64,000 bases of DNA from a virus, in the IMG/VR virus record IMGVR_UViG_3300022890_000014, positions 32,001-96,000 of that record. One strand, given 5' to 3'. The notes beneath the pieces are model-generated. The model did no database searches. It was not told the origin of the DNA and saw only the letters and a list, made by a program, of their open reading frames with translations. Shown here one piece after another: positions 1 through 64,000 of this stretch. A program made the position numbers and the translations under genes. Each line of letters opens with the position of its first letter. Within the stretch, counting starts at the first letter, position 1.

Positions 1-2000
1 ACTATCAACTCTTGTTCGTCGTATGCTTCTGACTTTATAAACGCAACACCAAAGTTTGGGTCTATAGCAAGAGAAGGTGATTTAAGTATAGTTCCAACAA
101 TAGTTTCTTCATCTGGATCTCCATATGCTGTCACATGAGATATGTTACTATAAACAGGATCTCTTAATTGCCCTATTCCTCTAGCAATACACATTACCCA
201 TAGAATATCAGGCCAACCTGAGCTGTCTACATCATTTAACGGATCTAACTTTGCGCATACTCCAGAACCATTAATTGCTGTTGTTCCATCACTTCCAGAT
301 ATAAACCTTCCATCCAAGCCAGAATACCACCTACTATTGGTGTGATCCCACACGTATAAATCTAGACCTCTTGCAAGCGACACATCTCCAAACTCCAAAT
401 CAGAAGATCCAAGCCCTAATGCATATGCCTTCCTGAATGCTGATAGATACGAAGAACCAACCTTCCAGTCCATAAGCAATCCAGCTTTACCAGACATTGC
501 AAGATATGCATCTACACTAGCACCAATAAGCATACCACCAACACATAGATTTGATTCGTTTGCTATCCATGCAGGTATATAGTTTTGACTATTAGGAATT
601 GCATTCACTGGTTGTCTAGCATAAATTGCTGTGTATGGAGTTGCGTTCATATACATTCCATCAGCATGTATATATATAGCATTGTCAGCAGGATATCCAG
701 TTCCAAACAAGAATGTGGCGTCTGAACAGGATTCTAGCGTTCCATTTATATTGCCACCATTTGTGTTTGCTATTGCAAGAGCTAAGACATCACCTCCTCC
801 AGTACCATTCATAAGTCCAACTTTTAGTCTTAGTTGGATTTGTGCCCCTGCAGATACAACTGCCATGTACAAGCATGATGTAAACGCTAAGGATGCATCA
901 GTGATCATAGAATATGGTGTTGGCCCAGAGATTGCAGCAGCACCCTGATTTACAAACACCACCTCTGAAGTTCCAGGGTATGCTTTTGTAATAGTCTTGA
1001 TGTCAGATGTTACTCCTCCATTGAGAAATTCTGACCATGATACAGATATTGCCCCGCCCATGTTGTGGATTTGAGGGATACCAATAATATCCCCCGCAGC
1101 AGAAGTCTTTACAACTCCTGTGACTATAGTAAGGGGGAATGCCACAACAAAATCCATTCCAAATATTTCCCAATTACCAGCAGCAGTATCGTATCTAGTA
1201 GCGCATATATGAACTTTACCAGCAGAACCTAGAACACACCATGTTTCGCCAAGAAGGTACGCTGTTGATGGAACCCACATCTCAAGTGAAGGAACTGTGC
1301 CGTCAGGAAGTAGGTCACTTTTATTGTGACGTGCAGTAATTATTCCCTGATCAAAATTAGCACCACCAGTGAATGCCGGTGAATACGCTGCGTCAACTTG
1401 TTGGACAAAGGATACATACAGGAATCCAGCATCACCAGCATCACTACATATCTTTGCTGTCTTTTTTCTATAAGTATCGTATGAAGCACCAGTTCCAGAC
1501 GATGCCTGAAAGTTCCATGTTGCATTGTATGCTACTACACCAGTATTAAATAATGCTCCAAACTGATCGAACTGAGCAATCTTCAAATAGTGCCATCCGG
1601 AACCTGAGTCTGTATATGCATACAAGACATACACGTATGAGCCAACTGCATGTACATCTAAAACTTCCTGGAGTGTCTCTGGTCCACCAGAAGAAGTAAT
1701 GAATGATTGCATGACTCCGCTAGCTGTAGCAGATACTCCATTTGGTGCTCCTAGAACACTGTAATCTAAGAGGGAGATTTCATCTTCTCCAATTGTATTT
1801 GTCGGTCTTGTTCCAAATAAATCTTTTACTTCAGCAGGAGTAGTTATTCTTCCTCTGAGGGATGTATATGACAAAGGGTCAATTGTTGGAGCTATTCTTT
1901 TTATTACTGACTCTGATGATGGAAATGACAGTGTTGATGCATCTAGAGCCTTAAACCTCTCTACTTTTAGAGCAGATCCATCATGTTGATAAGTAGGCAT
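1..2000 (-). CDS. Large virion structural (tail fibre/baseplate-associated) protein, 3' end beyond window
   Basis: Not in the ORF track. ATG at 2000 (MPTYQHDGSALKVERF...) follows ACGGAG SD; frame read as open to the window edge; beta-rich G/S/T/A composition; last gene of the tail operon. Confidence 0.7.
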   Translation of the reverse strand, partial: MPTYQHDGSALKVERFKALDASTLSFPSSESVIKRIAPTIDPLSYTSLRGRITTPAEVKDLFGTRPTNTIGEDEISLLDYSVLGAPNGVSATASGVMQSFITSSGGPETLQEVLDVHAVGSYVYVLYAYTDSGSGWHYLKIAQFDQFGALFNTGVVAYNATWNFQASSGTGASYDTYRKKTAKICSDAGDAGFLYVSFVQQVDAAYSPAFTGGANFDQGIITARHNKSDLLPDGTVPSLEMWVPSTAYLLGETWCVLGSAGKVHICATRYDTAAGNWEIFGMDFVVAFPLTIVTGVVKTSAAGDIIGIPQIHNMGGAISVSWSEFLNGGVTSDIKTITKAYPGTSEVVFVNQGAAAISGPTPYSMITDASLAFTSCLYMAVVSAGAQIQLRLKVGLMNGTGGGDVLALAIANTNGGNINGTLESCSDATFLFGTGYPADNAIYIHADGMYMNATPYTAIYARQPVNAIPNSQNYIPAWIANESNLCVGGMLIGASVDAYLAMSGKAGLLMDWKVGSSYLSAFRKAYALGLGSSDLEFGDVSLARGLDLYVWDHTNSRWYSGLDGRFISGSDGTTAINGSGVCAKLDPLNDVDSSGWPDILWVMCIARGIGQLRDPVYSNISHVTAYGDPDEETIVGTILKSPSLAIDPNFGVAFIKSEAYDEQELI

Positions 2001-2018
2001 TTATTGTCTCCGTATTAT

Positions 2019-2035
2019 TGCGTAAGCCTTACGCG
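2019..2035. repeat. 17-bp palindrome copy
   Basis: TGCGTAAGCCTTACGCG, intergenic. Confidence 0.95.
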
Positions 2036-2046
2036 AAAGTTCCATG

Positions 2047-2063
2047 TGCGTAAGGCTTACGCA
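2047..2063. repeat. 17-bp palindrome copy
   Basis: TGCGTAAGGCTTACGCA, intergenic, paired with 2019. Confidence 0.95.
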
Positions 2064-2069
2064 ATAGAT

Positions 2070-5000
2070 TTAGTGAGATTCCAAGGCATCTATGATAGAA
2101 CTATTGACGAAACCATCAACCCATCCACTAGGTAGGTTAATAAGTGGAGAAGAGTTTATAGCTTGAACTTCTGATGTCACCATAGCAAGTAGTTGTTCAT
2201 ATATACCATTGTTTAGCAGACTTATCAAGCCCTCTCTGTGAACATCCATATTTATAAACTCATCGAATCCTACAGAAACGCCAGATAGTAAAAGTCCCGC
2301 TCTTGTGCTGCTTGGATTTATTGAGAATCTACCAAATGGGTTATCCCCAGTTACAGATGATATAGTCATGTCTCCACCTGGAACAGAGGGATTACCTCTT
2401 GATACAAGAGAAGAGAACCCTCTAAAGTCTGAGACATCGTTCATTTTGAATCCAGTATTCAGACATGAACATCTTACAGATCCACCAGACACAGATTCGC
2501 ATATATTGATATGAATAGCAGCGTCAGCACCAATAGAGCCAATATCAATGTCATCAAGCCTAACCTTCTTACACATGTATGCCTCAAGGACTGTATATGT
2601 ATTCACAGAGATAGGAGTGCGATCAGTTACCTCAACATTGTTAAGTACTAATTCAGACAATTGATTAAAGCTCATAAGAGATATAGCTGCAACATTAATA
2701 TGGTTCTTTAGAACTCTAGCCTTCATCCCATCAATTCTTACACCAGCATTGTATACTGTTATGTCTGTTGCTGCTGAAGATTCAGGAATGATGTCTGCAA
2801 GATGAAGTATTCTTCCACCTTTACTTATGCGAGAAACGAATGTTTCGGTTCTAGTTGTTGGTCCAACTACCCTCACTGAACTACCGACCTTAATGCCCTT
2901 CATTTGACAATTTTCGCTTAGATAAACTTGCCTTGTTTTCTCATAGACATTGAATGTTCCATACACGCCAGTAGAGTAGCAAAGGTAGGATAATCCAGAA
3001 TCACTAGTCCTTTCGTCTACAAGTATAGCTCCAGGCATAAACTCTATGTTGGTTCCACCAGGAAAATTAAGTGATGAAGATACTATGTATAATCCAGGTC
3101 CAACAACAACTTTTCTATTGCTCTCTGGGAATACATTCTTGTCATACGAATTAAGAGACATAGACAGAGATCTACTTACTGCCTTCTGTATTCCTTCAAA
3201 CCCAGAGTATTCCCCAAAAGACTGATAACCATCACCAACATATATATCTTTAGAATCTGGTAGATTCTTCTGAGAAATCTCTACTAAGCCTGGAACTGAT
3301 ACTGAGTTTTCACTGGTTGCACTAGACGTATCACCTGGAGATGTCTCAAATAAGCGCACTTCACCGATACTCATAGCAAATGAATCGCTACCATCAGATG
3401 CTTCGTAAGGAATCAATAACTGTGCAGAGAAGTATACTTTTATGTATTCATCAGTTGTTGACGATACCATCTTAATGATAGTGTTTCCATTAACTCTGTA
3501 AACATCCCTAACTGCTCTTAGTATCCAGTTGGAATTATCTAAACTACTATATACTGTCATAACGGATAGTGGATCAATAGTGTCATCGAATCCATCAGAT
3601 TCAACATCATCTAGCAGCATTATGGCTGATACGTTTGGCTTAGTTGACATCATGCCAACAGACATGCCAGCAGCAGTGGCTACTGTTGTTGCTATTCTAG
3701 ATCCATCTCTCATTCCTATCGCGCTAGCAGAAACAGAAGATAGCACAGATGGTCCGGCAGGTGTTGCATCTGTCGCTATGTGAAGTCCTAATCCTGGGTA
3801 GTCTGGTATAGCTCCAGAAAGAACCTTTATCTCTGCTAAAAGAAACTCTTTGGATCCACTAAACACATCTGGACTAATACCATTCGGTGTTTCAGGCATG
3901 TTGCCTTCGAGTGATATTTCAAGATTAGAGAATACAGTGTCGTAAGCTCCACCATTGAATGCTGTAGCCTGAATAATAACTTCACCAGATGGATACACAT
4001 GTGTTCCAGATATTGCAGTGTATGAATCAGCCACACCAAGAGCAAATCTTGAGTTTGACATAGATTGTAATGACTTAGATAGCATGTTTGCGAACACGCT
4101 GGTTCCATTTGTTCCTAAGACAATTACTCTACCGTCCTGAAGAGCTATAACATCTGTCAAGTCTAGTACGTCTGTGACCTTGCCCTCTGTTGCTGCGATC
4201 CATCCTTCATTTATTGCAGCAATATCTGATACTTTGACTCCAAACACAGAGTACCAGTTATCATCTGCTGTATACACCTTGGCTGCTGTAAAAGCAAGTA
4301 TTTCATCATCCTCTGTTCTTACGCTAACTATCTTAGATGTCATAGAAACATTAGATAGAACACCTATGTTAGACTCTCCATACACAGTAGGATTTACTAG
4401 AGTAGTTGAATCGGACGCCTTACATGTAACATCCATCGCTCCACCACCCAGTGGTGTTCTGAAATAGAAATATCTTTCTGTCTCATACGTGCATTGAATG
4501 GAGCATCTTTGAGATGGAGTTGCATCTAAATTTGCTTCAGCTATGATAGATGAAACACCACCTGCTGCATGTCCGACAAATCGTACTGTTCTAACCAAGT
4601 CGGTAGCTATGTCGATAAACACTAGACTTACTTGCTGCGTAAGGCTTACGCAGATAGATAAGTCTCTGGAATTAGTATCTGAGATTCTTACAGGAGCGGT
4701 TATCTGCGTGTTTCCGAAAGCATCTAGCCTGCAATACCAAACTTTATTAACTCCAGATTCAGTCTCAATCCATGCAAAGTGGAATGTTCCATGTATATCT
4801 GTGGCTGAAACTAGCTCTTTGACTCCAGTATTTTGTGGAGCTATAGAAGAAGTATAGTCACCATGCTGTCCGTACTGAGAAGAGTTTGCGTAGAATCTTA
4901 TTCCTGCATTTGAAAATGGCGCTATGACATTTAGGTCTGCGAAAGCCTTCACAGTAACACCTAGATTATTAGAAACAGTACTGTTTATATCAATACCTGA

Positions 5001-6392
5001 ATTAACTGCAAGTGACAGTACTGGCGACGCCTCTGGTATTGTTCTCCCAGAGCTAGGATCAGTTGTCCTGTATCCCAGTGCGCTAGATACACCTAGTCTA
5101 TATTTCAGTGCAACTTCGCCTATTGGCTTGTTTGGAGAAACAACTCCTTCTAAGCCGTCGAGAACTTCTTCCTTAGTAGTCCTTGAGGTGATGAATAACT
5201 TGTCTATTCTTTCACCAAGAACAGGATTATTCAGAGGAACTCTAAGTAACTCGAATGATGGAACTGTGTCAACTATTGTTGTTGAATTAGCACTAACGAG
5301 CAGTGGTTTTCTTTCTTCTCCACCATCAATTCTTTTTGGAGATTTAACTACTAGTTCTGGTGGATACTTAGCCATGTCTACAAAGTAGTCTAGGCCATTT
5401 GAATAACACCCACCTTTACCTATTGCAGAAGAAACATCGTCAACACTACCCCTGATAGACTCTGCCGTGAAAGATGATGCGCTCATCCATCCAGTGAGAT
5501 GCCTTCCGTAGCTCATATATTTTACTGCTAGCACTACAGCATTTCTTGCTGATACTTGACCAACAGATATTTTGATGTTTGTTGGGCTGTCTTCTCTGTC
5601 ATCTTGCGTTTCTGCATAAAGATACAGAGGAGGAGGGTTTGCGTATAAAACATCAACTGGGTAATCAATAGTCTGAGTTGTATTAACTGAAACCTTTATA
5701 CCGTTACAGCTAAAGTTTCCTGGTGATACCTCAACATTAGGAGGAGAATACTCTGCGTATTCAAGTTCTTCTTGACCAGCGGCTAATGTAACAAACTTTT
5801 TAGTGCTGTATATCTCAAGAACTGTTGCGCTTATTCCAGCATTAACTCTGTAGATTCCCCAGTTATCTCTTGCCTCTGGTATGCTATACAGAATGCTTGA
5901 TTGATTAACAAATGTGGCCGCAGCTATTGTAACAGACGATATATTTATATATGCCGTTATCTTGAAGGCGTTAGCATTAGCTCCTTTATATACAGTGATC
6001 CATTTACCTACATCTGTAGCCGCAAACGGACTATTTACTGTATCGGTGAATGTAGTAGGAGCAACAGCAAGAACGGAACCACCAAGAAAGTTTCTTCTTT
6101 TCTCTTGATCTATCCCGCTAAATATCAGTTGATTTCCACCAACAACAAACCAGTTATTTTTTATAGAGCTAGCTAGAAATCCAGGAGAAGATAAATCTTC
6201 AAACCTTATTGCTTCTCCGGCAGACAGTATTGGCTTTCCTCTTCCAGTTAAATTTACTACTGGTCCATTCTCAGTGATCTCAAGACCGTTAAGTATTCTT
6301 CCGGTGCTTACACCGAATACCTTCTTGAATGCAGTATTTATCTCAGACGAGATATACGGTGAATTCATTTTCAAGTGTTTTGTGATACCCAT
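2070..6392 (-). CDS. Tail fibre/tailspike-like virion protein with C-terminal beta-helix-like region
   Basis: 1440 aa, beta-rich; 'VVVGPGLYIVSSSLNFPGGTNIEFMPGAIL' resembles the start of a pectin-lyase-type beta-helix; carries PFxxxDVG module; tail context. Confidence 0.6.
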   Translation of the reverse strand: MGITKHLKMNSPYISSEINTAFKKVFGVSTGRILNGLEITENGPVVNLTGRGKPILSAGEAIRFEDLSSPGFLASSIKNNWFVVGGNQLIFSGIDQEKRRNFLGGSVLAVAPTTFTDTVNSPFAATDVGKWITVYKGANANAFKITAYINISSVTIAAATFVNQSSILYSIPEARDNWGIYRVNAGISATVLEIYSTKKFVTLAAGQEELEYAEYSPPNVEVSPGNFSCNGIKVSVNTTQTIDYPVDVLYANPPPLYLYAETQDDREDSPTNIKISVGQVSARNAVVLAVKYMSYGRHLTGWMSASSFTAESIRGSVDDVSSAIGKGGCYSNGLDYFVDMAKYPPELVVKSPKRIDGGEERKPLLVSANSTTIVDTVPSFELLRVPLNNPVLGERIDKLFITSRTTKEEVLDGLEGVVSPNKPIGEVALKYRLGVSSALGYRTTDPSSGRTIPEASPVLSLAVNSGIDINSTVSNNLGVTVKAFADLNVIAPFSNAGIRFYANSSQYGQHGDYTSSIAPQNTGVKELVSATDIHGTFHFAWIETESGVNKVWYCRLDAFGNTQITAPVRISDTNSRDLSICVSLTQQVSLVFIDIATDLVRTVRFVGHAAGGVSSIIAEANLDATPSQRCSIQCTYETERYFYFRTPLGGGAMDVTCKASDSTTLVNPTVYGESNIGVLSNVSMTSKIVSVRTEDDEILAFTAAKVYTADDNWYSVFGVKVSDIAAINEGWIAATEGKVTDVLDLTDVIALQDGRVIVLGTNGTSVFANMLSKSLQSMSNSRFALGVADSYTAISGTHVYPSGEVIIQATAFNGGAYDTVFSNLEISLEGNMPETPNGISPDVFSGSKEFLLAEIKVLSGAIPDYPGLGLHIATDATPAGPSVLSSVSASAIGMRDGSRIATTVATAAGMSVGMMSTKPNVSAIMLLDDVESDGFDDTIDPLSVMTVYSSLDNSNWILRAVRDVYRVNGNTIIKMVSSTTDEYIKVYFSAQLLIPYEASDGSDSFAMSIGEVRLFETSPGDTSSATSENSVSVPGLVEISQKNLPDSKDIYVGDGYQSFGEYSGFEGIQKAVSRSLSMSLNSYDKNVFPESNRKVVVGPGLYIVSSSLNFPGGTNIEFMPGAILVDERTSDSGLSYLCYSTGVYGTFNVYEKTRQVYLSENCQMKGIKVGSSVRVVGPTTRTETFVSRISKGGRILHLADIIPESSAATDITVYNAGVRIDGMKARVLKNHINVAAISLMSFNQLSELVLNNVEVTDRTPISVNTYTVLEAYMCKKVRLDDIDIGSIGADAAIHINICESVSGGSVRCSCLNTGFKMNDVSDFRGFSSLVSRGNPSVPGGDMTISSVTGDNPFGRFSINPSSTRAGLLLSGVSVGFDEFINMDVHREGLISLLNNGIYEQLLAMVTSEVQAINSSPLINLPSGWVDGFVNSSIIDALESH
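4636..4652. repeat. 17-bp palindrome copy (intragenic)
   Basis: TGCGTAAGGCTTACGCA, encodes CVSLTQ. Confidence 0.95.
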
Positions 6393-6402
6393 CTATTATC
6401 CT

Positions 6403-6419
6403 TGCGTAAGGCTTACGCG
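6403..6419. repeat. 17-bp palindrome copy
   Basis: TGCGTAAGGCTTACGCG, intergenic. Confidence 0.95.
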
Positions 6420-6437
6420 TCCTGGTTAGGATTGTGT

Positions 6438-7955
6438 CTACGCATCTCTTTCGACTACGATTCTATACACGCTATTTGCCTGGACAGCTTCATACGACGC
6501 ATCTATGTTATGATCATTTGGAAATGTGGTTCCCTGAGCTTTTCTTTGGTATGCATAGCCACCAGCAACAGGAAGCTTGGCTCCATATACAATTTCAATA
6601 GACTGTCTGGTCACATAGCCAAACCATCCACTTACTCCTGCTGGCGCAACAGTTGTTCCACCAAGTCTTTGCTCAAAAGGAAGCTCTTGGACATCATAGA
6701 TATGCCCCACTGCATTCTTTCTTGCAGTGAAAACTCTAGTCTTCATAGGTGTGGCAGCTTTATCTCCACCGACATGAGTAGGCATAAAACCAACACCAAC
6801 CATGTGGTTTGTTGCAGCTACCGAAGCAGGATTTGTTCCAGCTATTGCTGGTGCTGCTGTCCACCCGCTGTTATATTCTCCATTAGCTCTGTATGCGAAC
6901 GGAGTTATTACTGTGGCTGCTCCATTCCATTGAACTTCACCAATGTAAGCTCTTCCACTTGATGCTGCTGGATCTGGACATACTTCAAAGTATTCTGTTC
7001 CGACCACTGTAACTGACTGGTGGGACAGTTTTGCGGCGAACGGATTTATAATAGTGAAGTTGAGGCCGACAACGGATGACGCATAGGCTGCGCTAATAGG
7101 AAGCCCACCAATTATTCTTACGTCTGCTGCTCCAACTGCTTCTACTATATAGTCTCCACCAATATCGAATGGAGTATAGGATGTATTCGCAGCTATCCTT
7201 ACTATGTCTCCTACCTTAGCGTCAGTAAACGCACCTACAGTAGCAGAAGTAAGGGTGTTCCATGCGCCAACAGGAGCGCCCGACTTAGCCATAACTCCAT
7301 CAACACCAGTGTATAAATCTGTTTCTGTTGCTCCACCTGGCTCAACATACAGGAAGGCTGTCTGCTTACCAGCCATAGCCCCAGTGCTAGATCCTGTAGC
7401 CTTACGTATGTTATATATTTTTCCGTCAATATTAAATTCTGCTATTGAGGAAGGGCTGAATGTTGGTATTGCGGCCGCAACAGATACAGTATCACCAGTT
7501 GTGATGATAGAGTTTCTTTTTGTGAGACCTCTTCTTGCTAGCTCTTTCTGGAGTCTATCTCTCTGGCTTGTGCCTGTGTCAACTTGTCCTTGTGATGCCC
7601 AGTAGATGTACTGCTCAAGTCGTGTAAACAACTCGAAGACTCCCTGTGATTCACCAGTTAGTCGAGAAAAGTTAGCTAAAGTGATCTCGGGCTGTGGCTT
7701 TAGTGTACCATCAGCATCAGACATCAAATCCATTCTTTTCTGTAGCGCATCAGCCGAACCAATAACTCCTGCTGGTATATCTGTCGCAACAGTATTAGTA
7801 AGGGAACCAGAAGCGTTATTAATAGATCTCATTGCGTATGAGACGGATGTATCAATTACTTCTTTGTTTGCGTTTTCTGGAACATCCCACCCATCAACAA
7901 AATCTCCATTATCTGGCTTTACTAGTTTAAGATCGCCTGGTGTTAGAGTTGACAT
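6438..7955 (-). CDS. Tail fibre/baseplate-associated structural protein
   Basis: 505 aa, G/A/T/V-rich; tail operon; GAGG SD. Confidence 0.55.
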   Translation of the reverse strand: MSTLTPGDLKLVKPDNGDFVDGWDVPENANKEVIDTSVSYAMRSINNASGSLTNTVATDIPAGVIGSADALQKRMDLMSDADGTLKPQPEITLANFSRLTGESQGVFELFTRLEQYIYWASQGQVDTGTSQRDRLQKELARRGLTKRNSIITTGDTVSVAAAIPTFSPSSIAEFNIDGKIYNIRKATGSSTGAMAGKQTAFLYVEPGGATETDLYTGVDGVMAKSGAPVGAWNTLTSATVGAFTDAKVGDIVRIAANTSYTPFDIGGDYIVEAVGAADVRIIGGLPISAAYASSVVGLNFTIINPFAAKLSHQSVTVVGTEYFEVCPDPAASSGRAYIGEVQWNGAATVITPFAYRANGEYNSGWTAAPAIAGTNPASVAATNHMVGVGFMPTHVGGDKAATPMKTRVFTARKNAVGHIYDVQELPFEQRLGGTTVAPAGVSGWFGYVTRQSIEIVYGAKLPVAGGYAYQRKAQGTTFPNDHNIDASYEAVQANSVYRIVVERDA

Positions 7956-7975
7956 ACTTATCCTCTGTATTGTTT

Positions 7976-7992
7976 TGCGTAAGGCTTACGCA
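7976..7992. repeat. 17-bp palindrome copy
   Basis: Perfect, intergenic. Confidence 0.95.
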
Positions 7993-7998
7993 TGAATT

Positions 7999-8628
7999 TT
8001 AAAGAACTATAAACAGGGTCCATTTTATAGTAGCTGTGATAGTCTGCCCTGGTGTAAAGGGGAATGACTTGAACGTCTTGTGTGTTATCTCTACTTCTGA
8101 TGCACTATCAACACCAGGATCTCCTGGTTTGCCAGCTACATATGTTCCTGGGATACTTGAGACAAGAGCGGCTTCATTTAGGTATTCACCAGCATTGGCG
8201 GGGTTGAAGTCTCCTACAATAAGATCATCACTGAGAATATCAACGATTATCTCAAGAGCATCTCCAGTTGGATGAGATGAGGATGTGATGTCCTTGATAT
8301 GCACAGGATAGAACAGGGCAGTTCTTGATTTATCAAGAGTCTTTGGTGTGAACAGATCGCTAGATGGACAGCCACCATCACCAACCACAAGTCTACATAT
8401 AGATCTTGGTGTGCCTAGTATTTCTCTAGCAGCATTGTTTCTGAGCATCTTCATGATTTCGTACTTACCTTGGGTAAGGACTACGTTATCATCTTTCTCC
8501 TCAAAAATAAGCTTGCCGTCTTTGTCACGTACATGTATTTCTACCTTTCCGTGAATCCCGACCTCATCTTCTAATTTTAGTGGTTGTTCTTTTGGTATGC
8601 CTAGTTTCGATTTCAGCCAGTTGAGCAT
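7999..8628 (-). CDS. Baseplate/tail-fibre attachment protein
   Basis: G-x-V-E-I...N-V-V-L...NEAAL...KTF...W pattern typical of myovirus baseplate-fibre proteins; operon context. Confidence 0.55.
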   Translation of the reverse strand: MLNWLKSKLGIPKEQPLKLEDEVGIHGKVEIHVRDKDGKLIFEEKDDNVVLTQGKYEIMKMLRNNAAREILGTPRSICRLVVGDGGCPSSDLFTPKTLDKSRTALFYPVHIKDITSSSHPTGDALEIIVDILSDDLIVGDFNPANAGEYLNEAALVSSIPGTYVAGKPGDPGVDSASEVEITHKTFKSFPFTPGQTITATIKWTLFIVL

Positions 8629-8717
8629 TATTTATATCCTCTTTGTATGTTTGAGGATATTTTATCACACTGTGGAAGATAGGGCAAGTAGCAGTATTAT
8701 TATGTGTAGTGTTGTTA

Positions 8718-8734
8718 TGCGTAAGGCTTACGCA
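8718..8734. repeat. 17-bp palindrome copy
   Basis: Perfect, intergenic. Confidence 0.95.
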
Positions 8735-8736
8735 GT

Positions 8737-11700
8737 CTAGAAAGTTATTGTTTCTAGCAATACCCTAAGCGAATCGTACACTTTTACCTCACCTGATTCA
8801 TATATGCTAATTGCTTCTTCATCTAGACTATACTCTGGTCTGAGCTTTGAGTAAAGAATTCCTTTTCCTGCTGTGATAGTGCTAGAAATTCCAATCGAAC
8901 TTGTAGACACGAAGGATGTGATTTCATACACACCTTGGCTATCTTCGTGGCTTATTTCAAATTCCAATCCAACAGCTAACAATCCTATGGAATCTTCTAC
9001 TTCAACCTCATGAGTGCCTATATATGCTGTTATCTTTGTGTTAATATTCAACTGAGGTATATTTAACTGCTTGCCTACGTCTGTTGCAGAGAATGGACCG
9101 TATGCAGTTGCAGCATAGAACGAGTTAGGGCTGACTGTAGATACCGAACCACCCTTATAAAATCTCCACGCACCGCCAACCCATATGTATGAGCCTACAT
9201 CACCAGCAGTAAATGGTGAGTTCTCTGTGTCATCCAATGTTAATACAGCAGATGTCTCCCCGTCTTTAGATGAGGGATAGGAATGGTTTGATACAACACT
9301 AGTGAAAGGATCGGCTGAAGATGGGAGTAGTGATGCCCACCATGAGATCGTACTAGTCAAATCCATTATAAAACTAGATACATAGCCGCCTTCATCAGTG
9401 ATGCTAAACTCATCTTCTTGGTCAACTATTATCTGCAATATGAAATCAGTATACTCAGGGCTAACATCTCTCAGGAATTGAGATATTTGGTTTATGTCAG
9501 GAAGATTATTAAATGCTTCTGATGATATTTGACACAAAAACAAGTGCCTTCTTAGAAGAGACTTAGCAAGCTCTCTGTTTGTAGCAGTTGTGTTTTCTGT
9601 GTAGTATTTAGCAAGTGCGGTCTCGCTCATGTTGTCTCTGATGAAATCTGGCTGACTTGTCATGTCAAACAATCTGACAGCAGAAACTATAGCTACATAA
9701 CTGATACTCGATTCATCATTCAAGTCTCCATTTAGAACTACATGAAAGTCCTTCTCAAACTGAGTGATGCTATATGTGCCAGCATTTACACCAACGGGTA
9801 TGTGTATTTTTCCACCAACTGCATTCTTGTCGAAAGGAGCACTATCTCTATCGAAGAACGATCTTCCTATTGTCGAACCAGAAGATGTATATTCAGACCT
9901 GAATCCAGATAGTATTCCAAACTTTTCGACTTTCTCACCAATAGATACATATGGATCTAGTCCATTTGGTAGCTGGTACTGCTCTATGTTTCCATCTGCA
10001 TCTGTAACAGCTACTACCCATCTGCTCCCTAGCTCTATTCTTCTTAAAGAAACTGAGGTGACAGTGCCCTCTGTAAAGGCAAACGGAAGACCCATGAGTA
10101 TATTGACGCCTCTTTCGATAAGGCTTGGCTTCGGTCCTGTCCAGTATGTGATCCACAGTGATAGCAGCGATAGGTAATAGACGGATGAATTCTCTTGATA
10201 GAAGTTTATAAGGCTACCAAACTGCTTGTATGGATCTTCTTTATTTATATATACTTCTGGTGCCCATAGATTGACTCTTGGGTTCTCTCTGAAGTATATA
10301 TATCCATCCTCTTCTAAAAAGAAACCTATGCCTTCTTCTAGGTAAGTTGGCTTGTATGTCATCTCTGCAATAAACTTACCACCAGCAGCTATCTTTGCTG
10401 ATGGAGGTATTACCGCAACTCCACTATCCATATCAACCGTATAATCAGTACCTTGCGTAAGGCTTACGCCTGAGTCAGTTACTAGTTCTAAAGTCAGCAA
10501 AGACTTGTGACCCAAGAATAGTTCATCGTAGTTAGTCAGTGATACGTAGTCGTAAGCTTCATCTGTTGCTTGCTCAACTGTCTCTTGTAGTACTGGTAAT
10601 TCTACTGTCTCAACACCGACCTTTACTCTGTATAGAACTTTGACAGCATACGATATTGTCATCTGTGAACAATCAGCTATCATTCCGAATGGAATTCTCT
10701 TACACATACCAGTAGTAAGATCGACAACTAGATCAGATGGCATAAGCCAAGTAAGAGATGTGTTTGATGTCGTAAGAGTTTTATTGAGTCTTACAGAATT
10801 GCTAGATACGAACTCAGTTATTGTGTACTGACCAGAATCAGTACCACTGGATACAAATATCTTTCTTCCAACGTCTTCTGCTACGAACGGAGTCTCAACA
10901 CTAACTTCTTCAAACAGATTGCTTGCAGCTACAGTCTTTCCGTTAAACCAATCACTGTAGTCGCCCTGAACAAATTCATACTCTAGGCCAACTGCATCAG
11001 TGAACGAAGCAGAATATAGATCAAGATAGTCTCCATCTGCGCTAACGCTTCTCACTCTGTATTTTGCTCCACCGACGTCAACATTTGTCCCAAGGTTAGA
11101 CCTAGTGAACTTACGTATCGATGAATACAATCTTGTCGGGAATGCTAACTTTGTTATTCCATCAGCAACACCACTGTTAACTGCTCTTACTCTTCCTCCT
11201 AATGGAAGTGCATCTACCTTCACAGACTCAATGTTTATAGCGCCTAAGTCAACTATCTTTTCACTATCAAGTATCACAGCCTTGGATCTTCTGGCATAAT
11301 CTTTGAATTTATACTTAGAAGATAGGTCGCTGTTAAGTTCTCCACCTATTGAATAAGTGAGACCTTTTGCAGAACCTAGGCTGGCTAAGTCAAGCTCAAC
11401 TGACTTAATACTATTTACCGCTGCTATGTTATAGAATCTTCCATCTATAGTCAGGTTTGAGTCAACATCTGTATTACTAGATCCATACCCATCTGTTACA
11501 GAATCAAGGAAAGGTCTTCTAGTGTTATCAACCATACTAGTAGGATCAGAAGAAGATACTTCACCAGTAGCTATATACTTTCTGTATCCAGATGTGACAG
11601 TAGCCCATGTTTCTTTTCTATATATGAGAGAGTCGAATACGTTCTGGTACGCATCTAGTTCATACAGTCTTTGCATCAGATTGCCTGCTGTATGAACATT

Positions 11701-12357
11701 ACCCATCCATGCTCTCTCTATCTGCTCTTTATCTTCCGAGCCAACAATATCCCAGACATCACGTATTCCTTTCCAGAAATCTCTAACATCCATAAGGGCT
11801 GTGGGTCTCTCTGGAGCTACGATAGGGATTGTAATAAGTGAGATAGAGTCGGGTGTGGTCTCTCCAGTGGAGAATTTCTTGTTGAACCAGAAGTCATCGC
11901 CTGGATTTATGACTATCGATGTGTCAAGAAGGTATCTATAGGTTGATGTTGTTTTATCTACACCTATTATCTTCGACTTGGTGGTTGTAGATATGAATAC
12001 ATAGTCACCTATTATTGATTCAGAAACCAGGCTATTACACCCTGGCTCAAGGTAAACATCTGGACCAACTACGAAAGTGGAGCCATTGCCTAGCACATGC
12101 ATTGACTGATAAATTGGGTTTGAGTTTACTATCTTTGTTCCGTCACCATCTGACAAAACCATATACCCAGTCATTTTTGCTGATGGATACGGAGAGATGG
12201 CTTTTATTCTTGCATCTAGAAGCTGAACAGAATTCTCAACAAAACTTATATCTCCAGAGAACTCAACATGCGTACTGCCCAGTGGTATATCAAATATGTC
12301 AAACAGAGCTTTCCGTATTTTTATCTCTGACGCATCTTTCTCTATTCGTAATTCCAT
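8737..12357 (-). CDS. Baseplate wedge-like protein
   Basis: 1206 aa directly after the baseplate J-like gene; 'YWTGPKPSLIERGVNILMGLP' wedge-like segment; repeated PFxxxDVG modules. Confidence 0.6.
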   Translation of the reverse strand: MELRIEKDASEIKIRKALFDIFDIPLGSTHVEFSGDISFVENSVQLLDARIKAISPYPSAKMTGYMVLSDGDGTKIVNSNPIYQSMHVLGNGSTFVVGPDVYLEPGCNSLVSESIIGDYVFISTTTKSKIIGVDKTTSTYRYLLDTSIVINPGDDFWFNKKFSTGETTPDSISLITIPIVAPERPTALMDVRDFWKGIRDVWDIVGSEDKEQIERAWMGNVHTAGNLMQRLYELDAYQNVFDSLIYRKETWATVTSGYRKYIATGEVSSSDPTSMVDNTRRPFLDSVTDGYGSSNTDVDSNLTIDGRFYNIAAVNSIKSVELDLASLGSAKGLTYSIGGELNSDLSSKYKFKDYARRSKAVILDSEKIVDLGAINIESVKVDALPLGGRVRAVNSGVADGITKLAFPTRLYSSIRKFTRSNLGTNVDVGGAKYRVRSVSADGDYLDLYSASFTDAVGLEYEFVQGDYSDWFNGKTVAASNLFEEVSVETPFVAEDVGRKIFVSSGTDSGQYTITEFVSSNSVRLNKTLTTSNTSLTWLMPSDLVVDLTTGMCKRIPFGMIADCSQMTISYAVKVLYRVKVGVETVELPVLQETVEQATDEAYDYVSLTNYDELFLGHKSLLTLELVTDSGVSLTQGTDYTVDMDSGVAVIPPSAKIAAGGKFIAEMTYKPTYLEEGIGFFLEEDGYIYFRENPRVNLWAPEVYINKEDPYKQFGSLINFYQENSSVYYLSLLSLWITYWTGPKPSLIERGVNILMGLPFAFTEGTVTSVSLRRIELGSRWVVAVTDADGNIEQYQLPNGLDPYVSIGEKVEKFGILSGFRSEYTSSGSTIGRSFFDRDSAPFDKNAVGGKIHIPVGVNAGTYSITQFEKDFHVVLNGDLNDESSISYVAIVSAVRLFDMTSQPDFIRDNMSETALAKYYTENTTATNRELAKSLLRRHLFLCQISSEAFNNLPDINQISQFLRDVSPEYTDFILQIIVDQEDEFSITDEGGYVSSFIMDLTSTISWWASLLPSSADPFTSVVSNHSYPSSKDGETSAVLTLDDTENSPFTAGDVGSYIWVGGAWRFYKGGSVSTVSPNSFYAATAYGPFSATDVGKQLNIPQLNINTKITAYIGTHEVEVEDSIGLLAVGLEFEISHEDSQGVYEITSFVSTSSIGISSTITAGKGILYSKLRPEYSLDEEAISIYESGEVKVYDSLRVLLETITF
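10454..10470. repeat. 17-bp palindrome copy (intragenic)
   Basis: TGCGTAAGGCTTACGCC, encodes GVSLTQ. Confidence 0.95.
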
Positions 12358-12370
12358 TAGAAACTCCGCT

Positions 12371-12387
12371 TGCGTAAGCCTTACGCA
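12371..12387. repeat. 17-bp palindrome copy
   Basis: Perfect, abuts the baseplate J stop codon. Confidence 0.95.
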
Positions 12388-14205
12388 TTACTTGTCTGTT
12401 CTTACGGTCGCGGTTACATTGAATGTACCTGGATGAAACCGCACAGTTCTAGGAGACACTGGCTTGTCTGTATCTTTTGGAAGTGCAACATCCGGTATTG
12501 ATATGGTTTCTTTGCTCTTTATCACCTGAACAGTTCCGTTCATATGATGTAGCTCACCACTCCACTCAAAACATTTGTTCATTCCATACACACCATTGTC
12601 AAACAGATACTTCATTACAAGCTCTAGCTCGAAATTGTTGCCATCATAATCTCTTACAAACTTCTCTATCAATGCTACTACTGCATCTGCATCAGGTGCG
12701 CTTGAGTTTGACTTTGCTGTCTCGACTTCGATAGCTCCAGATATAAACATAGGAACGAATAGTCTTGGAAGAATATCTGCTGAGTTAGTTCTCTCATCTC
12801 CATCTCTACAGAAATCATGTATAGATTCTATAGCGGGGACAGCGTGGAACGTGACCCTAACGTCTTTACCTACGTGTATAGGAGCAAACTCTATATAGCT
12901 CTTCTCTAGCATGGAGTATCTATTATGTGGGTTGTCAACTTTAAACTCCCAGTCTCCATCCTCCCCTCTACCATAACCACCCATACCATATGCCGCCTGT
13001 CCGTATCCACCATTTCTAGTAAGGATATTTCCAATTGGTTCTCCTGTTGCTGGATCGAGTTCTTCTACACTAATCACGTTCACAAACACTAAGTCTGTTA
13101 TAGTGTGATCTTCTCTTCCTGCAACTGGTATTCTAGCTATATCTATTGCTATAGGATTGTACGTATAATAAATTAGTGCGCTTTCGTTTGATCCTGTTGT
13201 GCTTACGATTGTTCCTAAAGTTTTATCGATAACATAGTCTGCTGGGTCTAAAAGAAGTCCACCAGAAGTAGTTACTGAAGTAACTGTGACTATTGGTGCC
13301 CTACCTATATAAACAGGAGTGGTCCCATTTAGCTTTCTAGAAGATGTTCTAGATTGCTCTCTATCCGTATCTATTTCAAGAGCCAGTATATCCGCTTCTT
13401 TCTCTTGTAGAGATGGAGTCTTGAGGTGTATATCTGTGTAGCCACCAAGATGTAGGTTTATCTTATTTCCGTTGAAGTCAGTAAGTATATCCCTCATCAT
13501 CTCTGGATCACCCATGCCTATGGGCTGAATCTCTGTTACTGTGCCAGGAAAGTTAGTTGGGAGTACTGTTTTGATACCTCTGTTGGTTGTGAGGTCTCTT
13601 GCTGCAACTGCTTCGTTTATTCTTAAATAAAGCTCTTTGTTTGTCTCTCTTGTGACACCATCAACTATTGATGACTCATCACCTGTGACCGATATATATC
13701 CAGCAAAGATAGTACTCTCTTGGATAGACACAATCTTCTTAAGTTCCTTCTCTTTCTCTTGAGATACAAACTCTGCATCAAAGTAGTAGAAGATTCCATC
13801 TCTCTGGGTGGTAAGCGTGTTCTCTGGCACATCTATGAGTGCTGAGTTCTCCCATAGGTTCCCATCTTCATCCTCTACAAGAAGTTCACCTTCTCCAAGA
13901 GTGTAATCCTGAAGTGTATCTACTAACATCCTTGCTGATTGAGCACCAGTAGAACCTTCTATTCTAGGTATGAGTAGGTTGGCTGCTAAAGCATCCATTC
14001 TCTCTTCGGATATAACATCGTACTGATCCATTCCAGAGCCATCACCGAAAGCCCCTTCAAGGTCAAATAGATATGCATCGTATATATTAGCGTTAGGAAC
14101 AAACACTAAGTCGTGCATTCCTGTTCCCTTACCAGTAGCTATACGCGGATTGAACTCTCTGACTGTGCTCTTTAGAAATTCTATTGATCTAAATTCTATT
14201 GGCAT
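12388..14205 (-). CDS. Baseplate J-like wedge protein
   Basis: 'DGVTRETNKELYLRINEAVAARDLTTNRGI' matches the Baseplate_J G-x-x-x-E-T-x-x-E-L-x-x-R motif; follows the gp25-like gene. Confidence 0.75.
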   Translation of the reverse strand: MPIEFRSIEFLKSTVREFNPRIATGKGTGMHDLVFVPNANIYDAYLFDLEGAFGDGSGMDQYDVISEERMDALAANLLIPRIEGSTGAQSARMLVDTLQDYTLGEGELLVEDEDGNLWENSALIDVPENTLTTQRDGIFYYFDAEFVSQEKEKELKKIVSIQESTIFAGYISVTGDESSIVDGVTRETNKELYLRINEAVAARDLTTNRGIKTVLPTNFPGTVTEIQPIGMGDPEMMRDILTDFNGNKINLHLGGYTDIHLKTPSLQEKEADILALEIDTDREQSRTSSRKLNGTTPVYIGRAPIVTVTSVTTSGGLLLDPADYVIDKTLGTIVSTTGSNESALIYYTYNPIAIDIARIPVAGREDHTITDLVFVNVISVEELDPATGEPIGNILTRNGGYGQAAYGMGGYGRGEDGDWEFKVDNPHNRYSMLEKSYIEFAPIHVGKDVRVTFHAVPAIESIHDFCRDGDERTNSADILPRLFVPMFISGAIEVETAKSNSSAPDADAVVALIEKFVRDYDGNNFELELVMKYLFDNGVYGMNKCFEWSGELHHMNGTVQVIKSKETISIPDVALPKDTDKPVSPRTVRFHPGTFNVTATVRTDK

Positions 14206-14218
14206 GATTATTTCCTAT

Positions 14219-14235
14219 TGCGTAAGGCTTACGCA
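14219..14235. repeat. 17-bp palindrome copy (supplies stop codon)
   Basis: Perfect; GCG TAA ends the gp25-like gene. Confidence 0.95.
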
Positions 14236-14711
14236 CTCATTATTGGAACCATAACTGATGAGGTGTTCCCAGACATGCTAACAATAACAAACTCAACCTC
14301 TATTGCATCAGCAGATACTATATTTAGCTTAGATAGTCTAGCACTATCAAGCATTTCGTCTGGATCTTCGATGCCTTCTTCTAGTTGAGAAGTAGAGATG
14401 TCTTTGTTTGTTTTCGATACAGCTATGTTAAGTTTATTTCTCAGATCTCCCAAGTTCTCTTCGGAGAAAGACTCATCCATTAACTGTATTCCACCACCAC
14501 CATAATCTAGATCGGTTATATCAGATCCAGGATTAGTCATGAATGTACTAAGCCACTTCTGAACAAGAAGAGTATACTTAGTTATCTTTCTAGGGTTATT
14601 TCCCATGCCTGCTTCAATGAAGTAGCTGTTCTCACTTATGTACATACCGTCGTCATTTACTCCGGCATCTGCTTTGACCTTTGGGGTCAAGAACTCTATA
14701 TCAATTGTCAT
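14229..14711 (-). CDS. gp25/GPW-like baseplate wedge (sheath initiator) protein
   Basis: 'LVQKWLSTFMTNPGSD...DYGGG' gp25 motif; 160 aa; upstream of baseplate J. Confidence 0.75.
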   Translation of the reverse strand: MTIDIEFLTPKVKADAGVNDDGMYISENSYFIEAGMGNNPRKITKYTLLVQKWLSTFMTNPGSDITDLDYGGGGIQLMDESFSEENLGDLRNKLNIAVSKTNKDISTSQLEEGIEDPDEMLDSARLSKLNIVSADAIEVEFVIVSMSGNTSSVMVPIMSA

Positions 14712-16699
14712 ATGTTCATACCCACGCCTGAAGCTGGATTGCTAAGTAAACTTCTAATCATATGCTCTATATCTAATATTCTTTTTGTAAGGTTCTTTAC
14801 AGCCTGAACAGACCTGTTTGATATACTCACCTTACCCAAGAACCTTGTTCTCTCTTTTCTAGATAACTCTATTGATGTATCGTAGTACTTAGCTCTCTCT
14901 ACTTCATTGGCAGCATTAGCAGCAAGGTTTCTTACACATGCTGCTGCTAAACCAATGTAAGATGCTATCTCTGGTGTCGCACTAAGTACAGACGTTATAT
15001 CTCCTACGTTTAGATCATCAAACATCTTGTCGAATCCAGCTAAGTTTATCATCTTGAACAGAGACTCCATTCTTCCTGCAAACTCTGGCTCTGGACTGAA
15101 CTTTAATAGGTGGGAGTTTATATCAGCCTCGTATCCTTCTAAAGAAGAAATACTTATTTTAAAGCTTTTTAGTTCTGTATCTGCATCTGTTAGCAATCTG
15201 GTCATGTCTTCTGAACTCTTTGATCCTGGAAGTGCTAGGACTAACTTTATAGCTCTGCTTGCACTATTTATTCCAGCTACAAATCCAATGTCAGAACTTA
15301 TTCCACCAGAGATTAAATCTATAGTTGAAGCAGTGGTGTCAAGATCTCCCCATTTATAGTGACTGTCCTTGAGTGACTTTAATGATCTTTCATATGCAGT
15401 ATAGAATACACTACTGACAGGGCTTTCATTAGTTTTCTTTTCTTGATACATGTCTCTCGTAATAATGTTGAGTGTAGCCATCATGGAGGCTATATCACCC
15501 ATCCATTTTCCAACATCTATGTGTTCTATTGAGTTATCGCTTGGCCTAGTTGGAACTAGCAGTATTTCCTGGTAGGTAGCTAGCTTTACCACCAGTTTAT
15601 CTACTCTTGACTTAAGAGTTGTTAGTATTCTTTGGAAGAACTGAGATCTGTTAGTTTCTGCCGATAATGGTTGTTCCATGAATTTCTTCACGGCCTGATA
15701 GTTTATCAATGCCTGGGATACATTTATAGACTCCACTCCTATCAGTCGTATTAAATCAGTAACTTCTATCATCTTAAGATTCATCTTTGATAGAAGTATC
15801 TGAAGCGGATCTTTAACCTTCGGAACATTCTTTAATAGCAGAAAGGCTGCTTTTATTGGTTGACTCATTCCTATAGATAGCAACTCTTCAACTGCACTAT
15901 CACTAAAATCAAAACTATTAATGCCACTTGCAGCATTTATCTTATTAATAATGTCATCTTCTGGAATTTTGGACAAAATAGCTTCTGACAACTCATCATT
16001 ATTAGTTATAGCAAATCCACCCATTACCGCATCTAATGGAGATAGTGCATTCAGTGCTTTCTTTAGAGATGCCCTTGCATTGGTTACACTGTTCATATCT
16101 ATTTTTTTTCTGAATGCAGCAGCCCTTGCTGTGTCTATACTTAGTGCTGCATCCGTCAGGTTAGTTATGGCTGTGCTTATTGTTAGACTTATTCGTGGAG
16201 CAACAGGCCCATCTTTCTGTAGCTTTCTGCCTGTCTCTATCATAGACTCTATACCTAGTGATAGTTTTGATATTAGTTCTTTTCTAGCAGCTACAGCAGA
16301 ATAGTAGGCTTTCTTTGCATTAGATGCAAACATAAGTGGGCTTTTGTCAGTTAGTTGTATAACTAGCTGGATCATACTGAATGATATATCGGTAAAGTTT
16401 TTTATCTTATCTACGGTTTCTCTTGTGCCAGGAAACGTACTAGATATGCTGTCTAGTATTTCTACTACAGCACCTCTTATTAATTGTTGTGTGAACTCGC
16501 TTCCTATTCCTTCAGATGCAGCCTTAGCTAACTTTGATGCATTCCCTATGATGTCATCAGTGACGGCTTCTTTTAACGCATCTATAGCAGAAGATGGATC
16601 TAAGCCCCTAACAGTTCTGGTTATTGAACTACTTAGTCGCAAAATCTCTCTAGTTGCGTATACTTCTAATCCTGGGCATGATATTGTTTTTGATGGCAT
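14708..16699 (-). CDS. Hypothetical alpha-helical protein, probably virion
   Basis: 663-aa ORF overlapping the gp25-like start (ATGA). Confidence 0.6.
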   Translation of the reverse strand: MPSKTISCPGLEVYATREILRLSSSITRTVRGLDPSSAIDALKEAVTDDIIGNASKLAKAASEGIGSEFTQQLIRGAVVEILDSISSTFPGTRETVDKIKNFTDISFSMIQLVIQLTDKSPLMFASNAKKAYYSAVAARKELISKLSLGIESMIETGRKLQKDGPVAPRISLTISTAITNLTDAALSIDTARAAAFRKKIDMNSVTNARASLKKALNALSPLDAVMGGFAITNNDELSEAILSKIPEDDIINKINAASGINSFDFSDSAVEELLSIGMSQPIKAAFLLLKNVPKVKDPLQILLSKMNLKMIEVTDLIRLIGVESINVSQALINYQAVKKFMEQPLSAETNRSQFFQRILTTLKSRVDKLVVKLATYQEILLVPTRPSDNSIEHIDVGKWMGDIASMMATLNIITRDMYQEKKTNESPVSSVFYTAYERSLKSLKDSHYKWGDLDTTASTIDLISGGISSDIGFVAGINSASRAIKLVLALPGSKSSEDMTRLLTDADTELKSFKISISSLEGYEADINSHLLKFSPEPEFAGRMESLFKMINLAGFDKMFDDLNVGDITSVLSATPEIASYIGLAAACVRNLAANAANEVERAKYYDTSIELSRKERTRFLGKVSISNRSVQAVKNLTKRILDIEHMIRSLLSNPASGVGMNI

Positions 16700-16715
16700 G
16701 CGTAAGCCTTACGTG
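16699..16715. repeat. 17-bp palindrome copy
   Basis: TGCGTAAGCCTTACGTG, overlaps the start codon at 16699. Confidence 0.9.
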
Positions 16716-16786
16716 TAGTGTTATCTAAAAAATATATAGATATTGTACCACATGTATCTTACTTAGTAAAAGGAGGGGTGTGTGTG

Positions 16787-17671
16787 TTAGTATATCTTCA
16801 TTCTATTTGCGCATCTTATGTTTAGTATGGATTTATGATTTGGATTAACACCTGGCCTTGGGTGTCTCTCATCTTCTTCAGGGGGAACACCGAGCATTTC
16901 GTTGTAAAACATAGATTCATTATGTAAAGAAGGAAGTTTACCAGATGCATGCGCATCTATTGATAACTTGTAGTGAGGTTTTGGATACGGATCTATATAA
17001 GAAATATCCTCCCATGCTTTCCAGCACAAAAGGTCTTTATCATTATCAGCACCTTTTATAAACAGAGACTCCTCTCTTTTGCCAAGTCTCCACCAATCAT
17101 TAATAAAGAATTCTTTTACAGGATCTTTCTTTCTTAATGATTTAGCCAACATTTCTTTTACTTCGTCGCCAGTGTATCCCCAAGGAACACCTATGCCGAA
17201 CTTGTTGCCTATTGATATAGTGTCTATAAGTGGCGAGCCTTTCCATGCCTGCATGCCCATAGACTTAGTTTCAGTTGAAGTTTTAAATCTAAGAACCTGA
17301 ACCATTAACTCTCTGTGGGATTCATTTAGTTTTTCACTACTAACTAGACCGAGACTATGCATTGACACCATGCTTGCGTAGTTAAGTGTGGTAGTGGTTA
17401 AGTTTTGCATCCTTGCAATGTCTGCATCTGAATGATTAGTCTTGCAAATCTTATCTAGCCACACACTACTGGAGTTGCGCTCACCACCCTCGAAATATTC
17501 AAACTCGCTTCCGTTAATCATTTCTTTTTTCTTAGAATTTTCCACTTTGCTACCTATGAAGTTAGACATAGTTTCTTGTTCTCTAACTACCTGGCTTTCA
17601 TATTTCTCTCGGTTTTCAGGATTAAAGAAGTATGTTGTGCTTGCGTAAGGCTTACGCATTCCATCAGACAT
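16787..17671 (-). CDS. Hypothetical protein
   Basis: 294-aa ORF with AGGAG SD; palindrome copy in codons 5-10. Confidence 0.6.
   Translation of the reverse strand: MSDGMRKPYASTTYFFNPENREKYESQVVREQETMSNFIGSKVENSKKKEMINGSEFEYFEGGERNSSSVWLDKICKTNHSDADIARMQNLTTTTLNYASMVSMHSLGLVSSEKLNESHRELMVQVLRFKTSTETKSMGMQAWKGSPLIDTISIGNKFGIGVPWGYTGDEVKEMLAKSLRKKDPVKEFFINDWWRLGKREESLFIKGADNDKDLLCWKAWEDISYIDPYPKPHYKLSIDAHASGKLPSLHNESMFYNEMLGVPPEEDERHPRPGVNPNHKSILNIRCANRMKIY
17642..17658. repeat. 17-bp palindrome copy
   Basis: Perfect, in the 5' end of CDS 16787..17671. Confidence 0.95.
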
Positions 17672-17768
17672 GTGTTTCTCCTAAAAAAAAGCAAGTATGA
17701 CGAACCAAGAAGACTCACGTTGTGTTCATCCGCGTACTGGGTGAGGTTATATCATACTTACTTAGGTG

Positions 17769-17854
17769 TGGTAAGGGCAGGATTTGAACCTGCATCTCCA
17801 TGCACTGGGACTTTGCAAGTACCGTATGGCGCATAACCATTATGCTACCCTTCC
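17769..17854 (-). tRNA. Atypical tRNA-like gene (GCA/Cys anticodon) with elongated anticodon arm
   Basis: GGAAGGG acceptor (one mismatch), TA, D-arm GCAT-AATGGTT-ATGC, T-arm GCAGG-TTCAAAT-CCTGC; anticodon arm about 32 nt with loop TT-GCA-AA. Confidence 0.55.
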
Positions 17855-17857
17855 AAA

Positions 17858-17937
17858 CTATAGCCTCGCCGGACTTGAACCAGTATCTCCCTCCCAATGG
17901 AGGGCGCATGAACCAGAATCATGCTGTATAGCTATAG
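17858..17937 (-). tRNA. Degenerate tRNA-like gene (pseudo-tRNA, TTG-containing 6-nt loop)
   Basis: D-arm GCATGA-TTCTGGT-TCATGC, stem CCCTC/GAGGG, T-arm CTGG-TTCAAGT-CCGG, terminal CTATAGC/GCTATAG pairing. Confidence 0.45.
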
Positions 17938-18049
17938 TGAGATTTATTCAATACGTCCTCGACAACTGCTTTGTTTGTCGGTACTAGTATCTATTGCCAG
18001 TAAAAAAACTTAGCAAGATGTAAGCAAACATCCCACATCATAGATTCTT

Positions 18050-18720
18050 TATTGGCATGGCAGAATCTCACAACTGCCGCATATTTAAAAAGAACCAAGA
18101 AAGGCGAGGTGAATCCTCACTTGGTTCTTAATCCAACTATCGCTAGCTGGTTGAAGAAAGAAAAGTTAACATATCCTGGCAAAAGTGTAGATGTCACTCA
18201 AACTTTACATCTACATAAAGCGTAACTTCAGAATGAAGCCAGAACTTTAGATATGTCAACTAGATGTGTTCAGTTCTTTGCGTCGATTCTCTATTTTGTG
18301 TGTCCGGCAGTATGGTTATAAACTAGTTCTTTCTTTACAAAGAGCCTTACTTATGATCATTTTCTGCCCCAACCTGTGTACTAACCACTCCTATGGTCAA
18401 TCGACTATTCCATTGAAAATGCTCTGGCCCCTGGTTTGTATCAAAAAGGTTATTTCTCAACGTTTCTGCCGAGTTAATCTTTTGGTGCCAGGTTCGCCAG
18501 GTTTTCAACCAGGATAGCTTAGTTCTGCTGAATCTGACCAGGATGGTTTGCCAGATCTGCGCTCGCGAGTCGAACTTTAGACCTGACATTCTTCCTGGTT
18601 TCTTACCTACACTTGCTAGAGACCGTCCTCCTATACGTTCGTATCGCAAACGCTTCAAGCGGAGAAAAAGACAATAAAGTCTTCAGTGGCAATTAACCCA
18701 CTGAGGTAGCCAAGAAACTG
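18050..18720 (-). ncRNA. Candidate large structured ncRNA upstream of the tRNA-like genes
   Basis: No convincing ORF; many helices (GTTGACATATC/GATATGTTAAC, TGTAGATGT/ACATCTACA, CCAGCTA-GCGA-TAGTTGG, AAGAACCAAG/CTTGGTTCTT); promoter motif at 18744-18762. Confidence 0.45.
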
Positions 18721-18772
18721 AAACTATATACACTATAACACATCATCTATATATCTTGTACCCTTTTTTTTA

Positions 18773-19333
18773 TTATTGTTCACTCATGTTTTTTGAGAAG
18801 CAGTCAAGGCACATGGCTTCGTACTCTCCTTTTCCTCCTAGAACTATATCGCCTTTGTCTTCTGGGTTTTTCCTAAAGCTTCTTGTGGCATCCGAGTTAC
18901 ATCTTGTGCATACAGCAGTGAGCTTAACAATCTTGTCTGCTACAGCGAATACATCTGATGAAGTCTCAAATGGTTTTCCGTCGCTCTTCAGGTCTAACAT
19001 CGAGACGTAGACGTTAGAGCCTGTTCTTGATAGCCATACGAGAACTTCTGACAGATTGGGTATGAACTGGGCTTCATCTATGAATACATCCTTTATGCCA
19101 TACTTCATGGAGCCAAATATATCATAGATTCCCTCTGCCTTATCCACAAGTCTAGCCAGAACCTCCTCTCCATTATGCGAGATAATCTTCTCTGGATCAT
19201 ATCTGCGATCTATCCTAGGTTTGATAACTAGCACGGTCCTGTTGCCACGAACCGATCTTCTGTACGCAGATAGTAGATGTGTGGTTTTCTCTGAGAACAT
19301 AGGTCCGGTGAACACAGTTATCTTTCCTGACAT
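18773..19333 (-). CDS. tdk: Thymidine kinase (type II)
   Basis: GPMFSEKTT P-loop, IDEAQF, C-x2-C zinc lasso, LGG..YEAMC; start moved to MSGKIT after GAGG SD. Confidence 0.95.
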   Translation of the reverse strand: MSGKITVFTGPMFSEKTTHLLSAYRRSVRGNRTVLVIKPRIDRRYDPEKIISHNGEEVLARLVDKAEGIYDIFGSMKYGIKDVFIDEAQFIPNLSEVLVWLSRTGSNVYVSMLDLKSDGKPFETSSDVFAVADKIVKLTAVCTRCNSDATRSFRKNPEDKGDIVLGGKGEYEAMCLDCFSKNMSEQ

Positions 19334-19345
19334 AAGAATCCTCTC

Positions 19346-19362
19346 TGCGTAAGGCTTACGCA
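19346..19362. repeat. 17-bp palindrome copy
   Basis: Perfect, just upstream of the tdk SD. Confidence 0.95.
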
Positions 19363-19408
19363 TGGCTTGTTTCAGGTGAGTAATTCACAGTATAGTAACA
19401 CGTATATG

Positions 19409-19432
19409 GGTATAAAATTAATAGAGGAAGAA
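19409..19432 (+). promoter_or_regulatory. Phage promoter motif GGTATAA-N5-ATAGAGGAAGAA
   Basis: Same architecture at 29859-29882. Confidence 0.55.
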
Positions 19433-19491
19433 CTAGTCCATCTCCTCTACTAATTATTCTGGACTAAACAATAACAAGTCATATATCAGAG

Positions 19492-19785
19492 GTGAATATT
19501 ATGGGCGACAAGTCAAACAAACCGATTAGAAGCACAAGACATGTTTGTAAAGTAAATATACACGGTGCTGAGATACACACGATGGTCGGAATGACTGGAA
19601 AGAAATCAGTTCTTTTGGTGGATAAAGAATATAGTGGGGGTGTTATCGAATTCGCAATAACATGGCTGAGAGATCGGAAGAGACGCGGTAAGCCAATAAT
19701 CGGATTGTGTATAGAGTGTCTGCAAGGTTCGTCATGTGGAAGAGTGACAGTGGAAGACAACGGAGACCTAACCGTGAAGTTCTAG
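19492..19785 (+). CDS. Small hypothetical protein
   Basis: 97 aa with its own promoter motif (19409) and terminator (19795). Confidence 0.55.
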   Translation: MNIMGDKSNKPIRSTRHVCKVNIHGAEIHTMVGMTGKKSVLLVDKEYSGGVIEFAITWLRDRKRRGKPIIGLCIECLQGSSCGRVTVEDNGDLTVKF

Positions 19786-19794
19786 GTTGTCGGG

Positions 19795-19816
19795 AGTCGC
19801 AACATGCGACTTTTTT
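19795..19816 (+). terminator. Rho-independent terminator
   Basis: AGTCGCA-ACA-TGCGACT followed by T-tract. Confidence 0.7.
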
Positions 19817-20855
19817 AGTACATAACTTTTCCTGCATCCAGTATGTCTTTTATCTCTGATGCAATAAACCTGTGCTCTTTTCTCACCTCTGCTTCACTTA
19901 TGCCTAGTCTATTAGATATTTCCTTCACTCCATCGAGAGTTTCTTTTCCCTCGAAGTCATCAAAAGTATGTTCCATAACTAGTTGCTGCTTCGGTGTTGC
20001 ACTGTGATACGTAGTAAAAAGAGCTTCAACTGCTGGGTCTGTGTTGCTTGCACCTATCGGACCTAGGTTGTCATCAAGCACCAAGTCTTGTCTTAGCTCC
20101 TGATCTATGGCTTTTAGGTCAGATATTTTCCATCCAAGTTCTTGACGCAGTTCTTGAATTGTGGGGTCTCGATTCTTTTTATCTTTTAGTAGTTCGTATG
20201 CGTTCTGATATACGCCTACTTTAGCTGCCCTTGGTTCAGGTATACTTCCCACGTTCTGATATTTATACCCATACCTGTGAATCTTAGACAGTTGATGCCA
20301 AACATGAGTGTTAAGTGCCGCACCCTTGTTTGGGTTATATGTGTTTATTCCGTGCCTAAGCAGTCTCATTCCTTCTGCTTCTACAGCAGATTTTGGGAGA
20401 GGAGAGTTCTTGACCCAAGGACGAACCCTGCTTCGTACAAGAGGAGTGAAGGAATGCATAAGCTTCCTAAGTGCTCTCTTGTCACCAGTCTTGTTGTACG
20501 ACTTCCAGAGTTCCATCTCTTCATCTTTAGACATACTTGCAGCAGTTTTAATTAGGGAAGGATAGATGCTGTCTTCAATAATGCACTTACCGTTAGCTTC
20601 CTTAGTAAACTCGCATAAAGCCCAATCCTTAGAGGAGTCACCAAGAAACCGTGTGTTCTCATCACACACAACTCTTCCACCATCGAATAGCTCCGAGGCA
20701 AGTTTCATTGTGTGCGTAAGGCTTACGCGGTCACTGCTCCACACCACAAGAGCGCCCTTGCTTGTATCTTCAGGTAGATACATTGCAGACTTCTCTATGC
20801 CGTCCTCTTCTGTCACAAGAAGACCAGCAGTGTGTTTATTCATATATGTATTCAT
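19815..20855 (-). CDS. Phage RNA polymerase sigma factor (sigma70 family, FliA/SigF-like) with N-terminal extension
   Basis: Region 2 'GDKRALRKLMHSFTPLVRSRV...EGMRLLRHGINTYNPNKGAALNTHV', region 3 'RDPTIQELRQELG', region 4 HTH 'KEISNRLGISEAEVR'. Confidence 0.85.
   Translation of the reverse strand: MNTYMNKHTAGLLVTEEDGIEKSAMYLPEDTSKGALVVWSSDRVSLTHTMKLASELFDGGRVVCDENTRFLGDSSKDWALCEFTKEANGKCIIEDSIYPSLIKTAASMSKDEEMELWKSYNKTGDKRALRKLMHSFTPLVRSRVRPWVKNSPLPKSAVEAEGMRLLRHGINTYNPNKGAALNTHVWHQLSKIHRYGYKYQNVGSIPEPRAAKVGVYQNAYELLKDKKNRDPTIQELRQELGWKISDLKAIDQELRQDLVLDDNLGPIGASNTDPAVEALFTTYHSATPKQQLVMEHTFDDFEGKETLDGVKEISNRLGISEAEVRKEHRFIASEIKDILDAGKVMY
20713..20729. repeat. 17-bp palindrome copy (intragenic)
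   Basis: TGCGTAAGGCTTACGCG in the sigma N-terminal extension (RVSLTH). Confidence 0.95.
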
Positions 20856-20856
20856 G

Positions 20857-23778
20857 TCAGCCCTCAAAGCCAACAGATGACGCAAGCTCGAACTGATAAG
20901 TCCTAGCTATCTTCCATCTGTTTTTATTTATGGCAGTAAACCTAGCGTTTATATCTTCGTAGTTCTTAGCGAGAACTTCTCTGGCATTTCCCTTGGCTGC
21001 ACTAGTGAAACCAGGGCCAGTTGCTTTCTCATTAGTATATATGAAGTCTGGAAGTAGACCAGCATGAGTCCAGTATGTAGAAGCGCCTCTTCTCTTTACT
21101 ATCCTTATTTTTGCTTTAGGTGACGTTGATTCATAAAAACCTATTCCATCACCAACAGAAATCCCAACATGCTTCTCTCTTCCTTTCACACTGCCGTATC
21201 TTGGAGATGCAAAGTTAACTTCCTTGAAATGGAACACTATAGCCCCTGGTGTATTCAGTGCAACTTCAACAGATATTCTCTGTAGAGATCTAGAGTACAT
21301 CTCAATAGATCTTCTGCCTGCAAGTTTTACTCCAAAATAATTCTGCGCTGTCCAGTATGTAACACCAGAGCAGTCAGCACCTTTTGCTGGAGCGCCTTCA
21401 TTATCGGAAACATAGTCTTTGTTATGAAACATTGTCTTTGCTTGGAGAAGGAAGTTCTCGCCAGTTCTAGCTTTAGATCCCTTGCCAGCTTTCACTGGTA
21501 GGGTCTTCTTCTGCTTTTTCACTGGTTGCTTGGCAGAAGATGCGGTGGTCTTACTCATGCTGTTGTTAGTTATAGAAGGTTGAACCGTTCCCTTCTCTAT
21601 GTTTGAACCAGTGAATATAGGCGCATCTACATAGGAGAACCTTATGTCATTAGGTCCAACACTATCAGAGTAATAAGAAGAGGCATTTTTTAGCTCACCT
21701 TTGTAGAAGATCTTATTTATCTGCTCTTCAGTGGCTATAGGTCTAAACGTCTTCTTGTATACAAACATATCATGATTACCAGAAGAGAGTGCTGCTCTAT
21801 ACTGATTGCGTAAATCGTTAGCTGCCTTTATGATTCTCTGTCTTTTTTCAACCAAGTGAGCATCAGCACCAGGTTTATTTATGGATACTCTTCCACTTGC
21901 TTGATCATTTGATATTGGATTAAGTGGATTAGTGAAAGATACATTCTCTTTTTTGTTTGCTGCTGTGTTCAACAGAGATGCACACCCAAGCATTTTTGAG
22001 TATACATGCATGCCAATTTGACCACTCGTGAATATCTCATCAAACCATGCTGGAAGAGGTGGTTCTTTTGGTTGTGTCGGTATAGTTAGCTTAGTGTTAT
22101 TTATTTCTTTATCAAAATTTATACTTACTGAATCAAGGTTCCTTGCTAAAGAAAAATCTGCATTACTTTCCCATCTTCCATTAGCATTTACGATATGGTT
22201 GACTCTTGATACATAAGAAACAATATCAAGCTCCATATTGCTATCGTCTATAAATATAGATGGAAATCCTGGTACTAAGCCTGGCTTGAATGCTAATAAT
22301 AAACTAAACGATGTAGCAGAGGCTCTCTTTCTATGGTACTCAAAGTCAGCAAGCCTTGAGATGAATACATTGTAGTCTTTTTTGCCAAGAATACCTTCCT
22401 TTATTTTCTTTGCACCAAAAGATACATCTCTACCTAATAGCTGACTTCCTTTTTCCTGAGTAGTCTTATGAGCCTTAGCGTATGCATGAGACAACAAAAA
22501 TGATGTTGATCCTGGAAGTATAGTTGCATACCCAGGAACAATACCCCTTTCAAGCTCTTCTGCTGATAGATAACTGAATGTTCTTACAGTTGACTTATCT
22601 TTTGTTTTTCCTATAACTTTACCATCAAGGTTAACTATTTCTATTGGAGGTATCTTCTTTGCAGCACCTCCTCTGACATGTTCCTGTAACGTATCTGGCT
22701 TATAAAACGCAGACAACATGGAGAGTTCAGGGTCTTTAAATATTGGACTATTAGGAATTAACTGAAGTCTTGTTATTTCCTTCTGCCAGTTCTCGGAGTA
22801 CCCAACATTAGTAACTTCGCTAGGGAATATAATATTACATGATGGCGGATCAACCATCCATGCAGTAGGCTTTATGATGAAGTTGGCTGGCATATAATCA
22901 CTAAATGGTTCTTTGTCAGCCGTATTATCATATGCTCTAGCATTATTCACTGATACTTTATATATCTCTTTCTCTGTCCAGTACAAAGGTGCTGTCTCGT
23001 TTGACTTCCACTTTCTGTTAGGAACCCAACTTGGATTAGGTAGAGATATTATTTCATGATGAACCATAGCGAGTAGCATATTTAGTACGTTCCATAACGA
23101 CTGAACACCACCACTCTTATTTATCTGCTGTTTTATGTACTGTTGGAATAACTTGTGAGAGAATATAGACTTAGTCATCTTTTGTGTGCTGGCAGAAAAG
23201 ACTCTATCTCCCATCTTTAGTCTAGAGAAGTTCAATGCGAAGAATTCGTTTGAGTTCTTTACATCATCCATTATAGCCGTGACTACATCTACGAAGCTAT
23301 CCTTCTCTCCGGCCTTACCAAAGAAAGAATTAAGCCTAGAGTTAGTGCTTATAAGCTCTCCAGTTATTCTGTTTACTCCAGAGAATATAGCCCTTTGTGC
23401 TGCACCCAAACCTTGTGCTACTTGACTATTCTGATAGTATTGCTTTGCCTGAAGCCAGTACGAGGACATATCCATACAGCTAACAGATACAGCCTTGCTT
23501 CCTTCGCTTCTGTTGTATGATATAGCCTTTGCTTCACCTTCAAACAGGATTCTATAGATTTGTCTTCCTGTTATCATCGTTGCAAAGTGGTCTTTGTAAA
23601 ACACCTCAAAGTTTGTATTAGGGCGTATTCTCATTGCCCCTTTAGTCGGTATCAAGTGGACTACTGCTGTTGATGGAATATTAACTCCCATCGATACACT
23701 AGCGCCAATAAAGGGGACTTCTACACCTTGTATTCTTAGCTTTGCTTCCGAATGTTCTGGTTGTGAAAATAGAGACAT
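20857..23778 (-). CDS. Baseplate hub/tail lysin with NlpC/P60 peptidase domain
   Basis: 'GADCSG...PGAIVFH...KHVGISVGDG' NlpC/P60 Cys-His motif near the C-terminus; hub-like N-terminus; start moved to MSLFSQ after AGGAG. Confidence 0.75.
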   Translation of the reverse strand: MSLFSQPEHSEAKLRIQGVEVPFIGASVSMGVNIPSTAVVHLIPTKGAMRIRPNTNFEVFYKDHFATMITGRQIYRILFEGEAKAISYNRSEGSKAVSVSCMDMSSYWLQAKQYYQNSQVAQGLGAAQRAIFSGVNRITGELISTNSRLNSFFGKAGEKDSFVDVVTAIMDDVKNSNEFFALNFSRLKMGDRVFSASTQKMTKSIFSHKLFQQYIKQQINKSGGVQSLWNVLNMLLAMVHHEIISLPNPSWVPNRKWKSNETAPLYWTEKEIYKVSVNNARAYDNTADKEPFSDYMPANFIIKPTAWMVDPPSCNIIFPSEVTNVGYSENWQKEITRLQLIPNSPIFKDPELSMLSAFYKPDTLQEHVRGGAAKKIPPIEIVNLDGKVIGKTKDKSTVRTFSYLSAEELERGIVPGYATILPGSTSFLLSHAYAKAHKTTQEKGSQLLGRDVSFGAKKIKEGILGKKDYNVFISRLADFEYHRKRASATSFSLLLAFKPGLVPGFPSIFIDDSNMELDIVSYVSRVNHIVNANGRWESNADFSLARNLDSVSINFDKEINNTKLTIPTQPKEPPLPAWFDEIFTSGQIGMHVYSKMLGCASLLNTAANKKENVSFTNPLNPISNDQASGRVSINKPGADAHLVEKRQRIIKAANDLRNQYRAALSSGNHDMFVYKKTFRPIATEEQINKIFYKGELKNASSYYSDSVGPNDIRFSYVDAPIFTGSNIEKGTVQPSITNNSMSKTTASSAKQPVKKQKKTLPVKAGKGSKARTGENFLLQAKTMFHNKDYVSDNEGAPAKGADCSGVTYWTAQNYFGVKLAGRRSIEMYSRSLQRISVEVALNTPGAIVFHFKEVNFASPRYGSVKGREKHVGISVGDGIGFYESTSPKAKIRIVKRRGASTYWTHAGLLPDFIYTNEKATGPGFTSAAKGNAREVLAKNYEDINARFTAINKNRWKIARTYQFELASSVGFEG

Positions 23779-23787
23779 ACTCTCTCC

Positions 23788-23804
23788 TGCGTAAGCCTTA
23801 CGCA
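23788..23804. repeat. 17-bp palindrome copy
   Basis: Perfect, intergenic; degenerate second copy at about 23808-23823. Confidence 0.95.
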
Positions 23805-23838
23805 GCAACGCAAGGCTTACATGATTCGTCTTATACAG

Positions 23839-24942
23839 CTATCGACCTGGTTGACTTGCTTCTTCTTTCTTTATTGCATCGTCTATTTCTTTTTGAAGAC
23901 TAGGCTTTCCAATCTTTCCAATTCTCTGCTTAGTCATTCTTATAGCACCAGACCGTCTTTCTGTTGCTCCGTATGTCTTTGCGAAATTACTTCTAACAAG
24001 TTCATACGCAATAGGAGTTCGCTTACTCTTGTATTTCATACCAAGCTTCCTTACTTCATTTATAATGGGAGAGCTTGAGATGAAGCCGTTATTAGTTATA
24101 ATAATAGAGAAGGCGAATGGCACAGCGTTGGGTGATGATGCCTTTCTAGACTGAGAAGTGTTGAGTATATAGCCTGATATTGCTATATCTTCAAACGTCA
24201 TGAACACTTCACCACCCATCTTAACACACTGTGACCCTCTTAGGAACTGAGAGTACATAGACATAAACTCAGAAGACCAGTTCTGATTATGAGTATTTAG
24301 TAGTCTTCCTCTGAATGTCCATACTTCTGGGTCTCCATCAAAGAAGTTGATTCGGTAAGACCTAAAGGTTCTATGTATCTGGTATTTCTCAGAAGATGAT
24401 ATAGATACATCCTCAAGCATAAACCTGGTGTATTCAGGCATTATAGTCCTGTAAGACTTGGACCTTCTGCCTAGACCAGTCAACACCTGAATAGATGCTA
24501 TCGGAAATCTATTCTTCTCTTCTACTATTCGATACAGACCACTTCTGTAGTCATCTAGAAATCTATCTTTATATAGAGAGGTTGCATTAGATGAGTACAC
24601 AATACCCGTGTTCTCTGCTATCTCTGTATATGATTTATCATCTTGGAAGTCAAACGAAAGAACCGCTCCTGCTTTCTTCTTTGCAAGATTAAGTCTATCA
24701 CCCCTAGGCATCGGTGCGGGGATTATATCTTCGTTCTTATCTCCACTCATAGATGGAAGGAACACACTTTGTTGAGCCGAACTATCCCTTCTTGCTGTCA
24801 TCTGACCATTTACACGATTCATTATCGTTGATGCAGGAGAAGGATTGCTCCAGATACTACCAGAGACATGCTTGGTGCCTCTTGGTGAATCTACAAGTGC
24901 GCTTACCTTTCCTAATAAACTATTTGTTTGCAGGGAAGCCAT
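23839..24942 (-). CDS. Tail tube initiator/baseplate hub-like protein
   Basis: Lies between tape measure and hub; tube-fold-like C-terminal half (EKYQI..TF...FF.G.P....F.G.L). Confidence 0.5.
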   Translation of the reverse strand: MASLQTNSLLGKVSALVDSPRGTKHVSGSIWSNPSPASTIMNRVNGQMTARRDSSAQQSVFLPSMSGDKNEDIIPAPMPRGDRLNLAKKKAGAVLSFDFQDDKSYTEIAENTGIVYSSNATSLYKDRFLDDYRSGLYRIVEEKNRFPIASIQVLTGLGRRSKSYRTIMPEYTRFMLEDVSISSSEKYQIHRTFRSYRINFFDGDPEVWTFRGRLLNTHNQNWSSEFMSMYSQFLRGSQCVKMGGEVFMTFEDIAISGYILNTSQSRKASSPNAVPFAFSIIITNNGFISSSPIINEVRKLGMKYKSKRTPIAYELVRSNFAKTYGATERRSGAIRMTKQRIGKIGKPSLQKEIDDAIKKEEASQPGR

Positions 24943-24955
24943 TGAATATTCCTTA

Positions 24956-24972
24956 TGCGTAAGGCTTACGCA
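24956..24972. repeat. 17-bp palindrome copy
   Basis: Perfect, intergenic. Confidence 0.95.
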
Positions 24973-24975
24973 GTA

Positions 24976-27900
24976 TTATTTTCCACCCTTGATTCCTAGT
25001 CTGGAGAGTATTGAACCCATACCTTTTTGAGTAGAGCGTATGAGTTTTAGTTGCTGGTTCATAAGTTCTATCTGCTTCTTGGCTACAGCAGAGAATGCAC
25101 CTGCTGCGCCACCTGTTACTCTTTCTCCAGCCTTTGTTCCAGATAAAGAAGCAAGCCAGTTGGCTCTTATATTTACTTTTTCGTTTTTACCTTTTAGTCG
25201 AATGATATTTCTTAACGTTCCTAATCTTTCTGCTCCAGTTCTAAACTTTCCTAGTACTTTGTCTATTGATGCCATCTGATCTTTATACTGATTCATTCCA
25301 AGAAGTTTATTCTTTAAGGTTATATATCTAGTCTGAGCCTCTTTGTCTGTCTTAAACTTTAGATTTCCTGGATCAATCAATTCCTTTATTTCAGTTATAT
25401 TTTGAGCGCCCTCAAGAAGATCTCCTTTCTGAATCTTAGATATATCCTTTAGACCAAGCACGAACTTGCCAGCTTTACCATAAGCGCCACCACTAGCAGC
25501 CATTATTTTAGCGGTTTGAAGGTATTTATCTTTAGTCATCATTTCAGTTAGCTCATCCATACCTCCGGCAACATTTGTTGGTAACTCTTTAATGGCTTGA
25601 ACAAGGTCTGTGAAAGATCTTTGAGTTGCGCTACCTGTAGAGCCAGCTATGTGCTTATTGATATTTGCATATCCTGTTGAGTCTGCTGTCATACCAAAGC
25701 TCATCTTTCTTACCATATCTGCTGAAATAGCTTGTCTTGAAGAGAATGCCATCCATCCACGAGCGTCCTTGACATTACTTAGTAGCTTTCCAGAGACATC
25801 CTTCATTCCAACTACTTTTCTACCAAGACTGTCTCCTAGTGTTGTTGCATCCCATGTTCCACCAGTAACAGTATTTCCTTTTTTCTTCAATCCACTATAT
25901 GCGGCATTAACAAGCTGAAGGATTCCTTTTCTGCTACCTTCTGGCATACTTTTAGCAACTGACTGAACTTTATTTGCTAGATAAGATACTCTGTTTGCTG
26001 TGTCAACATCTGTTTTTCCGCTCGTAATGAGACCGAATAATTCACCCATGTCAATTTTTGTCTCTGAAGATGTGGACTTAGCTGCTCTTGCGAAGCTAGT
26101 TCCAAATACAGTAGATAATGGAGCATCTGTTCTTTTCCCGTGTTTATTACTCCAGAATCCAGTATCTGACACCATAGAACTAATTTTATTATAGCTAGAT
26201 TCTTGCTTCTCTATCAGCCCTTTAGTATAAGATGAATCTATAAGGTTTAGTCCATCATCAAAATCTTTATCTAATGATGTTCCTGAGTACCCAAGTAGAG
26301 CACCCGCTGTTTCTTGGTCGGAGCTTGAATTCCCAGATATAATTCCATGTTTTCTAGCAACTGCTAGAGCAGATCTTGTATTAGCTGAATCCATACCGCC
26401 AAGCTCTGCTGATGCAGCCGCCCAGCTTGAAGAACGAGATAATTTTTTAAGCCTGCCAGAAGTTAGACTGTCAAATCTTGAGTATCCAGCAGATACCCTC
26501 CTTGACATATCTATCTCTTTTCTGACTCCCCTTTGAACCTGAAGCAGAGTAGAATCACTCAAGTCACCTATGTCTGATCCACCGTGAGGACCAGTAATTC
26601 TTACTTTTTTAACCCACTCTGGAGAATTTTCACCATGCTTGTTATATATATAGTGTGCCCTACTGACAACATCACCGAAATTCTCGCTTATAGCCTCTCT
26701 TCTGATGCCTCCGATAGCAGAATCTTTATCAGACATTCCTGATGCATCACCCCATCCTGCATTCATATTCAGCATGTCACTGGTAACAGAATATCTAGAT
26801 CTACCAGACACGCTATCTTTAAAGTTTCTCCACCCTTTGCCAATGCTGTTTACCCCATCTCCTATAGGATCTGATATATCGTGCCTAAAGCCTCTTCTAA
26901 AAGAATCGTATCCTGAACTTATGCTTCTTCCTAGACCTGTAAGTCCAGACCTATAAGATAAGCCACCAATCAGCCCTCTGTCTGTTGCAGCTAGTTCTGA
27001 TTTATTTGCAGCATCATAAATTCTATTTATTGTGCCATCCATTTGTTTTGCATATATTTCTGGGTTCATAAGCCTAGTAGACATAACTCTTGCTAGAGAT
27101 GTGCTCATTCCAAATTGATTCTTAAATCCAGCAGCAAGATTTGTTTGATTTACTGCCATGCCAGACATATTAAGAGAGCGTACAACCAAGGCGCTCATAA
27201 GAGCTTGTTGCTGCTGTGGATCTATTGAGCTTGCTAGCTTATCTCTGTTTGCGTTGAAGTCAGACATACTTTGCTTTCCACCAGCAGCAACACCAGAAGC
27301 CATACTCATCATTTTTGCTGTGCTTATGTCTCCAGATATGATCCCATTTATTACATTAGAGTCAATCTTTCCACCCTTATATGCGGCTGCAAGCACCACA
27401 CTACCCATAGAGCTATTAGCAAATGCTGCTTGATGAGCACCCATGCTTTTTGCTGCCCCACCTGCTCCACCAATCATTGCCATATCTTTCTTGGAAATCA
27501 TACCAGCTGCAAACATTGTCCCTACATCGGAAGCAGCTTGCATACCAAACTTAGCGCCAGTGTATCTGCTCATTCCTGCGCTTTGAAATGCATTAGCGGT
27601 TGAATTTGCAACACCTGTCATTCCCTGTGTTCCTAATCCAGACAATGCACCTGATGAGCCTAGGTTAGCTGCCATAGACATTGGATTTGCGCCTGGAGCT
27701 AGCTTCTCTATGCTTTTCATAGTATCTATGGCTTCTTTTATACTTTTATCGAATGCCATAGCAAAATCTTTTACTTGCTTTGCTTTTGCAGAGAATGCCT
27801 CCCTGAACTTCTTTGTTGATATATTTGGGTCTTTGAATATCTTGTTTCCAAAGTTGTGCAGAATTTCACTAGCACCACCAACACCAATGTCAAACTTACC

Positions 27901-28578
27901 ACCTGACTCTCTATCCATACCATAAGCTGTGTCTTGTATGTAGCTAGCCATATCCCTTCTCTCTCTTTGAGAAAAGTTGGCACCTTTAAACATATTTCCG
28001 TGTTGACCAGAATATGTGCCTATAGAACTAGCAAGCTTGTTTCGTTGAGCCATGTCATTTCCGACTGCCTCGACAACTGCATCAACTGCCATGTATGGTA
28101 AAACCATAGCTGTAAGGCTACCAGCAACGCCACCGATGACCTTGCCTAGTCCACCAAAGCCGACCCTTCCAGCCATAGCAGAACCAGCACTATATCCAGC
28201 ACTCATTCCAGGAGCTATTTTTCCAACTGCTCCCCATCCAGCAGCGGTAGCACCTGTGTACATTGCTGCGCCAGTAGCGGCACTTGCTCCATTTATAGAC
28301 GGGTCATTAAATATTGCGGCTGCATTAACTACACCTGAATGCATTCCTGATGTTGTGTTAAATGCTGCTTGGTTCATTGCTCTATACTGAGCATGAGCGC
28401 CCATAAAAGAATTGTATGAACCTTGCATACTTGGAACAACGTAACCCGCTCCTTGTTGCAACGATCCATAAGCGCCGCTCATAGACTGACCAGCCATGTT
28501 CATAGCGTTAGACATGGTGGCCTGAGCAGATGAAAGGTCTACTTCTAGATCGTACTTAATTCTTTCTTTATAAGCCAT
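24976..28578 (-). CDS. Tail tape measure protein
   Basis: 1200 aa, A/G/S/M-rich helical with a hydrophobic Gly-rich segment; directly follows a frameshifted chaperone pair. Confidence 0.8.
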   Translation of the reverse strand: MAYKERIKYDLEVDLSSAQATMSNAMNMAGQSMSGAYGSLQQGAGYVVPSMQGSYNSFMGAHAQYRAMNQAAFNTTSGMHSGVVNAAAIFNDPSINGASAATGAAMYTGATAAGWGAVGKIAPGMSAGYSAGSAMAGRVGFGGLGKVIGGVAGSLTAMVLPYMAVDAVVEAVGNDMAQRNKLASSIGTYSGQHGNMFKGANFSQRERRDMASYIQDTAYGMDRESGGKFDIGVGGASEILHNFGNKIFKDPNISTKKFREAFSAKAKQVKDFAMAFDKSIKEAIDTMKSIEKLAPGANPMSMAANLGSSGALSGLGTQGMTGVANSTANAFQSAGMSRYTGAKFGMQAASDVGTMFAAGMISKKDMAMIGGAGGAAKSMGAHQAAFANSSMGSVVLAAAYKGGKIDSNVINGIISGDISTAKMMSMASGVAAGGKQSMSDFNANRDKLASSIDPQQQQALMSALVVRSLNMSGMAVNQTNLAAGFKNQFGMSTSLARVMSTRLMNPEIYAKQMDGTINRIYDAANKSELAATDRGLIGGLSYRSGLTGLGRSISSGYDSFRRGFRHDISDPIGDGVNSIGKGWRNFKDSVSGRSRYSVTSDMLNMNAGWGDASGMSDKDSAIGGIRREAISENFGDVVSRAHYIYNKHGENSPEWVKKVRITGPHGGSDIGDLSDSTLLQVQRGVRKEIDMSRRVSAGYSRFDSLTSGRLKKLSRSSSWAAASAELGGMDSANTRSALAVARKHGIISGNSSSDQETAGALLGYSGTSLDKDFDDGLNLIDSSYTKGLIEKQESSYNKISSMVSDTGFWSNKHGKRTDAPLSTVFGTSFARAAKSTSSETKIDMGELFGLITSGKTDVDTANRVSYLANKVQSVAKSMPEGSRKGILQLVNAAYSGLKKKGNTVTGGTWDATTLGDSLGRKVVGMKDVSGKLLSNVKDARGWMAFSSRQAISADMVRKMSFGMTADSTGYANINKHIAGSTGSATQRSFTDLVQAIKELPTNVAGGMDELTEMMTKDKYLQTAKIMAASGGAYGKAGKFVLGLKDISKIQKGDLLEGAQNITEIKELIDPGNLKFKTDKEAQTRYITLKNKLLGMNQYKDQMASIDKVLGKFRTGAERLGTLRNIIRLKGKNEKVNIRANWLASLSGTKAGERVTGGAAGAFSAVAKKQIELMNQQLKLIRSTQKGMGSILSRLGIKGGK

Positions 28579-28588
28579 TCAATCTACA

Positions 28589-28605
28589 TGCGTAAGCCTT
28601 ACGCA
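28589..28605. repeat. 17-bp palindrome copy (supplies stop codon)
   Basis: Perfect. Confidence 0.95.
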
Positions 28606-28982
28606 TTCCTTTTTTTGGTTGGGATTTTTCTTTTTCTTAGCCCTTGATTTCTAGGCTTTGCGGCAGGAGTTATAGTGATTGGTCCGGCTTTTGCCTGAGT
28701 CTCAACCAACTTTCTTGTAGCAGCGTCTTTCTTTTGCTGGTCTCTATTAGCTCTTGGACTAGCAAACTTTATGTACTCTTTCTGAGCTTCCCTTATGTTC
28801 TCTGATGACACTCCAGTACTAGAAGCAGATGCGACAAATACAGCATGTGATATTTTCTCATTCTGTAAATCGCTTAATGCCCTGTGTGCAAGCTCTTCCA
28901 TAAGGGTTCCTGGGACAACTGGGCCATACGTCCCCATTAGAACTAGCCTAGATACAGACCACCCTTCAGGGGACTCTATCAG
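28599..28982 (-). CDS. Tail assembly chaperone C-terminal (-1 frameshift) extension, gpGT-like
   Basis: The -1 frame is open from the slippery site A AAA AAC (28982-28988) into ORF 28599..28937; no SD before the internal ATG. Confidence 0.7.
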   Translation of the reverse strand: MIESPEGWSVSRLVLMGTYGPVVPGTLMEELAHRALSDLQNEKISHAVFVASASSTGVSSENIREAQKEYIKFASPRANRDQQKKDAATRKLVETQAKAGPITITPAAKPRNQGLRKRKIPTKKRNA

Positions 28983-29815
28983 TTTTTTATTTTTTCTTCC
29001 GTATCAATCTTATTCTCAATGCTTCTCTCAAGTAGAGATTGCTTGGAACTAAGCCTGACAAGCATTTGTTGCCCAAGGTTGTTCATTCTCTTCAGTTTTT
29101 TATTGAACGCTTCAACTACTTCTGCACTATTCTCTTTACTACTGGGGGTGCCCATATCTTTGCCATCTAGCCTTGTGAGACTAAACACCATTTGAAATAG
29201 CGATTGTTTATTAGAGTAGTCGTTGGAGTTGGCTACGACACCAGCTTCAACAAGCTCCGCTATCCGTTCGTTAATATATGAGATTTCTCCACCATCAAGA
29301 CTCTGCCACGTAGTTCCGATTCTTCCTACTGGAATATCCTTAATTATCTTTCCACCGACCATGTATGACAAGATCTCACCATCAGTAATTTCAATCATAG
29401 ACTTGTCTTCTAGTAGAGTTCCGCAGTGTTTGCATAACACAGAGCCGTCTTCTAGTTTCTCAAGTGGATTGTTTTCATCTTCCTTGTCGTCTTCTTCAGC
29501 AAAGATACTTGGTATTCCTTCAGGTGAATTGATTTTATTGTCAGCAACAGTGCTAACCATTCCGTCTAAACCGAAGCCTACATCGCCACCATCCAAAGAC
29601 ACGGTTTCTGGAGTATGCATTTCTCCATAATCAGTGTCTTTTTCGTACTGACTACCGCCTCTTGCTGGCTGCATTCTGCTTTGGTCTTGCCCAATAGCCT
29701 CGCCGATTCTGCTAGCAAGACCCTCAGAATGCTCACTCATCTTTTCTGACATCTCAGCTATCTTCTTACTACTTAGAAAGCTGGAACCTGGAAGATTACT
29801 GTTACTATTTCCCAT
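28979..29815 (-). CDS. Tail assembly chaperone (gpG-like)
   Basis: Two genes upstream of the tape measure; ends in the slippery heptamer immediately before TGA. Confidence 0.7.
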   Translation of the reverse strand: MGNSNSNLPGSSFLSSKKIAEMSEKMSEHSEGLASRIGEAIGQDQSRMQPARGGSQYEKDTDYGEMHTPETVSLDGGDVGFGLDGMVSTVADNKINSPEGIPSIFAEEDDKEDENNPLEKLEDGSVLCKHCGTLLEDKSMIEITDGEILSYMVGGKIIKDIPVGRIGTTWQSLDGGEISYINERIAELVEAGVVANSNDYSNKQSLFQMVFSLTRLDGKDMGTPSSKENSAEVVEAFNKKLKRMNNLGQQMLVRLSSKQSLLERSIENKIDTEEKIKN

Positions 29816-29858
29816 AACTAGACTCTCCTTAATTTGGTAACATTATATCATATATAGT

Positions 29859-29882
29859 GGTATAATATATATAGAGGAAGAA
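29859..29882 (+). promoter_or_regulatory. Phage promoter motif GGTATAA-N5-ATAGAGGAAGAA
   Basis: TGGTATAAT extended -10; matches the 19409 copy. Confidence 0.6.
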
Positions 29883-29913
29883 ATAATTCTAACATAATAA
29901 GGGGTGTTTATCA

Positions 29914-30411
29914 ATGGCTGCAAATTACAAGGAATTACTATCCAGTGTGTACACAGTCTGGGAAGGAATTGACGAACTAACTGGAATGTTCTTTAGTGGA
30001 GTATCTGGCCTTAGCGAGTGCCATGAAGATAATGATGAGCTAAAAAAAGTATGGAGACTCATATTTGGGCATGGTGATTATAATGGGCTGGTGAATGAGT
30101 ACGAAGATGCCTACATGTCGTGGCCTAAGCCGGTAAACAAGGGCACTAGAATAGACCGTGTGCGCAACTACAACCTTAGATTAGATCAGTCCTACGAGCG
30201 ACTACAGGATATGATCGAGACTATGCACTACCTATCAAATACAGTGGTTCTGGATATAGTTGGAGACTATGACTGGCACGAAAGCATTAACAGTGCAATT
30301 ACTATCCTTGTTGACTCGCTACATGAGAGGTTGTGCAGACCTGATAACGAAACTATCTTCCGTGTCAAGAGAAAATACAAGAAACTAATGAATGAATTGG
30401 GTGTCGCGTAA
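29914..30411 (+). CDS. Hypothetical protein
   Basis: 165-aa ORF with SD, downstream of the promoter motif at 29859. Confidence 0.65.
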   Translation: MAANYKELLSSVYTVWEGIDELTGMFFSGVSGLSECHEDNDELKKVWRLIFGHGDYNGLVNEYEDAYMSWPKPVNKGTRIDRVRNYNLRLDQSYERLQDMIETMHYLSNTVVLDIVGDYDWHESINSAITILVDSLHERLCRPDNETIFRVKRKYKKLMNELGVA

Positions 30412-30421
30412 GGCTTACGCA
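30405..30421. repeat. 17-bp palindrome copy (supplies stop codon)
   Basis: CGCGTAAGGCTTACGCA. Confidence 0.95.
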
Positions 30422-30432
30422 AAGGAAAAGAC

Positions 30433-31629
30433 ATGAAGAGTAGCCTAGTGTTCGATATTTTCAAAGAGAACGTCCCAAAATGGAACGCTATTCTATCAGC
30501 AGTAGATAGTGCAATATCTGGCAAAGGTGAGAAGCTTATAGTTATTGAATCTGATGATGATGAACAAGTAGTAAAGTTCAGCACAGTGGGGTTTAATACT
30601 CCTATATATTCAGAAATAGAAACTCTTGTTGAAGAGTCAGGAGTAGTATGTGTTGACCCAAAGATATTTTGCAAGATGGGCATTGCTAACAAGAATGAAG
30701 ATGTACATGTGGAGGCAATCATCGACACTAAGGATGAGGAGGGTTCTGAGTGTGGAAAACTTATCATCTCGTTCGGAGAAAGCTATTCAGAAATTCCGGT
30801 ATCAACTCAATATACGGCTGAGGAGATAGATGAAGATCATCATTTCTCGCCTATTATACCAAGCTCCCTCATTGATGGACTAAAGAAGGTAGAAAAGTTG
30901 CATGATAAAAAAAGCAACACTTCTGCACCGTCAAGAGTTATAGTCGAGAGTGTTGTCTTTGGTACTGTCGATGGCAAACTATCCTTATCTGTCACTGACG
31001 CCACAGCACTTGCTCAGTCAATAACAGATAATATTAGTCCATGTGGAAAAAACCACAGCATTCACATCTCAGCAATCAAGCCATTACAAAAGTTCCTTGA
31101 GCACATGAGCAAGGAGAATAAGTTCTCATGGGCAATCACAGACAGCAAGATGTTATTTAGAGCAGGTAAAACTGTCATGTCTATATCCATGATCGAGACA
31201 CCACCTGTTGCAAACTCATTTGGTCAGTTCTTCTTTGATGTGCACGGACAGAGGAGTGTTGCTGTGGATAGAAAAGAATTCCTTGTTGCACTAAATAGGT
31301 GTGCAGGAATACAGACATCCTCAAAAAAGAAGCATGGCTTGCCAATAGTGTGTCAGTTGTCAGAAGGAAACTTGATAGTTGGACTGAGTGCTGCTGGTCT
31401 CAAGACAAGATCTAGAGTCAAATGCACTGTGCTAGATGAGTACGAAGCTGTTAGCTCATTCTGCGTGAACATAAAACATCTGATAGCAGCAGTTAAAAAC
31501 ATATCAGATGATATTCTTTCTATAGTCTTCATTGATGCAAGAGACAAAGATAACAAAATGAAGATGGCTAGATTAACTGGAATGGAAGACCAGTCATTCC
31601 GTGAAGCAATTATGCAAATGAGGATTTAA
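30433..31629 (+). CDS. dnaN: DNA polymerase III beta sliding clamp-like protein
   Basis: 398 aa; 'SVTDATALA' (ATDGHRL-like), 'VDRKEFLVALNR', 'FCVNIKHLIAAVKNI', C-terminal 'AIMQMRI' (IMPMRL-like). Confidence 0.75.
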   Translation: MKSSLVFDIFKENVPKWNAILSAVDSAISGKGEKLIVIESDDDEQVVKFSTVGFNTPIYSEIETLVEESGVVCVDPKIFCKMGIANKNEDVHVEAIIDTKDEEGSECGKLIISFGESYSEIPVSTQYTAEEIDEDHHFSPIIPSSLIDGLKKVEKLHDKKSNTSAPSRVIVESVVFGTVDGKLSLSVTDATALAQSITDNISPCGKNHSIHISAIKPLQKFLEHMSKENKFSWAITDSKMLFRAGKTVMSISMIETPPVANSFGQFFFDVHGQRSVAVDRKEFLVALNRCAGIQTSSKKKHGLPIVCQLSEGNLIVGLSAAGLKTRSRVKCTVLDEYEAVSSFCVNIKHLIAAVKNISDDILSIVFIDARDKDNKMKMARLTGMEDQSFREAIMQMRI

Positions 31630-31907
31630 TGAAACTATCAGATATTATTACGCATTTCAAAACAACAAGCAATCTCACTATCGAACTCACAAATTATTTA
31701 GTTGGAGCAGCAAAGCATGTTGGCTATCTAGATAAAGATATTCCAATCAGTGAGTGGCTAGAAATTGTTATTATTCCTTTGAATAAGGCTCTTAGTCATG
31801 AAGGAATACAAGGGATCTCCGTATGCGCTGGATGCGGCCTGCCAAGGCATTTAGGTAGATGCATGAAGAAACTAACCGCAGAAGAAGGAGAAAATGGCTT
31901 TGAGTGA
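31629..31907 (+). CDS. Small hypothetical protein (CxxC...H...C)
   Basis: Coupled ORF, 92 aa. Confidence 0.6.
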   Translation: MKLSDIITHFKTTSNLTIELTNYLVGAAKHVGYLDKDIPISEWLEIVIIPLNKALSHEGIQGISVCAGCGLPRHLGRCMKKLTAEEGENGFE

Positions 31908-32442
31908 TAAACTATCTCATGTGTACAAGTGGACTGTAGCTGAATGTAATGAGCAGGTTGGGAGGTGGTTAACTCCAGTGCTTCCTAACCAGGCTGACTT
32001 TCCAGAGACCAAGATAACTCTTCTCGTAAAAGAAGACAGTACGTTCATAAAATCATCTGTCGTGTACGGTGTTCAGATAGAACAGCCTATACATGAGTTC
32101 GCAAAGATGATTATGGGTGTTAAGGTATTTGAGAAGAGAGAGAAAGAGAATACTATACTCACCATAGGAAACGAGGTTATTCCTGGTGGGCTGTATATTC
32201 TCTATAGTGTACTCGAACAACAAATGCTTTGTATGAATTTCTATACAGAGGCAGAAGCAAAAGCTTACAAGAACCACTTCGTTTATCTGGACTCAAAATA
32301 TCAATTAGGTCAGTTCGTTCCTCATAAGGTTCAAACAAGCTTCCCTCAACATCCTTGGTTCAATGGAGACTTTATTAATCCAGCAGAACTATCTTTTCTT
32401 ACTATATCTAGCAATAAGGTTGCAAAGGACAGCATGTCATGA
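31894..32442 (+). CDS. Hypothetical protein
   Basis: AGGAG SD; 182 aa. Confidence 0.65.
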   Translation: MALSDKLSHVYKWTVAECNEQVGRWLTPVLPNQADFPETKITLLVKEDSTFIKSSVVYGVQIEQPIHEFAKMIMGVKVFEKREKENTILTIGNEVIPGGLYILYSVLEQQMLCMNFYTEAEAKAYKNHFVYLDSKYQLGQFVPHKVQTSFPQHPWFNGDFINPAELSFLTISSNKVAKDSMS

Positions 32443-32684
32443 TCATATTGATTGTTGAGATAGCAGAAGATGTAGATACCTGGGTTTACCTAATCGATAC
32501 CAGAAAGATACTTGGTGTCAGATCGGAGGACTACAAGTACAAAGACCAGATAGACGAAGCTATGTCTAGTAAGGATAAATCTCTGTCTGGATGCACAGTG
32601 TTCATGTCACACGGCGACATGCCTAAATCAATATGTGTTAAGCCACCACAATTTGTGGAACACATGATTGAGTTTTCATACTAA
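32439..32684 (+). CDS. Hypothetical protein
   Basis: ATGA overlap with the upstream gene. Confidence 0.55.
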   Translation: MIILIVEIAEDVDTWVYLIDTRKILGVRSEDYKYKDQIDEAMSSKDKSLSGCTVFMSHGDMPKSICVKPPQFVEHMIEFSY

Positions 32685-32701
32685 TGCGTAAGCCTTACGC
32701 A
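32685..32701. repeat. 17-bp palindrome copy
   Basis: Perfect, between stop codon and SD. Confidence 0.95.
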
Positions 32702-32716
32702 AACGGAGAAAGTCTA

Positions 32717-33220
32717 ATGATCGAATACAAAAAGGTTGGAGAACTAGCTAACATTCACTGCATATCAGAATGGGACAGATGTCAAGTAGAGGAGGCTATC
32801 GAGCTACTGCAATTTCTATTCAAAAGAGGAAGCACCGAAGTAAAAGACTTCGAGTGGGAAGATGTTCACATGTTCGCTGGATGCAACGGAAGTATATTTC
32901 TTCAAAATAGACATGAACAAACAGCTGCGTACTCGAAATCAGACAATGAAATACTTCGTGTATATGATTGCTCATGCGGAGAAGAGATTCTTGGGTATGA
33001 AAATCTCCTTCAGCATATGGTAGACGAAACTGTTAGGGCTGTTGTTTTTGGAGATAGAGATATAAAAAGTTGTGGAGATTTCTTCTATGGTGTGTCGGGG
33101 ATAGACAAAGGAAAAATAGAGGAGTTATGGGAGTGGATAAAAAAAGAAATGAAAGAATGTGGCCTTGGAGATCCAGATCCAACAAGTCTAGAGGAATTGC
33201 AAGGAAAACAAAAAGGATAA
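32717..33220 (+). CDS. Hypothetical protein
   Basis: Start moved to MIEYKK after ACGGAG SD. Confidence 0.6.
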   Translation: MIEYKKVGELANIHCISEWDRCQVEEAIELLQFLFKRGSTEVKDFEWEDVHMFAGCNGSIFLQNRHEQTAAYSKSDNEILRVYDCSCGEEILGYENLLQHMVDETVRAVVFGDRDIKSCGDFFYGVSGIDKGKIEELWEWIKKEMKECGLGDPDPTSLEELQGKQKG

Positions 33221-33429
33221 TAAAAAAATATGATGTAGCCATACTTGTGGCTATATGGTACATCGGTGTGATAATCTTCTGCTATACACAATAAAAAAAG
33301 GGACAATCCGGTAGCCAGCCAGAAAGTCCCTTTCTTTATTGGAGAAGGTCTAATGAACAACTCTTATGCGGAGGTTGTGACGCAAAGGAGTATGCGTACA
33401 TAGTCTCACACTGTTGTTCATTTGTCAAC

Positions 33430-33738
33430 TTATATTTTTTTACACAATGTACATATTTTTATCCTAGGCATCAACATTTGTTTTCTGCCAAACTCTTCTT
33501 TTATTCTATTTATTTCCGACAATGAATGTTCGACTAGTACATGTATATTTTTATTTCCACACAAACAACATCTTGATGATGCATTTTTAGGGATAATTCC
33601 ACGAGAAAGCCAAGAACCCCACGTCACAGTTTTATTCTTTCTGTTCAATGGATACTCTTTTTCAGACTCTACTACGTGAGAACCGCCCCACTTATCAGAT
33701 GATTGTCCGATAAGTTTTATTGATGTGGCCTTAGCCAT
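33430..33738 (-). CDS. Small Cys-containing hypothetical protein
   Basis: CCxC...CxxC, 102 aa. Confidence 0.5.
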   Translation of the reverse strand: MAKATSIKLIGQSSDKWGGSHVVESEKEYPLNRKNKTVTWGSWLSRGIIPKNASSRCCLCGNKNIHVLVEHSLSEINRIKEEFGRKQMLMPRIKICTLCKKI

Positions 33739-33755
33739 CTAGTTACACTGACCAT

Positions 33756-34268
33756 TCATGTCGAGTTCCTTTCACACATCTTGCATAGTAACTTGTGGGC
33801 TTCTCTATACCCATCTGTTTTTGCTTTTACGAACACTCTTCTTTTTCTTTCTAAACCTTTTGCCCACCTCTTACATTTCTCACACCTTCCATTCATCATG
33901 CACCAATAGCAATAAGGAAGAACTTTTCCTTCATCTCCTGTTATCCAGAAGATATTTCTGTCTTCATATACCTTATCGCAGTTCGAGCATACTGATTCTG
34001 GATCTTGCAAGTATGCTTCTGAGTATAGGTCAAGGATTATGTAGTGCTTGCACCACGAATTCCTTTGTCTAACCCTTGTCATCTTATTTCCAACACTAGA
34101 GGAGTTAAGCATCTCTAGTGCATCTTCTATCATAACCTCCTTTATCGACTGCCCATATAGTTCTTCTGAAAGAATATCGTCTAACCTTCTGACAACAGAG
34201 ACTATTTTCTCCTCATACTTCTCTGGGTTATTGAAAATATCCATAAGGATTGATTCTGACATAAGCAC
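33756..34268 (-). CDS. Zinc-finger hypothetical protein
   Basis: Four CxxC pairs. Confidence 0.6.
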   Translation of the reverse strand: MLMSESILMDIFNNPEKYEEKIVSVVRRLDDILSEELYGQSIKEVMIEDALEMLNSSSVGNKMTRVRQRNSWCKHYIILDLYSEAYLQDPESVCSNCDKVYEDRNIFWITGDEGKVLPYCYWCMMNGRCEKCKRWAKGLERKRRVFVKAKTDGYREAHKLLCKMCERNST

Positions 34269-34568
34269 CTACTCTTTCAGTTTTCTTTCATCCCTTAAGT
34301 CTTTCAGGAAGTATATTATCTCTTCGTCGGATAGTATCATCGCCCCTAGGTTTTCTGCCTTCATTCTCATTGGTGCTGATAGATAAAACCTAGGAACATG
34401 CTCATCTGAACCTTTCACGAACCACTTGTCAGACCAACCTAAAACATGAACAAAATCTCTCAGGTCTTCCTCTTTTTCTGAGAATAGATAACACCAGTTA
34501 GGTCCATACATTGAAGCACCTTTTGGTAGCTTCCTAGCATTTAGATAGAGTCCTGATAAATATATCAC
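34269..34568 (-). CDS. DUF4031-like protein
   Basis: 'WCYLFSE...DL..F...LG....WF......F.L....R..A..LGA' resembles the DUF4031 pattern; AGGAGG SD. Confidence 0.55.
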   Translation of the reverse strand: MIYLSGLYLNARKLPKGASMYGPNWCYLFSEKEEDLRDFVHVLGWSDKWFVKGSDEHVPRFYLSAPMRMKAENLGAMILSDEEIIYFLKDLRDERKLKE

Positions 34569-34578
34569 TGTCCCTCCT

Positions 34579-34595
34579 TGCGTAAGCCTTACGCA
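34579..34595. repeat. 17-bp palindrome copy
   Basis: Perfect, between stop codon and SD. Confidence 0.95.
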
Positions 34596-35321
34596 TTACG
34601 TGTGCATCTGAGATTTCTCATGGTCTACAGACAGACCACCATTCATTACTATTGCAGAGTTTGAGGTTCCAACAAGCATGTACTCGAAGTCCATGTACAT
34701 ACTGTCGTCATCTTCTATCTTTCCGTTACTGAACATCACGATGCCCTTAACATTAGAAGGGTATTTGCTAGCTATTGAGTCTACAGTATTAGACATGTTC
34801 TTACAGGTAGACATAAGAGAGATCCACCTTTTGAGCTTCATGAATCTTTCTGATGGTTTGGTTTTAGATTTTATAGATTTATATCTTGCTGTGTTGTCTT
34901 CTCCACGAAGTAGATTATCAACATCCATTCCATTGATCTTTTCTTCTCTTCCAAGAAGCATTTCAATAAGATGTCTTCCATCTATGCGTCCTGCCATGTC
35001 AAGAATGTGTGGACTCATTATGAGTGAATAAAGTGAGTTTCTAAGTATGTCTGAGATAATTTCATTCATCTCGACGTACTTTTCAATCATGCTTTTGAAT
35101 ATCTGATAAGTGCCTTCTCCTTTTGAAAGAATCCTGTGCGCTGGAGATCTAAGACTTGTTGACAGAGTATATTCAGTAAACTTAGTGTTCAATCCTAGAC
35201 CCCTGAAGATGGATATTATATCTCCATCTTCTTCCATGCATCTAATCATTCTTGATTGACATAAGTTGTCTCTAGAATTGATGATTGATCTTGGAGTTGC
35301 AAACCAAACTGCTTCTTTCAT
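34596..35321 (-). CDS. Hypothetical protein
   Basis: 241 aa; AGGAG SD. Confidence 0.65.
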   Translation of the reverse strand: MKEAVWFATPRSIINSRDNLCQSRMIRCMEEDGDIISIFRGLGLNTKFTEYTLSTSLRSPAHRILSKGEGTYQIFKSMIEKYVEMNEIISDILRNSLYSLIMSPHILDMAGRIDGRHLIEMLLGREEKINGMDVDNLLRGEDNTARYKSIKSKTKPSERFMKLKRWISLMSTCKNMSNTVDSIASKYPSNVKGIVMFSNGKIEDDDSMYMDFEYMLVGTSNSAIVMNGGLSVDHEKSQMHT

Positions 35322-35409
35322 GGCGATCTCCTGTTAGTGTAAATTGTATTGACCTTCTATCTTGTACCAATATATAATGATTCATCACCCATGCATTGAG
35401 GAATGTAAA

Positions 35410-36462
35410 ATGAACAAACTAATGGTTCCTGGTAAATACATCAAGTCTATTACTACCGAGAAAGTTAACACGTACATAAAGGCAATAGCTGCTCTAAACA
35501 TAATTGCTTTGCAGGACGGAACAGATAGTATAGGACATATAGCTATAGCAGCAGAGAAGGAACTCAAGAGGTTCTCTAGTAAAAAGATTGAAGATCTAGC
35601 ATACGATTACAGCGGAAAGGATTCGTTTGTATCAAAAATGGTAGATGTGTGTAGGTGGGATTGGACTATACCTGGAACACTCCCTATACTTCTAGTAAAA
35701 AACTTACTTATGGCCTACAGGACCAGGTTGATGAACTGGGCTACAGGAAAGGAGTTTGGGGAAGCTATTCACAACAATGGCTTTGATAGGGGAAATAAAG
35801 AGAATAGAATGGACAACTTTCCATCTTTGCTTACGAGTCAACTCGAAGCTCTTGAGTTCATGGATAGCACATTAGATGCCTCTACTATGGCTATGTCCAA
35901 CTTTGGGATGTTTAAGCCTTTCTCTGGTGTAAACGAAGCTAGTGCTGTTCTTTTGAAGAGCCTTGTTGATATATGCTCCGCTCTTAAGCAAGCATGCAAC
36001 CCTATAGCTTCGGCATGCAACTGGAGATCAAATCTTCCTGTTCACTCCTTGTACATGATGACAATAAGAGCTATATCTGGAGGATCAATCATACCTACCT
36101 ATGATAATCACAGCAAGGAATACAGTCAGTCTCCAAACCTGAATATGCATTCCTTAGACATGATGATGTGCAAGAACCTCAATGATGTATACTCTGAACT
36201 ACACATGTTCGGACAGCAAATGGCAATCATATTCTTTGAGAAATCAAACTCCCCAATTGGCACAGTCGGCGGTGATATGATTAAAAAAATATCAGACATG
36301 CTGATATTCGAGTCCGTTTGCAAGATGGTTGGTTCCAAGGATAGGCTTGTCAGTAAACTAAGTTCCAAACTTAAGACAAACCTTCTGTTTGGAAGAAGTC
36401 GTATAGAACCACTGCTTAAGCTAATTCATGTGGAGTCTCAACTCCCTCGTTGGATTAGCTAG
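35410..36462 (+). CDS. Hypothetical protein
   Basis: About 350 aa from ATG 35410 after GAGG SD. Confidence 0.65.
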   Translation: MNKLMVPGKYIKSITTEKVNTYIKAIAALNIIALQDGTDSIGHIAIAAEKELKRFSSKKIEDLAYDYSGKDSFVSKMVDVCRWDWTIPGTLPILLVKNLLMAYRTRLMNWATGKEFGEAIHNNGFDRGNKENRMDNFPSLLTSQLEALEFMDSTLDASTMAMSNFGMFKPFSGVNEASAVLLKSLVDICSALKQACNPIASACNWRSNLPVHSLYMMTIRAISGGSIIPTYDNHSKEYSQSPNLNMHSLDMMMCKNLNDVYSELHMFGQQMAIIFFEKSNSPIGTVGGDMIKKISDMLIFESVCKMVGSKDRLVSKLSSKLKTNLLFGRSRIEPLLKLIHVESQLPRWIS

Positions 36463-36770
36463 TCTACATATCTCCATCTCCCAGACTTTGTTACTCTTGT
36501 CTCCAGTTCTGGAAACTCCCATAGTTTATTATTAAGGAACCATCTTCCAGAACACTGAGACACATCTACCCCAGGTATTCCACTTAACCTACTTCTTGTG
36601 GTTTGTGTCTTTTCACCACAGGAAGTAATGTGTATTCCTCCTTCTTTTAACCACGCTATCTTATTTCCAAACAGAAACATTTTGTCGCCTCTAACTGCCG
36701 TGTTGGTTCTGTGGAAATATCGTCCCTCAACTAATGCTTCACCTGCTCTGACTGATTGCTTTCTTGGCAT
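36459..36770 (-). CDS. Hypothetical phage protein
   Basis: 103 aa; AGGAG SD. Confidence 0.6.
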   Translation of the reverse strand: MPRKQSVRAGEALVEGRYFHRTNTAVRGDKMFLFGNKIAWLKEGGIHITSCGEKTQTTRSRLSGIPGVDVSQCSGRWFLNNKLWEFPELETRVTKSGRWRYVD

Positions 36771-36818
36771 CTTTTACTCCTACATGTTTTGTGGTTCAGT
36801 AAAAGACTTATACCCAAT

Positions 36819-36835
36819 TGCGTAAGCCTTACGCA
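36819..36835. repeat. 17-bp palindrome copy (supplies stop codon)
   Basis: Perfect, ends the SNF2 gene. Confidence 0.95.
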
Positions 36836-38649
36836 TCATCAACATCCCTGAGTGACTCCCATATATTCTCAATATTAGGAACCAAGAAATCATCCATGCT
36901 AAATCCAGTAGATGTGATGGTCTGAGTTCTCTGTTTCTTTCTCATCGAAATCACAACCTTTTCATCACGGGTGTTTCTTGCTACGAGGAAGTATGCAAAA
37001 ATTGGTCTTTCTTGTCCATCTCTGTAGTTTCTATCGAATGATTGCTCGAAGTGCAGTAAGTTATCTGATAGAGAGAAGTAAAACATATAGTTAGCACACT
37101 GCATATTAGTCCCAACACCAACCGAAGCAGGATGAGCTACAAGAAAAATCTCTTCTGGCTCATCTAAGAACTTATCAAGAGCCTTCATTGTTTTGCCAGG
37201 TGTTTGCCCACCATAGGCAACCCCGTGATTTATACCTTTCTTTTTTAGCATTGCAGATATACTTCTGACTTCATGCTGAAACGAACACCATATTATTCCT
37301 TTGTTCTCTCTTATTTGAACCATCTCATCTACAAGTTCCTCAAGACACTCCATTTTTGCACTTGGTAGATCCTTCACTTCTCCTTCATCAGACTTGAAGA
37401 ATCCACTTGTTGCCTGTCTTAGTTTTGTGAACTTTGGAAGTAATTGTTCATATGAGGCTTGATGACCTTCATGCTCTGCAAACTGATCTTCGCATAGGTG
37501 CTTATAGAACGAACCTTGCTTTCTTCCCATCTTCACAGTCTTTAGAATGAGCGTTCTTTCTGGTAGGTCAAGCACGTCCTTCTTCATAAATCTAACTATG
37601 AATGGAGCTAGATGGTCTGCTAGCTGCCCTTCTGCCCCTCTCTTTGGAACCCAGTTGTATGAAAACTTGTTGTACTGGTATTTTTCGCGATAGGTTTTAT
37701 AATGTGTATCGAGTACGATACCGTTGTCTAGGAACTCGAATTGCCCGTAGTAGTCATCAATGCCGTTAGGTGCTGGAGATCCGTTAAGTATCATCTTGTG
37801 ATTTGCACTCTCAGATATTTTCTTTATCTTCTGTAGAGTCTTTGACTTCCAGTTCTTTATACCAGCAGACTCATCAACAATAACTAGATCTGGACCCCAA
37901 TCAATAATCCTAGGCATAAGACCAGCCAATGCTATGCTTGGGTTGCACAATATGATGTCGCACTTGGAGTCGAAGCAATCATCTATGTATCTCTGCTTCT
38001 TTTTACTAGTGAACTCAGACCATAGTATCCTATGGTCTAAAGACGTGAACTTTCGTATGTCACTTCTCCATGCATTCTTCATGGTAGATAATGGCGCTAA
38101 TACGAATGCTCTATCTATTATGCCTTGCTCAATGAGGAATTCTGCCCATACAAGAGACACATATGTTTTTCCAATACCCATGTCGAATAGAATTGCATGT
38201 GTATCCCTGACACCTAACTGCTCAAACATCCATCTTAGTGTTACTTGCTGATGCTTTCTTGGGTCCATCAGTGGAGACATCGCTCTTGGTAAATCAGGTA
38301 CTATTTCGTCATTCATGTAAGGCAATATGATTTCTTGCCTAAGTCTTACTAGAAGTTCTCTCTGTTTATTGTATATAGAATTCATCTTCTCAAGATATGA
38401 CTTTCTCATGTCATATTCTCTAGTCGATTCTATGTCAGGAACTAAGTCCTCAACTAGCTCAAGATTAACTCTTGACGCCTCCATTGTTATTGCGCCTGAG
38501 TCAGTCGGCGTAACATTGTAAAACATAGAGTGGAGTGCTGACTCCTCGTTCATATCTTTGTATTTAGGCTTGATTCGGAAGAATGATCTGTCCTCATAGT
38601 AGAATATATCTTTTTTCATTAGTTTCTCCATATAAGTATTTTCGGACAT
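36829..38649 (-). CDS. SNF2-family (SF2) helicase/ATPase
   Basis: DMGIGKT Walker A, IVDESA, LNGSP, KLRQ, GVGTNMQ, QSFDRNYRDGQ motif VI. Confidence 0.9.
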   Translation of the reverse strand: MSENTYMEKLMKKDIFYYEDRSFFRIKPKYKDMNEESALHSMFYNVTPTDSGAITMEASRVNLELVEDLVPDIESTREYDMRKSYLEKMNSIYNKQRELLVRLRQEIILPYMNDEIVPDLPRAMSPLMDPRKHQQVTLRWMFEQLGVRDTHAILFDMGIGKTYVSLVWAEFLIEQGIIDRAFVLAPLSTMKNAWRSDIRKFTSLDHRILWSEFTSKKKQRYIDDCFDSKCDIILCNPSIALAGLMPRIIDWGPDLVIVDESAGIKNWKSKTLQKIKKISESANHKMILNGSPAPNGIDDYYGQFEFLDNGIVLDTHYKTYREKYQYNKFSYNWVPKRGAEGQLADHLAPFIVRFMKKDVLDLPERTLILKTVKMGRKQGSFYKHLCEDQFAEHEGHQASYEQLLPKFTKLRQATSGFFKSDEGEVKDLPSAKMECLEELVDEMVQIRENKGIIWCSFQHEVRSISAMLKKKGINHGVAYGGQTPGKTMKALDKFLDEPEEIFLVAHPASVGVGTNMQCANYMFYFSLSDNLLHFEQSFDRNYRDGQERPIFAYFLVARNTRDEKVVISMRKKQRTQTITSTGFSMDDFLVPNIENIWESLRDVDDA

Positions 38650-38652
38650 TAT

Positions 38653-38670
38653 CTTATACCTTGGTATAAG
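38653..38670. promoter_or_regulatory. Back-to-back GGTATAAG motifs (CTTATACC-TT-GGTATAAG) between divergent genes
   Basis: Perfect inverted pair between the SNF2 gene and the 38722 gene. Confidence 0.5.
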
Positions 38671-38677
38671 TATAGTA

Positions 38678-38694
38678 CGCGTAAGCCTTACGCA
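38678..38694. repeat. 17-bp palindrome copy
   Basis: CGCGTAAGCCTTACGCA, divergent intergenic region. Confidence 0.95.
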
Positions 38695-38721
38695 ACAAAC
38701 AATAAAAAAAAGAGGTGTGTC

Positions 38722-39189
38722 ATGGACAGGCAGTACTACAAGGTCGTTAGAAGGCCGGAAAACTTCGTCGAAAAGTATCCTGAGTATGTATCTCAGTCAA
38801 GTATGGTATTCGAGCTGAAATATCGTCCTGATGAATGGACTAAGGCGATAGAAGGAACTGGCGTACTAGTTCACTACTTGGATGATGACGGACTATTTGA
38901 ACTTGCTAGATTCTTTAGACATGACCCATTTGCTGTTTTCAAAGTATCTGTTGAAGATGAAGTTCAGATGCCAAGCAAAAGGATTATAAGCAGCGGTTAC
39001 TCTGCGATAGTTGATAACTGGGTATATAGAAGTGGGATATTAGGAGAGGCTGAAGATTTGATTGCAGAATTTTGGGCTAATGAAAAACTTAATGTAAAAA
39101 CATCAACATGGCCCATACACTCCAAGGCATTCATAAGAGTCAAGTTGGTCAAAGAGGTGAATTATGAAGAAGTACTACATAATATATGA
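38722..39189 (+). CDS. Hypothetical protein
   Basis: GAGGTG SD; 155 aa. Confidence 0.65.
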   Translation: MDRQYYKVVRRPENFVEKYPEYVSQSSMVFELKYRPDEWTKAIEGTGVLVHYLDDDGLFELARFFRHDPFAVFKVSVEDEVQMPSKRIISSGYSAIVDNWVYRSGILGEAEDLIAEFWANEKLNVKTSTWPIHSKAFIRVKLVKEVNYEEVLHNI

Positions 39190-39529
39190 GGACACAACTA
39201 GAGATTGGGTTGAACATATATTGAGAAACACTGGAAGGATGTGGACTAAATTCCTGTATCTCCCAGATGATAACGATGTTGCATACCTAAGGTGTATAGG
39301 CTACACATCTGAGAATAGAGGAACAGAAGCGGGGGATGTGCCCAAATCAACTCAGGAGTTTGCAGAGTTTGACAACACTCATAGAAAGACTCAGTATATA
39401 GACAGTATGCAGATGTTCGAGGAAGAAGACTTTCCAGAATACATGCCTTCTTTATTCAAGGTATACTTAGGTGAGTTTCCGTCAAAAGAAGAAGCTCTAG
39501 AATACTACAAGAATACAGATCTTGCGTAA
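39164..39529 (+). CDS. Hypothetical protein
   Basis: GAGGTG SD; stop codon lies in a palindrome copy. Confidence 0.6.
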   Translation: MKKYYIIYEDTTRDWVEHILRNTGRMWTKFLYLPDDNDVAYLRCIGYTSENRGTEAGDVPKSTQEFAEFDNTHRKTQYIDSMQMFEEEDFPEYMPSLFKVYLGEFPSKEEALEYYKNTDLA

Positions 39530-39539
39530 GGCTTACGCG
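39523..39539. repeat. 17-bp palindrome copy (supplies stop codon)
   Basis: TGCGTAAGGCTTACGCG. Confidence 0.95.
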
Positions 39540-39550
39540 AAGGACTAACA

Positions 39551-39886
39551 ATGACATTCTCAGAATTGTTTACGAATTTCCTGAAAGAAGAAAAGCTACT
39601 TAATGAAGGTGGAGAGTTCCGCACATGGGACAACAAACCAAGAATGATACGCAGAAACAGCAGTAACTTGGCGTCAAAACTATATAGCGAAGTAGTTAGA
39701 GCAAAGAGAGAAGATACCGGCATTATCTCTGATGAATGCTGTATTATATTCTGTACTGAAAATATGATTTCTGTAGTTGGCGGGGTAGACTCTATTCATG
39801 GTATAGAGAGTAAGCTGGAATACATGGATGAAAGAGCTTCTACTTCGGATTTTCCAACGCTACCAACTCCCCAACAAAAGAAGTAG
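39551..39886 (+). CDS. Hypothetical protein
   Basis: AAGGA SD; 111 aa. Confidence 0.55.
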   Translation: MTFSELFTNFLKEEKLLNEGGEFRTWDNKPRMIRRNSSNLASKLYSEVVRAKREDTGIISDECCIIFCTENMISVVGGVDSIHGIESKLEYMDERASTSDFPTLPTPQQKK

Positions 39887-40370
39887 GTAGCACATTCAGT
39901 GTGGCCTTGACTCTTCCAATTTCAGATGGCTTCAATTCAGAGATGGGAGTACCTGGGGCTATCTTGATTTCGATTGAGTCTCTAACGATACGAGAAGAAA
40001 CAAAGTCTATCTTACCAAGGATATTCTGAGTTTCTTTGTCTCTAATAACAATAGAGAAGGACTCTTCTGCGTTGGTCTTGCTAAACGGACATTTGATTGT
40101 GCGCTTGCTTGCAGCTAAGAGTTCATCGTATTCTTTTTTTACCGCACTGATAGTGACCTTGGCTTGCTGCCTCTTATTCCTGCTATCGTTGACTGTGTTA
40201 AAAACAGTCTCTAACTCGTACCCCCTCTCAATACCTTCGTTAATCATTGACTTGTCAATGGAATCCAGAATGTGAGTAACATCCATGAGGTGTTTTCTTG
40301 ACTTTCTCGGATCTATGATTACTGTAGATCCGTCACCAAATGCTGTTATCGGCTTTGCTTTTTTTGACAT
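39840..40370 (-). CDS. Hypothetical protein
   Basis: GGAG SD; 176 aa. Confidence 0.6.
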   Translation of the reverse strand: MSKKAKPITAFGDGSTVIIDPRKSRKHLMDVTHILDSIDKSMINEGIERGYELETVFNTVNDSRNKRQQAKVTISAVKKEYDELLAASKRTIKCPFSKTNAEESFSIVIRDKETQNILGKIDFVSSRIVRDSIEIKIAPGTPISELKPSEIGRVKATLNVLPTSFVGELVALENPK

Positions 40371-40450
40371 GATTTCTCCAATTTGTTTTTAATATAATGA
40401 CGTGCTGATTGTAGACTATCAATCAGAGTAAGTCAACAGTAAGGATTGTA

Positions 40451-40975
40451 ATGATGCTGGATACACTTATGGTTATGGATGTTGACATTCTGACAAAGCG
40501 CGTGTCAGTGGCTAGGTTCCGACTTAGACCATTAGGACTGATAGGTGTTGTATACGGAGAGTCTGAGTATCCTTATGATGATATAGCCGACATACTGAGA
40601 CAAGCAACTATATGGCAGACGTATGATAGAAACTCTATCCTACTAATACCTGATGGTGCTATGTCTCTTGAATGGTCTTCTTTCTTCTCTTGCTATGTAA
40701 AAAGAGAGAATGGTAGAGAAAAGCTAGTTAGTTACTGTGGACCGTTCGATGGATTCCATCTTGAGCCAGTATCAGATAAAATAAAGCTCTACTCTTTGTC
40801 TGGCAAGTTTATAGATATGATCGAGAAGAACCCTATAGAGAGGGAGTTGGAAGAGACTATTCTAAATAAAGAAGAGTGGGACTGGATGTCATCAGCAGCT
40901 ATAGCACACCTCTTCAATAGAGGGTTGTGCAGCGAAACCAATAACATGAACGGAGTCCCAGTGTTGAAGTTCTAG
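40451..40975 (+). CDS. Hypothetical protein
   Basis: 174 aa; AAGGA SD. Confidence 0.6.
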   Translation: MMLDTLMVMDVDILTKRVSVARFRLRPLGLIGVVYGESEYPYDDIADILRQATIWQTYDRNSILLIPDGAMSLEWSSFFSCYVKRENGREKLVSYCGPFDGFHLEPVSDKIKLYSLSGKFIDMIEKNPIERELEETILNKEEWDWMSSAAIAHLFNRGLCSETNNMNGVPVLKF

Positions 40976-41241
40976 AATAGGTCTTTTAGCTTAGGATTAA
41001 TTTTCTCACTAACAACCACTTCGTCTGCAATTTCTCCATCGTGGAATGTAATGGAAACTTTGTCAGGATTGCCTATCGAACTATTGAGAGAGACAGACCT
41101 GACTCCATTGTCCTTCATATACTTCTCAAGCTTATTGCTTGCCTTTGTCAGTCGCCTTTTTGAATCATAGAGGCGACAGTATTTTCTATGCTTATCTCTT
41201 ACCAATTGTGCTGCTTTTTTAGCGATTTCTTCTGAACTCAT
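40972..41241 (-). CDS. Small basic hypothetical protein
   Basis: 89 aa; AGGAG SD. Confidence 0.6.
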   Translation of the reverse strand: MSSEEIAKKAAQLVRDKHRKYCRLYDSKRRLTKASNKLEKYMKDNGVRSVSLNSSIGNPDKVSITFHDGEIADEVVVSEKINPKLKDLF

Positions 41242-41539
41242 TTTTTGCTTCTCCTTGTATTGTATCCATTATGCGCATAGACTTCCTTGGGTTCTCTTTG
41301 AATTCAACTTCGAGTCCAATGACCCAATCTCTGACATCTTTATCACTTTGATTTTCTACGCAATACCCCTTAAGTATTGCGATTAGTGTTTCTAAGAAGC
41401 TGGCTATATCATCATCTGCATCTTGACTACCCGATGATAACAGATCTTTCATCCATTTGTGAATCTTGAGAGAATCACTTTCAGCACTATCCATTTCGTG
41501 ATTGTATGCGGCGATAACTTTTTCTTCAATATTGAACAT
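41219..41539 (-). CDS. Hypothetical protein
   Basis: 106 aa; ACGGAG SD. Confidence 0.6.
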   Translation of the reverse strand: MFNIEEKVIAAYNHEMDSAESDSLKIHKWMKDLLSSGSQDADDDIASFLETLIAILKGYCVENQSDKDVRDWVIGLEVEFKENPRKSMRIMDTIQGEAKNEFRRNR

Positions 41540-41552
41540 CTATTTCTCCGTT

Positions 41553-41569
41553 TGCGTAAGGCTTACTCA
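41553..41569. repeat. 17-bp palindrome copy
   Basis: TGCGTAAGGCTTACTCA. Confidence 0.9.
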
Positions 41570-41636
41570 TTTCTATTCTTCTCCAATTTATAGGCTGAAT
41601 TGCCTACTAGATTACTTATACCTAGTTATTTCTCTA

Positions 41637-41653
41637 TGCAAGAAGCGTGCCAA
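41637..41653 (-). promoter_or_regulatory. sigma54 (RpoN) -24/-12 promoter motif, leftward
   Basis: TTGGCACGCTTCTTGCA matches YTGGCACG-N4-TTGCW exactly. Confidence 0.7.
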
Positions 41654-42509
41654 CTATGAATGATGTGTTATCCTAGGGGTACATAGAGCATTACTTTATG
41701 CAGATGAACATTGTATCGAACGCGCAACAGAATGCTCGCTGTGTTGCTCTCTGCTATCCTCAGAGCAATCCTAGTGGATATAATCACCTAGGGAATTGAC
41801 CAGCACGGCTCAGGATTATAATGAGGAAGCTATGAGCTAGACAATTGGTAAGCCTTACTCATGAGCCGTTTCGATTCTCACCATTACTATTTGACCAGAA
41901 GCACTCTGATAGCTCCTGACAGCAAATTCTGCATAGGCTTACATACTCATTTGATACGATGTTCATCTGGACACCTAGAATCCACTCTGTGGGCACCATA
42001 TGAAGGATTCCTATATACTCATCAATTCCTACCAAACTAGTTCCCCCTAAAACAGACTTCAGACATATATACAGCCCCGCAGGTAGGTCATGAGAACCAA
42101 ATCGGAGAAAGTGATAAAACAGTTTATTTGAGAAAACTAATACAAGGGGTAAAACTAATACAGGGGTTGGAGGGACGAGGAAGAAAAAAGAATAGTATAT
42201 ATGAATATATATTTAAGTTTATATATTTAAATATATATAGTATTATTACTGGGTGGGCTGGCTGGGGTTAGAGATTTGCGCTTAGAATGCCTTACGGATT
42301 GAGTACTTAGAATTTTTTATTGACTATTTTCTTGATACCCATTGACAAGCAAAACGCATATATACGAGCTTACGCAACTTGGAAAAACATAAGTCCTCTA
42401 TCTATTATAATTGCTCTTTTGCGCTTTTTGTGGAAACAAACTATTAATGAGTGACAAAAAACGTCACTGTGGAATCACACAAGTATATGCATTTTGTGTT
42501 TTCTATAAG

Positions 42510-42526
42510 TTGGCATACTTCTTGCA
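42510..42526 (+). promoter_or_regulatory. sigma54 (RpoN) -24/-12 promoter motif, rightward
   Basis: TTGGCATACTTCTTGCA with correct GG-N10-GC spacing; upstream of the primase-helicase. Confidence 0.65.
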
Positions 42527-42553
42527 TAGAATATTTGCATACATTTATTCAAG

Positions 42554-42570
42554 TGCGTAAGCCTTACATG
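42554..42570. repeat. 17-bp palindrome copy (degenerate right arm)
   Basis: TGCGTAAGCCTTACATG. Confidence 0.8.
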
Positions 42571-42639
42571 TGGTATAAGAATAACAGCATATCACGAACT
42601 TAATCGCCACTATAGCCATAATCATCAACCGAGGTAATA

Positions 42640-45600
42640 ATGAACAGAACTACGGTAATTCAGAGGTACTCAGAAGCTATAGCTCCGTACTACAAGCCGC
42701 ATGGTCTTGTTGAGGTATGGGCTACAGGAAGTAAGAAAAAATGGACAAGGATAAGAATAGAGAACATCTCAGCGTGGACTGAAGCTGTAGGGAATACAGA
42801 CGTACATTGTACTCTACAGCAGTTCAAGATTCATCCAACACCATTCGAGGGAAAAGACAAGCATAGTGAGCCATACATAGCTCCGATATTCTTTGAGTTC
42901 GATGCATCAGAAAAGAGAGGGACAACACTAGAAGACTCTCGTAAGGATGCAATGAAGCTATGCACGTTCATTATAAACTCTGTCAATCCAGCCAAAGGAG
43001 TGTTGCGTATCTGGTACTCGGGGAGTCGAGGCTTCCACATTACAATAGATCCTCGTATGTTTGGCATACTACCAGACCCAGAACTACACATGTTCTACAA
43101 GGTTATTGCATTCCATTACGCAGAATTACTTAACTTGAAAACTCTAGACGAACAGGTGTATTCTGTACGAAGAACATTTAGGTTGCCAGATTCTAAGCGA
43201 AGTACTCAATGGGAGAGGGGTAAAGGAGACCTTGTAGACCAGCACAAGGTCGAGATAGAGTTCAATGAACTAGACATGATGTCTGTCGATGAGATACGAG
43301 AATTAGGAAGTGAGCCAAGAGGAGCACTATATAGTGACGAAGAGCTTGCTAGTATAGAGTTCAACCCAGACAGCACAAAATGGCTAAGGCATGCATACCA
43401 AGAGTTTCAGAATGAAAAAAGACTGAAAAACACGTCAAATAAGACTAAGGTTGTCATCAAAGCTGCTGATGACCAATCATTCCCAATATGTATAAAAGCT
43501 ATACTTGAATATGAGTTCGCAACAGACAAGCGCAATAAAGCCTGTTTGTCGTTGCTTTGTTTCCTAAATGATAGTGGTCGGTCGTATGATGACTCATGGG
43601 CTATCATTGAGGAATGGACAAGAGGTATTCCCTGGGACACTAAAAAAGAGGAAGAAAGAGTAGCAAACGCAAGAGCAATCATGCGTCGTGTGTTTACTGA
43701 AGACTCTATATACAACTTCGAGTGTCAATTTATCAGGTCGTGTGCTGGTGTTAACAACTCAAATAACGAGGTGTCAATACCATGTCTATACAACAACTGT
43801 AAGTTTGTCGAGAGTTCTGAGACAAGTTCAAGTGATGCTCCTAGAATTGAGCTTCAAGAATTCATCAGACCTGAGTACAATCGGACTCCGTGTAAGGCTT
43901 ACGCACACCTAATTGGCTTCATGGATAGAGCATTTTCTGTTCCAGCACAAGTAAGACTTAGTTGTCCTCATATTCTCAGTGATGGGAATACTCATCTTGT
44001 TCTTTGCGATACATGTGCAATGCCTAGTACTTCTGAGCAAATAAGCAGCGAAGATACACACGGGCAGGCATTGTCTAGAACAATGGAGATAAACCTCTTA
44101 CGTAATGGACTAGCCTTAATTGACGTGACATCTAAGATGAAGAAAGGGATGATACGTAGCTTGGCTGGTATTCATCCAAAGTGCCAGTCGTGGAGGATGG
44201 AAGAGGTTCAGAGTGCCACTATTAGACAGGTGATGCTTAAACCTCCATCAATTGATGAGTCGTCGTCTTCAGTATGGGATGCAGAAAGCTTTGAGGCTAA
44301 AAAGCAAGTAGGATTCCTAGCTACTAGAGAAGAAGACTCTATCTTGTCAAAAGAGAATACCGAAGTAGAGATTGTTGCTATGCCAATGGCATCACCTAAA
44401 GACCAGAGTATTCATCTTGCTATTTCTGGCATGACTAGTAGTGAGTCTGACTTAGATAAGTTTACAGTCACAGACGAGCTAAAGGAGCAACTATACTCTA
44501 TACATGCTGTAAAAGAAGGAGATACGGTAGAAGGTAAAGTCTTTGATAGAATACAGAAGATTGCATCACATATAGGTATTAGAGGAAGAGATGAGTTGAT
44601 ACTAGCAATGGACTTGGTGTTTCACTCAACTATGGCAGTAAAGCTAAGTGAGAAGGACATCGAAGAAAGAGGCTGGATGCAGTTGCTAGTCGTTGGAGAT
44701 CCAGGGCAAGGCAAGAGTAGTATCAGCAAAAGCCTCATGCGACATTACAATCTTGGACGCTCGATAGAATGTGGAGGCGCATCACGCACAGGCATCGTAT
44801 ATAGTATTGACATTACAAAGTACGGAAAAATGCTTGTTTGGGGTGTACTACCACAAGAGGATAGGCGACTGGTTGTAATAGATGAGTTCCACCAGTTAGA
44901 CGCAGAAGACCTTGAGATGATGACAGGTATGAGATCGTCAGGAATAGTAAAGGTCAATCGTATAGTTAGTGGAACAACACTATGTAGAACCAGAATGATA
45001 TTCCTTGCGAACCCTCCTGGTGATGGCAAGCTAGATGGGTACAGCTTCGGAATCAAGGCTATTAATGCGGTTATGACTAAGCAGCAAGATATACGCAGAC
45101 TTGACCTAGCTTCTATATGTAGGTCTGGTGATGTTAGCTTGGAAGATCTTAATAAGGTCTCTACAGATGGAGACTACGGAGAATATGAACCAAACTCTTG
45201 CAAGAACCTAATCTTATGGGCATGGACAAGGAAGACAGAACATATCAAATGGACTGAGCAGGCTGTTACTACTCTGATGAAGCAGTCTATTGATATAGCT
45301 AGATGGCTTGAGTGCGACATATCACTTGCAGAAGGTAGCGACATGAGATTCAGGCTTGCTAGGATAGCTCAGTCTGTTGCAGCCATGTGCTACTCATCTG
45401 ATTCCGAAGGCGAGAACCTTTGGATAAAACCAGAACATGTTGAGTTCGCAGCAGATGTATTTGTGCAATTGTCTACATCTGTTGGCAAAATGAACCTTCA
45501 TGTATATGCAAAGTCGTGGCAAGCAAGAAACACACTAACCGACAAGCAAAGAGAGGACTTAGGCAGAACACTAACTGGTAATACATGGTTCTTGGTGTTC

Positions 45601-45867
45601 TGTGATCACATGCTAACTCACGACTTCTTTCGCAAGGAAGATGTATCTGTATTGGTCGATATGGACGTTGAAGACTTTAAGGAGCTATGGAAGTTCCTTA
45701 TCCGTTCAAACATGATAGAACAAGCTAAGGGCGGCAGAGGATTCAGAAAGAACCCTAAGTTCACCCTGTGGCTAGGAGAACATATAAAAGGGATGAAGCC
45801 AGAAGAAATATCTAACTCTGTAACTCTTTCTGGAGATCAGTATCTTGGTGATGCTGAGTATGAATGA
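42640..45867 (+). CDS. AEP-type primase fused to MCM-family AAA+ helicase
   Basis: AEP motifs FFEFD, YSGSRGFH, FRLP; Cys-rich linker; MCM-like Walker A VGDPGQGKS, IDEF, ANP sensor, RRLD arginine finger. Confidence 0.85.
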   Translation: MNRTTVIQRYSEAIAPYYKPHGLVEVWATGSKKKWTRIRIENISAWTEAVGNTDVHCTLQQFKIHPTPFEGKDKHSEPYIAPIFFEFDASEKRGTTLEDSRKDAMKLCTFIINSVNPAKGVLRIWYSGSRGFHITIDPRMFGILPDPELHMFYKVIAFHYAELLNLKTLDEQVYSVRRTFRLPDSKRSTQWERGKGDLVDQHKVEIEFNELDMMSVDEIRELGSEPRGALYSDEELASIEFNPDSTKWLRHAYQEFQNEKRLKNTSNKTKVVIKAADDQSFPICIKAILEYEFATDKRNKACLSLLCFLNDSGRSYDDSWAIIEEWTRGIPWDTKKEEERVANARAIMRRVFTEDSIYNFECQFIRSCAGVNNSNNEVSIPCLYNNCKFVESSETSSSDAPRIELQEFIRPEYNRTPCKAYAHLIGFMDRAFSVPAQVRLSCPHILSDGNTHLVLCDTCAMPSTSEQISSEDTHGQALSRTMEINLLRNGLALIDVTSKMKKGMIRSLAGIHPKCQSWRMEEVQSATIRQVMLKPPSIDESSSSVWDAESFEAKKQVGFLATREEDSILSKENTEVEIVAMPMASPKDQSIHLAISGMTSSESDLDKFTVTDELKEQLYSIHAVKEGDTVEGKVFDRIQKIASHIGIRGRDELILAMDLVFHSTMAVKLSEKDIEERGWMQLLVVGDPGQGKSSISKSLMRHYNLGRSIECGGASRTGIVYSIDITKYGKMLVWGVLPQEDRRLVVIDEFHQLDAEDLEMMTGMRSSGIVKVNRIVSGTTLCRTRMIFLANPPGDGKLDGYSFGIKAINAVMTKQQDIRRLDLASICRSGDVSLEDLNKVSTDGDYGEYEPNSCKNLILWAWTRKTEHIKWTEQAVTTLMKQSIDIARWLECDISLAEGSDMRFRLARIAQSVAAMCYSSDSEGENLWIKPEHVEFAADVFVQLSTSVGKMNLHVYAKSWQARNTLTDKQREDLGRTLTGNTWFLVFCDHMLTHDFFRKEDVSVLVDMDVEDFKELWKFLIRSNMIEQAKGGRGFRKNPKFTLWLGEHIKGMKPEEISNSVTLSGDQYLGDAEYE
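43889..43905. repeat. 17-bp palindrome copy (intragenic)
   Basis: CGTGTAAGGCTTACGCA in the primase-helicase (PCKAYA). Confidence 0.85.
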
Positions 45868-45926
45868 TAGGTGTAAAATTCCTATTGACTTAATCACTAC
45901 GATGTGAGATAGTGCCTGTTGGTACT

Positions 45927-45964
45927 AAGAGCAAGGTGTACCAGATATATCTTGCTCTTTTTTT
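45927..45964 (+). terminator. Rho-independent terminator
   Basis: AAGAGCAAGGTGTA-CCAGA-TATATCTTGCTCTT plus T-tract. Confidence 0.7.
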
Positions 45965-45974
45965 AATGCGTAAG

Positions 45975-46005
45975 AAGTATCATGTAAGTATCATGTAAGT
46001 ATTAC
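45975..46005. repeat. Tandem 11-mer AAGTATCATGT x2 plus a partial copy
   Basis: Seen directly, between a palindrome half-site (45967) and a full copy (46007). Confidence 0.8.
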
Positions 46006-46006
46006 T

Positions 46007-46023
46007 TACGTAAGGCTTACGCA
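46007..46023. repeat. 17-bp palindrome copy
   Basis: TACGTAAGGCTTACGCA. Confidence 0.9.
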
Positions 46024-46040
46024 AACAATTGGAGAAGGTA

Positions 46041-47270
46041 ATGAGCAAAGAAGTTATTGATAAGAACAAAAAAGAGTTTAGTGAGGCTGTTATGAATAAT
46101 GATAGGCTAAAGATTGCCGAACTGACTAAAGGCGACAAAGAGATTGAAGTCAGCAGCATGTTCGATGATGACGAAGAGATTGAGATTTCTGGAGATCTCG
46201 GTGTTACGAATCCAGATGAATACAGAGAGATGGCTGCGGAGCTAACCAAAGGTACAACCCATAAGAAAGTCAACGATTCAGATTTAATGAAGGATCAGAG
46301 AGTAATCAACCTACTCACAGAAAAGATCCCAGAAGTTGGAGGACTGTACAAAGAGTATCCAGAAGACTTCAGCATGAAGGATGTCATCTCAGAAACAATG
46401 AAGCTTATCTTCTTGACCGCTGGCATGGCTAAAGAGTCCGGTATCTCACTTGGTGCTATCGAAAACGATTCTGAAAGTCTCAGCAGATTCGTTGGCACGA
46501 TCTCTGACGAAATACAAGAACGACTAAACATCTATCGCCCAGCAGGAAAAGATGCTGCCAGAATCCGCATGGGTGAGTGGCTTGTGTCAAACTCTGACAA
46601 TCAAGTTATGTTTGTCAATGCTTTGTCTGGTTTTCCCGATGGAAGCTTGGCTTATATTATAGCTGGAGCAAACGAAGAGTTCGTTACTCTTGAAATCGAT
46701 CCTGATGTTGTTGGCCTGTATTCCTTCTATGGTGAGAATGGATTCAGCAAAAACATTAAACCAGACCAGAAACAACTCAAGCCCGCTATCTTTATTAAGA
46801 GATGGGATGAGATTCTTGAGTACGGATTCTGCCTAACAAAGAGAGTCGATCTTGTTGACGGTATGCATCCAGAAGCTTCTACTCCAGAAGAAAACAAAAG
46901 AGGTGCTGTTAGTTATCCTGAAGTAGCACCAGGAGCAGAAGCAGGTTCTATCGTGTATCCAGAGAGTCTTCTTCCTACAGAGCCTATTCTTAAGAAGAAA
47001 ATGGAGAGTGACTTCAATGACCTCTCTTCAGAAGATAAAAACAAAATTGCAACGCTATCTCTAACGGATGGAAATTCTGCTATTGAGATATGTGTCAGAA
47101 ATAATGTCGATCCAAGCTCGTTTGTCAGAGCCATGTCTCAGAATGGGTACAGCATCGATAAAGAACACGGTGTGTTTGTGACAACTCCTGCTGAAGCACC
47201 TGTTGTCGATGAAACACCAGAAGACAACACAGGCAACGCACTTAGCTCTATGATGAACTTCATGGGATAG
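46041..47270 (+). CDS. Acidic hypothetical protein
   Basis: About 409 aa from ATG after GGAG SD. Confidence 0.7.
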   Translation: MSKEVIDKNKKEFSEAVMNNDRLKIAELTKGDKEIEVSSMFDDDEEIEISGDLGVTNPDEYREMAAELTKGTTHKKVNDSDLMKDQRVINLLTEKIPEVGGLYKEYPEDFSMKDVISETMKLIFLTAGMAKESGISLGAIENDSESLSRFVGTISDEIQERLNIYRPAGKDAARIRMGEWLVSNSDNQVMFVNALSGFPDGSLAYIIAGANEEFVTLEIDPDVVGLYSFYGENGFSKNIKPDQKQLKPAIFIKRWDEILEYGFCLTKRVDLVDGMHPEASTPEENKRGAVSYPEVAPGAEAGSIVYPESLLPTEPILKKKMESDFNDLSSEDKNKIATLSLTDGNSAIEICVRNNVDPSSFVRAMSQNGYSIDKEHGVFVTTPAEAPVVDETPEDNTGNALSSMMNFMG

Positions 47271-47309
47271 ATTAACTACCTCTTCACACAAAACACGGAG
47301 AAATAAAAG

Positions 47310-48209
47310 ATGAGTACAGGATCTCCAGAATACTTTCAGGTTCCAGTAGAAGGAGAGGTGGTTGATAGGTTAGCTGGCATAGCTTCTGATCTAAACCTTC
47401 CTGATGTAGCCTCTATTGTTAACGGAATATTGAAGGAAAAAATCTTTCAGATCACTGGTGAGAATCTAGCTAAACCAGTGGTTCAAAAACCAAGCGTAAG
47501 CCTTACGCAACCACAAAATCCCTCTGTCGATGTTATGAATCTAGCAGATGAGCTTATTGCTGCTTCATCGAATGATGGGATGCTCAGTAACTCTCTCGGT
47601 CCATCACTGAATAGTGAAGCCACTCTAAACGATCTTCCTAGTTCACTACAGAAGCAAGCGGCTACTTACGTTGCACCTGCTCCTACTCCAAATGACAACC
47701 AGGTAAATACTCAGGATAGCGAAATAAAGAACATGTTGATGTCTCTATCAAATGAAATCAGGACAATTGGAAGTAGAGTAGAGTCGATTGAAGGAGCACA
47801 GAAACCTGTCCCTTTCGTCCAAGCGGGGAAAAAATCTTCTAGACCTGAAGATTCTCCGCATTGGAGAGCCGATGGTGTTCCCCCAGGTTTGTATCCAAGA
47901 TGCGCAGAGACATTTGTGATGGACCCAACGGTTAAACCTGCTACAAGCGATAGATGCACTCCGTATACTCAGGTAAACAATGCCGAAGGTAGATCTATTC
48001 ATAGATTCCTTGGCTGGAGAAGCCCACCAAAGAAGACACAAGGAAGACAGGCTGCACCTGTTGTTAACCATAAGCTTCCACCTTCCATAAGGGAGGCCCC
48101 TGTAGCATGGCATCACTCTTCGATGTTTCCAGATCATAAATCTACCCAGGTAGAGTATCCCACTGATGACAAGAAGGGTAAACGAAGAATTTTCATTAGT
48201 CCTGGTTGA
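47310..48209 (+). CDS. Hypothetical protein (largely low-complexity, P/Q/S-rich)
   Basis: ACGGAG SD; 299 aa. Confidence 0.65.
   Translation: MSTGSPEYFQVPVEGEVVDRLAGIASDLNLPDVASIVNGILKEKIFQITGENLAKPVVQKPSVSLTQPQNPSVDVMNLADELIAASSNDGMLSNSLGPSLNSEATLNDLPSSLQKQAATYVAPAPTPNDNQVNTQDSEIKNMLMSLSNEIRTIGSRVESIEGAQKPVPFVQAGKKSSRPEDSPHWRADGVPPGLYPRCAETFVMDPTVKPATSDRCTPYTQVNNAEGRSIHRFLGWRSPPKKTQGRQAAPVVNHKLPPSIREAPVAWHHSSMFPDHKSTQVEYPTDDKKGKRRIFISPG
47493..47509. repeat. 17-bp palindrome copy (intragenic)
   Basis: AGCGTAAGCCTTACGCA, encodes SVSLTQ. Confidence 0.95.
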
Positions 48210-48284
48210 TGACTATGAGAAATCTGGTATAAGTCTTCTGTAAGTGTTAGTCATATTAATTGCTAATTTGGAGAAGAAAAAAGC

Positions 48285-49703
48285 ATGCTGATGATTATTC
48301 GCAAGGAAGCCCAGAGGGCCAACCACATTAGAATTGGTGTACCTTCTGGGCAAGAGGTTGCTTCTACCAGAGTCAAAGGTAAGAAAGCTGCAATCAAGAA
48401 GCTTCCATTCTTTCAGTTCTGCAACACCGTAAGAAACGACCAGGGGTACTATGACCTTGACCATGAGATGCACGAAAAGATTGGTCCAGAGCCAGAGAGT
48501 TTTGGTCCTGTCTTTCTGACAAGCGACCATATCCATGAGTGTATCGAGTCTGGGTTTAGCTTTTGGAAAGGCCCAGGAGGAAAAGGAAAGCTATTTTGTG
48601 GTCGAGCCCTTAGTGTTTTCGACGAGGGTGTTATTCGCACTGGTAATGCCTCAAGAAGAAGAGGTGAAGACTTCTTTGACTTTGAATGTAATGCAAATGA
48701 ATGCCCTGACTTCAAAAGTGGTTCATGCGGCATCTTCACTAAGTACAAGTTTTTCCATCCAGAAACAATACGGTTTGGCGAGTGTGACATGACTATAAAG
48801 TCATACCGTGGAATGGGAGCAATGATAGGTTTCCTTTCTACCATCATGTCTACCGGACTATTCAAGATTGATGTTGAAAGAGGCATCATACATGGTCTCT
48901 CTAAGATACCAATCATGTTTGAGATGAGAGGAATGACCATTACTAACAATGGATACACCTCTAAGGCTTGGTATCCAACACCAGTTGTCTACAATGATAC
49001 AAAAAAGCCAGCACTACTTCTCGTAAAGAGTATAGCGGAAAGTATTGTAAAGCAGACCCAAAACCTGCTGGGTCCAGTAGTCTCCAATCAAGTAAGAATG
49101 ATTGAGGGAATCAAGTCAAATGAGAACATTGATCTTGAAGACTTCCTAGAGGTTATAGATGAGCCAGATAAAAAAGATAAAAAAACCCTTGACTATCCTC
49201 AAGAATCTGATAAGGTAAGTAAAGAGTTAGCTGATGCAGACAGAGCAATCAAGGAACAGCAGAATATAGAAGCAGCCAACATCAGTGCTCAAAAACTCAG
49301 AGATATGCAGGCCCCACAAGCAGCAGTCGAACAAGTTGTTCCAGAACCAGTGAAAACAGTAGCTCCTATACCAACACCAAGCGAGCCAACACCTGAACCA
49401 CAACAAGAGCAAGAATCAACACAGGAAGGTTTTCATATCTTCTCTGCTAACAATCAAGAGGGGACTATTAATAGATACCTTCTTGATCAATTAGAGAGTA
49501 GATTCATCCTGAAGGCAACATCAAAAGAGCATGGAACAATATCTGTTCTTTCTTGGGGTCCAAATCGCACAGAAATTGACATAGCCCTCTCTTCAAAGGA
49601 ACTTGCAGACAGGTTCGAGAAGTCAGGATGGAAGATTCCGAAGCTATTCTTTATGGCTGATGGCAGAGGACTTGACGTAGCATACGAGAAGTTGAGCAAA
49701 TGA
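48285..49703 (+). CDS. Gp3-like recombination (RDF/ssDNA-annealing-like) protein
   Basis: IRIG...KLPFF...GPEP...LFC...C...C.....C pattern recalled for the Gp3-like family; replication/recombination context. Confidence 0.5.
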   Translation: MLMIIRKEAQRANHIRIGVPSGQEVASTRVKGKKAAIKKLPFFQFCNTVRNDQGYYDLDHEMHEKIGPEPESFGPVFLTSDHIHECIESGFSFWKGPGGKGKLFCGRALSVFDEGVIRTGNASRRRGEDFFDFECNANECPDFKSGSCGIFTKYKFFHPETIRFGECDMTIKSYRGMGAMIGFLSTIMSTGLFKIDVERGIIHGLSKIPIMFEMRGMTITNNGYTSKAWYPTPVVYNDTKKPALLLVKSIAESIVKQTQNLLGPVVSNQVRMIEGIKSNENIDLEDFLEVIDEPDKKDKKTLDYPQESDKVSKELADADRAIKEQQNIEAANISAQKLRDMQAPQAAVEQVVPEPVKTVAPIPTPSEPTPEPQQEQESTQEGFHIFSANNQEGTINRYLLDQLESRFILKATSKEHGTISVLSWGPNRTEIDIALSSKELADRFEKSGWKIPKLFFMADGRGLDVAYEKLSK

Positions 49704-49954
49704 CAAGAACAGGAAAATTGGTACAAGATACTCGCAAGAAAAGAATTTTGAAAGTAGAGTGTGCCAATTCGACTGTTATCATTATTGGCGCTAATGATAA
49801 CATCGCAAACATCCTAGAAGGTGGAGCCTTGGTTGACGGTAAAGCGCCTATGCAATTGCGTTGCATACATGAAATAGATTGGGTTGAAGGAGAAATCAAC
49901 CTAATCAGTAAGAAGAAACTGTTTCCTCCAGTTCTAAACGAAGAGGTTGCGTAA
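49700..49954 (+). CDS. Small hypothetical protein
   Basis: ATGA overlap; stop codon inside a palindrome copy. Confidence 0.55.
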   Translation: MTRTGKLVQDTRKKRILKVECANSTVIIIGANDNIANILEGGALVDGKAPMQLRCIHEIDWVEGEINLISKKKLFPPVLNEEVA

Positions 49955-49964
49955 GCCTTACGCA
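49948..49964. repeat. 17-bp palindrome copy (stop codon; directly upstream of the ParB-like gene)
   Basis: Perfect. Confidence 0.95.
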
Positions 49965-49985
49965 CCAATAACGGAGAAGTCTAGA

Positions 49986-51620
49986 ATGACAATCGCTAAG
50001 AAAATCCTAACCACATGCACCCCCGAACAATTGATTATCGTCAGCAACATTAAGTCCGGTGAACTCAAAAACGTCGAGAGCCTTGGCCGCACGATGCTGC
50101 CACCCACGGGACAGAAGGTTCCACTGCTTGTTTTCCAGGTTGCTGATGATCTCAAAGTCATCTATGCTGCTCTTAAAGAAAGAGGGGTTGAACTAGAAGA
50201 TCTCTTGGTAGAACTCAAAGATCTCGATAAAGAGACCGAGAAGACCGACTACGAAGAGTTAGAACGTATGATTGAGGGTGTCCGAGCTAATATAAAATTG
50301 ATGGAACAAGACCTCGAAATCCTTGAAGAAGTGGAAGACCCCGAAAATACCTACCGTATTGTTGATGGTCATCGCCGCTTCACCGCTGGTGTCTTCATTG
50401 GTCTCTCAAGCTTCGATATTATCATCCATCCCGCAGAAGCCGACCCATCAAAGGTCATCACTGACCAGATGATTTTGGGTATGCAACAAGAAACCCTGTC
50501 AAAACTCGACGAAGCCCGTACCTACCGCAACCTTCGCAGCTTAGGCAAAACACAAGACGAAATCATCAAAGATACTGGTAATGCCGTTAAGCGTTCCACT
50601 ATCCTTCAGCGTGGCAAAATCCTCGACGTTTATGAAAGAGTTGAGCAGTTCCCACAAGCTAACGAAGAAGCTAGCGTCTTCCTCGATGCAATCGATAACG
50701 ATTCTTTCAAAGTCCAGATTCTCACCAAAATGGGTCAGTATCTCGAAGAAGATGATGTCGCCGATTCTGGCTGGTTGTGGATGATTGAACTCGCTAACAC
50801 AGGCGTTTCCGGTGAAAACTTCGCCACACAATGCAACGATAAATTCGGTGCAAAAGCTGGCCCGACCTCAACTGCAAAGAGCACTGAAGAAGGTGGAATC
50901 AAGACCGCTGGTGGTGTTCGTAAACGCAATGCTTCTGAAATCGAAAAGACATGCAAGTTCTGGCAAAACCTCGCAACCGCCGGACTCGAAAACAGAGCCG
51001 AAAAAGGAGATGCCTGTAATATCTCCAAGATCGATCAGGCTCGCGTCGAGTACGCTGCTTTGCAAGCAGAATGCGATCTCGGTGGAGAAGAGCCTCCAGT
51101 ACCCGAAAGCTTCAAGAAAGCTGCTGAGTACATGAAGAAGCAAGAAAAAGCTGCTGAAGTCAAAGACAAGGAAGCTAAGGCCGCTCTTAAGACCGAAGCA
51201 TCGAAAGAAAAGAAAGAAGCCGCCTCTGCTGAGAAAGAGAAGAAAAAACTCATTATCGATGAGTTCAAGAATCTCTACAAGCTTGATGTCAAAGCTGTCG
51301 AAACCACAATCAAGGCAAACAACGCCAAGATTACCAAGCTCAACGAAAAGATCACAACAGAGAAAGATGAAACCAAACTCAAGAGAGCAACTGGGGAACT
51401 CGAAAAAGCAGTGAATATGCAACTTGTCTTAGACAAGAAGCTTGCTAGCGCTAAAGAGTCTCACGAAGCGTCTAAACCCGAATGGCTGAAAGAAGACGAA
51501 GCCAAGAAGGAAAAAGCCAGAATCGAACGTGAAGCCAAGAAAGCTGACGAAGCTCTCGAAGCTGCCTCTAAGCCAGTCGTCGTCGAAGCTCCAGAAGCTC
51601 CAGAAGCTCCAGTCGAATAA
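49986..51620 (+). CDS. parB: ParB/Noc-family (ParB/Srx CTPase + HTH) protein with coiled-coil insert and K/E-rich tail
   Basis: 'VESLGRTM...GQKVPLLV', 'YRIVDGHRRFTA', 'QQETLSKLDEARTYRNLRSLGKTQDEI...G...RSTI' HTH; start moved to MTIAKK after ACGGAG SD. Confidence 0.8.
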   Translation: MTIAKKILTTCTPEQLIIVSNIKSGELKNVESLGRTMLPPTGQKVPLLVFQVADDLKVIYAALKERGVELEDLLVELKDLDKETEKTDYEELERMIEGVRANIKLMEQDLEILEEVEDPENTYRIVDGHRRFTAGVFIGLSSFDIIIHPAEADPSKVITDQMILGMQQETLSKLDEARTYRNLRSLGKTQDEIIKDTGNAVKRSTILQRGKILDVYERVEQFPQANEEASVFLDAIDNDSFKVQILTKMGQYLEEDDVADSGWLWMIELANTGVSGENFATQCNDKFGAKAGPTSTAKSTEEGGIKTAGGVRKRNASEIEKTCKFWQNLATAGLENRAEKGDACNISKIDQARVEYAALQAECDLGGEEPPVPESFKKAAEYMKKQEKAAEVKDKEAKAALKTEASKEKKEAASAEKEKKKLIIDEFKNLYKLDVKAVETTIKANNAKITKLNEKITTEKDETKLKRATGELEKAVNMQLVLDKKLASAKESHEASKPEWLKEDEAKKEKARIEREAKKADEALEAASKPVVVEAPEAPEAPVE

Positions 51621-51666
51621 GTTTGTACTAGCCAATGGCTAGTTGGTTCTAGAAACAGCAAAGAAG

Positions 51667-51695
51667 AGGGCGGTCCACATGGTCGCCCTTTTTTT
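51667..51695 (+). terminator. Rho-independent terminator after the ParB-like gene
   Basis: AGGGCG...CGCCCT stem plus T-tract. Confidence 0.7.
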
Positions 51696-51706
51696 ATGGG
51701 GATGTA

Positions 51707-52306
51707 ATGAAACTAATAGTTGTGGAGGGTGTGAGAGGAGTTGGCAAGGATACATTTGCTGAAGTTCTCGCAGATGAGCTTCGCTCAGAAGGTGTCAATG
51801 TAATAATGTCAACTGAGCCTACTGAGGGCTTATATGGAGGGAGAGCTTTATTCAGAACTTCAAGAGGCTACAATGATGTTGAGACATCACTCTTGTTCTT
51901 CCTTGATAGAAAAACTCACATAGAAGACCTAAAAAAGATATGTCCACCGGATGGGATAGCAATCATCGTAAGGTACTCACTCAGTACATATGTATATCAG
52001 GATGATAAAAGTCTTACCGAGATGTTGCACAAAAGAATAGACAAGCCCGATTTCACTGTTCTGCTTGATTCAGATTTTGATACGTGGAAAGGAATCAACT
52101 CACGAAGCTCTAGTACAGGAGACAGAGCAAAACTTCGCTCAAGTGACATGGACGAAGAGAGATACACAAAGTATCGCAAGCTGTACATGGATGGTGTTAA
52201 ATCTCCGAACTTAACCAAAAAATATGTTGTCATTAATGCCTTCAACGATGTTAGCAAGATGGTTGAGAAGGTATGGGTTGACATGCTAGAACTAATAGGA
52301 AAGTAA
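51707..52306 (+). CDS. tmk: Thymidylate (dTMP) kinase
   Basis: LIVVEGVRGVGKDT P-loop, TEPT, LFFLDR, RYSLSTYVYQ, KPD. Confidence 0.9.
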   Translation: MKLIVVEGVRGVGKDTFAEVLADELRSEGVNVIMSTEPTEGLYGGRALFRTSRGYNDVETSLLFFLDRKTHIEDLKKICPPDGIAIIVRYSLSTYVYQDDKSLTEMLHKRIDKPDFTVLLDSDFDTWKGINSRSSSTGDRAKLRSSDMDEERYTKYRKLYMDGVKSPNLTKKYVVINAFNDVSKMVEKVWVDMLELIGK

Positions 52307-52636
52307 ATGGTTGCACTAGATAAGTTTGCTGAAGAGAAAAGCAGAGCATTAATGTTGGCAAAGTCTAGTATCACCCAGGAAGCTGGTAATAAAAAGGTGA
52401 TGACTAGTCTGGAATCAGCTATTCATAATGTATTAGCAAAGAAACCATCGTCACATATTTGCATACCAAGCTTCATGTCTGGTATAGCCATACATGCCAA
52501 GGATGAAGAACTGGTAACAGCAAAGAAAGTTATCGGACCACTCATACACGACATGATTGATAGAGGTCATATCAAAAGACATGATACTATCGATGCATAC
52601 GTTAGAGGGTATAAGTTTATAGACTGGGAAATCTAA
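52307..52636 (+). CDS. Hypothetical protein (possible winged helix)
   Basis: 109 aa, coupled to tmk. Confidence 0.55.
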   Translation: MVALDKFAEEKSRALMLAKSSITQEAGNKKVMTSLESAIHNVLAKKPSSHICIPSFMSGIAIHAKDEELVTAKKVIGPLIHDMIDRGHIKRHDTIDAYVRGYKFIDWEI

Positions 52637-52659
52637 GCTCAAACCGTGTGTGTTCTCTG

Positions 52660-52676
52660 TGCGTAAGCCTTACGCA
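52660..52676. repeat. 17-bp palindrome copy
   Basis: Perfect, intergenic. Confidence 0.95.
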
Positions 52677-52702
52677 CTAACTTTTTTTTCAAGGAGAAAC
52701 TA

Positions 52703-53917
52703 ATGACAGCTGTATCTGAGTTCTTAGAGAAATACAAAGACTTTACTCCGTGGAGTACCACCAAGATCGCTGCAACTCAATGCCCCTATTATACAAACAA
52801 GGTGACATCACTAGGACATGGAGACACCTTTAAAGACCTTGATGTTGTAAATGTGTTTGCGAATGAGTATCTTGAAGGTGGACTAACTGTACATGACATG
52901 ATGGAAAACTGGAATCGACATCATGTATACGGTGATAGACTTAAAACTGCTGGCGAAATGCTTGCCAGTAAGAAGCTCTCCACCGATGAGATGTTGTTGT
53001 GCTCTAGACAGTACAAAAAGACAAAGAACCACTTCCAGTACAATGAAGATGGTACTCCGAAGTTCGATGGTGGCAAGGTCTTACTTATCGAAGAGTACGT
53101 CGGTTTAGATAAGGACGGCAATCCAACAACCAATCCAGATGAGGTATTCTTCGGAGGAACTATGGATCTTGTCCAAGGTGAGCAGGACGGCGAGATCCTG
53201 ATCACTGATTATAAAAGACAGTTCAACATCCTGTCCGAGACTGACATCGCTAAGAAGTTCCAAACAAAAGTGTACTTGTGTATCTTAGCAAGAATGTTCA
53301 ACGCCACCAAGGTCACATTCCGAATGTACTTCCTTCGATGGAATACATGGAGAGATGTCTCTGTATCTGGCATCGAAGCTGCATTGTGGTGGGATGAGAT
53401 CTGTGATGTTGCTGAAGCAAGACAAAGCCTGATAGAGACGTGGAAAGACAATCCAATCGCAATCCCTGGAGACTTCTGCTCATTATGCTTCTTTGCCAAC
53501 GAGTGCCCTGCGTTGTCTCTTGATTCTTCGGAAACAGGAGTTATTAGAAACTCTGTCGATGCAAGCATAGCTGCTGGTCTTCTTCTCATTGGAAAGAAGC
53601 GTGTCTCTGAGGGTGAAAGACTTCTCAAGGCTTGGTGTTCCAACAATGGTAATGTGCAAATAGGAGACTCATACTTTGGGTATCATGTGTCTGAGAATCC
53701 TTCTTGGAATGTTACTAATCATGAAGAGTTTGACAAGATTGTCTCTGGTCAAAACAGTAAGCCTCAAGCATACAAGAACTACAAGAGCGATAAGCTAAAA
53801 TCAATCATGAAAAAGGCAGAAAAGGAAGCTGCAAAAGGAAAGCCAGAACTTCTATCAAGTCTATCAGAGCATGTGAATCCATTCTACAAAACCACATTCA
53901 AAGCTAAAAAGGCGTAG
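52703..53917 (+). CDS. PD-(D/E)XK exonuclease (RecB/Cas4-like)
   Basis: CP...G...H, GTMDLV...ITDYK, Q..VY, PGDFCSLC....CP. Confidence 0.85.
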   Translation: MTAVSEFLEKYKDFTPWSTTKIAATQCPYYTNKVTSLGHGDTFKDLDVVNVFANEYLEGGLTVHDMMENWNRHHVYGDRLKTAGEMLASKKLSTDEMLLCSRQYKKTKNHFQYNEDGTPKFDGGKVLLIEEYVGLDKDGNPTTNPDEVFFGGTMDLVQGEQDGEILITDYKRQFNILSETDIAKKFQTKVYLCILARMFNATKVTFRMYFLRWNTWRDVSVSGIEAALWWDEICDVAEARQSLIETWKDNPIAIPGDFCSLCFFANECPALSLDSSETGVIRNSVDASIAAGLLLIGKKRVSEGERLLKAWCSNNGNVQIGDSYFGYHVSENPSWNVTNHEEFDKIVSGQNSKPQAYKNYKSDKLKSIMKKAEKEAAKGKPELLSSLSEHVNPFYKTTFKAKKA

Positions 53918-53919
53918 CC

Positions 53920-54453
53920 ATGAAGAAAGCTCCCATCAACAAACTTCTTGTGCTAGGTGATAACGTTCTTGTCAGAGTGGTTCCACCAAAAAAGGTTTTG
54001 TCTTACGGTATCATCATTCCTGGCGAGATTGACGATACTACTCTCTCTCATTCAAGATGTGTTCAGATTATAGCTATCGGTGAAGGCAAGCGCGTTAAGT
54101 ATAAAACTGACAAGCTGTGGGTCGAAGGAACTCACAGATGGAGAGATGTAGTTCATGAGTTGCCAGCAGGCAAGCCAAGCAAGAAATATGTTGAAGCATT
54201 AGAGGTTGGCAAATTCTACATCATGGCACATCCTTTCTGTGCCAATGTACGCATTGAAGTGCGCACTGTTCCAGAAGCTATTGCGAAACTCTTTCATGAT
54301 GATGAAGTCAACGTTGTTGATGGTGTGAAAGAATACAGTGTCGGAATACTCCAAGCCAACGAGTTAACACTTGCTATTGAACTCGAAGAGTGCGAGACTG
54401 AACACCATATCATGCAATACGTAGAGTACGGAAAACAAATATCTATAGGATAG
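53920..54453 (+). CDS. groES: GroES-like co-chaperonin, enlarged
   Basis: LGDNVLVR...GIIIPG...IIAIGEG GroES signature. Confidence 0.65.
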   Translation: MKKAPINKLLVLGDNVLVRVVPPKKVLSYGIIIPGEIDDTTLSHSRCVQIIAIGEGKRVKYKTDKLWVEGTHRWRDVVHELPAGKPSKKYVEALEVGKFYIMAHPFCANVRIEVRTVPEAIAKLFHDDEVNVVDGVKEYSVGILQANELTLAIELEECETEHHIMQYVEYGKQISIG

Positions 54454-54457
54454 TGCT

Positions 54458-54889
54458 ATGAGCATTGTGAGGTCTGATGCTATGACTCTGTTGAGGTTGG
54501 CTTTTAGTAAGATGTTGTGGATTTATGTATGCAGTATCACCAGAGATAAAGATGAGAGAGTTGAGATACATTCTCATACACTACATACAATAGATCATAT
54601 GTGCGCGAACAGGTATTCTATACCGAACAAAGTATGGACCAGGAGAGATGCAAAGAGAGTTCTTACATACATTGAGAATATAATGCCTGAGAAGAAACGG
54701 CATCTTCTTGATCAGGCTATAGCAAAAATTGATTCAGAGGATGTAACTTTTGAGAGGAAGTCAGATCTTCACGAATCCAGAGAAAACAAATCTGTTGACA
54801 AATCGTATGAATTGAGAGATCATACAAAGGTAGCATACGGAATCACCGCTGAATCGATAAGAAAAGAGATAGGCACCTGTTCTAAGTAG
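54458..54889 (+). CDS. Hypothetical protein
   Basis: 143 aa. Confidence 0.55.
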   Translation: MSIVRSDAMTLLRLAFSKMLWIYVCSITRDKDERVEIHSHTLHTIDHMCANRYSIPNKVWTRRDAKRVLTYIENIMPEKKRHLLDQAIAKIDSEDVTFERKSDLHESRENKSVDKSYELRDHTKVAYGITAESIRKEIGTCSK

Positions 54890-54916
54890 AGGCTGTCTGT
54901 CATAAAAACATTAATT

Positions 54917-54946
54917 TGCGGAGTTAGCACCTTCGCATTTTTTTTT
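54917..54946 (+). terminator. Rho-independent terminator
   Basis: TGCGGAG-TTAGCAC-CTTCGCA plus T9. Confidence 0.6.
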
Positions 54947-54957
54947 AGGAGATACTA

Positions 54958-55353
54958 ATGAGAAAAGGATCAGTAAGCACCAAGAGAGAGCTTAAACAAA
55001 ACGTCCAAGGCAAGTGGAGAGAAAAGACTATCCATGAGCATGCTCACGATGGCATCTCATTTATTCTCAAGAAGCTCAACGAAGAAGATGGCGTACAGTA
55101 TCATCTGTGCAGAGAGAAAGAGACAGTCGAAGGTAAGCCTGAAACTGCGAAATACATGAACCAGTTCACTGTAAATGGTGATGAGAAAGCTATGTCTGTA
55201 ACTGGTAACGCTGTTGTATCTTGGTTCGATATGGAAGGCAATCATCACGATAGAAAAACCAAAGTCACATACAAGTTTACTGGGTATATAGGAAGAGATA
55301 ATCTGCATCAGAACACACTGATAGTAGAAGAATACGAAGTCGATGGAATCTAG
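54958..55353 (+). CDS. Hypothetical protein
   Basis: AGGAG SD; 131 aa. Confidence 0.65.
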   Translation: MRKGSVSTKRELKQNVQGKWREKTIHEHAHDGISFILKKLNEEDGVQYHLCREKETVEGKPETAKYMNQFTVNGDEKAMSVTGNAVVSWFDMEGNHHDRKTKVTYKFTGYIGRDNLHQNTLIVEEYEVDGI

Positions 55354-55357
55354 TGTT

Positions 55358-55374
55358 TGCGTAAGCCTTACGCA
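55358..55374. repeat. 17-bp palindrome copy
   Basis: Perfect, intergenic. Confidence 0.95.
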
Positions 55375-55411
55375 TGGACTGATATAACTTTTTTAGCATG
55401 GAGAATGTCAA

Positions 55412-56479
55412 ATGATTAGGTCAGAGGTTGTTATTAGTAATTGTTCCGTCAAAGAAAACAAGGGTGGCGGCAAGTGGTATCTTCAAGGCAAGCTAAAACG
55501 GGTCGGAGAAGACGTTCTGGACTTCAAGTTCTGGGACTACAGAGATCCCGAAGATGCTAGTCAAGAGCCAAAAGCAGCGAAAGATGGTTTCTATCTCGTA
55601 GAGTTCAAGATTGATCAATGGAAAGGAATAAATCAGGCTGTCATAAGCGCGATGAAGGAGACTGAGCATCCAAGTCAAGAGCTTAGAAATTGCGCAGTCG
55701 TGAAGCCTATAGCAGATATAGACATCGAGGATGTTTTAAAGAGGCTTTCATTCTACATTTCGTCTATAGAGAATGAGGCGATAAAAGACCTAGTGAAGAT
55801 GTGTCTTTCTGTGTCAGTTTTTGACTGGGACTCAAAATGGGAGCCTGAAGATATAGTTGATGTGCTTACCAGCGGTCCATCAAAATTCACAGAAATGTGG
55901 GGGGCACGAAGCCCTGGTCATCATTCGTACACCGGCGGGTGGCTTGTACATACATACGAGGTTCTTGATGGGGCAATGGGAATACTTAGTGCATCAGGCA
56001 GGATTTCTGAATTTCACAGATCTGCAACTGCTATTCCTGCTCCAATGAAGGATGCAACGATAGCCTCTGCTATCTTACATGACATTGGCAAGTTTTTCGA
56101 GTACGATATATCAAGTGGTATGTCCTGTAAGAGATCTGACGTAGGAGACTTACATTCTGGACATCTATTCTTATCGGTTCGTGTCATAGATAGAGTAATT
56201 GATATGATAGACAATCTAAGAAATTCATCAGCAGGCTCATTAAGAAGTGGCGCAACTGGAGAAGTGATTGAGCATATCATGCATGCGGTAGCTTCGCATC
56301 ATGGATTGGATGGTAATCCAGAGTCCTCACCAAGAACTATACCTGCCATATGCCTACACCACGCAGATGCCGCAACCTCGTCCATTACAAAAATCAAAGA
56401 CAATATCTTTGAAGCCGAAGGAGGAAGAAAGAAACACTTTGGAGAAATGCTTGTTAAGATGAATGCAGGTTTATATTAA
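55412..56479 (+). CDS. yhaM: YhaM/Cbf1-like OB-fold + HD-domain 3'-5' exonuclease
   Basis: KFWD, HHSYTGGWLVHT, LHDIGK, GH, SHHG, LHHAD motifs. Confidence 0.85.
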   Translation: MIRSEVVISNCSVKENKGGGKWYLQGKLKRVGEDVLDFKFWDYRDPEDASQEPKAAKDGFYLVEFKIDQWKGINQAVISAMKETEHPSQELRNCAVVKPIADIDIEDVLKRLSFYISSIENEAIKDLVKMCLSVSVFDWDSKWEPEDIVDVLTSGPSKFTEMWGARSPGHHSYTGGWLVHTYEVLDGAMGILSASGRISEFHRSATAIPAPMKDATIASAILHDIGKFFEYDISSGMSCKRSDVGDLHSGHLFLSVRVIDRVIDMIDNLRNSSAGSLRSGATGEVIEHIMHAVASHHGLDGNPESSPRTIPAICLHHADAATSSITKIKDNIFEAEGGRKKHFGEMLVKMNAGLY

Positions 56480-56502
56480 AATTTTAGAGTGGAGAATACA
56501 TT

Positions 56503-57219
56503 ATGAAGAATAGAGTAGGTGGCCTAACCATAAATCGCAAAACGATAGTGGCTACTCTTTTCTTAAGCTTTGTTGCTATAGCTATCCCATTTTTGTATGT
56601 GTATGCAGCAGATACAAAAGCTGCTAGAACGATAAAGCATATTAAAGATACTATGACTGTAGAGTATATCGTTGCTGTAGTCGTAGCATCGTATGTAATT
56701 ATTACCTTCTTCCTTGAGTTCTTTAAGAAGATGGGATGGGTAAAAAGCAAGGCTGATTCACAGACTGGAGATATTTTTGAACTAAAGAACGTTTTGATGC
56801 CCAAAGGAATTGACTTTAAAAAAACAGAGATAGGTGCTATAATAAAGCGCAGTGAAGATGTTGAGGATGCAGTAAAAGATATTGCTTCTCTTCTACACAG
56901 CTTGTCCTCTGTTAAAGAAGACTGCAAAGAGATAAAGTCAAGACTAGAGGGGTGTGATGAGCACTATAGGAAAACCTCAAGGGTATACGATCTTCTGGAG
57001 ACAGATGTAGGTTCAACTCCTAAATTCTGGTGTTCTGGTCATGACAAGTTAGAAGCTGATAGCGATAGCCTTATAGTGCTATTGAAAGATCTAACTTCAA
57101 GGGTTGATGTTATGACCGAGAGCATAGAGAAGAATCAAGAAATCCAGAGGATGTATGTTCAGAATCAATCATCAATGACAGCTTTACTTGAACTTATCCT
57201 TCAGAAGAAAGCTGTGTAA
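56503..57219 (+). CDS. Membrane protein, two N-terminal TM segments plus coiled coil (holin-like candidate)
   Basis: Hydrophobic helices at about aa 14-35 and 53-73. Confidence 0.5.
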   Translation: MKNRVGGLTINRKTIVATLFLSFVAIAIPFLYVYAADTKAARTIKHIKDTMTVEYIVAVVVASYVIITFFLEFFKKMGWVKSKADSQTGDIFELKNVLMPKGIDFKKTEIGAIIKRSEDVEDAVKDIASLLHSLSSVKEDCKEIKSRLEGCDEHYRKTSRVYDLLETDVGSTPKFWCSGHDKLEADSDSLIVLLKDLTSRVDVMTESIEKNQEIQRMYVQNQSSMTALLELILQKKAV

Positions 57220-57239
57220 CTATCCCTGGAGTACAGAGA

Positions 57240-57437
57240 ATGCAACGAACACTGGATGCCACTGGAATGTTTAGTTTGGTCTCTAGCACATCTGACAAAC
57301 TGGACAAGCTAATGGAGAAGCATCTTCCAATTAACAGCCAAACAAGACGGAAGATAGTACTCTCGCCAAAGAGTGTTCCTTCTGGCAGCAAAAACCTTTC
57401 GCGTAAGGCTTACGCAGGAAAAGAAAACGGAGAATGA
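57240..57437 (+). CDS. Small hypothetical protein
   Basis: GGAG SD; fills the gap between neighbours. Confidence 0.4.
   Translation: MQRTLDATGMFSLVSSTSDKLDKLMEKHLPINSQTRRKIVLSPKSVPSGSKNLSRKAYAGKENGE
57400..57416. repeat. 17-bp palindrome copy
   Basis: CGCGTAAGGCTTACGCA. Confidence 0.95.
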
Positions 57438-57438
57438 T

Positions 57439-57882
57439 ATGAGCGGTTCCAAAAAGTTTGCAAGCAAGAGAAGCGGAAATATCTCGGCAAAAGGTCCGAG
57501 AACAACTACAGATAGTGACCAGACCAGAATTGAGAGACAAAAGAAGTCTGTCAAGTTATCTGAGAAGGCATATATCTGCGATCAGTGTGGAGGCAAAGGA
57601 ACATTGATGCTTCCTGAGTTCCGAAAGGAAGACGAGGGGGTAATATGGTTCCTGAAGCTCAAGAAAGCTCTTGCTTGCAAGCCTGATGGATGGAACTTAT
57701 TCATGACGGGAAAGGATATTATTGTTATAAGAGATCCAGAGAATGTAAATGAACCTTTAGATGTCTCTGGATTACGTCTCAATCTAGGTCAAATCATAGC
57801 ATATGAATCTGCTGCTCTTGACCTAGGCATAGACCTTCCAGACATGGAACAACCAGAGGAGGGCGAACCTTCTGCTGAATAG
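57439..57882 (+). CDS. Hypothetical protein (CxxC)
   Basis: Start moved to MSGSKK after ACGGAG SD. Confidence 0.6.
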   Translation: MSGSKKFASKRSGNISAKGPRTTTDSDQTRIERQKKSVKLSEKAYICDQCGGKGTLMLPEFRKEDEGVIWFLKLKKALACKPDGWNLFMTGKDIIVIRDPENVNEPLDVSGLRLNLGQIIAYESAALDLGIDLPDMEQPEEGEPSAE

Positions 57883-57890
57883 GAGTTGCC

Positions 57891-59705
57891 TTGAAGAAAT
57901 TCATAGATGGACTAACCGAAGAACAGAAAGCCCCGATTGAGAACTATCAGGGTGGTCCAACAAGGATAACAGCGATACCTGGTTCTGGAAAGACAAGAAC
58001 CTTAGTAGCACTAGCTGCTTTCCTTTGGGATAAATATGGAGGAACTAAAAGCAATCCAAAGACAAGGCTGATAACCTTCACGACAAAAGCTGCGAACGAA
58101 GCAAGAGAAAGACTAACCCTCCTGTGTGGACCTAAAGTTCTAAACTCCGTAACAAATTTTCATCAGCTAGCAAGCAGAATATATAGGTCTAGCAAACCTG
58201 ATTATTTCTGGCCGTCAGATTGCACATATACGGCTAACTCCATAGATAAGACTGTATACAACATGCTAATGGAGAAGTATGATTTAGACCTAGACAAGAA
58301 CGAAGTCAATAGGAAATGGAGCGAAACAGTAAATGGAATAGCGTCTATAGAAGAAGCTGAGAATGAGTTTATGTTCTGCGGGTCAGAAGAATCACAGATA
58401 ATATACGAGATGTTGCAAATATATAAGAAGAAAAAGATACTTCCGCTTGACCTACTAGTTCCTCTCGCCGTGTCACTACTCCGAAGAAGCTCAAGGCAAA
58501 CATGTGAATACCTACTAGTTGATGAGTTTCAAGATTCAAACAAATCACAAATGGAGTTCTGCAAGCTATTACTAGGTAATAGCAACAATATTATTGTAGC
58601 TGGTGACAAGAACCAGAGTATCTACCAATGGAGAGGAGCAAGACCAGAGAACATTGGCTATGAGTTTGAGAAGAGATACAAGGGTTTTAGTTCCTATATG
58701 TTAACGAAAAACTTCCGTTCCACGCCAATCATTCTATCTGCTGCTAAAGGTGTGCTTGAGCAGCTACATGAAGATGTGCCTCAACATGTAGCACATAGTA
58801 CAGACTGTAGTGGAAAGATATACTTTTCAGAGCCATACGGGATGAAAGAGGAGGCTTCTTTGGTATCTCGCTGGATAAACAAGAAAGTAGCCGAAGGATT
58901 GGAATACAAAGACTTCTACATATTATATAGAATGCATAGCAATATGTACGAAGTTGAAAAGTCCTTGATAAACAATAGAATACCGTATATAATTCATAAA
59001 GGGTCGTCGTTCTTCAATAGGATGGAAGTACTAGATCTTATCGCATACATCAAATGGGCCATAAATCCAAGAGATAGAGAGAGTGCTGAGAGAGTAATCA
59101 ATAAACCGAGGAGAGGTATAGGCAAGGTGACTCTTGGCAAGATAAATCTAAACTACACTGATACTAGTGATTGGCCTAAGAAAGCTATGCCTCTGAATGA
59201 TTTCATGGTAGGTTTAAACTGGTTAATCGAGAACCTATGTGCAGAACCAGACTCTCTTGTCGAAGAATTACTAGAGAAAACTGGACTGTACGAGTTCTAT
59301 GAAAACGACCCTGATAGACAAGACTCAATGATGGCTATCCTTACGATGGCTAAAGAAGCAAAAGAAGCTGGTCTTAGTCCAAAGGAGTTTCTTGACGAAC
59401 TATTCCTGTGTCAACCAGCAGACTCGAACGACGATAACGCTGTCAGGCTTATGACTATGCATTCCGCAAAAGGTCTTGAGTCTAAGGCAGTAATATTAAT
59501 ACATGCCTGCGATGCTATCATCACAGCAGGAGATGAAGAGGAGTGTAATCTTGTATACGTAGCTGTTAGTAGAGCAGAAAAGGAACTGTTAATTTCTAGT
59601 CCACAGGTTGTGTACAGATTTGGTACTCCAATAGTAACAGACAGAACATGCTTTCTAGACCACATAAACAAAGAGACATTTGGAGATAGACTTGAGATAC
59701 TATAG
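57891..59705 (+). CDS. UvrD/PcrA/Rep SF1 DNA helicase
   Basis: AIPGSGKT, TFTTKAANE, VDEFQD, GDKNQSIYQWRGA, NFRST, TMHSAKGLE, YVAVSRA. Confidence 0.95.
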   Translation: MKKFIDGLTEEQKAPIENYQGGPTRITAIPGSGKTRTLVALAAFLWDKYGGTKSNPKTRLITFTTKAANEARERLTLLCGPKVLNSVTNFHQLASRIYRSSKPDYFWPSDCTYTANSIDKTVYNMLMEKYDLDLDKNEVNRKWSETVNGIASIEEAENEFMFCGSEESQIIYEMLQIYKKKKILPLDLLVPLAVSLLRRSSRQTCEYLLVDEFQDSNKSQMEFCKLLLGNSNNIIVAGDKNQSIYQWRGARPENIGYEFEKRYKGFSSYMLTKNFRSTPIILSAAKGVLEQLHEDVPQHVAHSTDCSGKIYFSEPYGMKEEASLVSRWINKKVAEGLEYKDFYILYRMHSNMYEVEKSLINNRIPYIIHKGSSFFNRMEVLDLIAYIKWAINPRDRESAERVINKPRRGIGKVTLGKINLNYTDTSDWPKKAMPLNDFMVGLNWLIENLCAEPDSLVEELLEKTGLYEFYENDPDRQDSMMAILTMAKEAKEAGLSPKEFLDELFLCQPADSNDDNAVRLMTMHSAKGLESKAVILIHACDAIITAGDEEECNLVYVAVSRAEKELLISSPQVVYRFGTPIVTDRTCFLDHINKETFGDRLEIL

Positions 59706-59730
59706 CTATCTATACTGAATGTAGAAGTAT

Positions 59731-59759
59731 CCTGCTCTATCAAGGGCAGGTATTTTTTT
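59731..59759 (+). terminator. Rho-independent terminator
   Basis: CCTGCTCT-ATCA-AGGGCAGG plus T-tract. Confidence 0.6.
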
Positions 59760-59769
59760 AGGAAAAACT

Positions 59770-60132
59770 ATGCCTGATGAAAAGTATATAAGGATAGTAG
59801 GATGCTTAAATGGACTGGACGGTGAGACGCCAGAGCTTCCAGAAGATGAGTGCTTAAATCCTTGCATGTGGAGGATTAATGCACCAGAGTATAACAATTG
59901 TTGCTGGGTTGTATCTGAAACAACAGAGGGGATTAATGATTTAAGAAAGCTTGGAAAGATGACTGGCATGGCTCATGAAAGTGTAAGGATTGTAATAAGG
60001 AATGCTTTAGAGAAGCTACCCAAGAACCTCGAAGAACTAGACGCAGCATGTAAAAAGATAGATGGAGAAGGTGTTAGGGATAGAGTTAGGATTGATAGAT
60101 ACATGAATGATATAATCACAAAACTAATGTAG
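59770..60132 (+). CDS. Sigma70 region-4-like HTH protein with Cys-rich N-terminus
   Basis: 'LRKLGKMTGMAHESVRIVIRNALEKL' resembles TLxEIGxxxGxTRERVRQIExxALxKL. Confidence 0.6.
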   Translation: MPDEKYIRIVGCLNGLDGETPELPEDECLNPCMWRINAPEYNNCCWVVSETTEGINDLRKLGKMTGMAHESVRIVIRNALEKLPKNLEELDAACKKIDGEGVRDRVRIDRYMNDIITKLM

Positions 60133-60170
60133 TTTGCGGTATAAGCCTTTTACGTGGAGAAACAAATTAA

Positions 60171-60187
60171 TGCGTAAGTCTTACGCA
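60171..60187. repeat. 17-bp palindrome copy (central T)
   Basis: TGCGTAAGTCTTACGCA. Confidence 0.95.
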
Positions 60188-60197
60188 AGGATGTATC

Positions 60198-60704
60198 ATG
60201 GCTAAGATTACTAATGAGAAAATGTTCATGGATTGGTTCTCAAAGAACTTAATCAAAGTATTATCACCAGATTCTAAAGTAAAGAGGTTGTCGGACAGGT
60301 CTTCTTCTGGTTATCCAGACCTAATAATTATTACACCTAGCAATGGTGTTGTTGCTGTTGAACTTAAGTTTATAAAACATGAGCCTTCACCTGGGAAAAG
60401 CCCATTCTCTCATAAACTATCTTCTCTACAGGAGAGGTTTCTGGATGACTGGGGTAAATCATGTGGTGGTAAATCGTTTATGGTTACTGGGGTTCTTGCA
60501 AGAGGAAGCAGTGAAGATAGAATAATAGTTACGAGTCACAATAGATTGGGTGAGCTTAATCTACGAGGCTGTTGCTCCATGAACGAGCTTGGGTTAGTAT
60601 CTGATGTATTCTTTATTGACATTGGTGCTGATATTGCAGCATTAAATGATCCTTTCTATGAAGAAGAATGCTGCAACCTGAGAGCACTACTACTAGGAAT
60701 GTAA
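60198..60704 (+). CDS. VRR-NUC/Holliday junction resolvase-like PD-(D/E)XK nuclease
   Basis: E..F, GYPDL, VELK, LSSLQERFL. Confidence 0.75.
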   Translation: MAKITNEKMFMDWFSKNLIKVLSPDSKVKRLSDRSSSGYPDLIIITPSNGVVAVELKFIKHEPSPGKSPFSHKLSSLQERFLDDWGKSCGGKSFMVTGVLARGSSEDRIIVTSHNRLGELNLRGCCSMNELGLVSDVFFIDIGADIAALNDPFYEEECCNLRALLLGM

Positions 60705-60705
60705 A

Positions 60706-61392
60706 ATGGTCAAGGTAAATAAAAAAAGATCTGGGATAGTCAAGCCTGAGAACCTTAGTCCCGCTGAATTTATGAAGTGGAGACATAAGGTTGTAGCAAA
60801 AAGAGGGCAGAGTATATTCAATGATATGGGCATACCTCTACCTGATGAGTTTGAGGAAGTGTCAGAGTATCAACAAGGAGTGTTCAACGATAGTGTTGAG
60901 CAGGCGATCTCCGACAAGTCTAGAGAGATGAGAAGTCAAGATGAGGGAGCACTAGCCAGGAAGGAGTTCGATTTCGTGTCGGAGGACGACTGGTCAACAT
61001 TACAATCGGGTTCTAAGTTTGAAGGCAATCAAGTTAGGTTTAAAGAGTTCAGGGGTAGGAACTACGACATGGAGTATGTTATATCGCCCCCAGATGTAGT
61101 ATGGCATATATTCTATCCATCCAACACTATGATGAATAAAGAAGTCATGATGGAAATACACTCTATACTAAAGCCATTTGTGCCTAGGCAGTGGAGAGTA
61201 TCGTTGTCGTTTGAGAGCAAAGTATCTCCATACTCATCTGCTGTAGAAGGCAGGGGTGATGACGTAATAGAGTGCTGTTCTTACTCAGTGAAGTTCCATG
61301 AGTTAAACCAAGAGCCAGGTGCAGCACATATAATGACTCAGATTCTCAATGAGTTCTTGCAGAAGTTTGTCATGATGGTTCATGCAATATAA
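60706..61392 (+). CDS. Hypothetical protein
   Basis: 228 aa, coupled. Confidence 0.65.
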   Translation: MVKVNKKRSGIVKPENLSPAEFMKWRHKVVAKRGQSIFNDMGIPLPDEFEEVSEYQQGVFNDSVEQAISDKSREMRSQDEGALARKEFDFVSEDDWSTLQSGSKFEGNQVRFKEFRGRNYDMEYVISPPDVVWHIFYPSNTMMNKEVMMEIHSILKPFVPRQWRVSLSFESKVSPYSSAVEGRGDDVIECCSYSVKFHELNQEPGAAHIMTQILNEFLQKFVMMVHAI

Positions 61393-61693
61393 TAGGAGAG
61401 TAATAGTGACACCGAATATGGAAATAGATGTAGTCACATCATTAACCGCCAGATACTTAAGGGAAGAAGCGGAGGGTAAAAAGCTATGTGGATACGGTTC
61501 TATGCTTAATGGAATGGACACTGTGGTTCGCATAGAGCTTGAGGATGGATACTTGCACAACCCGTGTATAGTATCTGGAATCGAGGAAGTTCCTGGCGGT
61601 TACACATATACAATGGTTCATGCGTTCCGTCCGATAGTATATAGAAATGTTCAGCCAGGACAGTTCAGGATAATGAAAACGTTTGATGCGTAA
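61382..61693 (+). CDS. Hypothetical protein
   Basis: 103 aa; stop codon in a palindrome copy. Confidence 0.55.
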   Translation: MQYNRRVIVTPNMEIDVVTSLTARYLREEAEGKKLCGYGSMLNGMDTVVRIELEDGYLHNPCIVSGIEEVPGGYTYTMVHAFRPIVYRNVQPGQFRIMKTFDA

Positions 61694-61703
61694 GCCTTAC
61701 GCA
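61687..61703. repeat. 17-bp palindrome copy (supplies stop codon)
   Basis: Perfect. Confidence 0.95.
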
Positions 61704-61714
61704 GGGGAATAGAA

Positions 61715-61945
61715 ATGCATGACAGTAAAGAAAGGAAAAGGTTGGCTAAGTATGGATTAAACATATACCTAGTAATGTTTGTTGACTGCTCTGACAGCAA
61801 CAACATACTTAAAGAGTGCGTTGTTCAAGAAAGATCAGAATTTGAAGCAAGGATTCGTGCTAAAACACTATTCGATCACGATAGGCACTACTGTCCTAGG
61901 ATTCGCAAAGCTGGCTGCTACAGAATAGAATCATGCGAGGTGTAA
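61715..61945 (+). CDS. Small hypothetical protein
   Basis: 76 aa; AGGGG SD. Confidence 0.5.
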   Translation: MHDSKERKRLAKYGLNIYLVMFVDCSDSNNILKECVVQERSEFEARIRAKTLFDHDRHYCPRIRKAGCYRIESCEV

Positions 61946-62164
61946 ATGATTTGTAAAAACAAAGAGTGCAAGAAAGAGTTTAAAGAATCAGAAATAGATG
62001 AGTTAGAATTCTTTCATTGCTGCGATTGCGACAATATAGAGTATATCATGAGGGTGTGCCCACACTGCGGCTGTGATGTAGATGAGGAACCTGATGATTC
62101 TGCTGATGATGACAGAAAAGCTTATTTAGCACCAGCGGTTCCTCCTGAAAAAATGAAGTTCTAA
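61946..62164 (+). CDS. Small zinc-ribbon protein
   Basis: Multiple Cys pairs; GAGGTG SD. Confidence 0.55.
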   Translation: MICKNKECKKEFKESEIDELEFFHCCDCDNIEYIMRVCPHCGCDVDEEPDDSADDDRKAYLAPAVPPEKMKF

Positions 62165-62182
62165 ATACAAGAGGTTGTACAG

Positions 62183-62482
62183 ATGCCAACAGTTCGTGAA
62201 ACAGTAGAAACAGAAGTGGAAGTAAGATTAGAGTTCCAAATGTGGTGTGGTATTTGTGGTGCTGGAATATGCCACAATACAGAGTATGTAGATGGGTCGG
62301 ATAATCACTTCAATACTTACTGTGATAGCTGCAATGAAGAGAAGGAAAATCTGGAAACTGAGAGGGATGAACTAAAAGAGTCGTGCGAGAGCATGAAAGA
62401 AGAGAACGAAGAATTGGAAGAGAAAATTGAGGAGCTAGAGGAGAAGATCAAGGAATTGGAACTAGAATCAAAACTCGAATAG
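62183..62482 (+). CDS. Zinc-binding + acidic coiled-coil small protein
   Basis: CGIC...CDSC followed by E/K heptads. Confidence 0.6.
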   Translation: MPTVRETVETEVEVRLEFQMWCGICGAGICHNTEYVDGSDNHFNTYCDSCNEEKENLETERDELKESCESMKEENEELEEKIEELEEKIKELELESKLE

Positions 62483-62499
62483 ATTAACGGAGAAAGATA

Positions 62500-62793
62500 G
62501 TGATTAAAAAATACACAAAGATTCCAGTAGAAATCGAAGCGATCCAATTCACTGGATACAATAACGCTCATTGCCAAGCGTTTATCGGTGATAACTTTGA
62601 CAACACAAGAAACTATCCAAACATCAAGACTGACAGAGGAGTGATGAGAGTTAACAAGGGAGATTTTATTATCAAAGGTGTCGAAGGTGAATTCTATCCA
62701 TGTGACCCAGATGTATTCAAGAAAACATATTCAAACTCAAATGAATGTGACACGGAGAAAACTAGTGAAGATAACAGTGAGAACAAGATCTGA
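62500..62793 (+). CDS. Conserved phage protein (PGDYG-like)
   Basis: 'PVEIEAIQFTG...GDFIIKGVEGEFYPCDPDVFKKTY', a widespread phage motif. Confidence 0.75.
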   Translation: MIKKYTKIPVEIEAIQFTGYNNAHCQAFIGDNFDNTRNYPNIKTDRGVMRVNKGDFIIKGVEGEFYPCDPDVFKKTYSNSNECDTEKTSEDNSENKI

Positions 62794-63010
62794 CGCAGAA
62801 GTTGAGAGATGTGGTGACAGATCTGCAATACAAATACATATTGACGAGAGGAAAGTCTTTTCTGTATGTGATGGGGAGCCAGAAGACGCCACGTTGTCTA
62901 GGGACTACAATGATTGCTGGTTCATACCTGATTTGCTAGAGAAAGCTTACAATGCAGGTAAGGCTGGAGAAAAGTTTGAGCTTGTCTACGAAGACGATGA
63001 CGGCATATAA
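62753..63010 (+). CDS. Hypothetical protein
   Basis: 3' part of ORF 62678..63010; likely start near 62765 after ACGGAG; start uncertain. Confidence 0.45.
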   Translation, partial: RRKLVKITVRTRSDAEVERCGDRSAIQIHIDERKVFSVCDGEPEDATLSRDYNDCWFIPDLLEKAYNAGKAGEKFELVYEDDDGI

Positions 63011-63031
63011 AGCACAAACGGAGAAATAACC

Positions 63032-63250
63032 ATGAAAAGATACCTACTTATCCTGTTCTACTCATTCTTCACGACGTACAGCATTGTTTTCGCAACTAAG
63101 TACACACTGATTGCCCAAGGTTTACTTAAGGGAGATGGTGATAGTAGTCACACTCTAGTACCTTCGTGGCTAGGTGCCATTGTATGGGTTGGTGCATGCC
63201 TTGTAGTATGTTCTTCTGGAGCGTTCGCTAAAAAGAAAGAGGAGAAGTAG
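63032..63250 (+). CDS. Small two-TM membrane protein
   Basis: Two hydrophobic segments; ACGGAG SD. Confidence 0.6.
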   Translation: MKRYLLILFYSFFTTYSIVFATKYTLIAQGLLKGDGDSSHTLVPSWLGAIVWVGACLVVCSSGAFAKKKEEK

Positions 63251-63256
63251 ATACTT

Positions 63257-63589
63257 ATGGCAAATATCAGCAAACAAAAACTCGCAGAATTGCTACGTGC
63301 AAAAGAAAAACTTAATGCCTTGGAAAATGGAGGCGTTGATAATTGGGAATGGTACGACAAATCACTGGAAGAATGGCACAAAAATAATGACCTCATCGAA
63401 TCGAGAGAAGAGCTGCTCAACGAGCTTTCCGAGGTGTTTGGTGAATGCGCCTATGAACCATCTGAACGCGGGGCTGGTATTGCATTCAACGACGATCTCA
63501 TGGAAGCAGCCATGAACGTGCTAGAAAGACATGGTGTGACTTTCACTAAAAACAAAGTGATTAGAATCTTGCTAGAGATGACATGGTAG
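63257..63589 (+). CDS. Conserved phage hypothetical protein
   Basis: 'LNALENGGVDNWEWY' motif common in phage proteins. Confidence 0.65.
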   Translation: MANISKQKLAELLRAKEKLNALENGGVDNWEWYDKSLEEWHKNNDLIESREELLNELSEVFGECAYEPSERGAGIAFNDDLMEAAMNVLERHGVTFTKNKVIRILLEMTW

Positions 63590-63693
63590 GTACTTGTCTA
63601 AAGAACAGATCGGGTACTTTGGGTTCGATTCCCATTCAATCTTGGTGACGTGAATACCTGATCATAGTGGGGTTCGAGTCCCCGCCGCTAGCT
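63571..63693 (+). ncRNA. tRNA-like RNA with two T-loops
   Basis: GCTAGAG/CGCTAGC acceptor, GACA/TGTC D-like arm, terminal T-arm GTGGGG-TTCGAGT-CCCCGC, internal TGGG-TTCGATT-CCCA hairpin. Confidence 0.5.
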
Positions 63694-63824
63694 TCACACA
63701 AGAGAGGTGAGAATATCATGACTGATAACTAAAAGCCTGTGTTCGAGATAAAAGAAGAGCAGTTATCAAGAGAAGAGCTTTCTAGGTACGCAACCGAAAA
63801 CGAAGAAAGGTTATCTAAAAAAGA

Positions 63825-64000
63825 ATGACATACGACACTTCAGTTAGTCCGGCCTTTATTGGCATCTCAGGAATCATAGGCGTTGGAAAATCAACACTAA
63901 CCAAAGCTCTATCAAAGAGACTTGGTATTCCTGCGCACTATGAGCCAGTAGAGGATAATGAATACCTCAAAGACTTTTACAAAGATCCAGCCAGGTATTC
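63825..64000 (+). CDS. Deoxynucleoside kinase (partial, runs off window)
   Basis: IGISGIIGVGKSTL...EPVEDNEYLKDFYKDPARY dNK signature. Confidence 0.85.
   Translation, partial: MTYDTSVSPAFIGISGIIGVGKSTLTKALSKRLGIPAHYEPVEDNEYLKDFYKDPARY

Follow-up and report, generated by a model that had tools for sequence, protein, structure and literature searches.

Genome-wide palindrome arrays of the kind described here are already known from phages. Cluster O mycobacteriophages (Corndog and its relatives) carry 17-bp dyads in more than 30 copies per genome of ~70 kb, many of them in short intergenic gaps and about one third within genes, unoriented to transcription and mostly away from promoters; the authors predicted a dimeric DNA-binding protein and mentioned a protein with a ParB-like domain (Cresawn et al. 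2015, PMC4351075). The lattice of 17-mers analysed here, in a 64,000-nucleotide window of the genome of an uncultured phage, is alike in being a genome-wide 17-bp dyad found in gaps and within genes, with no orientation and mostly off promoters. In contrast, its sequence is unrelated to the Cluster O dyad (TGTTCGG-NNN-CCGAACA) and its arrangement is 8-1-8 instead of 7-3-7, phage and host are unrelated to the Cluster O mycobacteriophages, and the sites are evenly tiled, whereas Cluster O copies become denser toward one genome end. An evenness test, co-varying motifs in sister phages and a lattice-free sister are presented below, none of which was reported in PMC4351075, where Cluster O dyads were compared with the stoperators of Cluster A.

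A stoperator is an asymmetric 13-14-mer that follows the direction of transcription and is the target of a temperate phage's immunity repressor, while the 17-mers are symmetric and unoriented, and lysogeny genes were looked for in this phage and not found. Cluster A stoperators (L5 gp71) have a similar density, lie in short intergenic gaps genome-wide and are served by one reader protein, with which they co-evolve between subclusters.

The ParB/Noc/KorB family reads palindromes of 13-16 bp, and Noc has dozens of dispersed sites. ParB-parS and Noc-NBS resemble the present case in the fold of the candidate reader and in their palindromic sites of 14-16 bp. Bacterial parS sites, however, cluster near the origin, whereas the lattice covers the whole phage chromosome; NBS occur about once per 60 kb and are not evenly tiled, as against an even ~1 per 1.7 kb for the 17-mers; and the bacterial systems require ParA or the membrane in order to work. 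The KorB operator OB (TTTAGC-S-GCTAAA) is a palindrome of odd length centred on G or C, and plasmid RK2 has 12 such sites on 60 kb, which serve promoters together with KorA and IncC (ParA). Here, 87 sites on 151 kb are evenly tiled, most of them have no promoter, and the phage appears to be lytic, ParA having been looked for in it and not found. With KorB-OB the lattice shares sites dispersed over a replicon, not one centromere, and a ParB-fold reader (here a candidate), in which the CTPase box III is not conserved. KorB of the IncP plasmid RK2 is a ParB-fold clamp that slides up to ~1.5 kb from OB and acts on promoters up to 1.5 kb distant (McLean et al. 2025, PMC11790492), a reach matching the half-gap between 17-mer sites (≤1.9 kb).

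Number, symmetry and spacing of the 17-mer

At ≤2 mismatches, 32 copies of TGCGTAAG-S-CTTACGCA were found in the 64-kb window, against 0.01 by chance (expectation from 100 dinucleotide shuffles; Table 1). The first-pass annotation had listed 33 positions, of which 32 were recovered at this threshold; the copy at 42554 needs 3 mismatches, and a further degenerate copy, absent from that list, was detected at 41845. Of the 87 copies that the whole genome (150.7 kb) holds at ≤3 mismatches, 55 are perfect; one mismatch is present in 21, two in 6 and three in 5. The mean density is ~1 per 1.7 kb. Half-sites are not enriched genome-wide; direct half-site arrays stand beside full sites at ≥4 loci, and composite elements resembling the array at 45967-46006 occur at genome positions 97189, 113940 and 139107.

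Table 1. Copies of the 17-mer and associated features in the window
Feature	Position	Strand	Context
copy, 1 mismatch	2019..2035		intergenic, 18 nt before ATG of 1159-aa ORF; tandem pair with 2047
perfect copy	2047..2063		6 nt past stop of 1440-aa ORF (2070-6392, minus strand)
perfect copy	4636..4652		in frame within 1440-aa ORF (2070-6392), relative position 0.40
copy, 1 mismatch	6403..6419		10 nt before ATG of 1440-aa ORF
perfect copy	7976..7992		intergenic, 20 nt before ATG of 505-aa ORF
perfect copy	8718..8734		2 nt past stop of 1206-aa ORF; 89 nt before next start
copy, 1 mismatch	10454..10470		in frame within 1206-aa ORF, relative position 0.52
perfect copy	12371..12387		abuts 605-aa ORF stop; 13 nt before ATG of 1206-aa ORF
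perfect copy	14219..14235		own TAA is 160-aa ORF stop; 13 nt before ATG of 605-aa ORF
copy, 2 mismatches	16699..16715		5' edge of 663-aa ORF
perfect copy	17642..17658		5' end of ORF 16787-17671; start codon ambiguous, maybe intergenic
perfect copy	19346..19362		12 nt before ATG of 186-aa ORF
copy, 1 mismatch	20713..20729		in frame near N-terminus of sigma-like ORF (19815-20855, minus strand)
perfect copy	23788..23804		9 nt before ATG of 973-aa ORF; then degenerate second copy
perfect copy	24956..24972		3 nt past 1200-aa ORF stop; 13 nt before ATG of 367-aa ORF
perfect copy	28589..28605		own TAA is 112-aa ORF stop; 10 nt before ATG of 1200-aa ORF
copy, 1 mismatch	30405..30421		own TAA is stop of ORF 29914-30411; 11 nt before ATG of clamp-like ORF (30433)
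perfect copy	32685..32701		abuts stop of ORF 32439-32684; 15 nt before next ATG
perfect copy	34579..34595		abuts 241-aa ORF stop; 10 nt before next start
perfect copy	36819..36835		own TAA is stop of SNF2 ORF (36829-38649, minus strand)
GGTATAAG box	4 nt downstream of 36819..36835 copy	minus	
copy, 1 mismatch	38678..38694		divergent junction between two GGTATAAG boxes; 27 nt before ATG 38722
copy, 1 mismatch	39523..39539		own TAA is stop of ORF 39164-39529; 11 nt before ATG 39551
copy, 1 mismatch	41553..41569		edge of 1.1-kb non-coding divergent region; 13 nt before minus-strand ATG
degenerate copy, 3 mismatches	41845..41861		within 1.1-kb non-coding divergent region
degenerate copy, 3 mismatches	42554..42570		1 nt before GGTATAAG box; 69 nt before primase-helicase ATG
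copy, 2 mismatches	43889..43905		in frame, codon 417 of MCM primase-helicase; substitution, no indel versus orthologs
direct array of left half-sites TGCGTAAG, CATGTAAG, CATGTAAG	45967..46006	+	runs into full site 46007
copy, 1 mismatch	46007..46023		17 nt before ATG 46041
copy, 1 mismatch	47493..47509		in frame within 299-aa ORF (47310-48209)
perfect copy	49948..49964		own TAA is 84-aa ORF stop; 21 nt before ParB-like gene ATG
candidate reader, 544 aa	49986..51620	+	ParB/Noc/KorB-fold N-domain and HTH, long K/E/A-rich helical tail
perfect copy	52660..52676		26 nt before PD-(D/E)XK nuclease ATG; strain variant differs in centre only, C to G
perfect copy	55358..55374		4 nt past a stop; 37 nt before HD-domain ORF ATG
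copy, 1 mismatch	57400..57416		22 nt before ATG 57439
copy, perfect arms, T centre (sole one in window)	60171..60187		10 nt before ATG 60198
perfect copy	61687..61703		own TAA is stop of ORF 61382-61693; 11 nt before ATG 61715

The central base of the dyad had been described as free. This did not hold: in almost every copy the centre is G or C, which in a duplex amount to one state, and within the window only the copy at 60171 departs from this. Relative to transcription the centre has no polarity (31 sense-C versus 22 sense-G in a hand tally). Positions 8 and 10 (G, C) are mirror-related although unable to pair in a hairpin. In strain variants the arms remain unchanged amid diverged patches, as at 55358, and the centre base alone flips from C to G.

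The even spacing claimed for the palindrome was confirmed, both against uniform placement and against random placement at gene junctions. After merging of doublets, the coefficient of variation (CV) of the gaps is 0.42-0.45, compared with 0.98 and 1.07, respectively, and none of 20,000 simulations was as even. The largest gap is 3.7-4.5 kb (~9-11 kb expected), and gaps shorter than 500 bp number 1-3, against 14-20 expected. Copies occur in structural and replication modules and in both transcription directions, in line with the proposed independence from expression module.

The even spacing, the lattices of relatives and the independent writing of sites into genes by substitution (see below) argue that site coverage is selected. 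Tentatively, we prefer to regard the 17-mers as double-stranded DNA sites, selected for coverage, at which one dimeric, two-fold-symmetric and sequence-specific protein of the phage would bind or load, its likeliest identity being the protein encoded at 49986-51620. Selection would hold a site within ~2 kb of any point of the chromosome. Sites would go to the scarce non-coding slots where possible, supplying a TAA stop and abutting the next ribosome-binding site, and in over-long genes would be written into the coding sequence by substitution. By analogy with KorB, the protein may be a nucleotide-gated clamp that is loaded at every site and slides over 1-2 kb of DNA; together, such clamps would mark or cover the whole chromosome. 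The purpose could be global transcription control, or the marking or shielding of phage DNA; the coating, compacting or shielding role suggested earlier is an inference.

Bacterial Okazaki fragments have a size range like the lattice spacing, and MCM-type helicases, which travel 3'-5' along the leading-strand template, would give no help to priming on the lagging strand. The palindrome might thus form a single-stranded DNA hairpin on the lagging-strand template that recruits the archaeo-eukaryotic-type (AEP) primase, giving Okazaki fragments of 1-3.7 kb and serving forks moving either way. The phage does encode a fused AEP-primase/MCM helicase, with half-site arrays just downstream of its gene. 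This speculative reading is nevertheless very improbable: the lattice is not a core replication requirement, given a lattice-free sister phage whose replication genes are the same, and relatives of low GC content would form only a weak DNA hairpin. We know of no precedent for palindrome-directed lagging-strand priming of this sort.

Placement relative to genes

The majority of copies occupy the gap between a stop codon and the ribosome-binding site of the following gene. About 33 of the 54 tandem-junction copies end ≤22 nt from the next ATG, and the Shine-Dalgarno motif starts 0-5 nt 3' of the element. Such placement also suits an RNA-level element, which keeps that role alive: an intercistronic hairpin (7-bp stem, GSC loop) could be recognised by an RNA-binding protein or a nuclease of the phage and affect the start of translation, or the stability or processing of the mRNA, at the following ribosome-binding site. 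As a palindrome it would fold in the RNA whichever strand is transcribed, with a predicted -6.7 kcal/mol in this phage, and among lineages its stem positions co-vary while the apical bases are invariant. The prediction falls to only -2.0 to -2.2 kcal/mol in two low-GC lineages, however, and the G/C centre has no strand preference in the hand tally. In long intergenic regions a copy lies beside the upstream stop (46-106 nt before the start) as often as beside the start, no Rfam family was matched, and a T-run accompanies few copies only, the true terminators having another sequence. Even spacing and mid-gene, in-frame copies that three lineages wrote independently have no RNA-level rationale, and we judge this hairpin distinctly unlikely.

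About 15 copies lie in frame within genes. Their density is ~3 times higher in genes longer than 2.5 kb (hand tally), several of which carry the site near the middle (relative position 0.3-0.6). Among the promoter-like GGTATAAG boxes, 15 of 24 are within ~70 nt of a site. One site per 1.7 kb, the preference for junctions and the copies within long genes would fit the stopping of transcription everywhere. The same DNA lattice might accordingly be read by another dimeric phage protein, a global roadblock or repressor, as a symmetric counterpart of the Cluster A stoperators. Whichever way an RNA polymerase moved, it would be halted within a few kb, for instance to shut off transcription by the host enzyme in favour of the phage's own fused beta-beta' polymerase and sigma. 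A phage RNA polymerase and a sigma-like gene are indeed encoded, the nearness of sites to the promoter-like boxes also counts for this reading, and the ParB-like gene is kept in a lattice-free sister, so the reader may differ. We consider this possibility unlikely: no candidate repressor was identified, integrase and ParA were not found in the phage, giving no sign of lysogeny, most sites are without a nearby promoter, and the 17-mers share neither the asymmetry nor the orientation of stoperators.

Lattices in related phages

Analogous dyads, which the first-pass annotation had advised looking for, were found in related phages that also carry the ParB clade of the 49986 protein. Their variants (GCATAAG, GCATGAG, CGTAAG, tcATAAG and GTGTAAG) have each change mirrored in the other arm, and the lattices have 0.35-0.97 sites per kb at 36-52% GC, a density similar to that in this phage. 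Evenness like that of this phage is present in most lattice-bearing relatives; the gap CV is 0.26 in L013, 0.28 in L014 and 0.38 in L019 (each P ≤ 0.0011). Central T5, A7, G8 and S9 are invariant across lineages, while the outer stem positions co-vary. Invariant apical bases with a co-varying stem are a pattern also of loop-recognised hairpins.

Orthologs of the MCM-primase carry the site in three lineages at non-homologous alignment columns (427, 237 and 635), with no indel. Judging from this alignment, each of the three wrote its primase-helicase site independently, by substitution and at a different position. Sites written in this way indicate that the 17-mer is not an insertion element. 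A selfish and mobile REP- or MITE-type palindrome spreading through the genome would agree with copies that are uniform within a genome, different between genomes and patchy among relatives; yet the in-gene copies substitute aligned residues without indel, conserved flanks and target duplications are absent around copies, and a Y1/RAYT transposase was not found. Insertion, moreover, predicts neither strong under-dispersion nor the filling of long genes, which makes this origin extremely improbable.

In a sister lineage (TerL 54-56% identical, same replication-module synteny), 36 kb were sampled and the lattice was absent from them, yet the ParB-like ortholog, P0128, is retained there in the same synteny.

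The ParB-like protein as candidate reader

For double-stranded DNA sites read by a dimeric protein, the ParB/Noc/KorB-fold protein encoded at 49986-51620 is the best candidate and the likeliest reader, its link to the sites being unproven. Among the Foldseek matches listed, the 23 with E ≤ 0.001 are without exception Noc, ParB, Spo0J or KorB chains, and the profile of its clade matches Spo0J (E 4.9e-13) over a span that includes the GxxRxxA motif (DGHRRFTA) and the HTH. Pfam ParB_N scored 16.3 bits, under the curated cut-off of 26.3, and the ParB box III motif (ENLQR) is not conserved in the clade profile; CTP gating is uncertain for both reasons. The earlier proposal of this protein as the reader thus stood as regards its fold and HTH, but was weakened by the lattice-free sister: since the ortholog is kept there, the ParB-like protein is insufficient for a lattice and may not be the reader.

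As to whether the dyad co-varies with the HTH, a question raised in the first-pass annotation, the comparison is only suggestive. Serine as the third residue of the recognition helix is associated with G at site position 4 (3/3 versus 0/3 lineages), a split drawn from six lineages (Fisher test ~0.1, by hand). The ParB-like gene is immediately preceded by a lattice site in five of the six lattice lineages.

Number, centre base and spacing of the copies

The pattern search of the window for TGCGTAAG-N-CTTACGCA, allowing up to two mismatches, revealed 32 copies, compared with 0.01 in shuffled sequences, and 2 further copies were found at three mismatches. The window covers bases 32001-96000 of one viral contig, 150,744 bp in length. 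In the whole genome the palindrome occurs n = 87 times, with 55 perfect copies. It is a single odd-centred word (8-1-8) with a G/C centre, dispersed over the replicon. The central base had been described as free in the first-pass annotation. This was not the case, as every window copy except one carries G or C at the centre. A hand tally of the centre base against the direction of transcription gave 31 sense-C and 22 sense-G copies. The polarity being weak and not significant, the centre base was rejected as a sign of orientation.

The CV of gap lengths between neighbouring sites was 0.42-0.45 (doublets merged). The longest gap between sites was 3.7-4.5 kb, and only 1-3 gaps were shorter than 500 bp. 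Two null models were used, uniform placement and a random pick among ~175 gene junctions, each with 20,000 trials. The observed evenness was reached in 0 of 20,000 trials under either null, showing that the lattice is real and under-dispersed, in agreement with the regular spacing first noticed by eye.

Near-identical copies of this phage DNA are present in several ENA metagenome assemblies, and none was detected in the cultured-phage collection. The exact 17-mer gave three single matches in IMG/VR, all of them chance hits. Across 185,579 species genomes, single sites were found in 68 stretches, close to the ~70 expected by chance (hand estimate). The 17-mer is thus not repetitive in any of the bacterial genomes sampled and offers no clue to the host.

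Position relative to genes and neighbouring elements

According to simple ORF calls the genome is 94% coding, and ~64-72 copies lie within the ~6% that is non-coding. The element occupies the whole gap at tandem junctions. In 16 of 54 tandem-junction copies the upstream gene ends in the TAA at bases 5-7 of the element, and some other copies abut the upstream stop. A Shine-Dalgarno motif begins 0-5 nt past the element, with the ATG at 9-22 nt. This ribosome-binding site is the sole conserved sequence flanking the palindromes. In long gaps, the copy is found beside the upstream stop (46-106 nt before the next start) as often as beside the start. An N-terminal leader is shared by three unrelated ORFs whose starts directly follow palindromes (see the table).

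About 15 copies are clearly in frame within genes, where they encode CV(R/S)LT or RK(A/P)YA; the third reading frame leads to a stop. By hand tally, the ten genes above 2.5 kb in length hold 10 of the in-gene copies. Three in-gene sites lie in the gene for the fused RNA polymerase (7.6 kb), and several other long genes have a site near mid-gene. The nearest relatives of this polymerase, at ~30% identity, belong to the Vibrio phages D181, D148 and D69 and the Salmonella phage Arash. A second intein is present in the head module.

Over the genome as a whole, half-sites show no enrichment, but at six places the left half-site forms direct arrays that run into a full site. A promoter-like box, GGTATAAG-N4-RTAGW, has 24 genome copies against ~5 by chance (hand estimate), mostly intergenic, and 15 of the 24 adjoin a palindrome, on either side and at variable distance. 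GGTATAAG or GGTATAAT also lies beside some palindromes in relatives with different palindrome words. Promoters were rejected as an explanation of the palindrome, since its flanks contain no conserved -35/-10 and promoters inside a 7.6-kb gene could not drive the expression of that gene. Intrinsic terminators were rejected as well, the palindromes mostly lacking T-runs: no T-run consensus was found in their flanks, and a terminator scan of 40-60 kb picked up just 3 of 14 copies. Clear hairpin-plus-T-run terminators do exist in the genome, with sequences unlike the palindrome. No Rfam family matched at palindrome sites.

Upstream of the primase-helicase gene and near the cumulative GC skew minimum lies a non-coding divergent region, which may act as an origin or in early control. 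Elsewhere in the window Rfam matched a tRNA; its length of 86 nt may reflect a long arm or an intron.

Features of the phage genome and of related loci. Positions are window positions unless a locus is named; L004, L007 and L008 are stretches of this phage's own genome, L013 to L024 loci of relatives, except L017 and L020, which belong to the lattice-free sister phage. S is G or C.
Feature	Position (strand) or locus	Detail
Candidate reader gene	49986-51620 (+)	544-aa product
Direct arrays of left half-site	45967-46023; genome 97189, 113940, 115582, 118415, 139107	
Promoter-like boxes (examples)	36807(-), 38653(-), 38663(+), 41615(-), 42572(+), 48226(+), 52608(+), 60138(+)	
Divergent region	41570-42640	~1.1 kb; two degenerate palindromes and two promoter-like boxes
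tRNA match	17769-17854 (-)	47 bits vs gathering score 29; unreported by ARAGORN
ORFs right after palindromes	L004:13336, L004:14872, L004:19591 (-)	leader M-S-(V/I)-Y-(E/Q)-G-I-x-x-G-M
Fused RNA polymerase	L004:2278-9840 (-)	single 2520-aa ORF; beta + beta' domains + LAGLIDADG intein
Second intein	L007:4156-7620 (-)	in 1154-aa ORF
Genome ends	L004:1-100 and L008:14645-14744	both in same short tandem repeat
Site in relative	L018	CGTAAG-S-CTTACG
Site in relatives	L013, L023	GCATAAG-S-CTTATGC
Site in relative	L022	tcATAAG-S-CTTATga
Site in relatives	L014, L019	TGCATGAG-S-CTCATGCA
Site in relative	L024	GGTGTAAG-S-CTTACACC; two copies only
parS-like palindrome	L017:4751-4766	TTGTTTCATGAAACAA; single copy
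TnpB gene	L020:14739-15839	IS605-type (OrfB_IS605 / Cas12f-like)

Site versions in related phages and nature of the element

Homologs of the large terminase form a clade at 53-58% identity. For the ParB-like protein, the word-based homolog search matched only the protein itself, and an exhaustive HMMER search recovered eight full-length homologs (24-32% identity) with the same synteny in all. Analogous dispersed dyads were found in these related phages, around the ParB-like homologs and with changed words. Each change in one arm is mirrored in the other, and T5, A7, G8 and the G/C centre are constant in the sites of all lineages. Site density across lineages is 0.35-0.97 per kb, over 36-52% GC. 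The spacing is also even in the relatives, with CV values of 0.26 (L013), 0.28 (L014) and 0.38 (L019), each with P <= 0.0011. In strain variants of this phage, two sites lie inside diverged patches with their arms intact, one centre base being flipped from C to G.

The primase-helicase orthologs of this phage, L018 and L019 contain one internal site each. These sites occupy different alignment columns with no indel, and were therefore written by substitution, independently. A mobile repeat of the REP/MITE type was rejected, because in-gene copies show no indel against orthologs and no Y1_Tnp transposase was found. The independent writing into the same long gene, together with the absence of long gaps and the small number of short ones, shows that coverage is selected, each site serving a domain of ~2 kb either side. 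The array is real, strongly selected and clade-wide.

Several observations favour a duplex-DNA site over an RNA hairpin, and the lattice is probably an array of duplex-DNA sites. Positions 8 and 10 take part in the symmetry although they are unable to pair in a hairpin. On duplex DNA, G and C at the centre count as one and the same state, and the centre is unpolarised. In two lineages the hairpin amounts to only about -2 kcal/mol. Direct arrays of half-sites are typical of protein sites, and neither the coverage nor the in-gene copies have an RNA rationale. The hairpin reading keeps some weight, given the tight association of the element with the ribosome-binding site and the fact that its apical bases are fixed across lineages while the stem co-varies.

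In the lattice-free sister, which comes from a crustacean-associated metagenome, the 36 kb sampled contain no repeated palindrome. A single parS-like palindrome lies directly after its terminase gene, and its replication module carries TnpB and HNH genes that this phage lacks. A tblastn comparison of the syntenic loci sampled found no gene common to the lattice lineages yet clearly absent from this sister. No lattice was detected in the first 50 kb of Vibrio phage D181 (RNA polymerase ~30% identity) or in five IMG/VR contigs (TerL ~30% identity). Searching IMG/VR with the MCM protein returned nothing useful, the MCM alignment gave distant matches only against JGI metagenomes, and the ParB alignment was too divergent to seed a search of IMG/VR.

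Candidate reader and possible role

The product of the gene at 49986 had been called ParB-like, and its predicted ParB N-domain and helix-turn-helix fold are borne out by structure and profile comparisons. For the AF2 model (mean pLDDT 82), all 23 Foldseek hits with E <= 0.001 among the matches listed were Noc, ParB, Spo0J or KorB chains (TM by target, 0.42-0.63). The part of the protein that these structures match is its first ~290 residues. The model also displays a coiled-coil insert and a long helical tail. The profile of nine homologs matches Spo0J (E 4.9e-13) in a stretch that contains the GxxRxxA motif and the HTH, and PHROG 6218 'ParB-like' matches the protein with E 5.6e-11. No Pfam match was obtained at E 0.001, ParB_N scoring 16.3 bits, below its curated cut-off of 26.3. 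Nucleotide-binding box II (GxxRxxA, two arginines) is present, with DGHRR invariant in 9 of 9 homologs and aligned to GERRxRA of Spo0J. Box III (ENLQR), which is required for CTP hydrolysis, is not kept: the aligned stretch is QMILGMQQE here and 'tlGlsqE' in the clade profile.

In 5 of 6 lattice lineages, the ParB-like gene is directly preceded by a site. Among six lineages, Ser at position 3 of the recognition helix goes with G at position 4 of the site (3/3 vs 0/3). Both observations are at most suggestive of the ParB-like protein as reader. Against it stands the fact that the gene, carried by six lattice lineages, is also retained with its neighbours in the lattice-free one. The conserved 84-aa ORF upstream of the gene had no Pfam match, and no ParA (PF13614) was found in the genome.

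The full statement, a duplex-DNA lattice with the ParB-like protein as candidate reader, is advanced tentatively, as falling slightly short of an even call. ParB-family CTP clamps act in partition, nucleoid occlusion and plasmid gene silencing, and to our knowledge they have not been seen to tile a lytic phage chromosome; a limited literature search turned up no account of a lytic phage with a ParB-type lattice. KorB has a sliding range of up to 1.5 kb around its operator (PMC11790492), and by analogy such a range would fit the half-gap of <=1.9 kb in this lattice.

The purpose of the array, like its reader, is something we infer. It is rather unlikely, though worth setting out, that the lattice serves a lytic phage to mark its own chromosome from end to end. 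In this reading, ParB-type clamps would load at ~87 sites, and their overlapping sliding ranges would tile all phage DNA, which could then be told apart from host DNA. Phage RNA polymerase, nucleases or helicases would act on, or spare, marked DNA only; alternatively, host defences would be kept off phage DNA. Site and reader would evolve together, giving each lineage its own code. If coverage is indeed what the array provides, one protein would let the virus address its whole chromosome. The clade offers a natural experiment, with five mirror-paired site versions at similar density, most with the same even spacing, sites independently written into one long gene, and a sister that has the candidate reader and no lattice.

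Genome-wide dyad arrays in phages were reported in 2015 for Cluster O and, as far as we know, have never been explained. The array found here is a variant of this kind, already described yet unexplained. In Cluster O mycobacteriophages a 17-bp dyad to which no function has been assigned occurs in >30 copies, and a dimeric binder was predicted for it by the authors (PMC4351075). As in the present phage, a dyad of ~17 bp occurs in tens of copies genome-wide, both intergenic and in genes, and the sites are not tied to promoters.

The nearest worked-out systems are KorB-OB, Noc-NBS and the stoperators. A dispersed odd-centred palindrome is common to KorB-OB and this lattice, whereas partners such as a KorA-type lock or a ParA-type ATPase were not found here. 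Cluster A stoperators are asymmetric and oriented with transcription, in contrast to the perfect dyad with unpolarised centre (31:22) of this phage. They belong to temperate phages with an immunity repressor, while no tyrosine integrase or ParA was found in this record, which is estimated to be 82% complete, so that such genes may lie in the missing part. Both ends of the record lie in GCAGACCTTCG-type repeat units. It may represent a nearly complete, circularly permuted genome that was interrupted within this repeat, although the CheckV estimate of completeness is 82%.

Follow-up and report, generated by a model that had tools for sequence, protein, structure and literature searches.

The gene at positions 49986-51620 (+ strand) of the window, which is the whole stretch of 64,000 nucleotides analysed here, codes for a divergent orphan protein of the ParB/Spo0J/Noc/KorB class, with the N-domain and helix-turn-helix (HTH) domain of that class at residues 5-289. 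We consider the case evenly balanced that this protein, as a ParB/KorB-like dimer, would dock on a lattice of 82 palindromes and act across the whole genome that carries it. The source is a large uncultured salt-lake phage with a record of 150.7 kb, for which CheckV estimates a completeness of 82%. A second assembly yields a contig of nearly equal size (150,897 bp), and a search for a terminal overlap proving genome completeness found only a 34-bp repeat near both ends.

The ParB-like gene was confirmed as real, with a product of 544 aa (P0001). The longest frame (49947-51620) opens with a TTG that lies inside a palindrome, and the likely start is the ATG at 49986, preceded by a Shine-Dalgarno core GGAG at 49973-49976 (+ strand) within AACGGAGA; many palindrome copies precede this same spacer. 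The start at 49948 given by the sequence-only reading corresponds to the first base of the palindrome and not to a coding sequence start, while the terminator it had placed after the gene was retained (51668-51695, + strand). This intrinsic terminator consists of a GC stem (51668-51688) followed by a run of seven T, with an A-tract upstream (RNAfold -22.7 kcal/mol, z -3.8), and a similar hairpin with a T-run is also found 3' of the homologous gene in L006 and L061. Directly upstream of the ParB-like gene lies a small ORF of 84 aa (49700-49954, + strand) that is a constant neighbour in all relatives, with counterparts of 75-99 aa preceding the gene in L006, L007, L008, L061, L063 and L064. The small ORF shares 20-31% identity with these counterparts, has no Pfam match and gave a low-confidence AF2 model (pLDDT 63); its product is possibly a partner of the ParB-like protein.

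The proposal that the ParB fold is split by an insert was borne out by the AF2 model of the 544-aa protein (pLDDT 82), which superposes on known ParB structures on both sides of the insert. VIA-align over model residues 5-289 gave Z scores of 12-13.4, e.g. the C. crescentus ParB 7bm8_A (Z 13.4, rmsd 1.9 A over 93 residues, model range 6-165) and KorB 8qa9_B (Z 12.2, 194 residues, model range 5-289), and the top Foldseek matches were all ParB, Noc or KorB. The ParB/Srx fold is present at the N-terminus, and sulfiredoxin 6ky4 also matches (Z 10.4). A profile made from the family alignment matched Spo0J 1vz0 (4.9e-13), ParB 6sdk (2.6e-11), Noc (7.7e-9) and, last, KorB (0.014). Sequence HMMs aligned residues ~115-222 only, including phrog_6218 (5.6e-11), TIGR00180 (2.2e-8, its 34.1 bits falling below the family cut-off of 58.45) and Pfam ParB_N, which reached just E 0.063 and failed its cut-off because the insert splits the domain.

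The first half of the N-domain (aa 1-51; 49986-50138, + strand) contains strands, a helix at residues 30-36 and the loop GQKVP, and would be equivalent to box I, the C motif. This helix and the loop GQKxP are at the expected place, in a segment covered by the fold alignment and by no sequence-profile alignment; the structural alignment begins at model residue 5-8, and SNV(R/K)xGELxN and GQKxPL are conserved within the family. The second half (aa 122-172; 50349-50501, + strand) carries box II, DGHRRFTA (aa 127-134; 50364-50387), and a degenerate box III (ILGMQQE). Six residues of box II (D127, G128, H129, R130, R131 and A134) do not vary among the nine family members, and the GxxR(xxA) motif is kept, with G128-H-R-R131-F-T-A134 aligning to GERRYRA of Spo0J. 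The catalytic Glu of GERR is replaced by the invariant His129 in both the family alignment and the Spo0J profile alignment, and the ENxxR of box III is lost (ILGMQQE vs vENLQRE in Spo0J), with E-N changed to L-G and Arg to Gln. Since the GxxR phosphate motif (DGHRR) is retained, NTP binding by the protein is plausible, and because the Glu of GERR and the E-N of box III are replaced, CTP hydrolysis, and perhaps clamp closure, may have been lost. Box III is often lost among orphan ParBs, and nucleotide specificity of the ParB-CTPase fold is not predictable from sequence or AF3 (PMC12704722).

The HTH DNA-binding domain (aa 173-292; 50502-50861, + strand) aligns by profile to the HTH of Spo0J and Noc. 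The earlier assignment of an HTH at this place agrees with the structural matches, in which model residues 167-288 superpose on the Spo0J-parS structure 4umk_A (Z 10.1, rmsd 2.3 A), with further matches to 6y93_A (Z 9.1) and 6s6h_A (Z 8.4). The protein has a net charge of -19, and such acidity is unusual in a DNA-coating protein.

The insert (aa 52-121; 50139-50348, + strand) is modelled as an acidic antiparallel coiled-coil hairpin of 65-70 aa, with helices at residues 52-79 and 86-114 (pLDDT ~90), a hydrophobic a/d occupancy of 0.88-1.0 and a net charge of -11. As a result of its position inside the N-domain, the box II strand begins at residue 122 here vs ~45-60 in ordinary homologues. The insert is specific to the nine-cluster family and is observed in all nine members, in shorter form in P0005 and P0009. 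The ParB nucleotide-binding fold is seen here to tolerate a coiled-coil hairpin of this size between the C-motif strand and box II, and the insert offers a handle for studying partner recruitment to ParB clamps.

The HTH is followed by a flexible linker rich in Gly, Thr and Lys (aa 293-315; 50862-50930, + strand; pLDDT <50 at residues 293-312), then by a helical hairpin (aa 316-364) with a conserved LGG..P..P hinge in which P373 is invariant (50931-51104, + strand), and by a charged helical tail (aa 374-528; 51105-51569, + strand). The tail is modelled by AF2 as an 85-residue helix (374-458) with two helices folding back on it (462-495 and 499-528), and 58% of its residues are K, E or A. An earlier description of this tail as K/E/A heptads holds for its length, charge and helicity, but not for the heptads, which are weak (a/d hydrophobic occupancy 0.22-0.44). 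With weak heptads and a folded-back hairpin in the model, the suggestion that the protein bridges DNA through its coiled coils was not supported. Residues 421-497 resemble helical hairpins such as CHMP4B (Z 9.8), and the C-terminal 250 aa, which AF2 models as helical hairpins, gave no family match to a ParB-type C-terminal dimerisation domain in Pfam, phrog and TIGR profiles. The acidic insert and the charged tail are lineage-specific additions, most likely modules for interaction or spacing.

ParA, reported absent from the window by the sequence-only reading, was also absent from the whole 150.7-kb record, where neither PF13614 nor PF01656 gave a match. The ParA-binding motif [LFI]G[KR]G[LFI] is missing from all nine family members (P0001-P0009), and no parA lies beside the ParB-like gene in the relatives' loci. 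The gene order Gp3-like, small ORF, ParB-like, Tmk, PD-(D/E)XK is kept in seven relatives, and the ParB-like gene is a conserved core gene of a replication/nucleotide-metabolism module in this lineage of large uncultured phages, which encodes its own primase-MCM, RNA polymerase and sigma factors. Megablast and tblastn searches with the gene against cultured phages gave no match, and no relatives were recovered by IMG/VR scans with the ParB-like protein and with the Gp3-like alignment or by a metagenome scan with the latter. A word-indexed homologue search returned the protein itself alone and, with the Gp3-like profile, the already-known members alone. Salmonella phage Arash and Vibrio phage D69, the two distant cultured relatives that were recognised from their capsids, have neither the protein nor a lattice. 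A candidate second, degenerate ParB-like gene at genome positions 96760-97065 was rejected, as it was unsupported by the PF02195 genome scan or by Pfam.

Codon usage of the ParB-like gene is shifted towards C-ending codons, as had been noticed by eye, with a third-position C/(C+T) of 0.568 vs a genome mean of 0.38 (rank 5 of 136). Its usage differs from that of the rest of the genome (chi-square p 9e-49), for example in CTC (0.47 vs 0.11), ATC (0.64 vs 0.23) and ACC (0.48 vs 0.14). Among genes of at least 300 codons, none deviates more in codon usage than the ParB-like gene and the major head gene, and outside the capsid reference set the ParB-like gene ranks first for capsid-like usage (z 3.5). 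Because its codon usage matches that of the major head gene, the protein probably reaches levels similar to those of the major capsid protein, which lends support to the abundance proposed earlier.

A perfect 17-bp palindrome, TGCGTAAGCCTTACGCA (arms and centre TGCGTAAG-C-CTTACGCA), lies at 49948-49964 (no strand assigned), 21 nt before the ATG as first read, and is one of 82 copies genome-wide: 55 are perfect, 21 have one mismatch and 6 have two. The copies are spaced at ~1.8 kb, with a largest gap of no more than 3.9 kb, and the coefficient of variation of this spacing (0.44) was reached in none of 10,000 random placements (null mean 0.98) and in none of 20,000 junction-constrained placements (null mean 1.0). 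Conservation is exactly 8-1-8 and ends at the edges of the 17-mer, with random flanks. The centre is G or C, and its orientation, tested as a sign of RNA-level function, showed no coding-strand bias (41 C vs 31 G). Internal copies were observed in 6 of the 9 genes longer than 3 kb. A lattice that is symmetric and evenly spaced in this way fits a symmetric dimer on double-stranded DNA. Around one third of the genes have a palindrome just upstream and site positions are generally syntenic, while L006 has no site before its ParB gene, so that the autoregulation once proposed from the upstream copy finds no specific support. An IMG/VR scan for GCGTAAGSCTTACGC returned 44 contigs with one site each and no other lattice of the exact sequence. 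Our literature searches found no publication on the palindrome sequence, none combining a ParB-like protein, a phage and a genome-wide palindrome, and no published description of this protein or lattice.

The ParB-like protein is a plausible reader of the 17-letter palindrome and the best candidate for it. Among the Pfam families listed (25 of the 32 matched), it is the sole Pfam-recognisable sequence-specific HTH protein besides sigma factors, and the families listed for 150 other proteins include no HTH or ribbon-helix-helix (RHH) family. The palindromes of the relatives (CGTAAG-S-CTTACG, GCATAAG-S-CTTATGC, TGTAAG-S-CTTACA, GCATGAG-S-CTCATGC and GCATGCG-S-CGCATGC) track the split of the ParB tree into two clades, and in the CATG(A/C)G clade the recognition helix has a D and one additional R. 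This co-variation rests on two clades and six protein-site pairs and is confounded by phylogeny; the protein and palindrome variants of the six relatives form a natural specificity-swap series. Any phage-encoded factor would follow the phylogeny likewise. The relatives were recruited through the ParB gene, and a lattice without ParB could not have appeared among them. In L061/L062 (P0007) an intact ParB-like gene was observed with no lattice in 21.5 kb, so the protein does not strictly need the lattice. Because no family could be assigned to most of the phage's proteins, another reader is possible among them, including a weak RHH candidate (E 0.03) that neighbours the gene at genome positions 96760-97065. 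The KorB operator TTTAGC-G-GCTAAA has the same 6-1-6 geometry as the palindrome, also with S at the centre, and KorB slides up to 1.5 kb from its operator (PMC11790492), a range that matches the site spacing.

Under the mechanism that we propose, the dimer would use its two HTH domains to dock on the 17-bp palindrome of the phage and, from the 82 sites, would act on the whole phage chromosome. If the GxxR pocket still binds NTP, the protein could close as a clamp and slide 1-2 kb between sites, as KorB and BisD do. The mechanism would serve to regulate or organise phage DNA across the genome and would not serve partition. In it, the insert and tail would resemble the additional activator domain that BisD carries. 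The fold, motifs, insert, missing ParA and codon bias, together with the statistics of the lattice and its co-variation with the family, were established by this analysis; we infer the binding to the palindrome, the nucleotide dependence, the sliding and the biological role. The ParB-type CTP switches known to date serve in partition (ParB), nucleoid occlusion (Noc) and plasmid or ICE regulation (KorB, VirB, BisD); if our reading is true, this would be a case from a lytic-type phage with three marks, i.e. capsid-like abundance, no ParA, and likely sites tiling the genome at a clamp-sliding spacing.

A bolder version of this mechanism, which we regard as rather doubtful, holds that an NTP-gated clamp made at capsid level would load itself at the ~82 palindromes, leaving each base at most ~2 kb away from a site. 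The resulting ParB-coated phage chromatin or condensate would mark and organise the viral DNA, with the insert as a docking arm for the phage RNA polymerase, sigma factors or primase-MCM. The ParB switch would then have a new use, in a lytic-type phage, and the CTPase fold a new insertion within it. Abundant 'histone-like' phage proteins that cover the viral genome and affect replication and transcription are known in phi29 p6 and SPO1 TF1. The role proposed here is the same, but their folds are unrelated, and they are not known to have a discrete high-affinity palindrome lattice or an NTP-binding domain.

We judge it unlikely, though deserving of serious weight, that the ParB-like protein has instead a local job with few sites of its own in the replication/recombination module, at an origin, at the genome ends, or together with its Gp3-like and PD-(D/E)XK neighbours. 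The palindrome would then have a different reader, for example the weak RHH candidate, a protein without annotation, a sigma factor, or the primase-MCM, for which the copies could be regularly spaced priming signals. The strictly conserved synteny with replication, recombination and nucleotide genes points this way, as do the gene of L061 retained without a lattice, the large share of unannotated proteins and a spacing of ~1.8 kb that we take to be close to the size of an Okazaki fragment. However, HTH dimers read sites of this kind, perfect dyads whose centre has no orientation, no other sequence-specific double-stranded DNA-binding family appears among the listed Pfam families (25 of 32), and a capsid-level codon bias is hard to square with a protein serving few sites.

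Genome-wide docking of the ParB-like protein on the lattice was also weighed against a function of the palindromes as RNA hairpins in processing, stability or termination, with a coincidental link to ParB, which we find improbable. Most copies are indeed intergenic and 5' of a gene, 9-20 nt ahead of its start codon, the site can form a hairpin of 7 bp (about -11 kcal/mol), and one copy with a T-run scores as terminator-like. Yet a hairpin does not need 82 sites to be nearly identical, long genes contain copies fitted into their reading frame with the even spacing kept, separate canonical terminators are present, and sites also occur in divergent and convergent intergenic regions.

Hardly more credit is due to the ParB fold as an enzyme or an enzyme activator, for instance a nuclease or kinase of the ParB type, or a protein that activates a DNA-modifying enzyme, as the ParB of the phage 5mYOX-ParB pairs does. 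In favour of this, the motif is of the DGH(R/H)R type and similar to that of ParB-nuclease and Srx-like relatives, the fold matches include sulfiredoxin and a serine kinase (Z 8-10), nucleotide-metabolism genes adjoin the gene, and ParB-dependent phage thymine dioxygenases exist (PMC13229309). Against this, the genome has no Tet_JBP dioxygenase (PF12851), the 5mYOX-associated ParBs are without a DNA-binding domain (PMC13229309) whereas a complete ParB-type HTH is present here, and the best matches are the DNA-binding ParB, Noc and KorB. A partition ParB of a plasmid-like prophage, with ParA and parS in an unsampled part of the genome, would be compatible with a record 82% complete by CheckV and with the use of ParB by P1-type and N15-type phages (general knowledge; PMC12704722), but is very improbable given a 150.7-kb record without ParA, relatives' loci without an adjacent parA, a family without a ParA-binding motif, a gene set within a lytic-type replication module, a TIGR00180 score of 34 bits vs a cut-off of 58 and a second-assembly contig of nearly the same size (150,897 bp).

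Chromosomal ParB/Spo0J and Noc (PDB 1vz0, 6sdk, 7bm8, 6t1f, 7nfu, 7ol9) gave the best sequence and fold matches and share with the phage protein the GxxR motif, the HTH and a palindromic type of target, the phage target being a candidate. Compared with them, the phage protein lacks the ParA-binding peptide, a parA gene, the ENxxR of box III, the Glu in GERR and a recognised C-terminal dimerisation domain, while adding the 65-70 aa insert and a 230-aa helical C-terminal region; it is also without the amphipathic N-terminal membrane helix of Noc. The orphan ParB-CTPase-fold proteins of phages and mobile elements (PMC12704722) are likewise without a partner, with a divergent box III and lineage-specific additions, and the text of that survey makes no mention of an insertion inside the fold, a coiled coil or a genome-wide site lattice. 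BisD of ICEclc (PMC12409273) is likewise an orphan of the ParB type carried by a mobile element, and it too has a domain that ParB is without; its NTP pocket depends on GxxR, and its action on genes of the element extends over tens of kb. BisD has two loading sites, bisS, and works with BisC as an activator, whereas the phage protein has no known BisC-like counterpart. Its added module differs in kind and position from those of the phage protein, one of which sits inside the N-domain.

KorB and its OB operators of the IncP plasmid RK2 (PDB 8qa8, 8qa9; PMC11790492, PMC13584720, PMC13768133) have the same fold of ParB N-domain and HTH. The sequence link is weak (E 0.014), with no Pfam KorB match for the phage protein, and each has features that the other is without: KorB has no insert and no charged tail, and in the phage protein neither the catalytic Glu nor box III is conserved. 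KorB is also paired with a ParA, IncC, and has 12 sites over 60 kb, whereas the phage has no ParA and 82 even sites in 151 kb, and no KorA- or TrbA-like partner, as in the KorB system, was identified in the phage. The KorB operators are nevertheless arranged likewise, as many odd-centred palindromes with a central G/C distributed over the replicon, both near promoters and far from them.

The viral record that contains the window (as its bases 32001-96000) measures 150,744 bp, derives from salt-lake metagenomes and has a CheckV completeness estimate of 82%. The longest frame at the ParB-like locus spans 49947-51620, with a TTG start that falls within a palindrome; the likely start of the gene is the ATG at 49986 (+ strand, to 51620), preceded by GGAG at 49973-49976, which gives a product of 544 aa. 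An identical protein sequence was observed on five contigs, the longest of 150,897 bp. A strong intrinsic terminator was found 3' of the gene, as the sequence-only reading had noted, and similar terminators follow the gene in the related contigs L006 and L061.

Single-sequence HMM matches to the protein were weak and confined to residues about 115-222. Pfam ParB_N matched under its cut-off (E 0.063), TIGR00180 (E 2.2e-8) reached 34 bits, where its cut-off is 58, and phrog_6218 (annotated as a ParB-like partition protein) matched at E 5.6e-11. An exhaustive HMMER search with residues 1-330 against 1.84 billion cluster representatives returned 240 proteins at E<=1e-3, with only eight other proteins matched over nearly the full query, seven at E 7e-50 to 1e-20 and one (P0009) at 3.5e-10. 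The profile built from these eight relatives (493-628 aa, 24-29% identity in the alignment) and the ParB-like protein matched T. thermophilus Spo0J (4.9e-13), B. subtilis ParB (2.6e-11), Noc (7.7e-9), the ParB proteins of M. xanthus and C. crescentus and, weakly, KorB (0.014). An AF2 model from the nine-sequence alignment had a mean pLDDT of 82, and the best 17 of 24 Foldseek matches in the PDB (E<=1e-3) were all ParB, Noc, Spo0J or KorB. VIA-align placed model residues 6-165 on 7bm8_A (Z 13.4, rmsd 1.9 A, 93 residues), 5-289 on KorB 8qa9_B (Z 12.2, rmsd 3.6 A, 194 residues) and 167-288 on the Spo0J-parS structure 4umk_A (Z 10.1), while neighbors in BFVD and the ESM Atlas were phage proteins with ParB_N plus HTH_ParB. 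Because the profile, Foldseek, VIA-align, BFVD and ESM Atlas matches agree, the protein is a genuine ParB-fold plus HTH protein, in keeping with the earlier description of a ParB fold split by an insert and followed by an HTH.

The insert is flanked by the strand that follows the C-motif loop (GQKVP-LLVF, to residue 51) and by the box II strand (YRIVDGHRR, starting at 122). In the AF2 model it is an acidic antiparallel coiled-coil hairpin of two helices, residues 52-79 and 86-114 (pLDDT about 90), with a net charge of -11 and hydrophobic occupancies of 0.88 and 1.0 in the best a/d register. All nine family members carry the insert, two of them in a shorter form. Box II starts at residue 122 here versus about 45-60 in ordinary homologues, and the insert is therefore particular to this family. 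Insertions and coiled coils go unmentioned in a recent survey of the ParB-CTPase fold (PMC12704722).

The C-terminal half was modeled as a disordered G/T/K-rich linker (residues 293-312), a helical hairpin (316-364), an 85-residue helix (374-458) and two fold-back helices (462-495 and 499-528). Between the hairpin and the long helix is a conserved LGG..P..P hinge, whose P373 is invariant in the family alignment. The sequence-only reading had proposed a tail of K/E/A heptads. The charged helical region was recovered, with K/E/A making up 58% of residues 374-528, but clear heptads were not (hydrophobic residues only 19%, a/d occupancy 0.22-0.44). Generic helical hairpins matched residues 421-497 in VIA-align. 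The tail resembles a classical heptad coiled coil less than it does a charged spacer that is in part a single helix and includes a short amphipathic stretch; this was the sole correction needed to what had been observed in the sequence.

Within the nucleotide pocket, D127-G-H-R-R131 and A134 are unchanged across the nine-sequence alignment, so that the GxxR(xxA) P motif is retained, with the Glu of GERR replaced by a His that is invariant in the family. At box III, vENLQRE of Spo0J aligned to ILGMQQE, with E, N and R gone. Orphan ParBs often lack box III, and nucleotide specificity is predictable from neither sequence nor AF3 (Kaljevic et al., PMC12704722). Since the P motif is retained and loss of box III is common in orphan ParBs, NTP binding is plausible.

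The 17-bp palindrome TGCGTAAG-S-CTTACGCA was observed in 82 genome copies at <=2 mismatches (55 perfect), with 0.01 expected in the window. Conservation ends precisely at the edges of the 17-mer, and the central base is G or C without preference as to the coding strand (41 versus 31). Some 59 copies lie between genes, usually 9-20 nt 5' of a start codon; about 23 are intragenic, and six of the nine genes longer than 3 kb contain at least one. The spacing (mean 1833 bp, CV 0.44, largest gap 3896 bp) was matched in regularity by none of 10,000 fully random and none of 20,000 gene-junction-constrained placements. The site before the ParB-like gene is filled in five of six lattice-bearing relatives, and so is the site before the PD-(D/E)XK gene. 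The copy before the ParB-like gene is generic and provides no specific argument for the autoregulation that had been suggested.

A promoter-like motif, (T)GGTATAAG-N3-TA, was present in 24 genome copies (5.8 expected), mostly intergenic, with 14 of the 24 no more than 60 bp from a palindrome, on one side or the other. Six lie at window 38663, 41615, 42572, 48226, 52608 and 60138, and the others elsewhere in the genome; relatives carry similar GGGTATAAG/GGGATATAAG motifs. Just 5' of a palindrome copy, ahead of the gene that starts at 46041, two 11-bp-phased repeats (ATCATGTAAGT) bearing the GTAAG half-site were observed at 45966-46023. A 34-bp element is present in identical form near the two record ends, beyond the window (genome 341-374 and 150563-150596); a GGTATAAG motif comes within about 10-15 bp after each copy, and the element may have a bearing on the genome ends or on terminal redundancy.

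Every lattice-bearing relative had its own version of the odd, G/C-centered palindrome, with intergenic positions kept, such as that before the PD-(D/E)XK gene. These were CGTAAG-S-CTTACG in L006 (P0002; about 10 copies in 20.8 kb), GCATAAG-S-CTTATGC in L007 (P0005; 5 in 7.8 kb), TGTAAG-S-CTTACA in L064 (P0009; 2 in 5.6 kb), GCATGAG-S-CTCATGC in L063 (P0008; 13 in 19.7 kb) and GCATGCG-S-CGCATGC in L008 (P0006; 2 in 3.3 kb). Because of these distinct versions at kept positions, the sites within each genome seem to change together with their reader. The two palindrome types track two well-supported clades of the ParB tree, and the recognition helix has an Asp and an extra Arg (SRD.IRQR) in the CATG(A/C)G clade and Ser/Gly with a non-basic residue in the TAAG clade. 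This co-variation shows co-evolution between the sites and a reader encoded by the phage, and is compatible with the ParB-like HTH in that role, but it is confounded by phylogeny. L061/L062 carry an intact ParB-like gene, but the repeated motif is absent throughout 21.5 kb (L061:1-21482); their protein (P0007, 493 aa) has a shortened tail and is sister to that of lattice-rich L063. In line with the loading first proposed, the ParB-like protein is a candidate lattice reader, a reading favored by the clade pattern and opposed by L061/L062. These two contigs came from a crustacean metagenome, and the block has HNH and IS605 OrfB/TnpB insertions. Among 150 other genome proteins, the 25 of 32 matched Pfam families listed included no HTH or RHH family, and an RHH candidate reached only E 0.03. 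Salmonella phage Arash and Vibrio phage D69, distant cultured relatives through the capsid protein, have neither the ParB-like protein nor the lattice.

Gene order was kept in seven related contigs: primase-MCM, several genes, Gp3-like (PF18897), a small ORF, the ParB-like gene, thymidylate kinase and PD-(D/E)XK nuclease. In all relatives the small ORF (49700-49954; 75-99 aa across relatives) immediately precedes the ParB-like gene, whose start it often overlaps. The small ORF had no family match, and its low-confidence model was beta-beta-alpha-beta; its product may be a partner of the ParB-like protein. The alignment of the primase (PriL-like) and MCM fusion protein (42640-45867) with the primase-MCM in Bacillus phages vB_BboS-125 and phBC6A51 covers 97% of the fusion protein and shows 26% identity. 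The Pfam census of 150 proteins also included a T7 gp5.9-like RecBCD inhibitor, Kyano_Gp96, deoxynucleoside kinase, thymidine kinase, two thymidylate kinases, SNF2 helicase, NUDIX and pentapeptide-repeat proteins; the genome encodes no Tet/JBP dioxygenase.

The reported shift to C-ending codons was confirmed: third-position C/(C+T) reached 0.568 in the ParB-like gene (rank 5 of 136 genes), whereas the genome averages 0.38 (sd 0.083). The shift favors C over T and GAA over GAG, with ATA nearly missing, and is therefore not a general GC3 increase. Among genes of at least 300 codons, the ParB-like gene and the major head gene (phrog_2522) were the top two in codon deviation (chi-square/n 0.62 each), with all others <=0.31. 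For capsid-like codon usage the ParB-like gene ranked third of 128 (z 3.5), right behind the two reference genes. As its codon usage is capsid-like and as deviant as that of the major head gene, very high expression is the simplest reading, and on this basis the protein would be abundant, as had been suggested. The major head gene and several adjoining structural genes have the same C-ending, GAA-preferring signature (genome 114612-116147 and 118484-120090, beyond the window); by capsid, the nearest relatives in culture, at 27% identity, are Salmonella phage Arash and Vibrio phages D69, D181 and D148.

The absence of ParA noted for the window extended to the whole 150,744-bp record, which had no match to PF13614 or PF01656 (control searches matched in 14 of 14 genomes). 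None of the relatives' ParB-like loci contained parA, and none of the nine family proteins contained a ParA-binding motif. Because it lacks ParA and the ParA motif and scores below the TIGR00180 cut-off, the protein differs from partition ParB, and we rejected this identity. The overall interpretation in the sequence-only reading is partly supported; within it, autoregulation, CTP gating and coiled-coil bridging to give a nucleoid-like structure are at best weakly supported candidate properties. Our literature search found no published description of a genome-wide lattice paired with a phage ParB, or of a phage ParB with a comparable insert. The protein also differs from CTP-hydrolysing ParB in missing the hydrolysis residues. 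At many plasmid sites, KorB of RK2 recognizes a 6-1-6 palindrome centered on G/C (TTTAGC-G-GCTAAA); as a CTP clamp it slides <=1.5 kb, and KorA or TrbA lock it at promoters (PMC11790492, PMC13584720, PMC13768133). In ICEclc, the orphan ParB-like clamp BisD carries an additional activator domain and has a reach of about 50 kb (PMC12409273). By analogy, the ParB-like protein most likely works like KorB or BisD, which it resembles in fold and, as predicted here, in site type and in a role as regulator or organizer on a mobile element.
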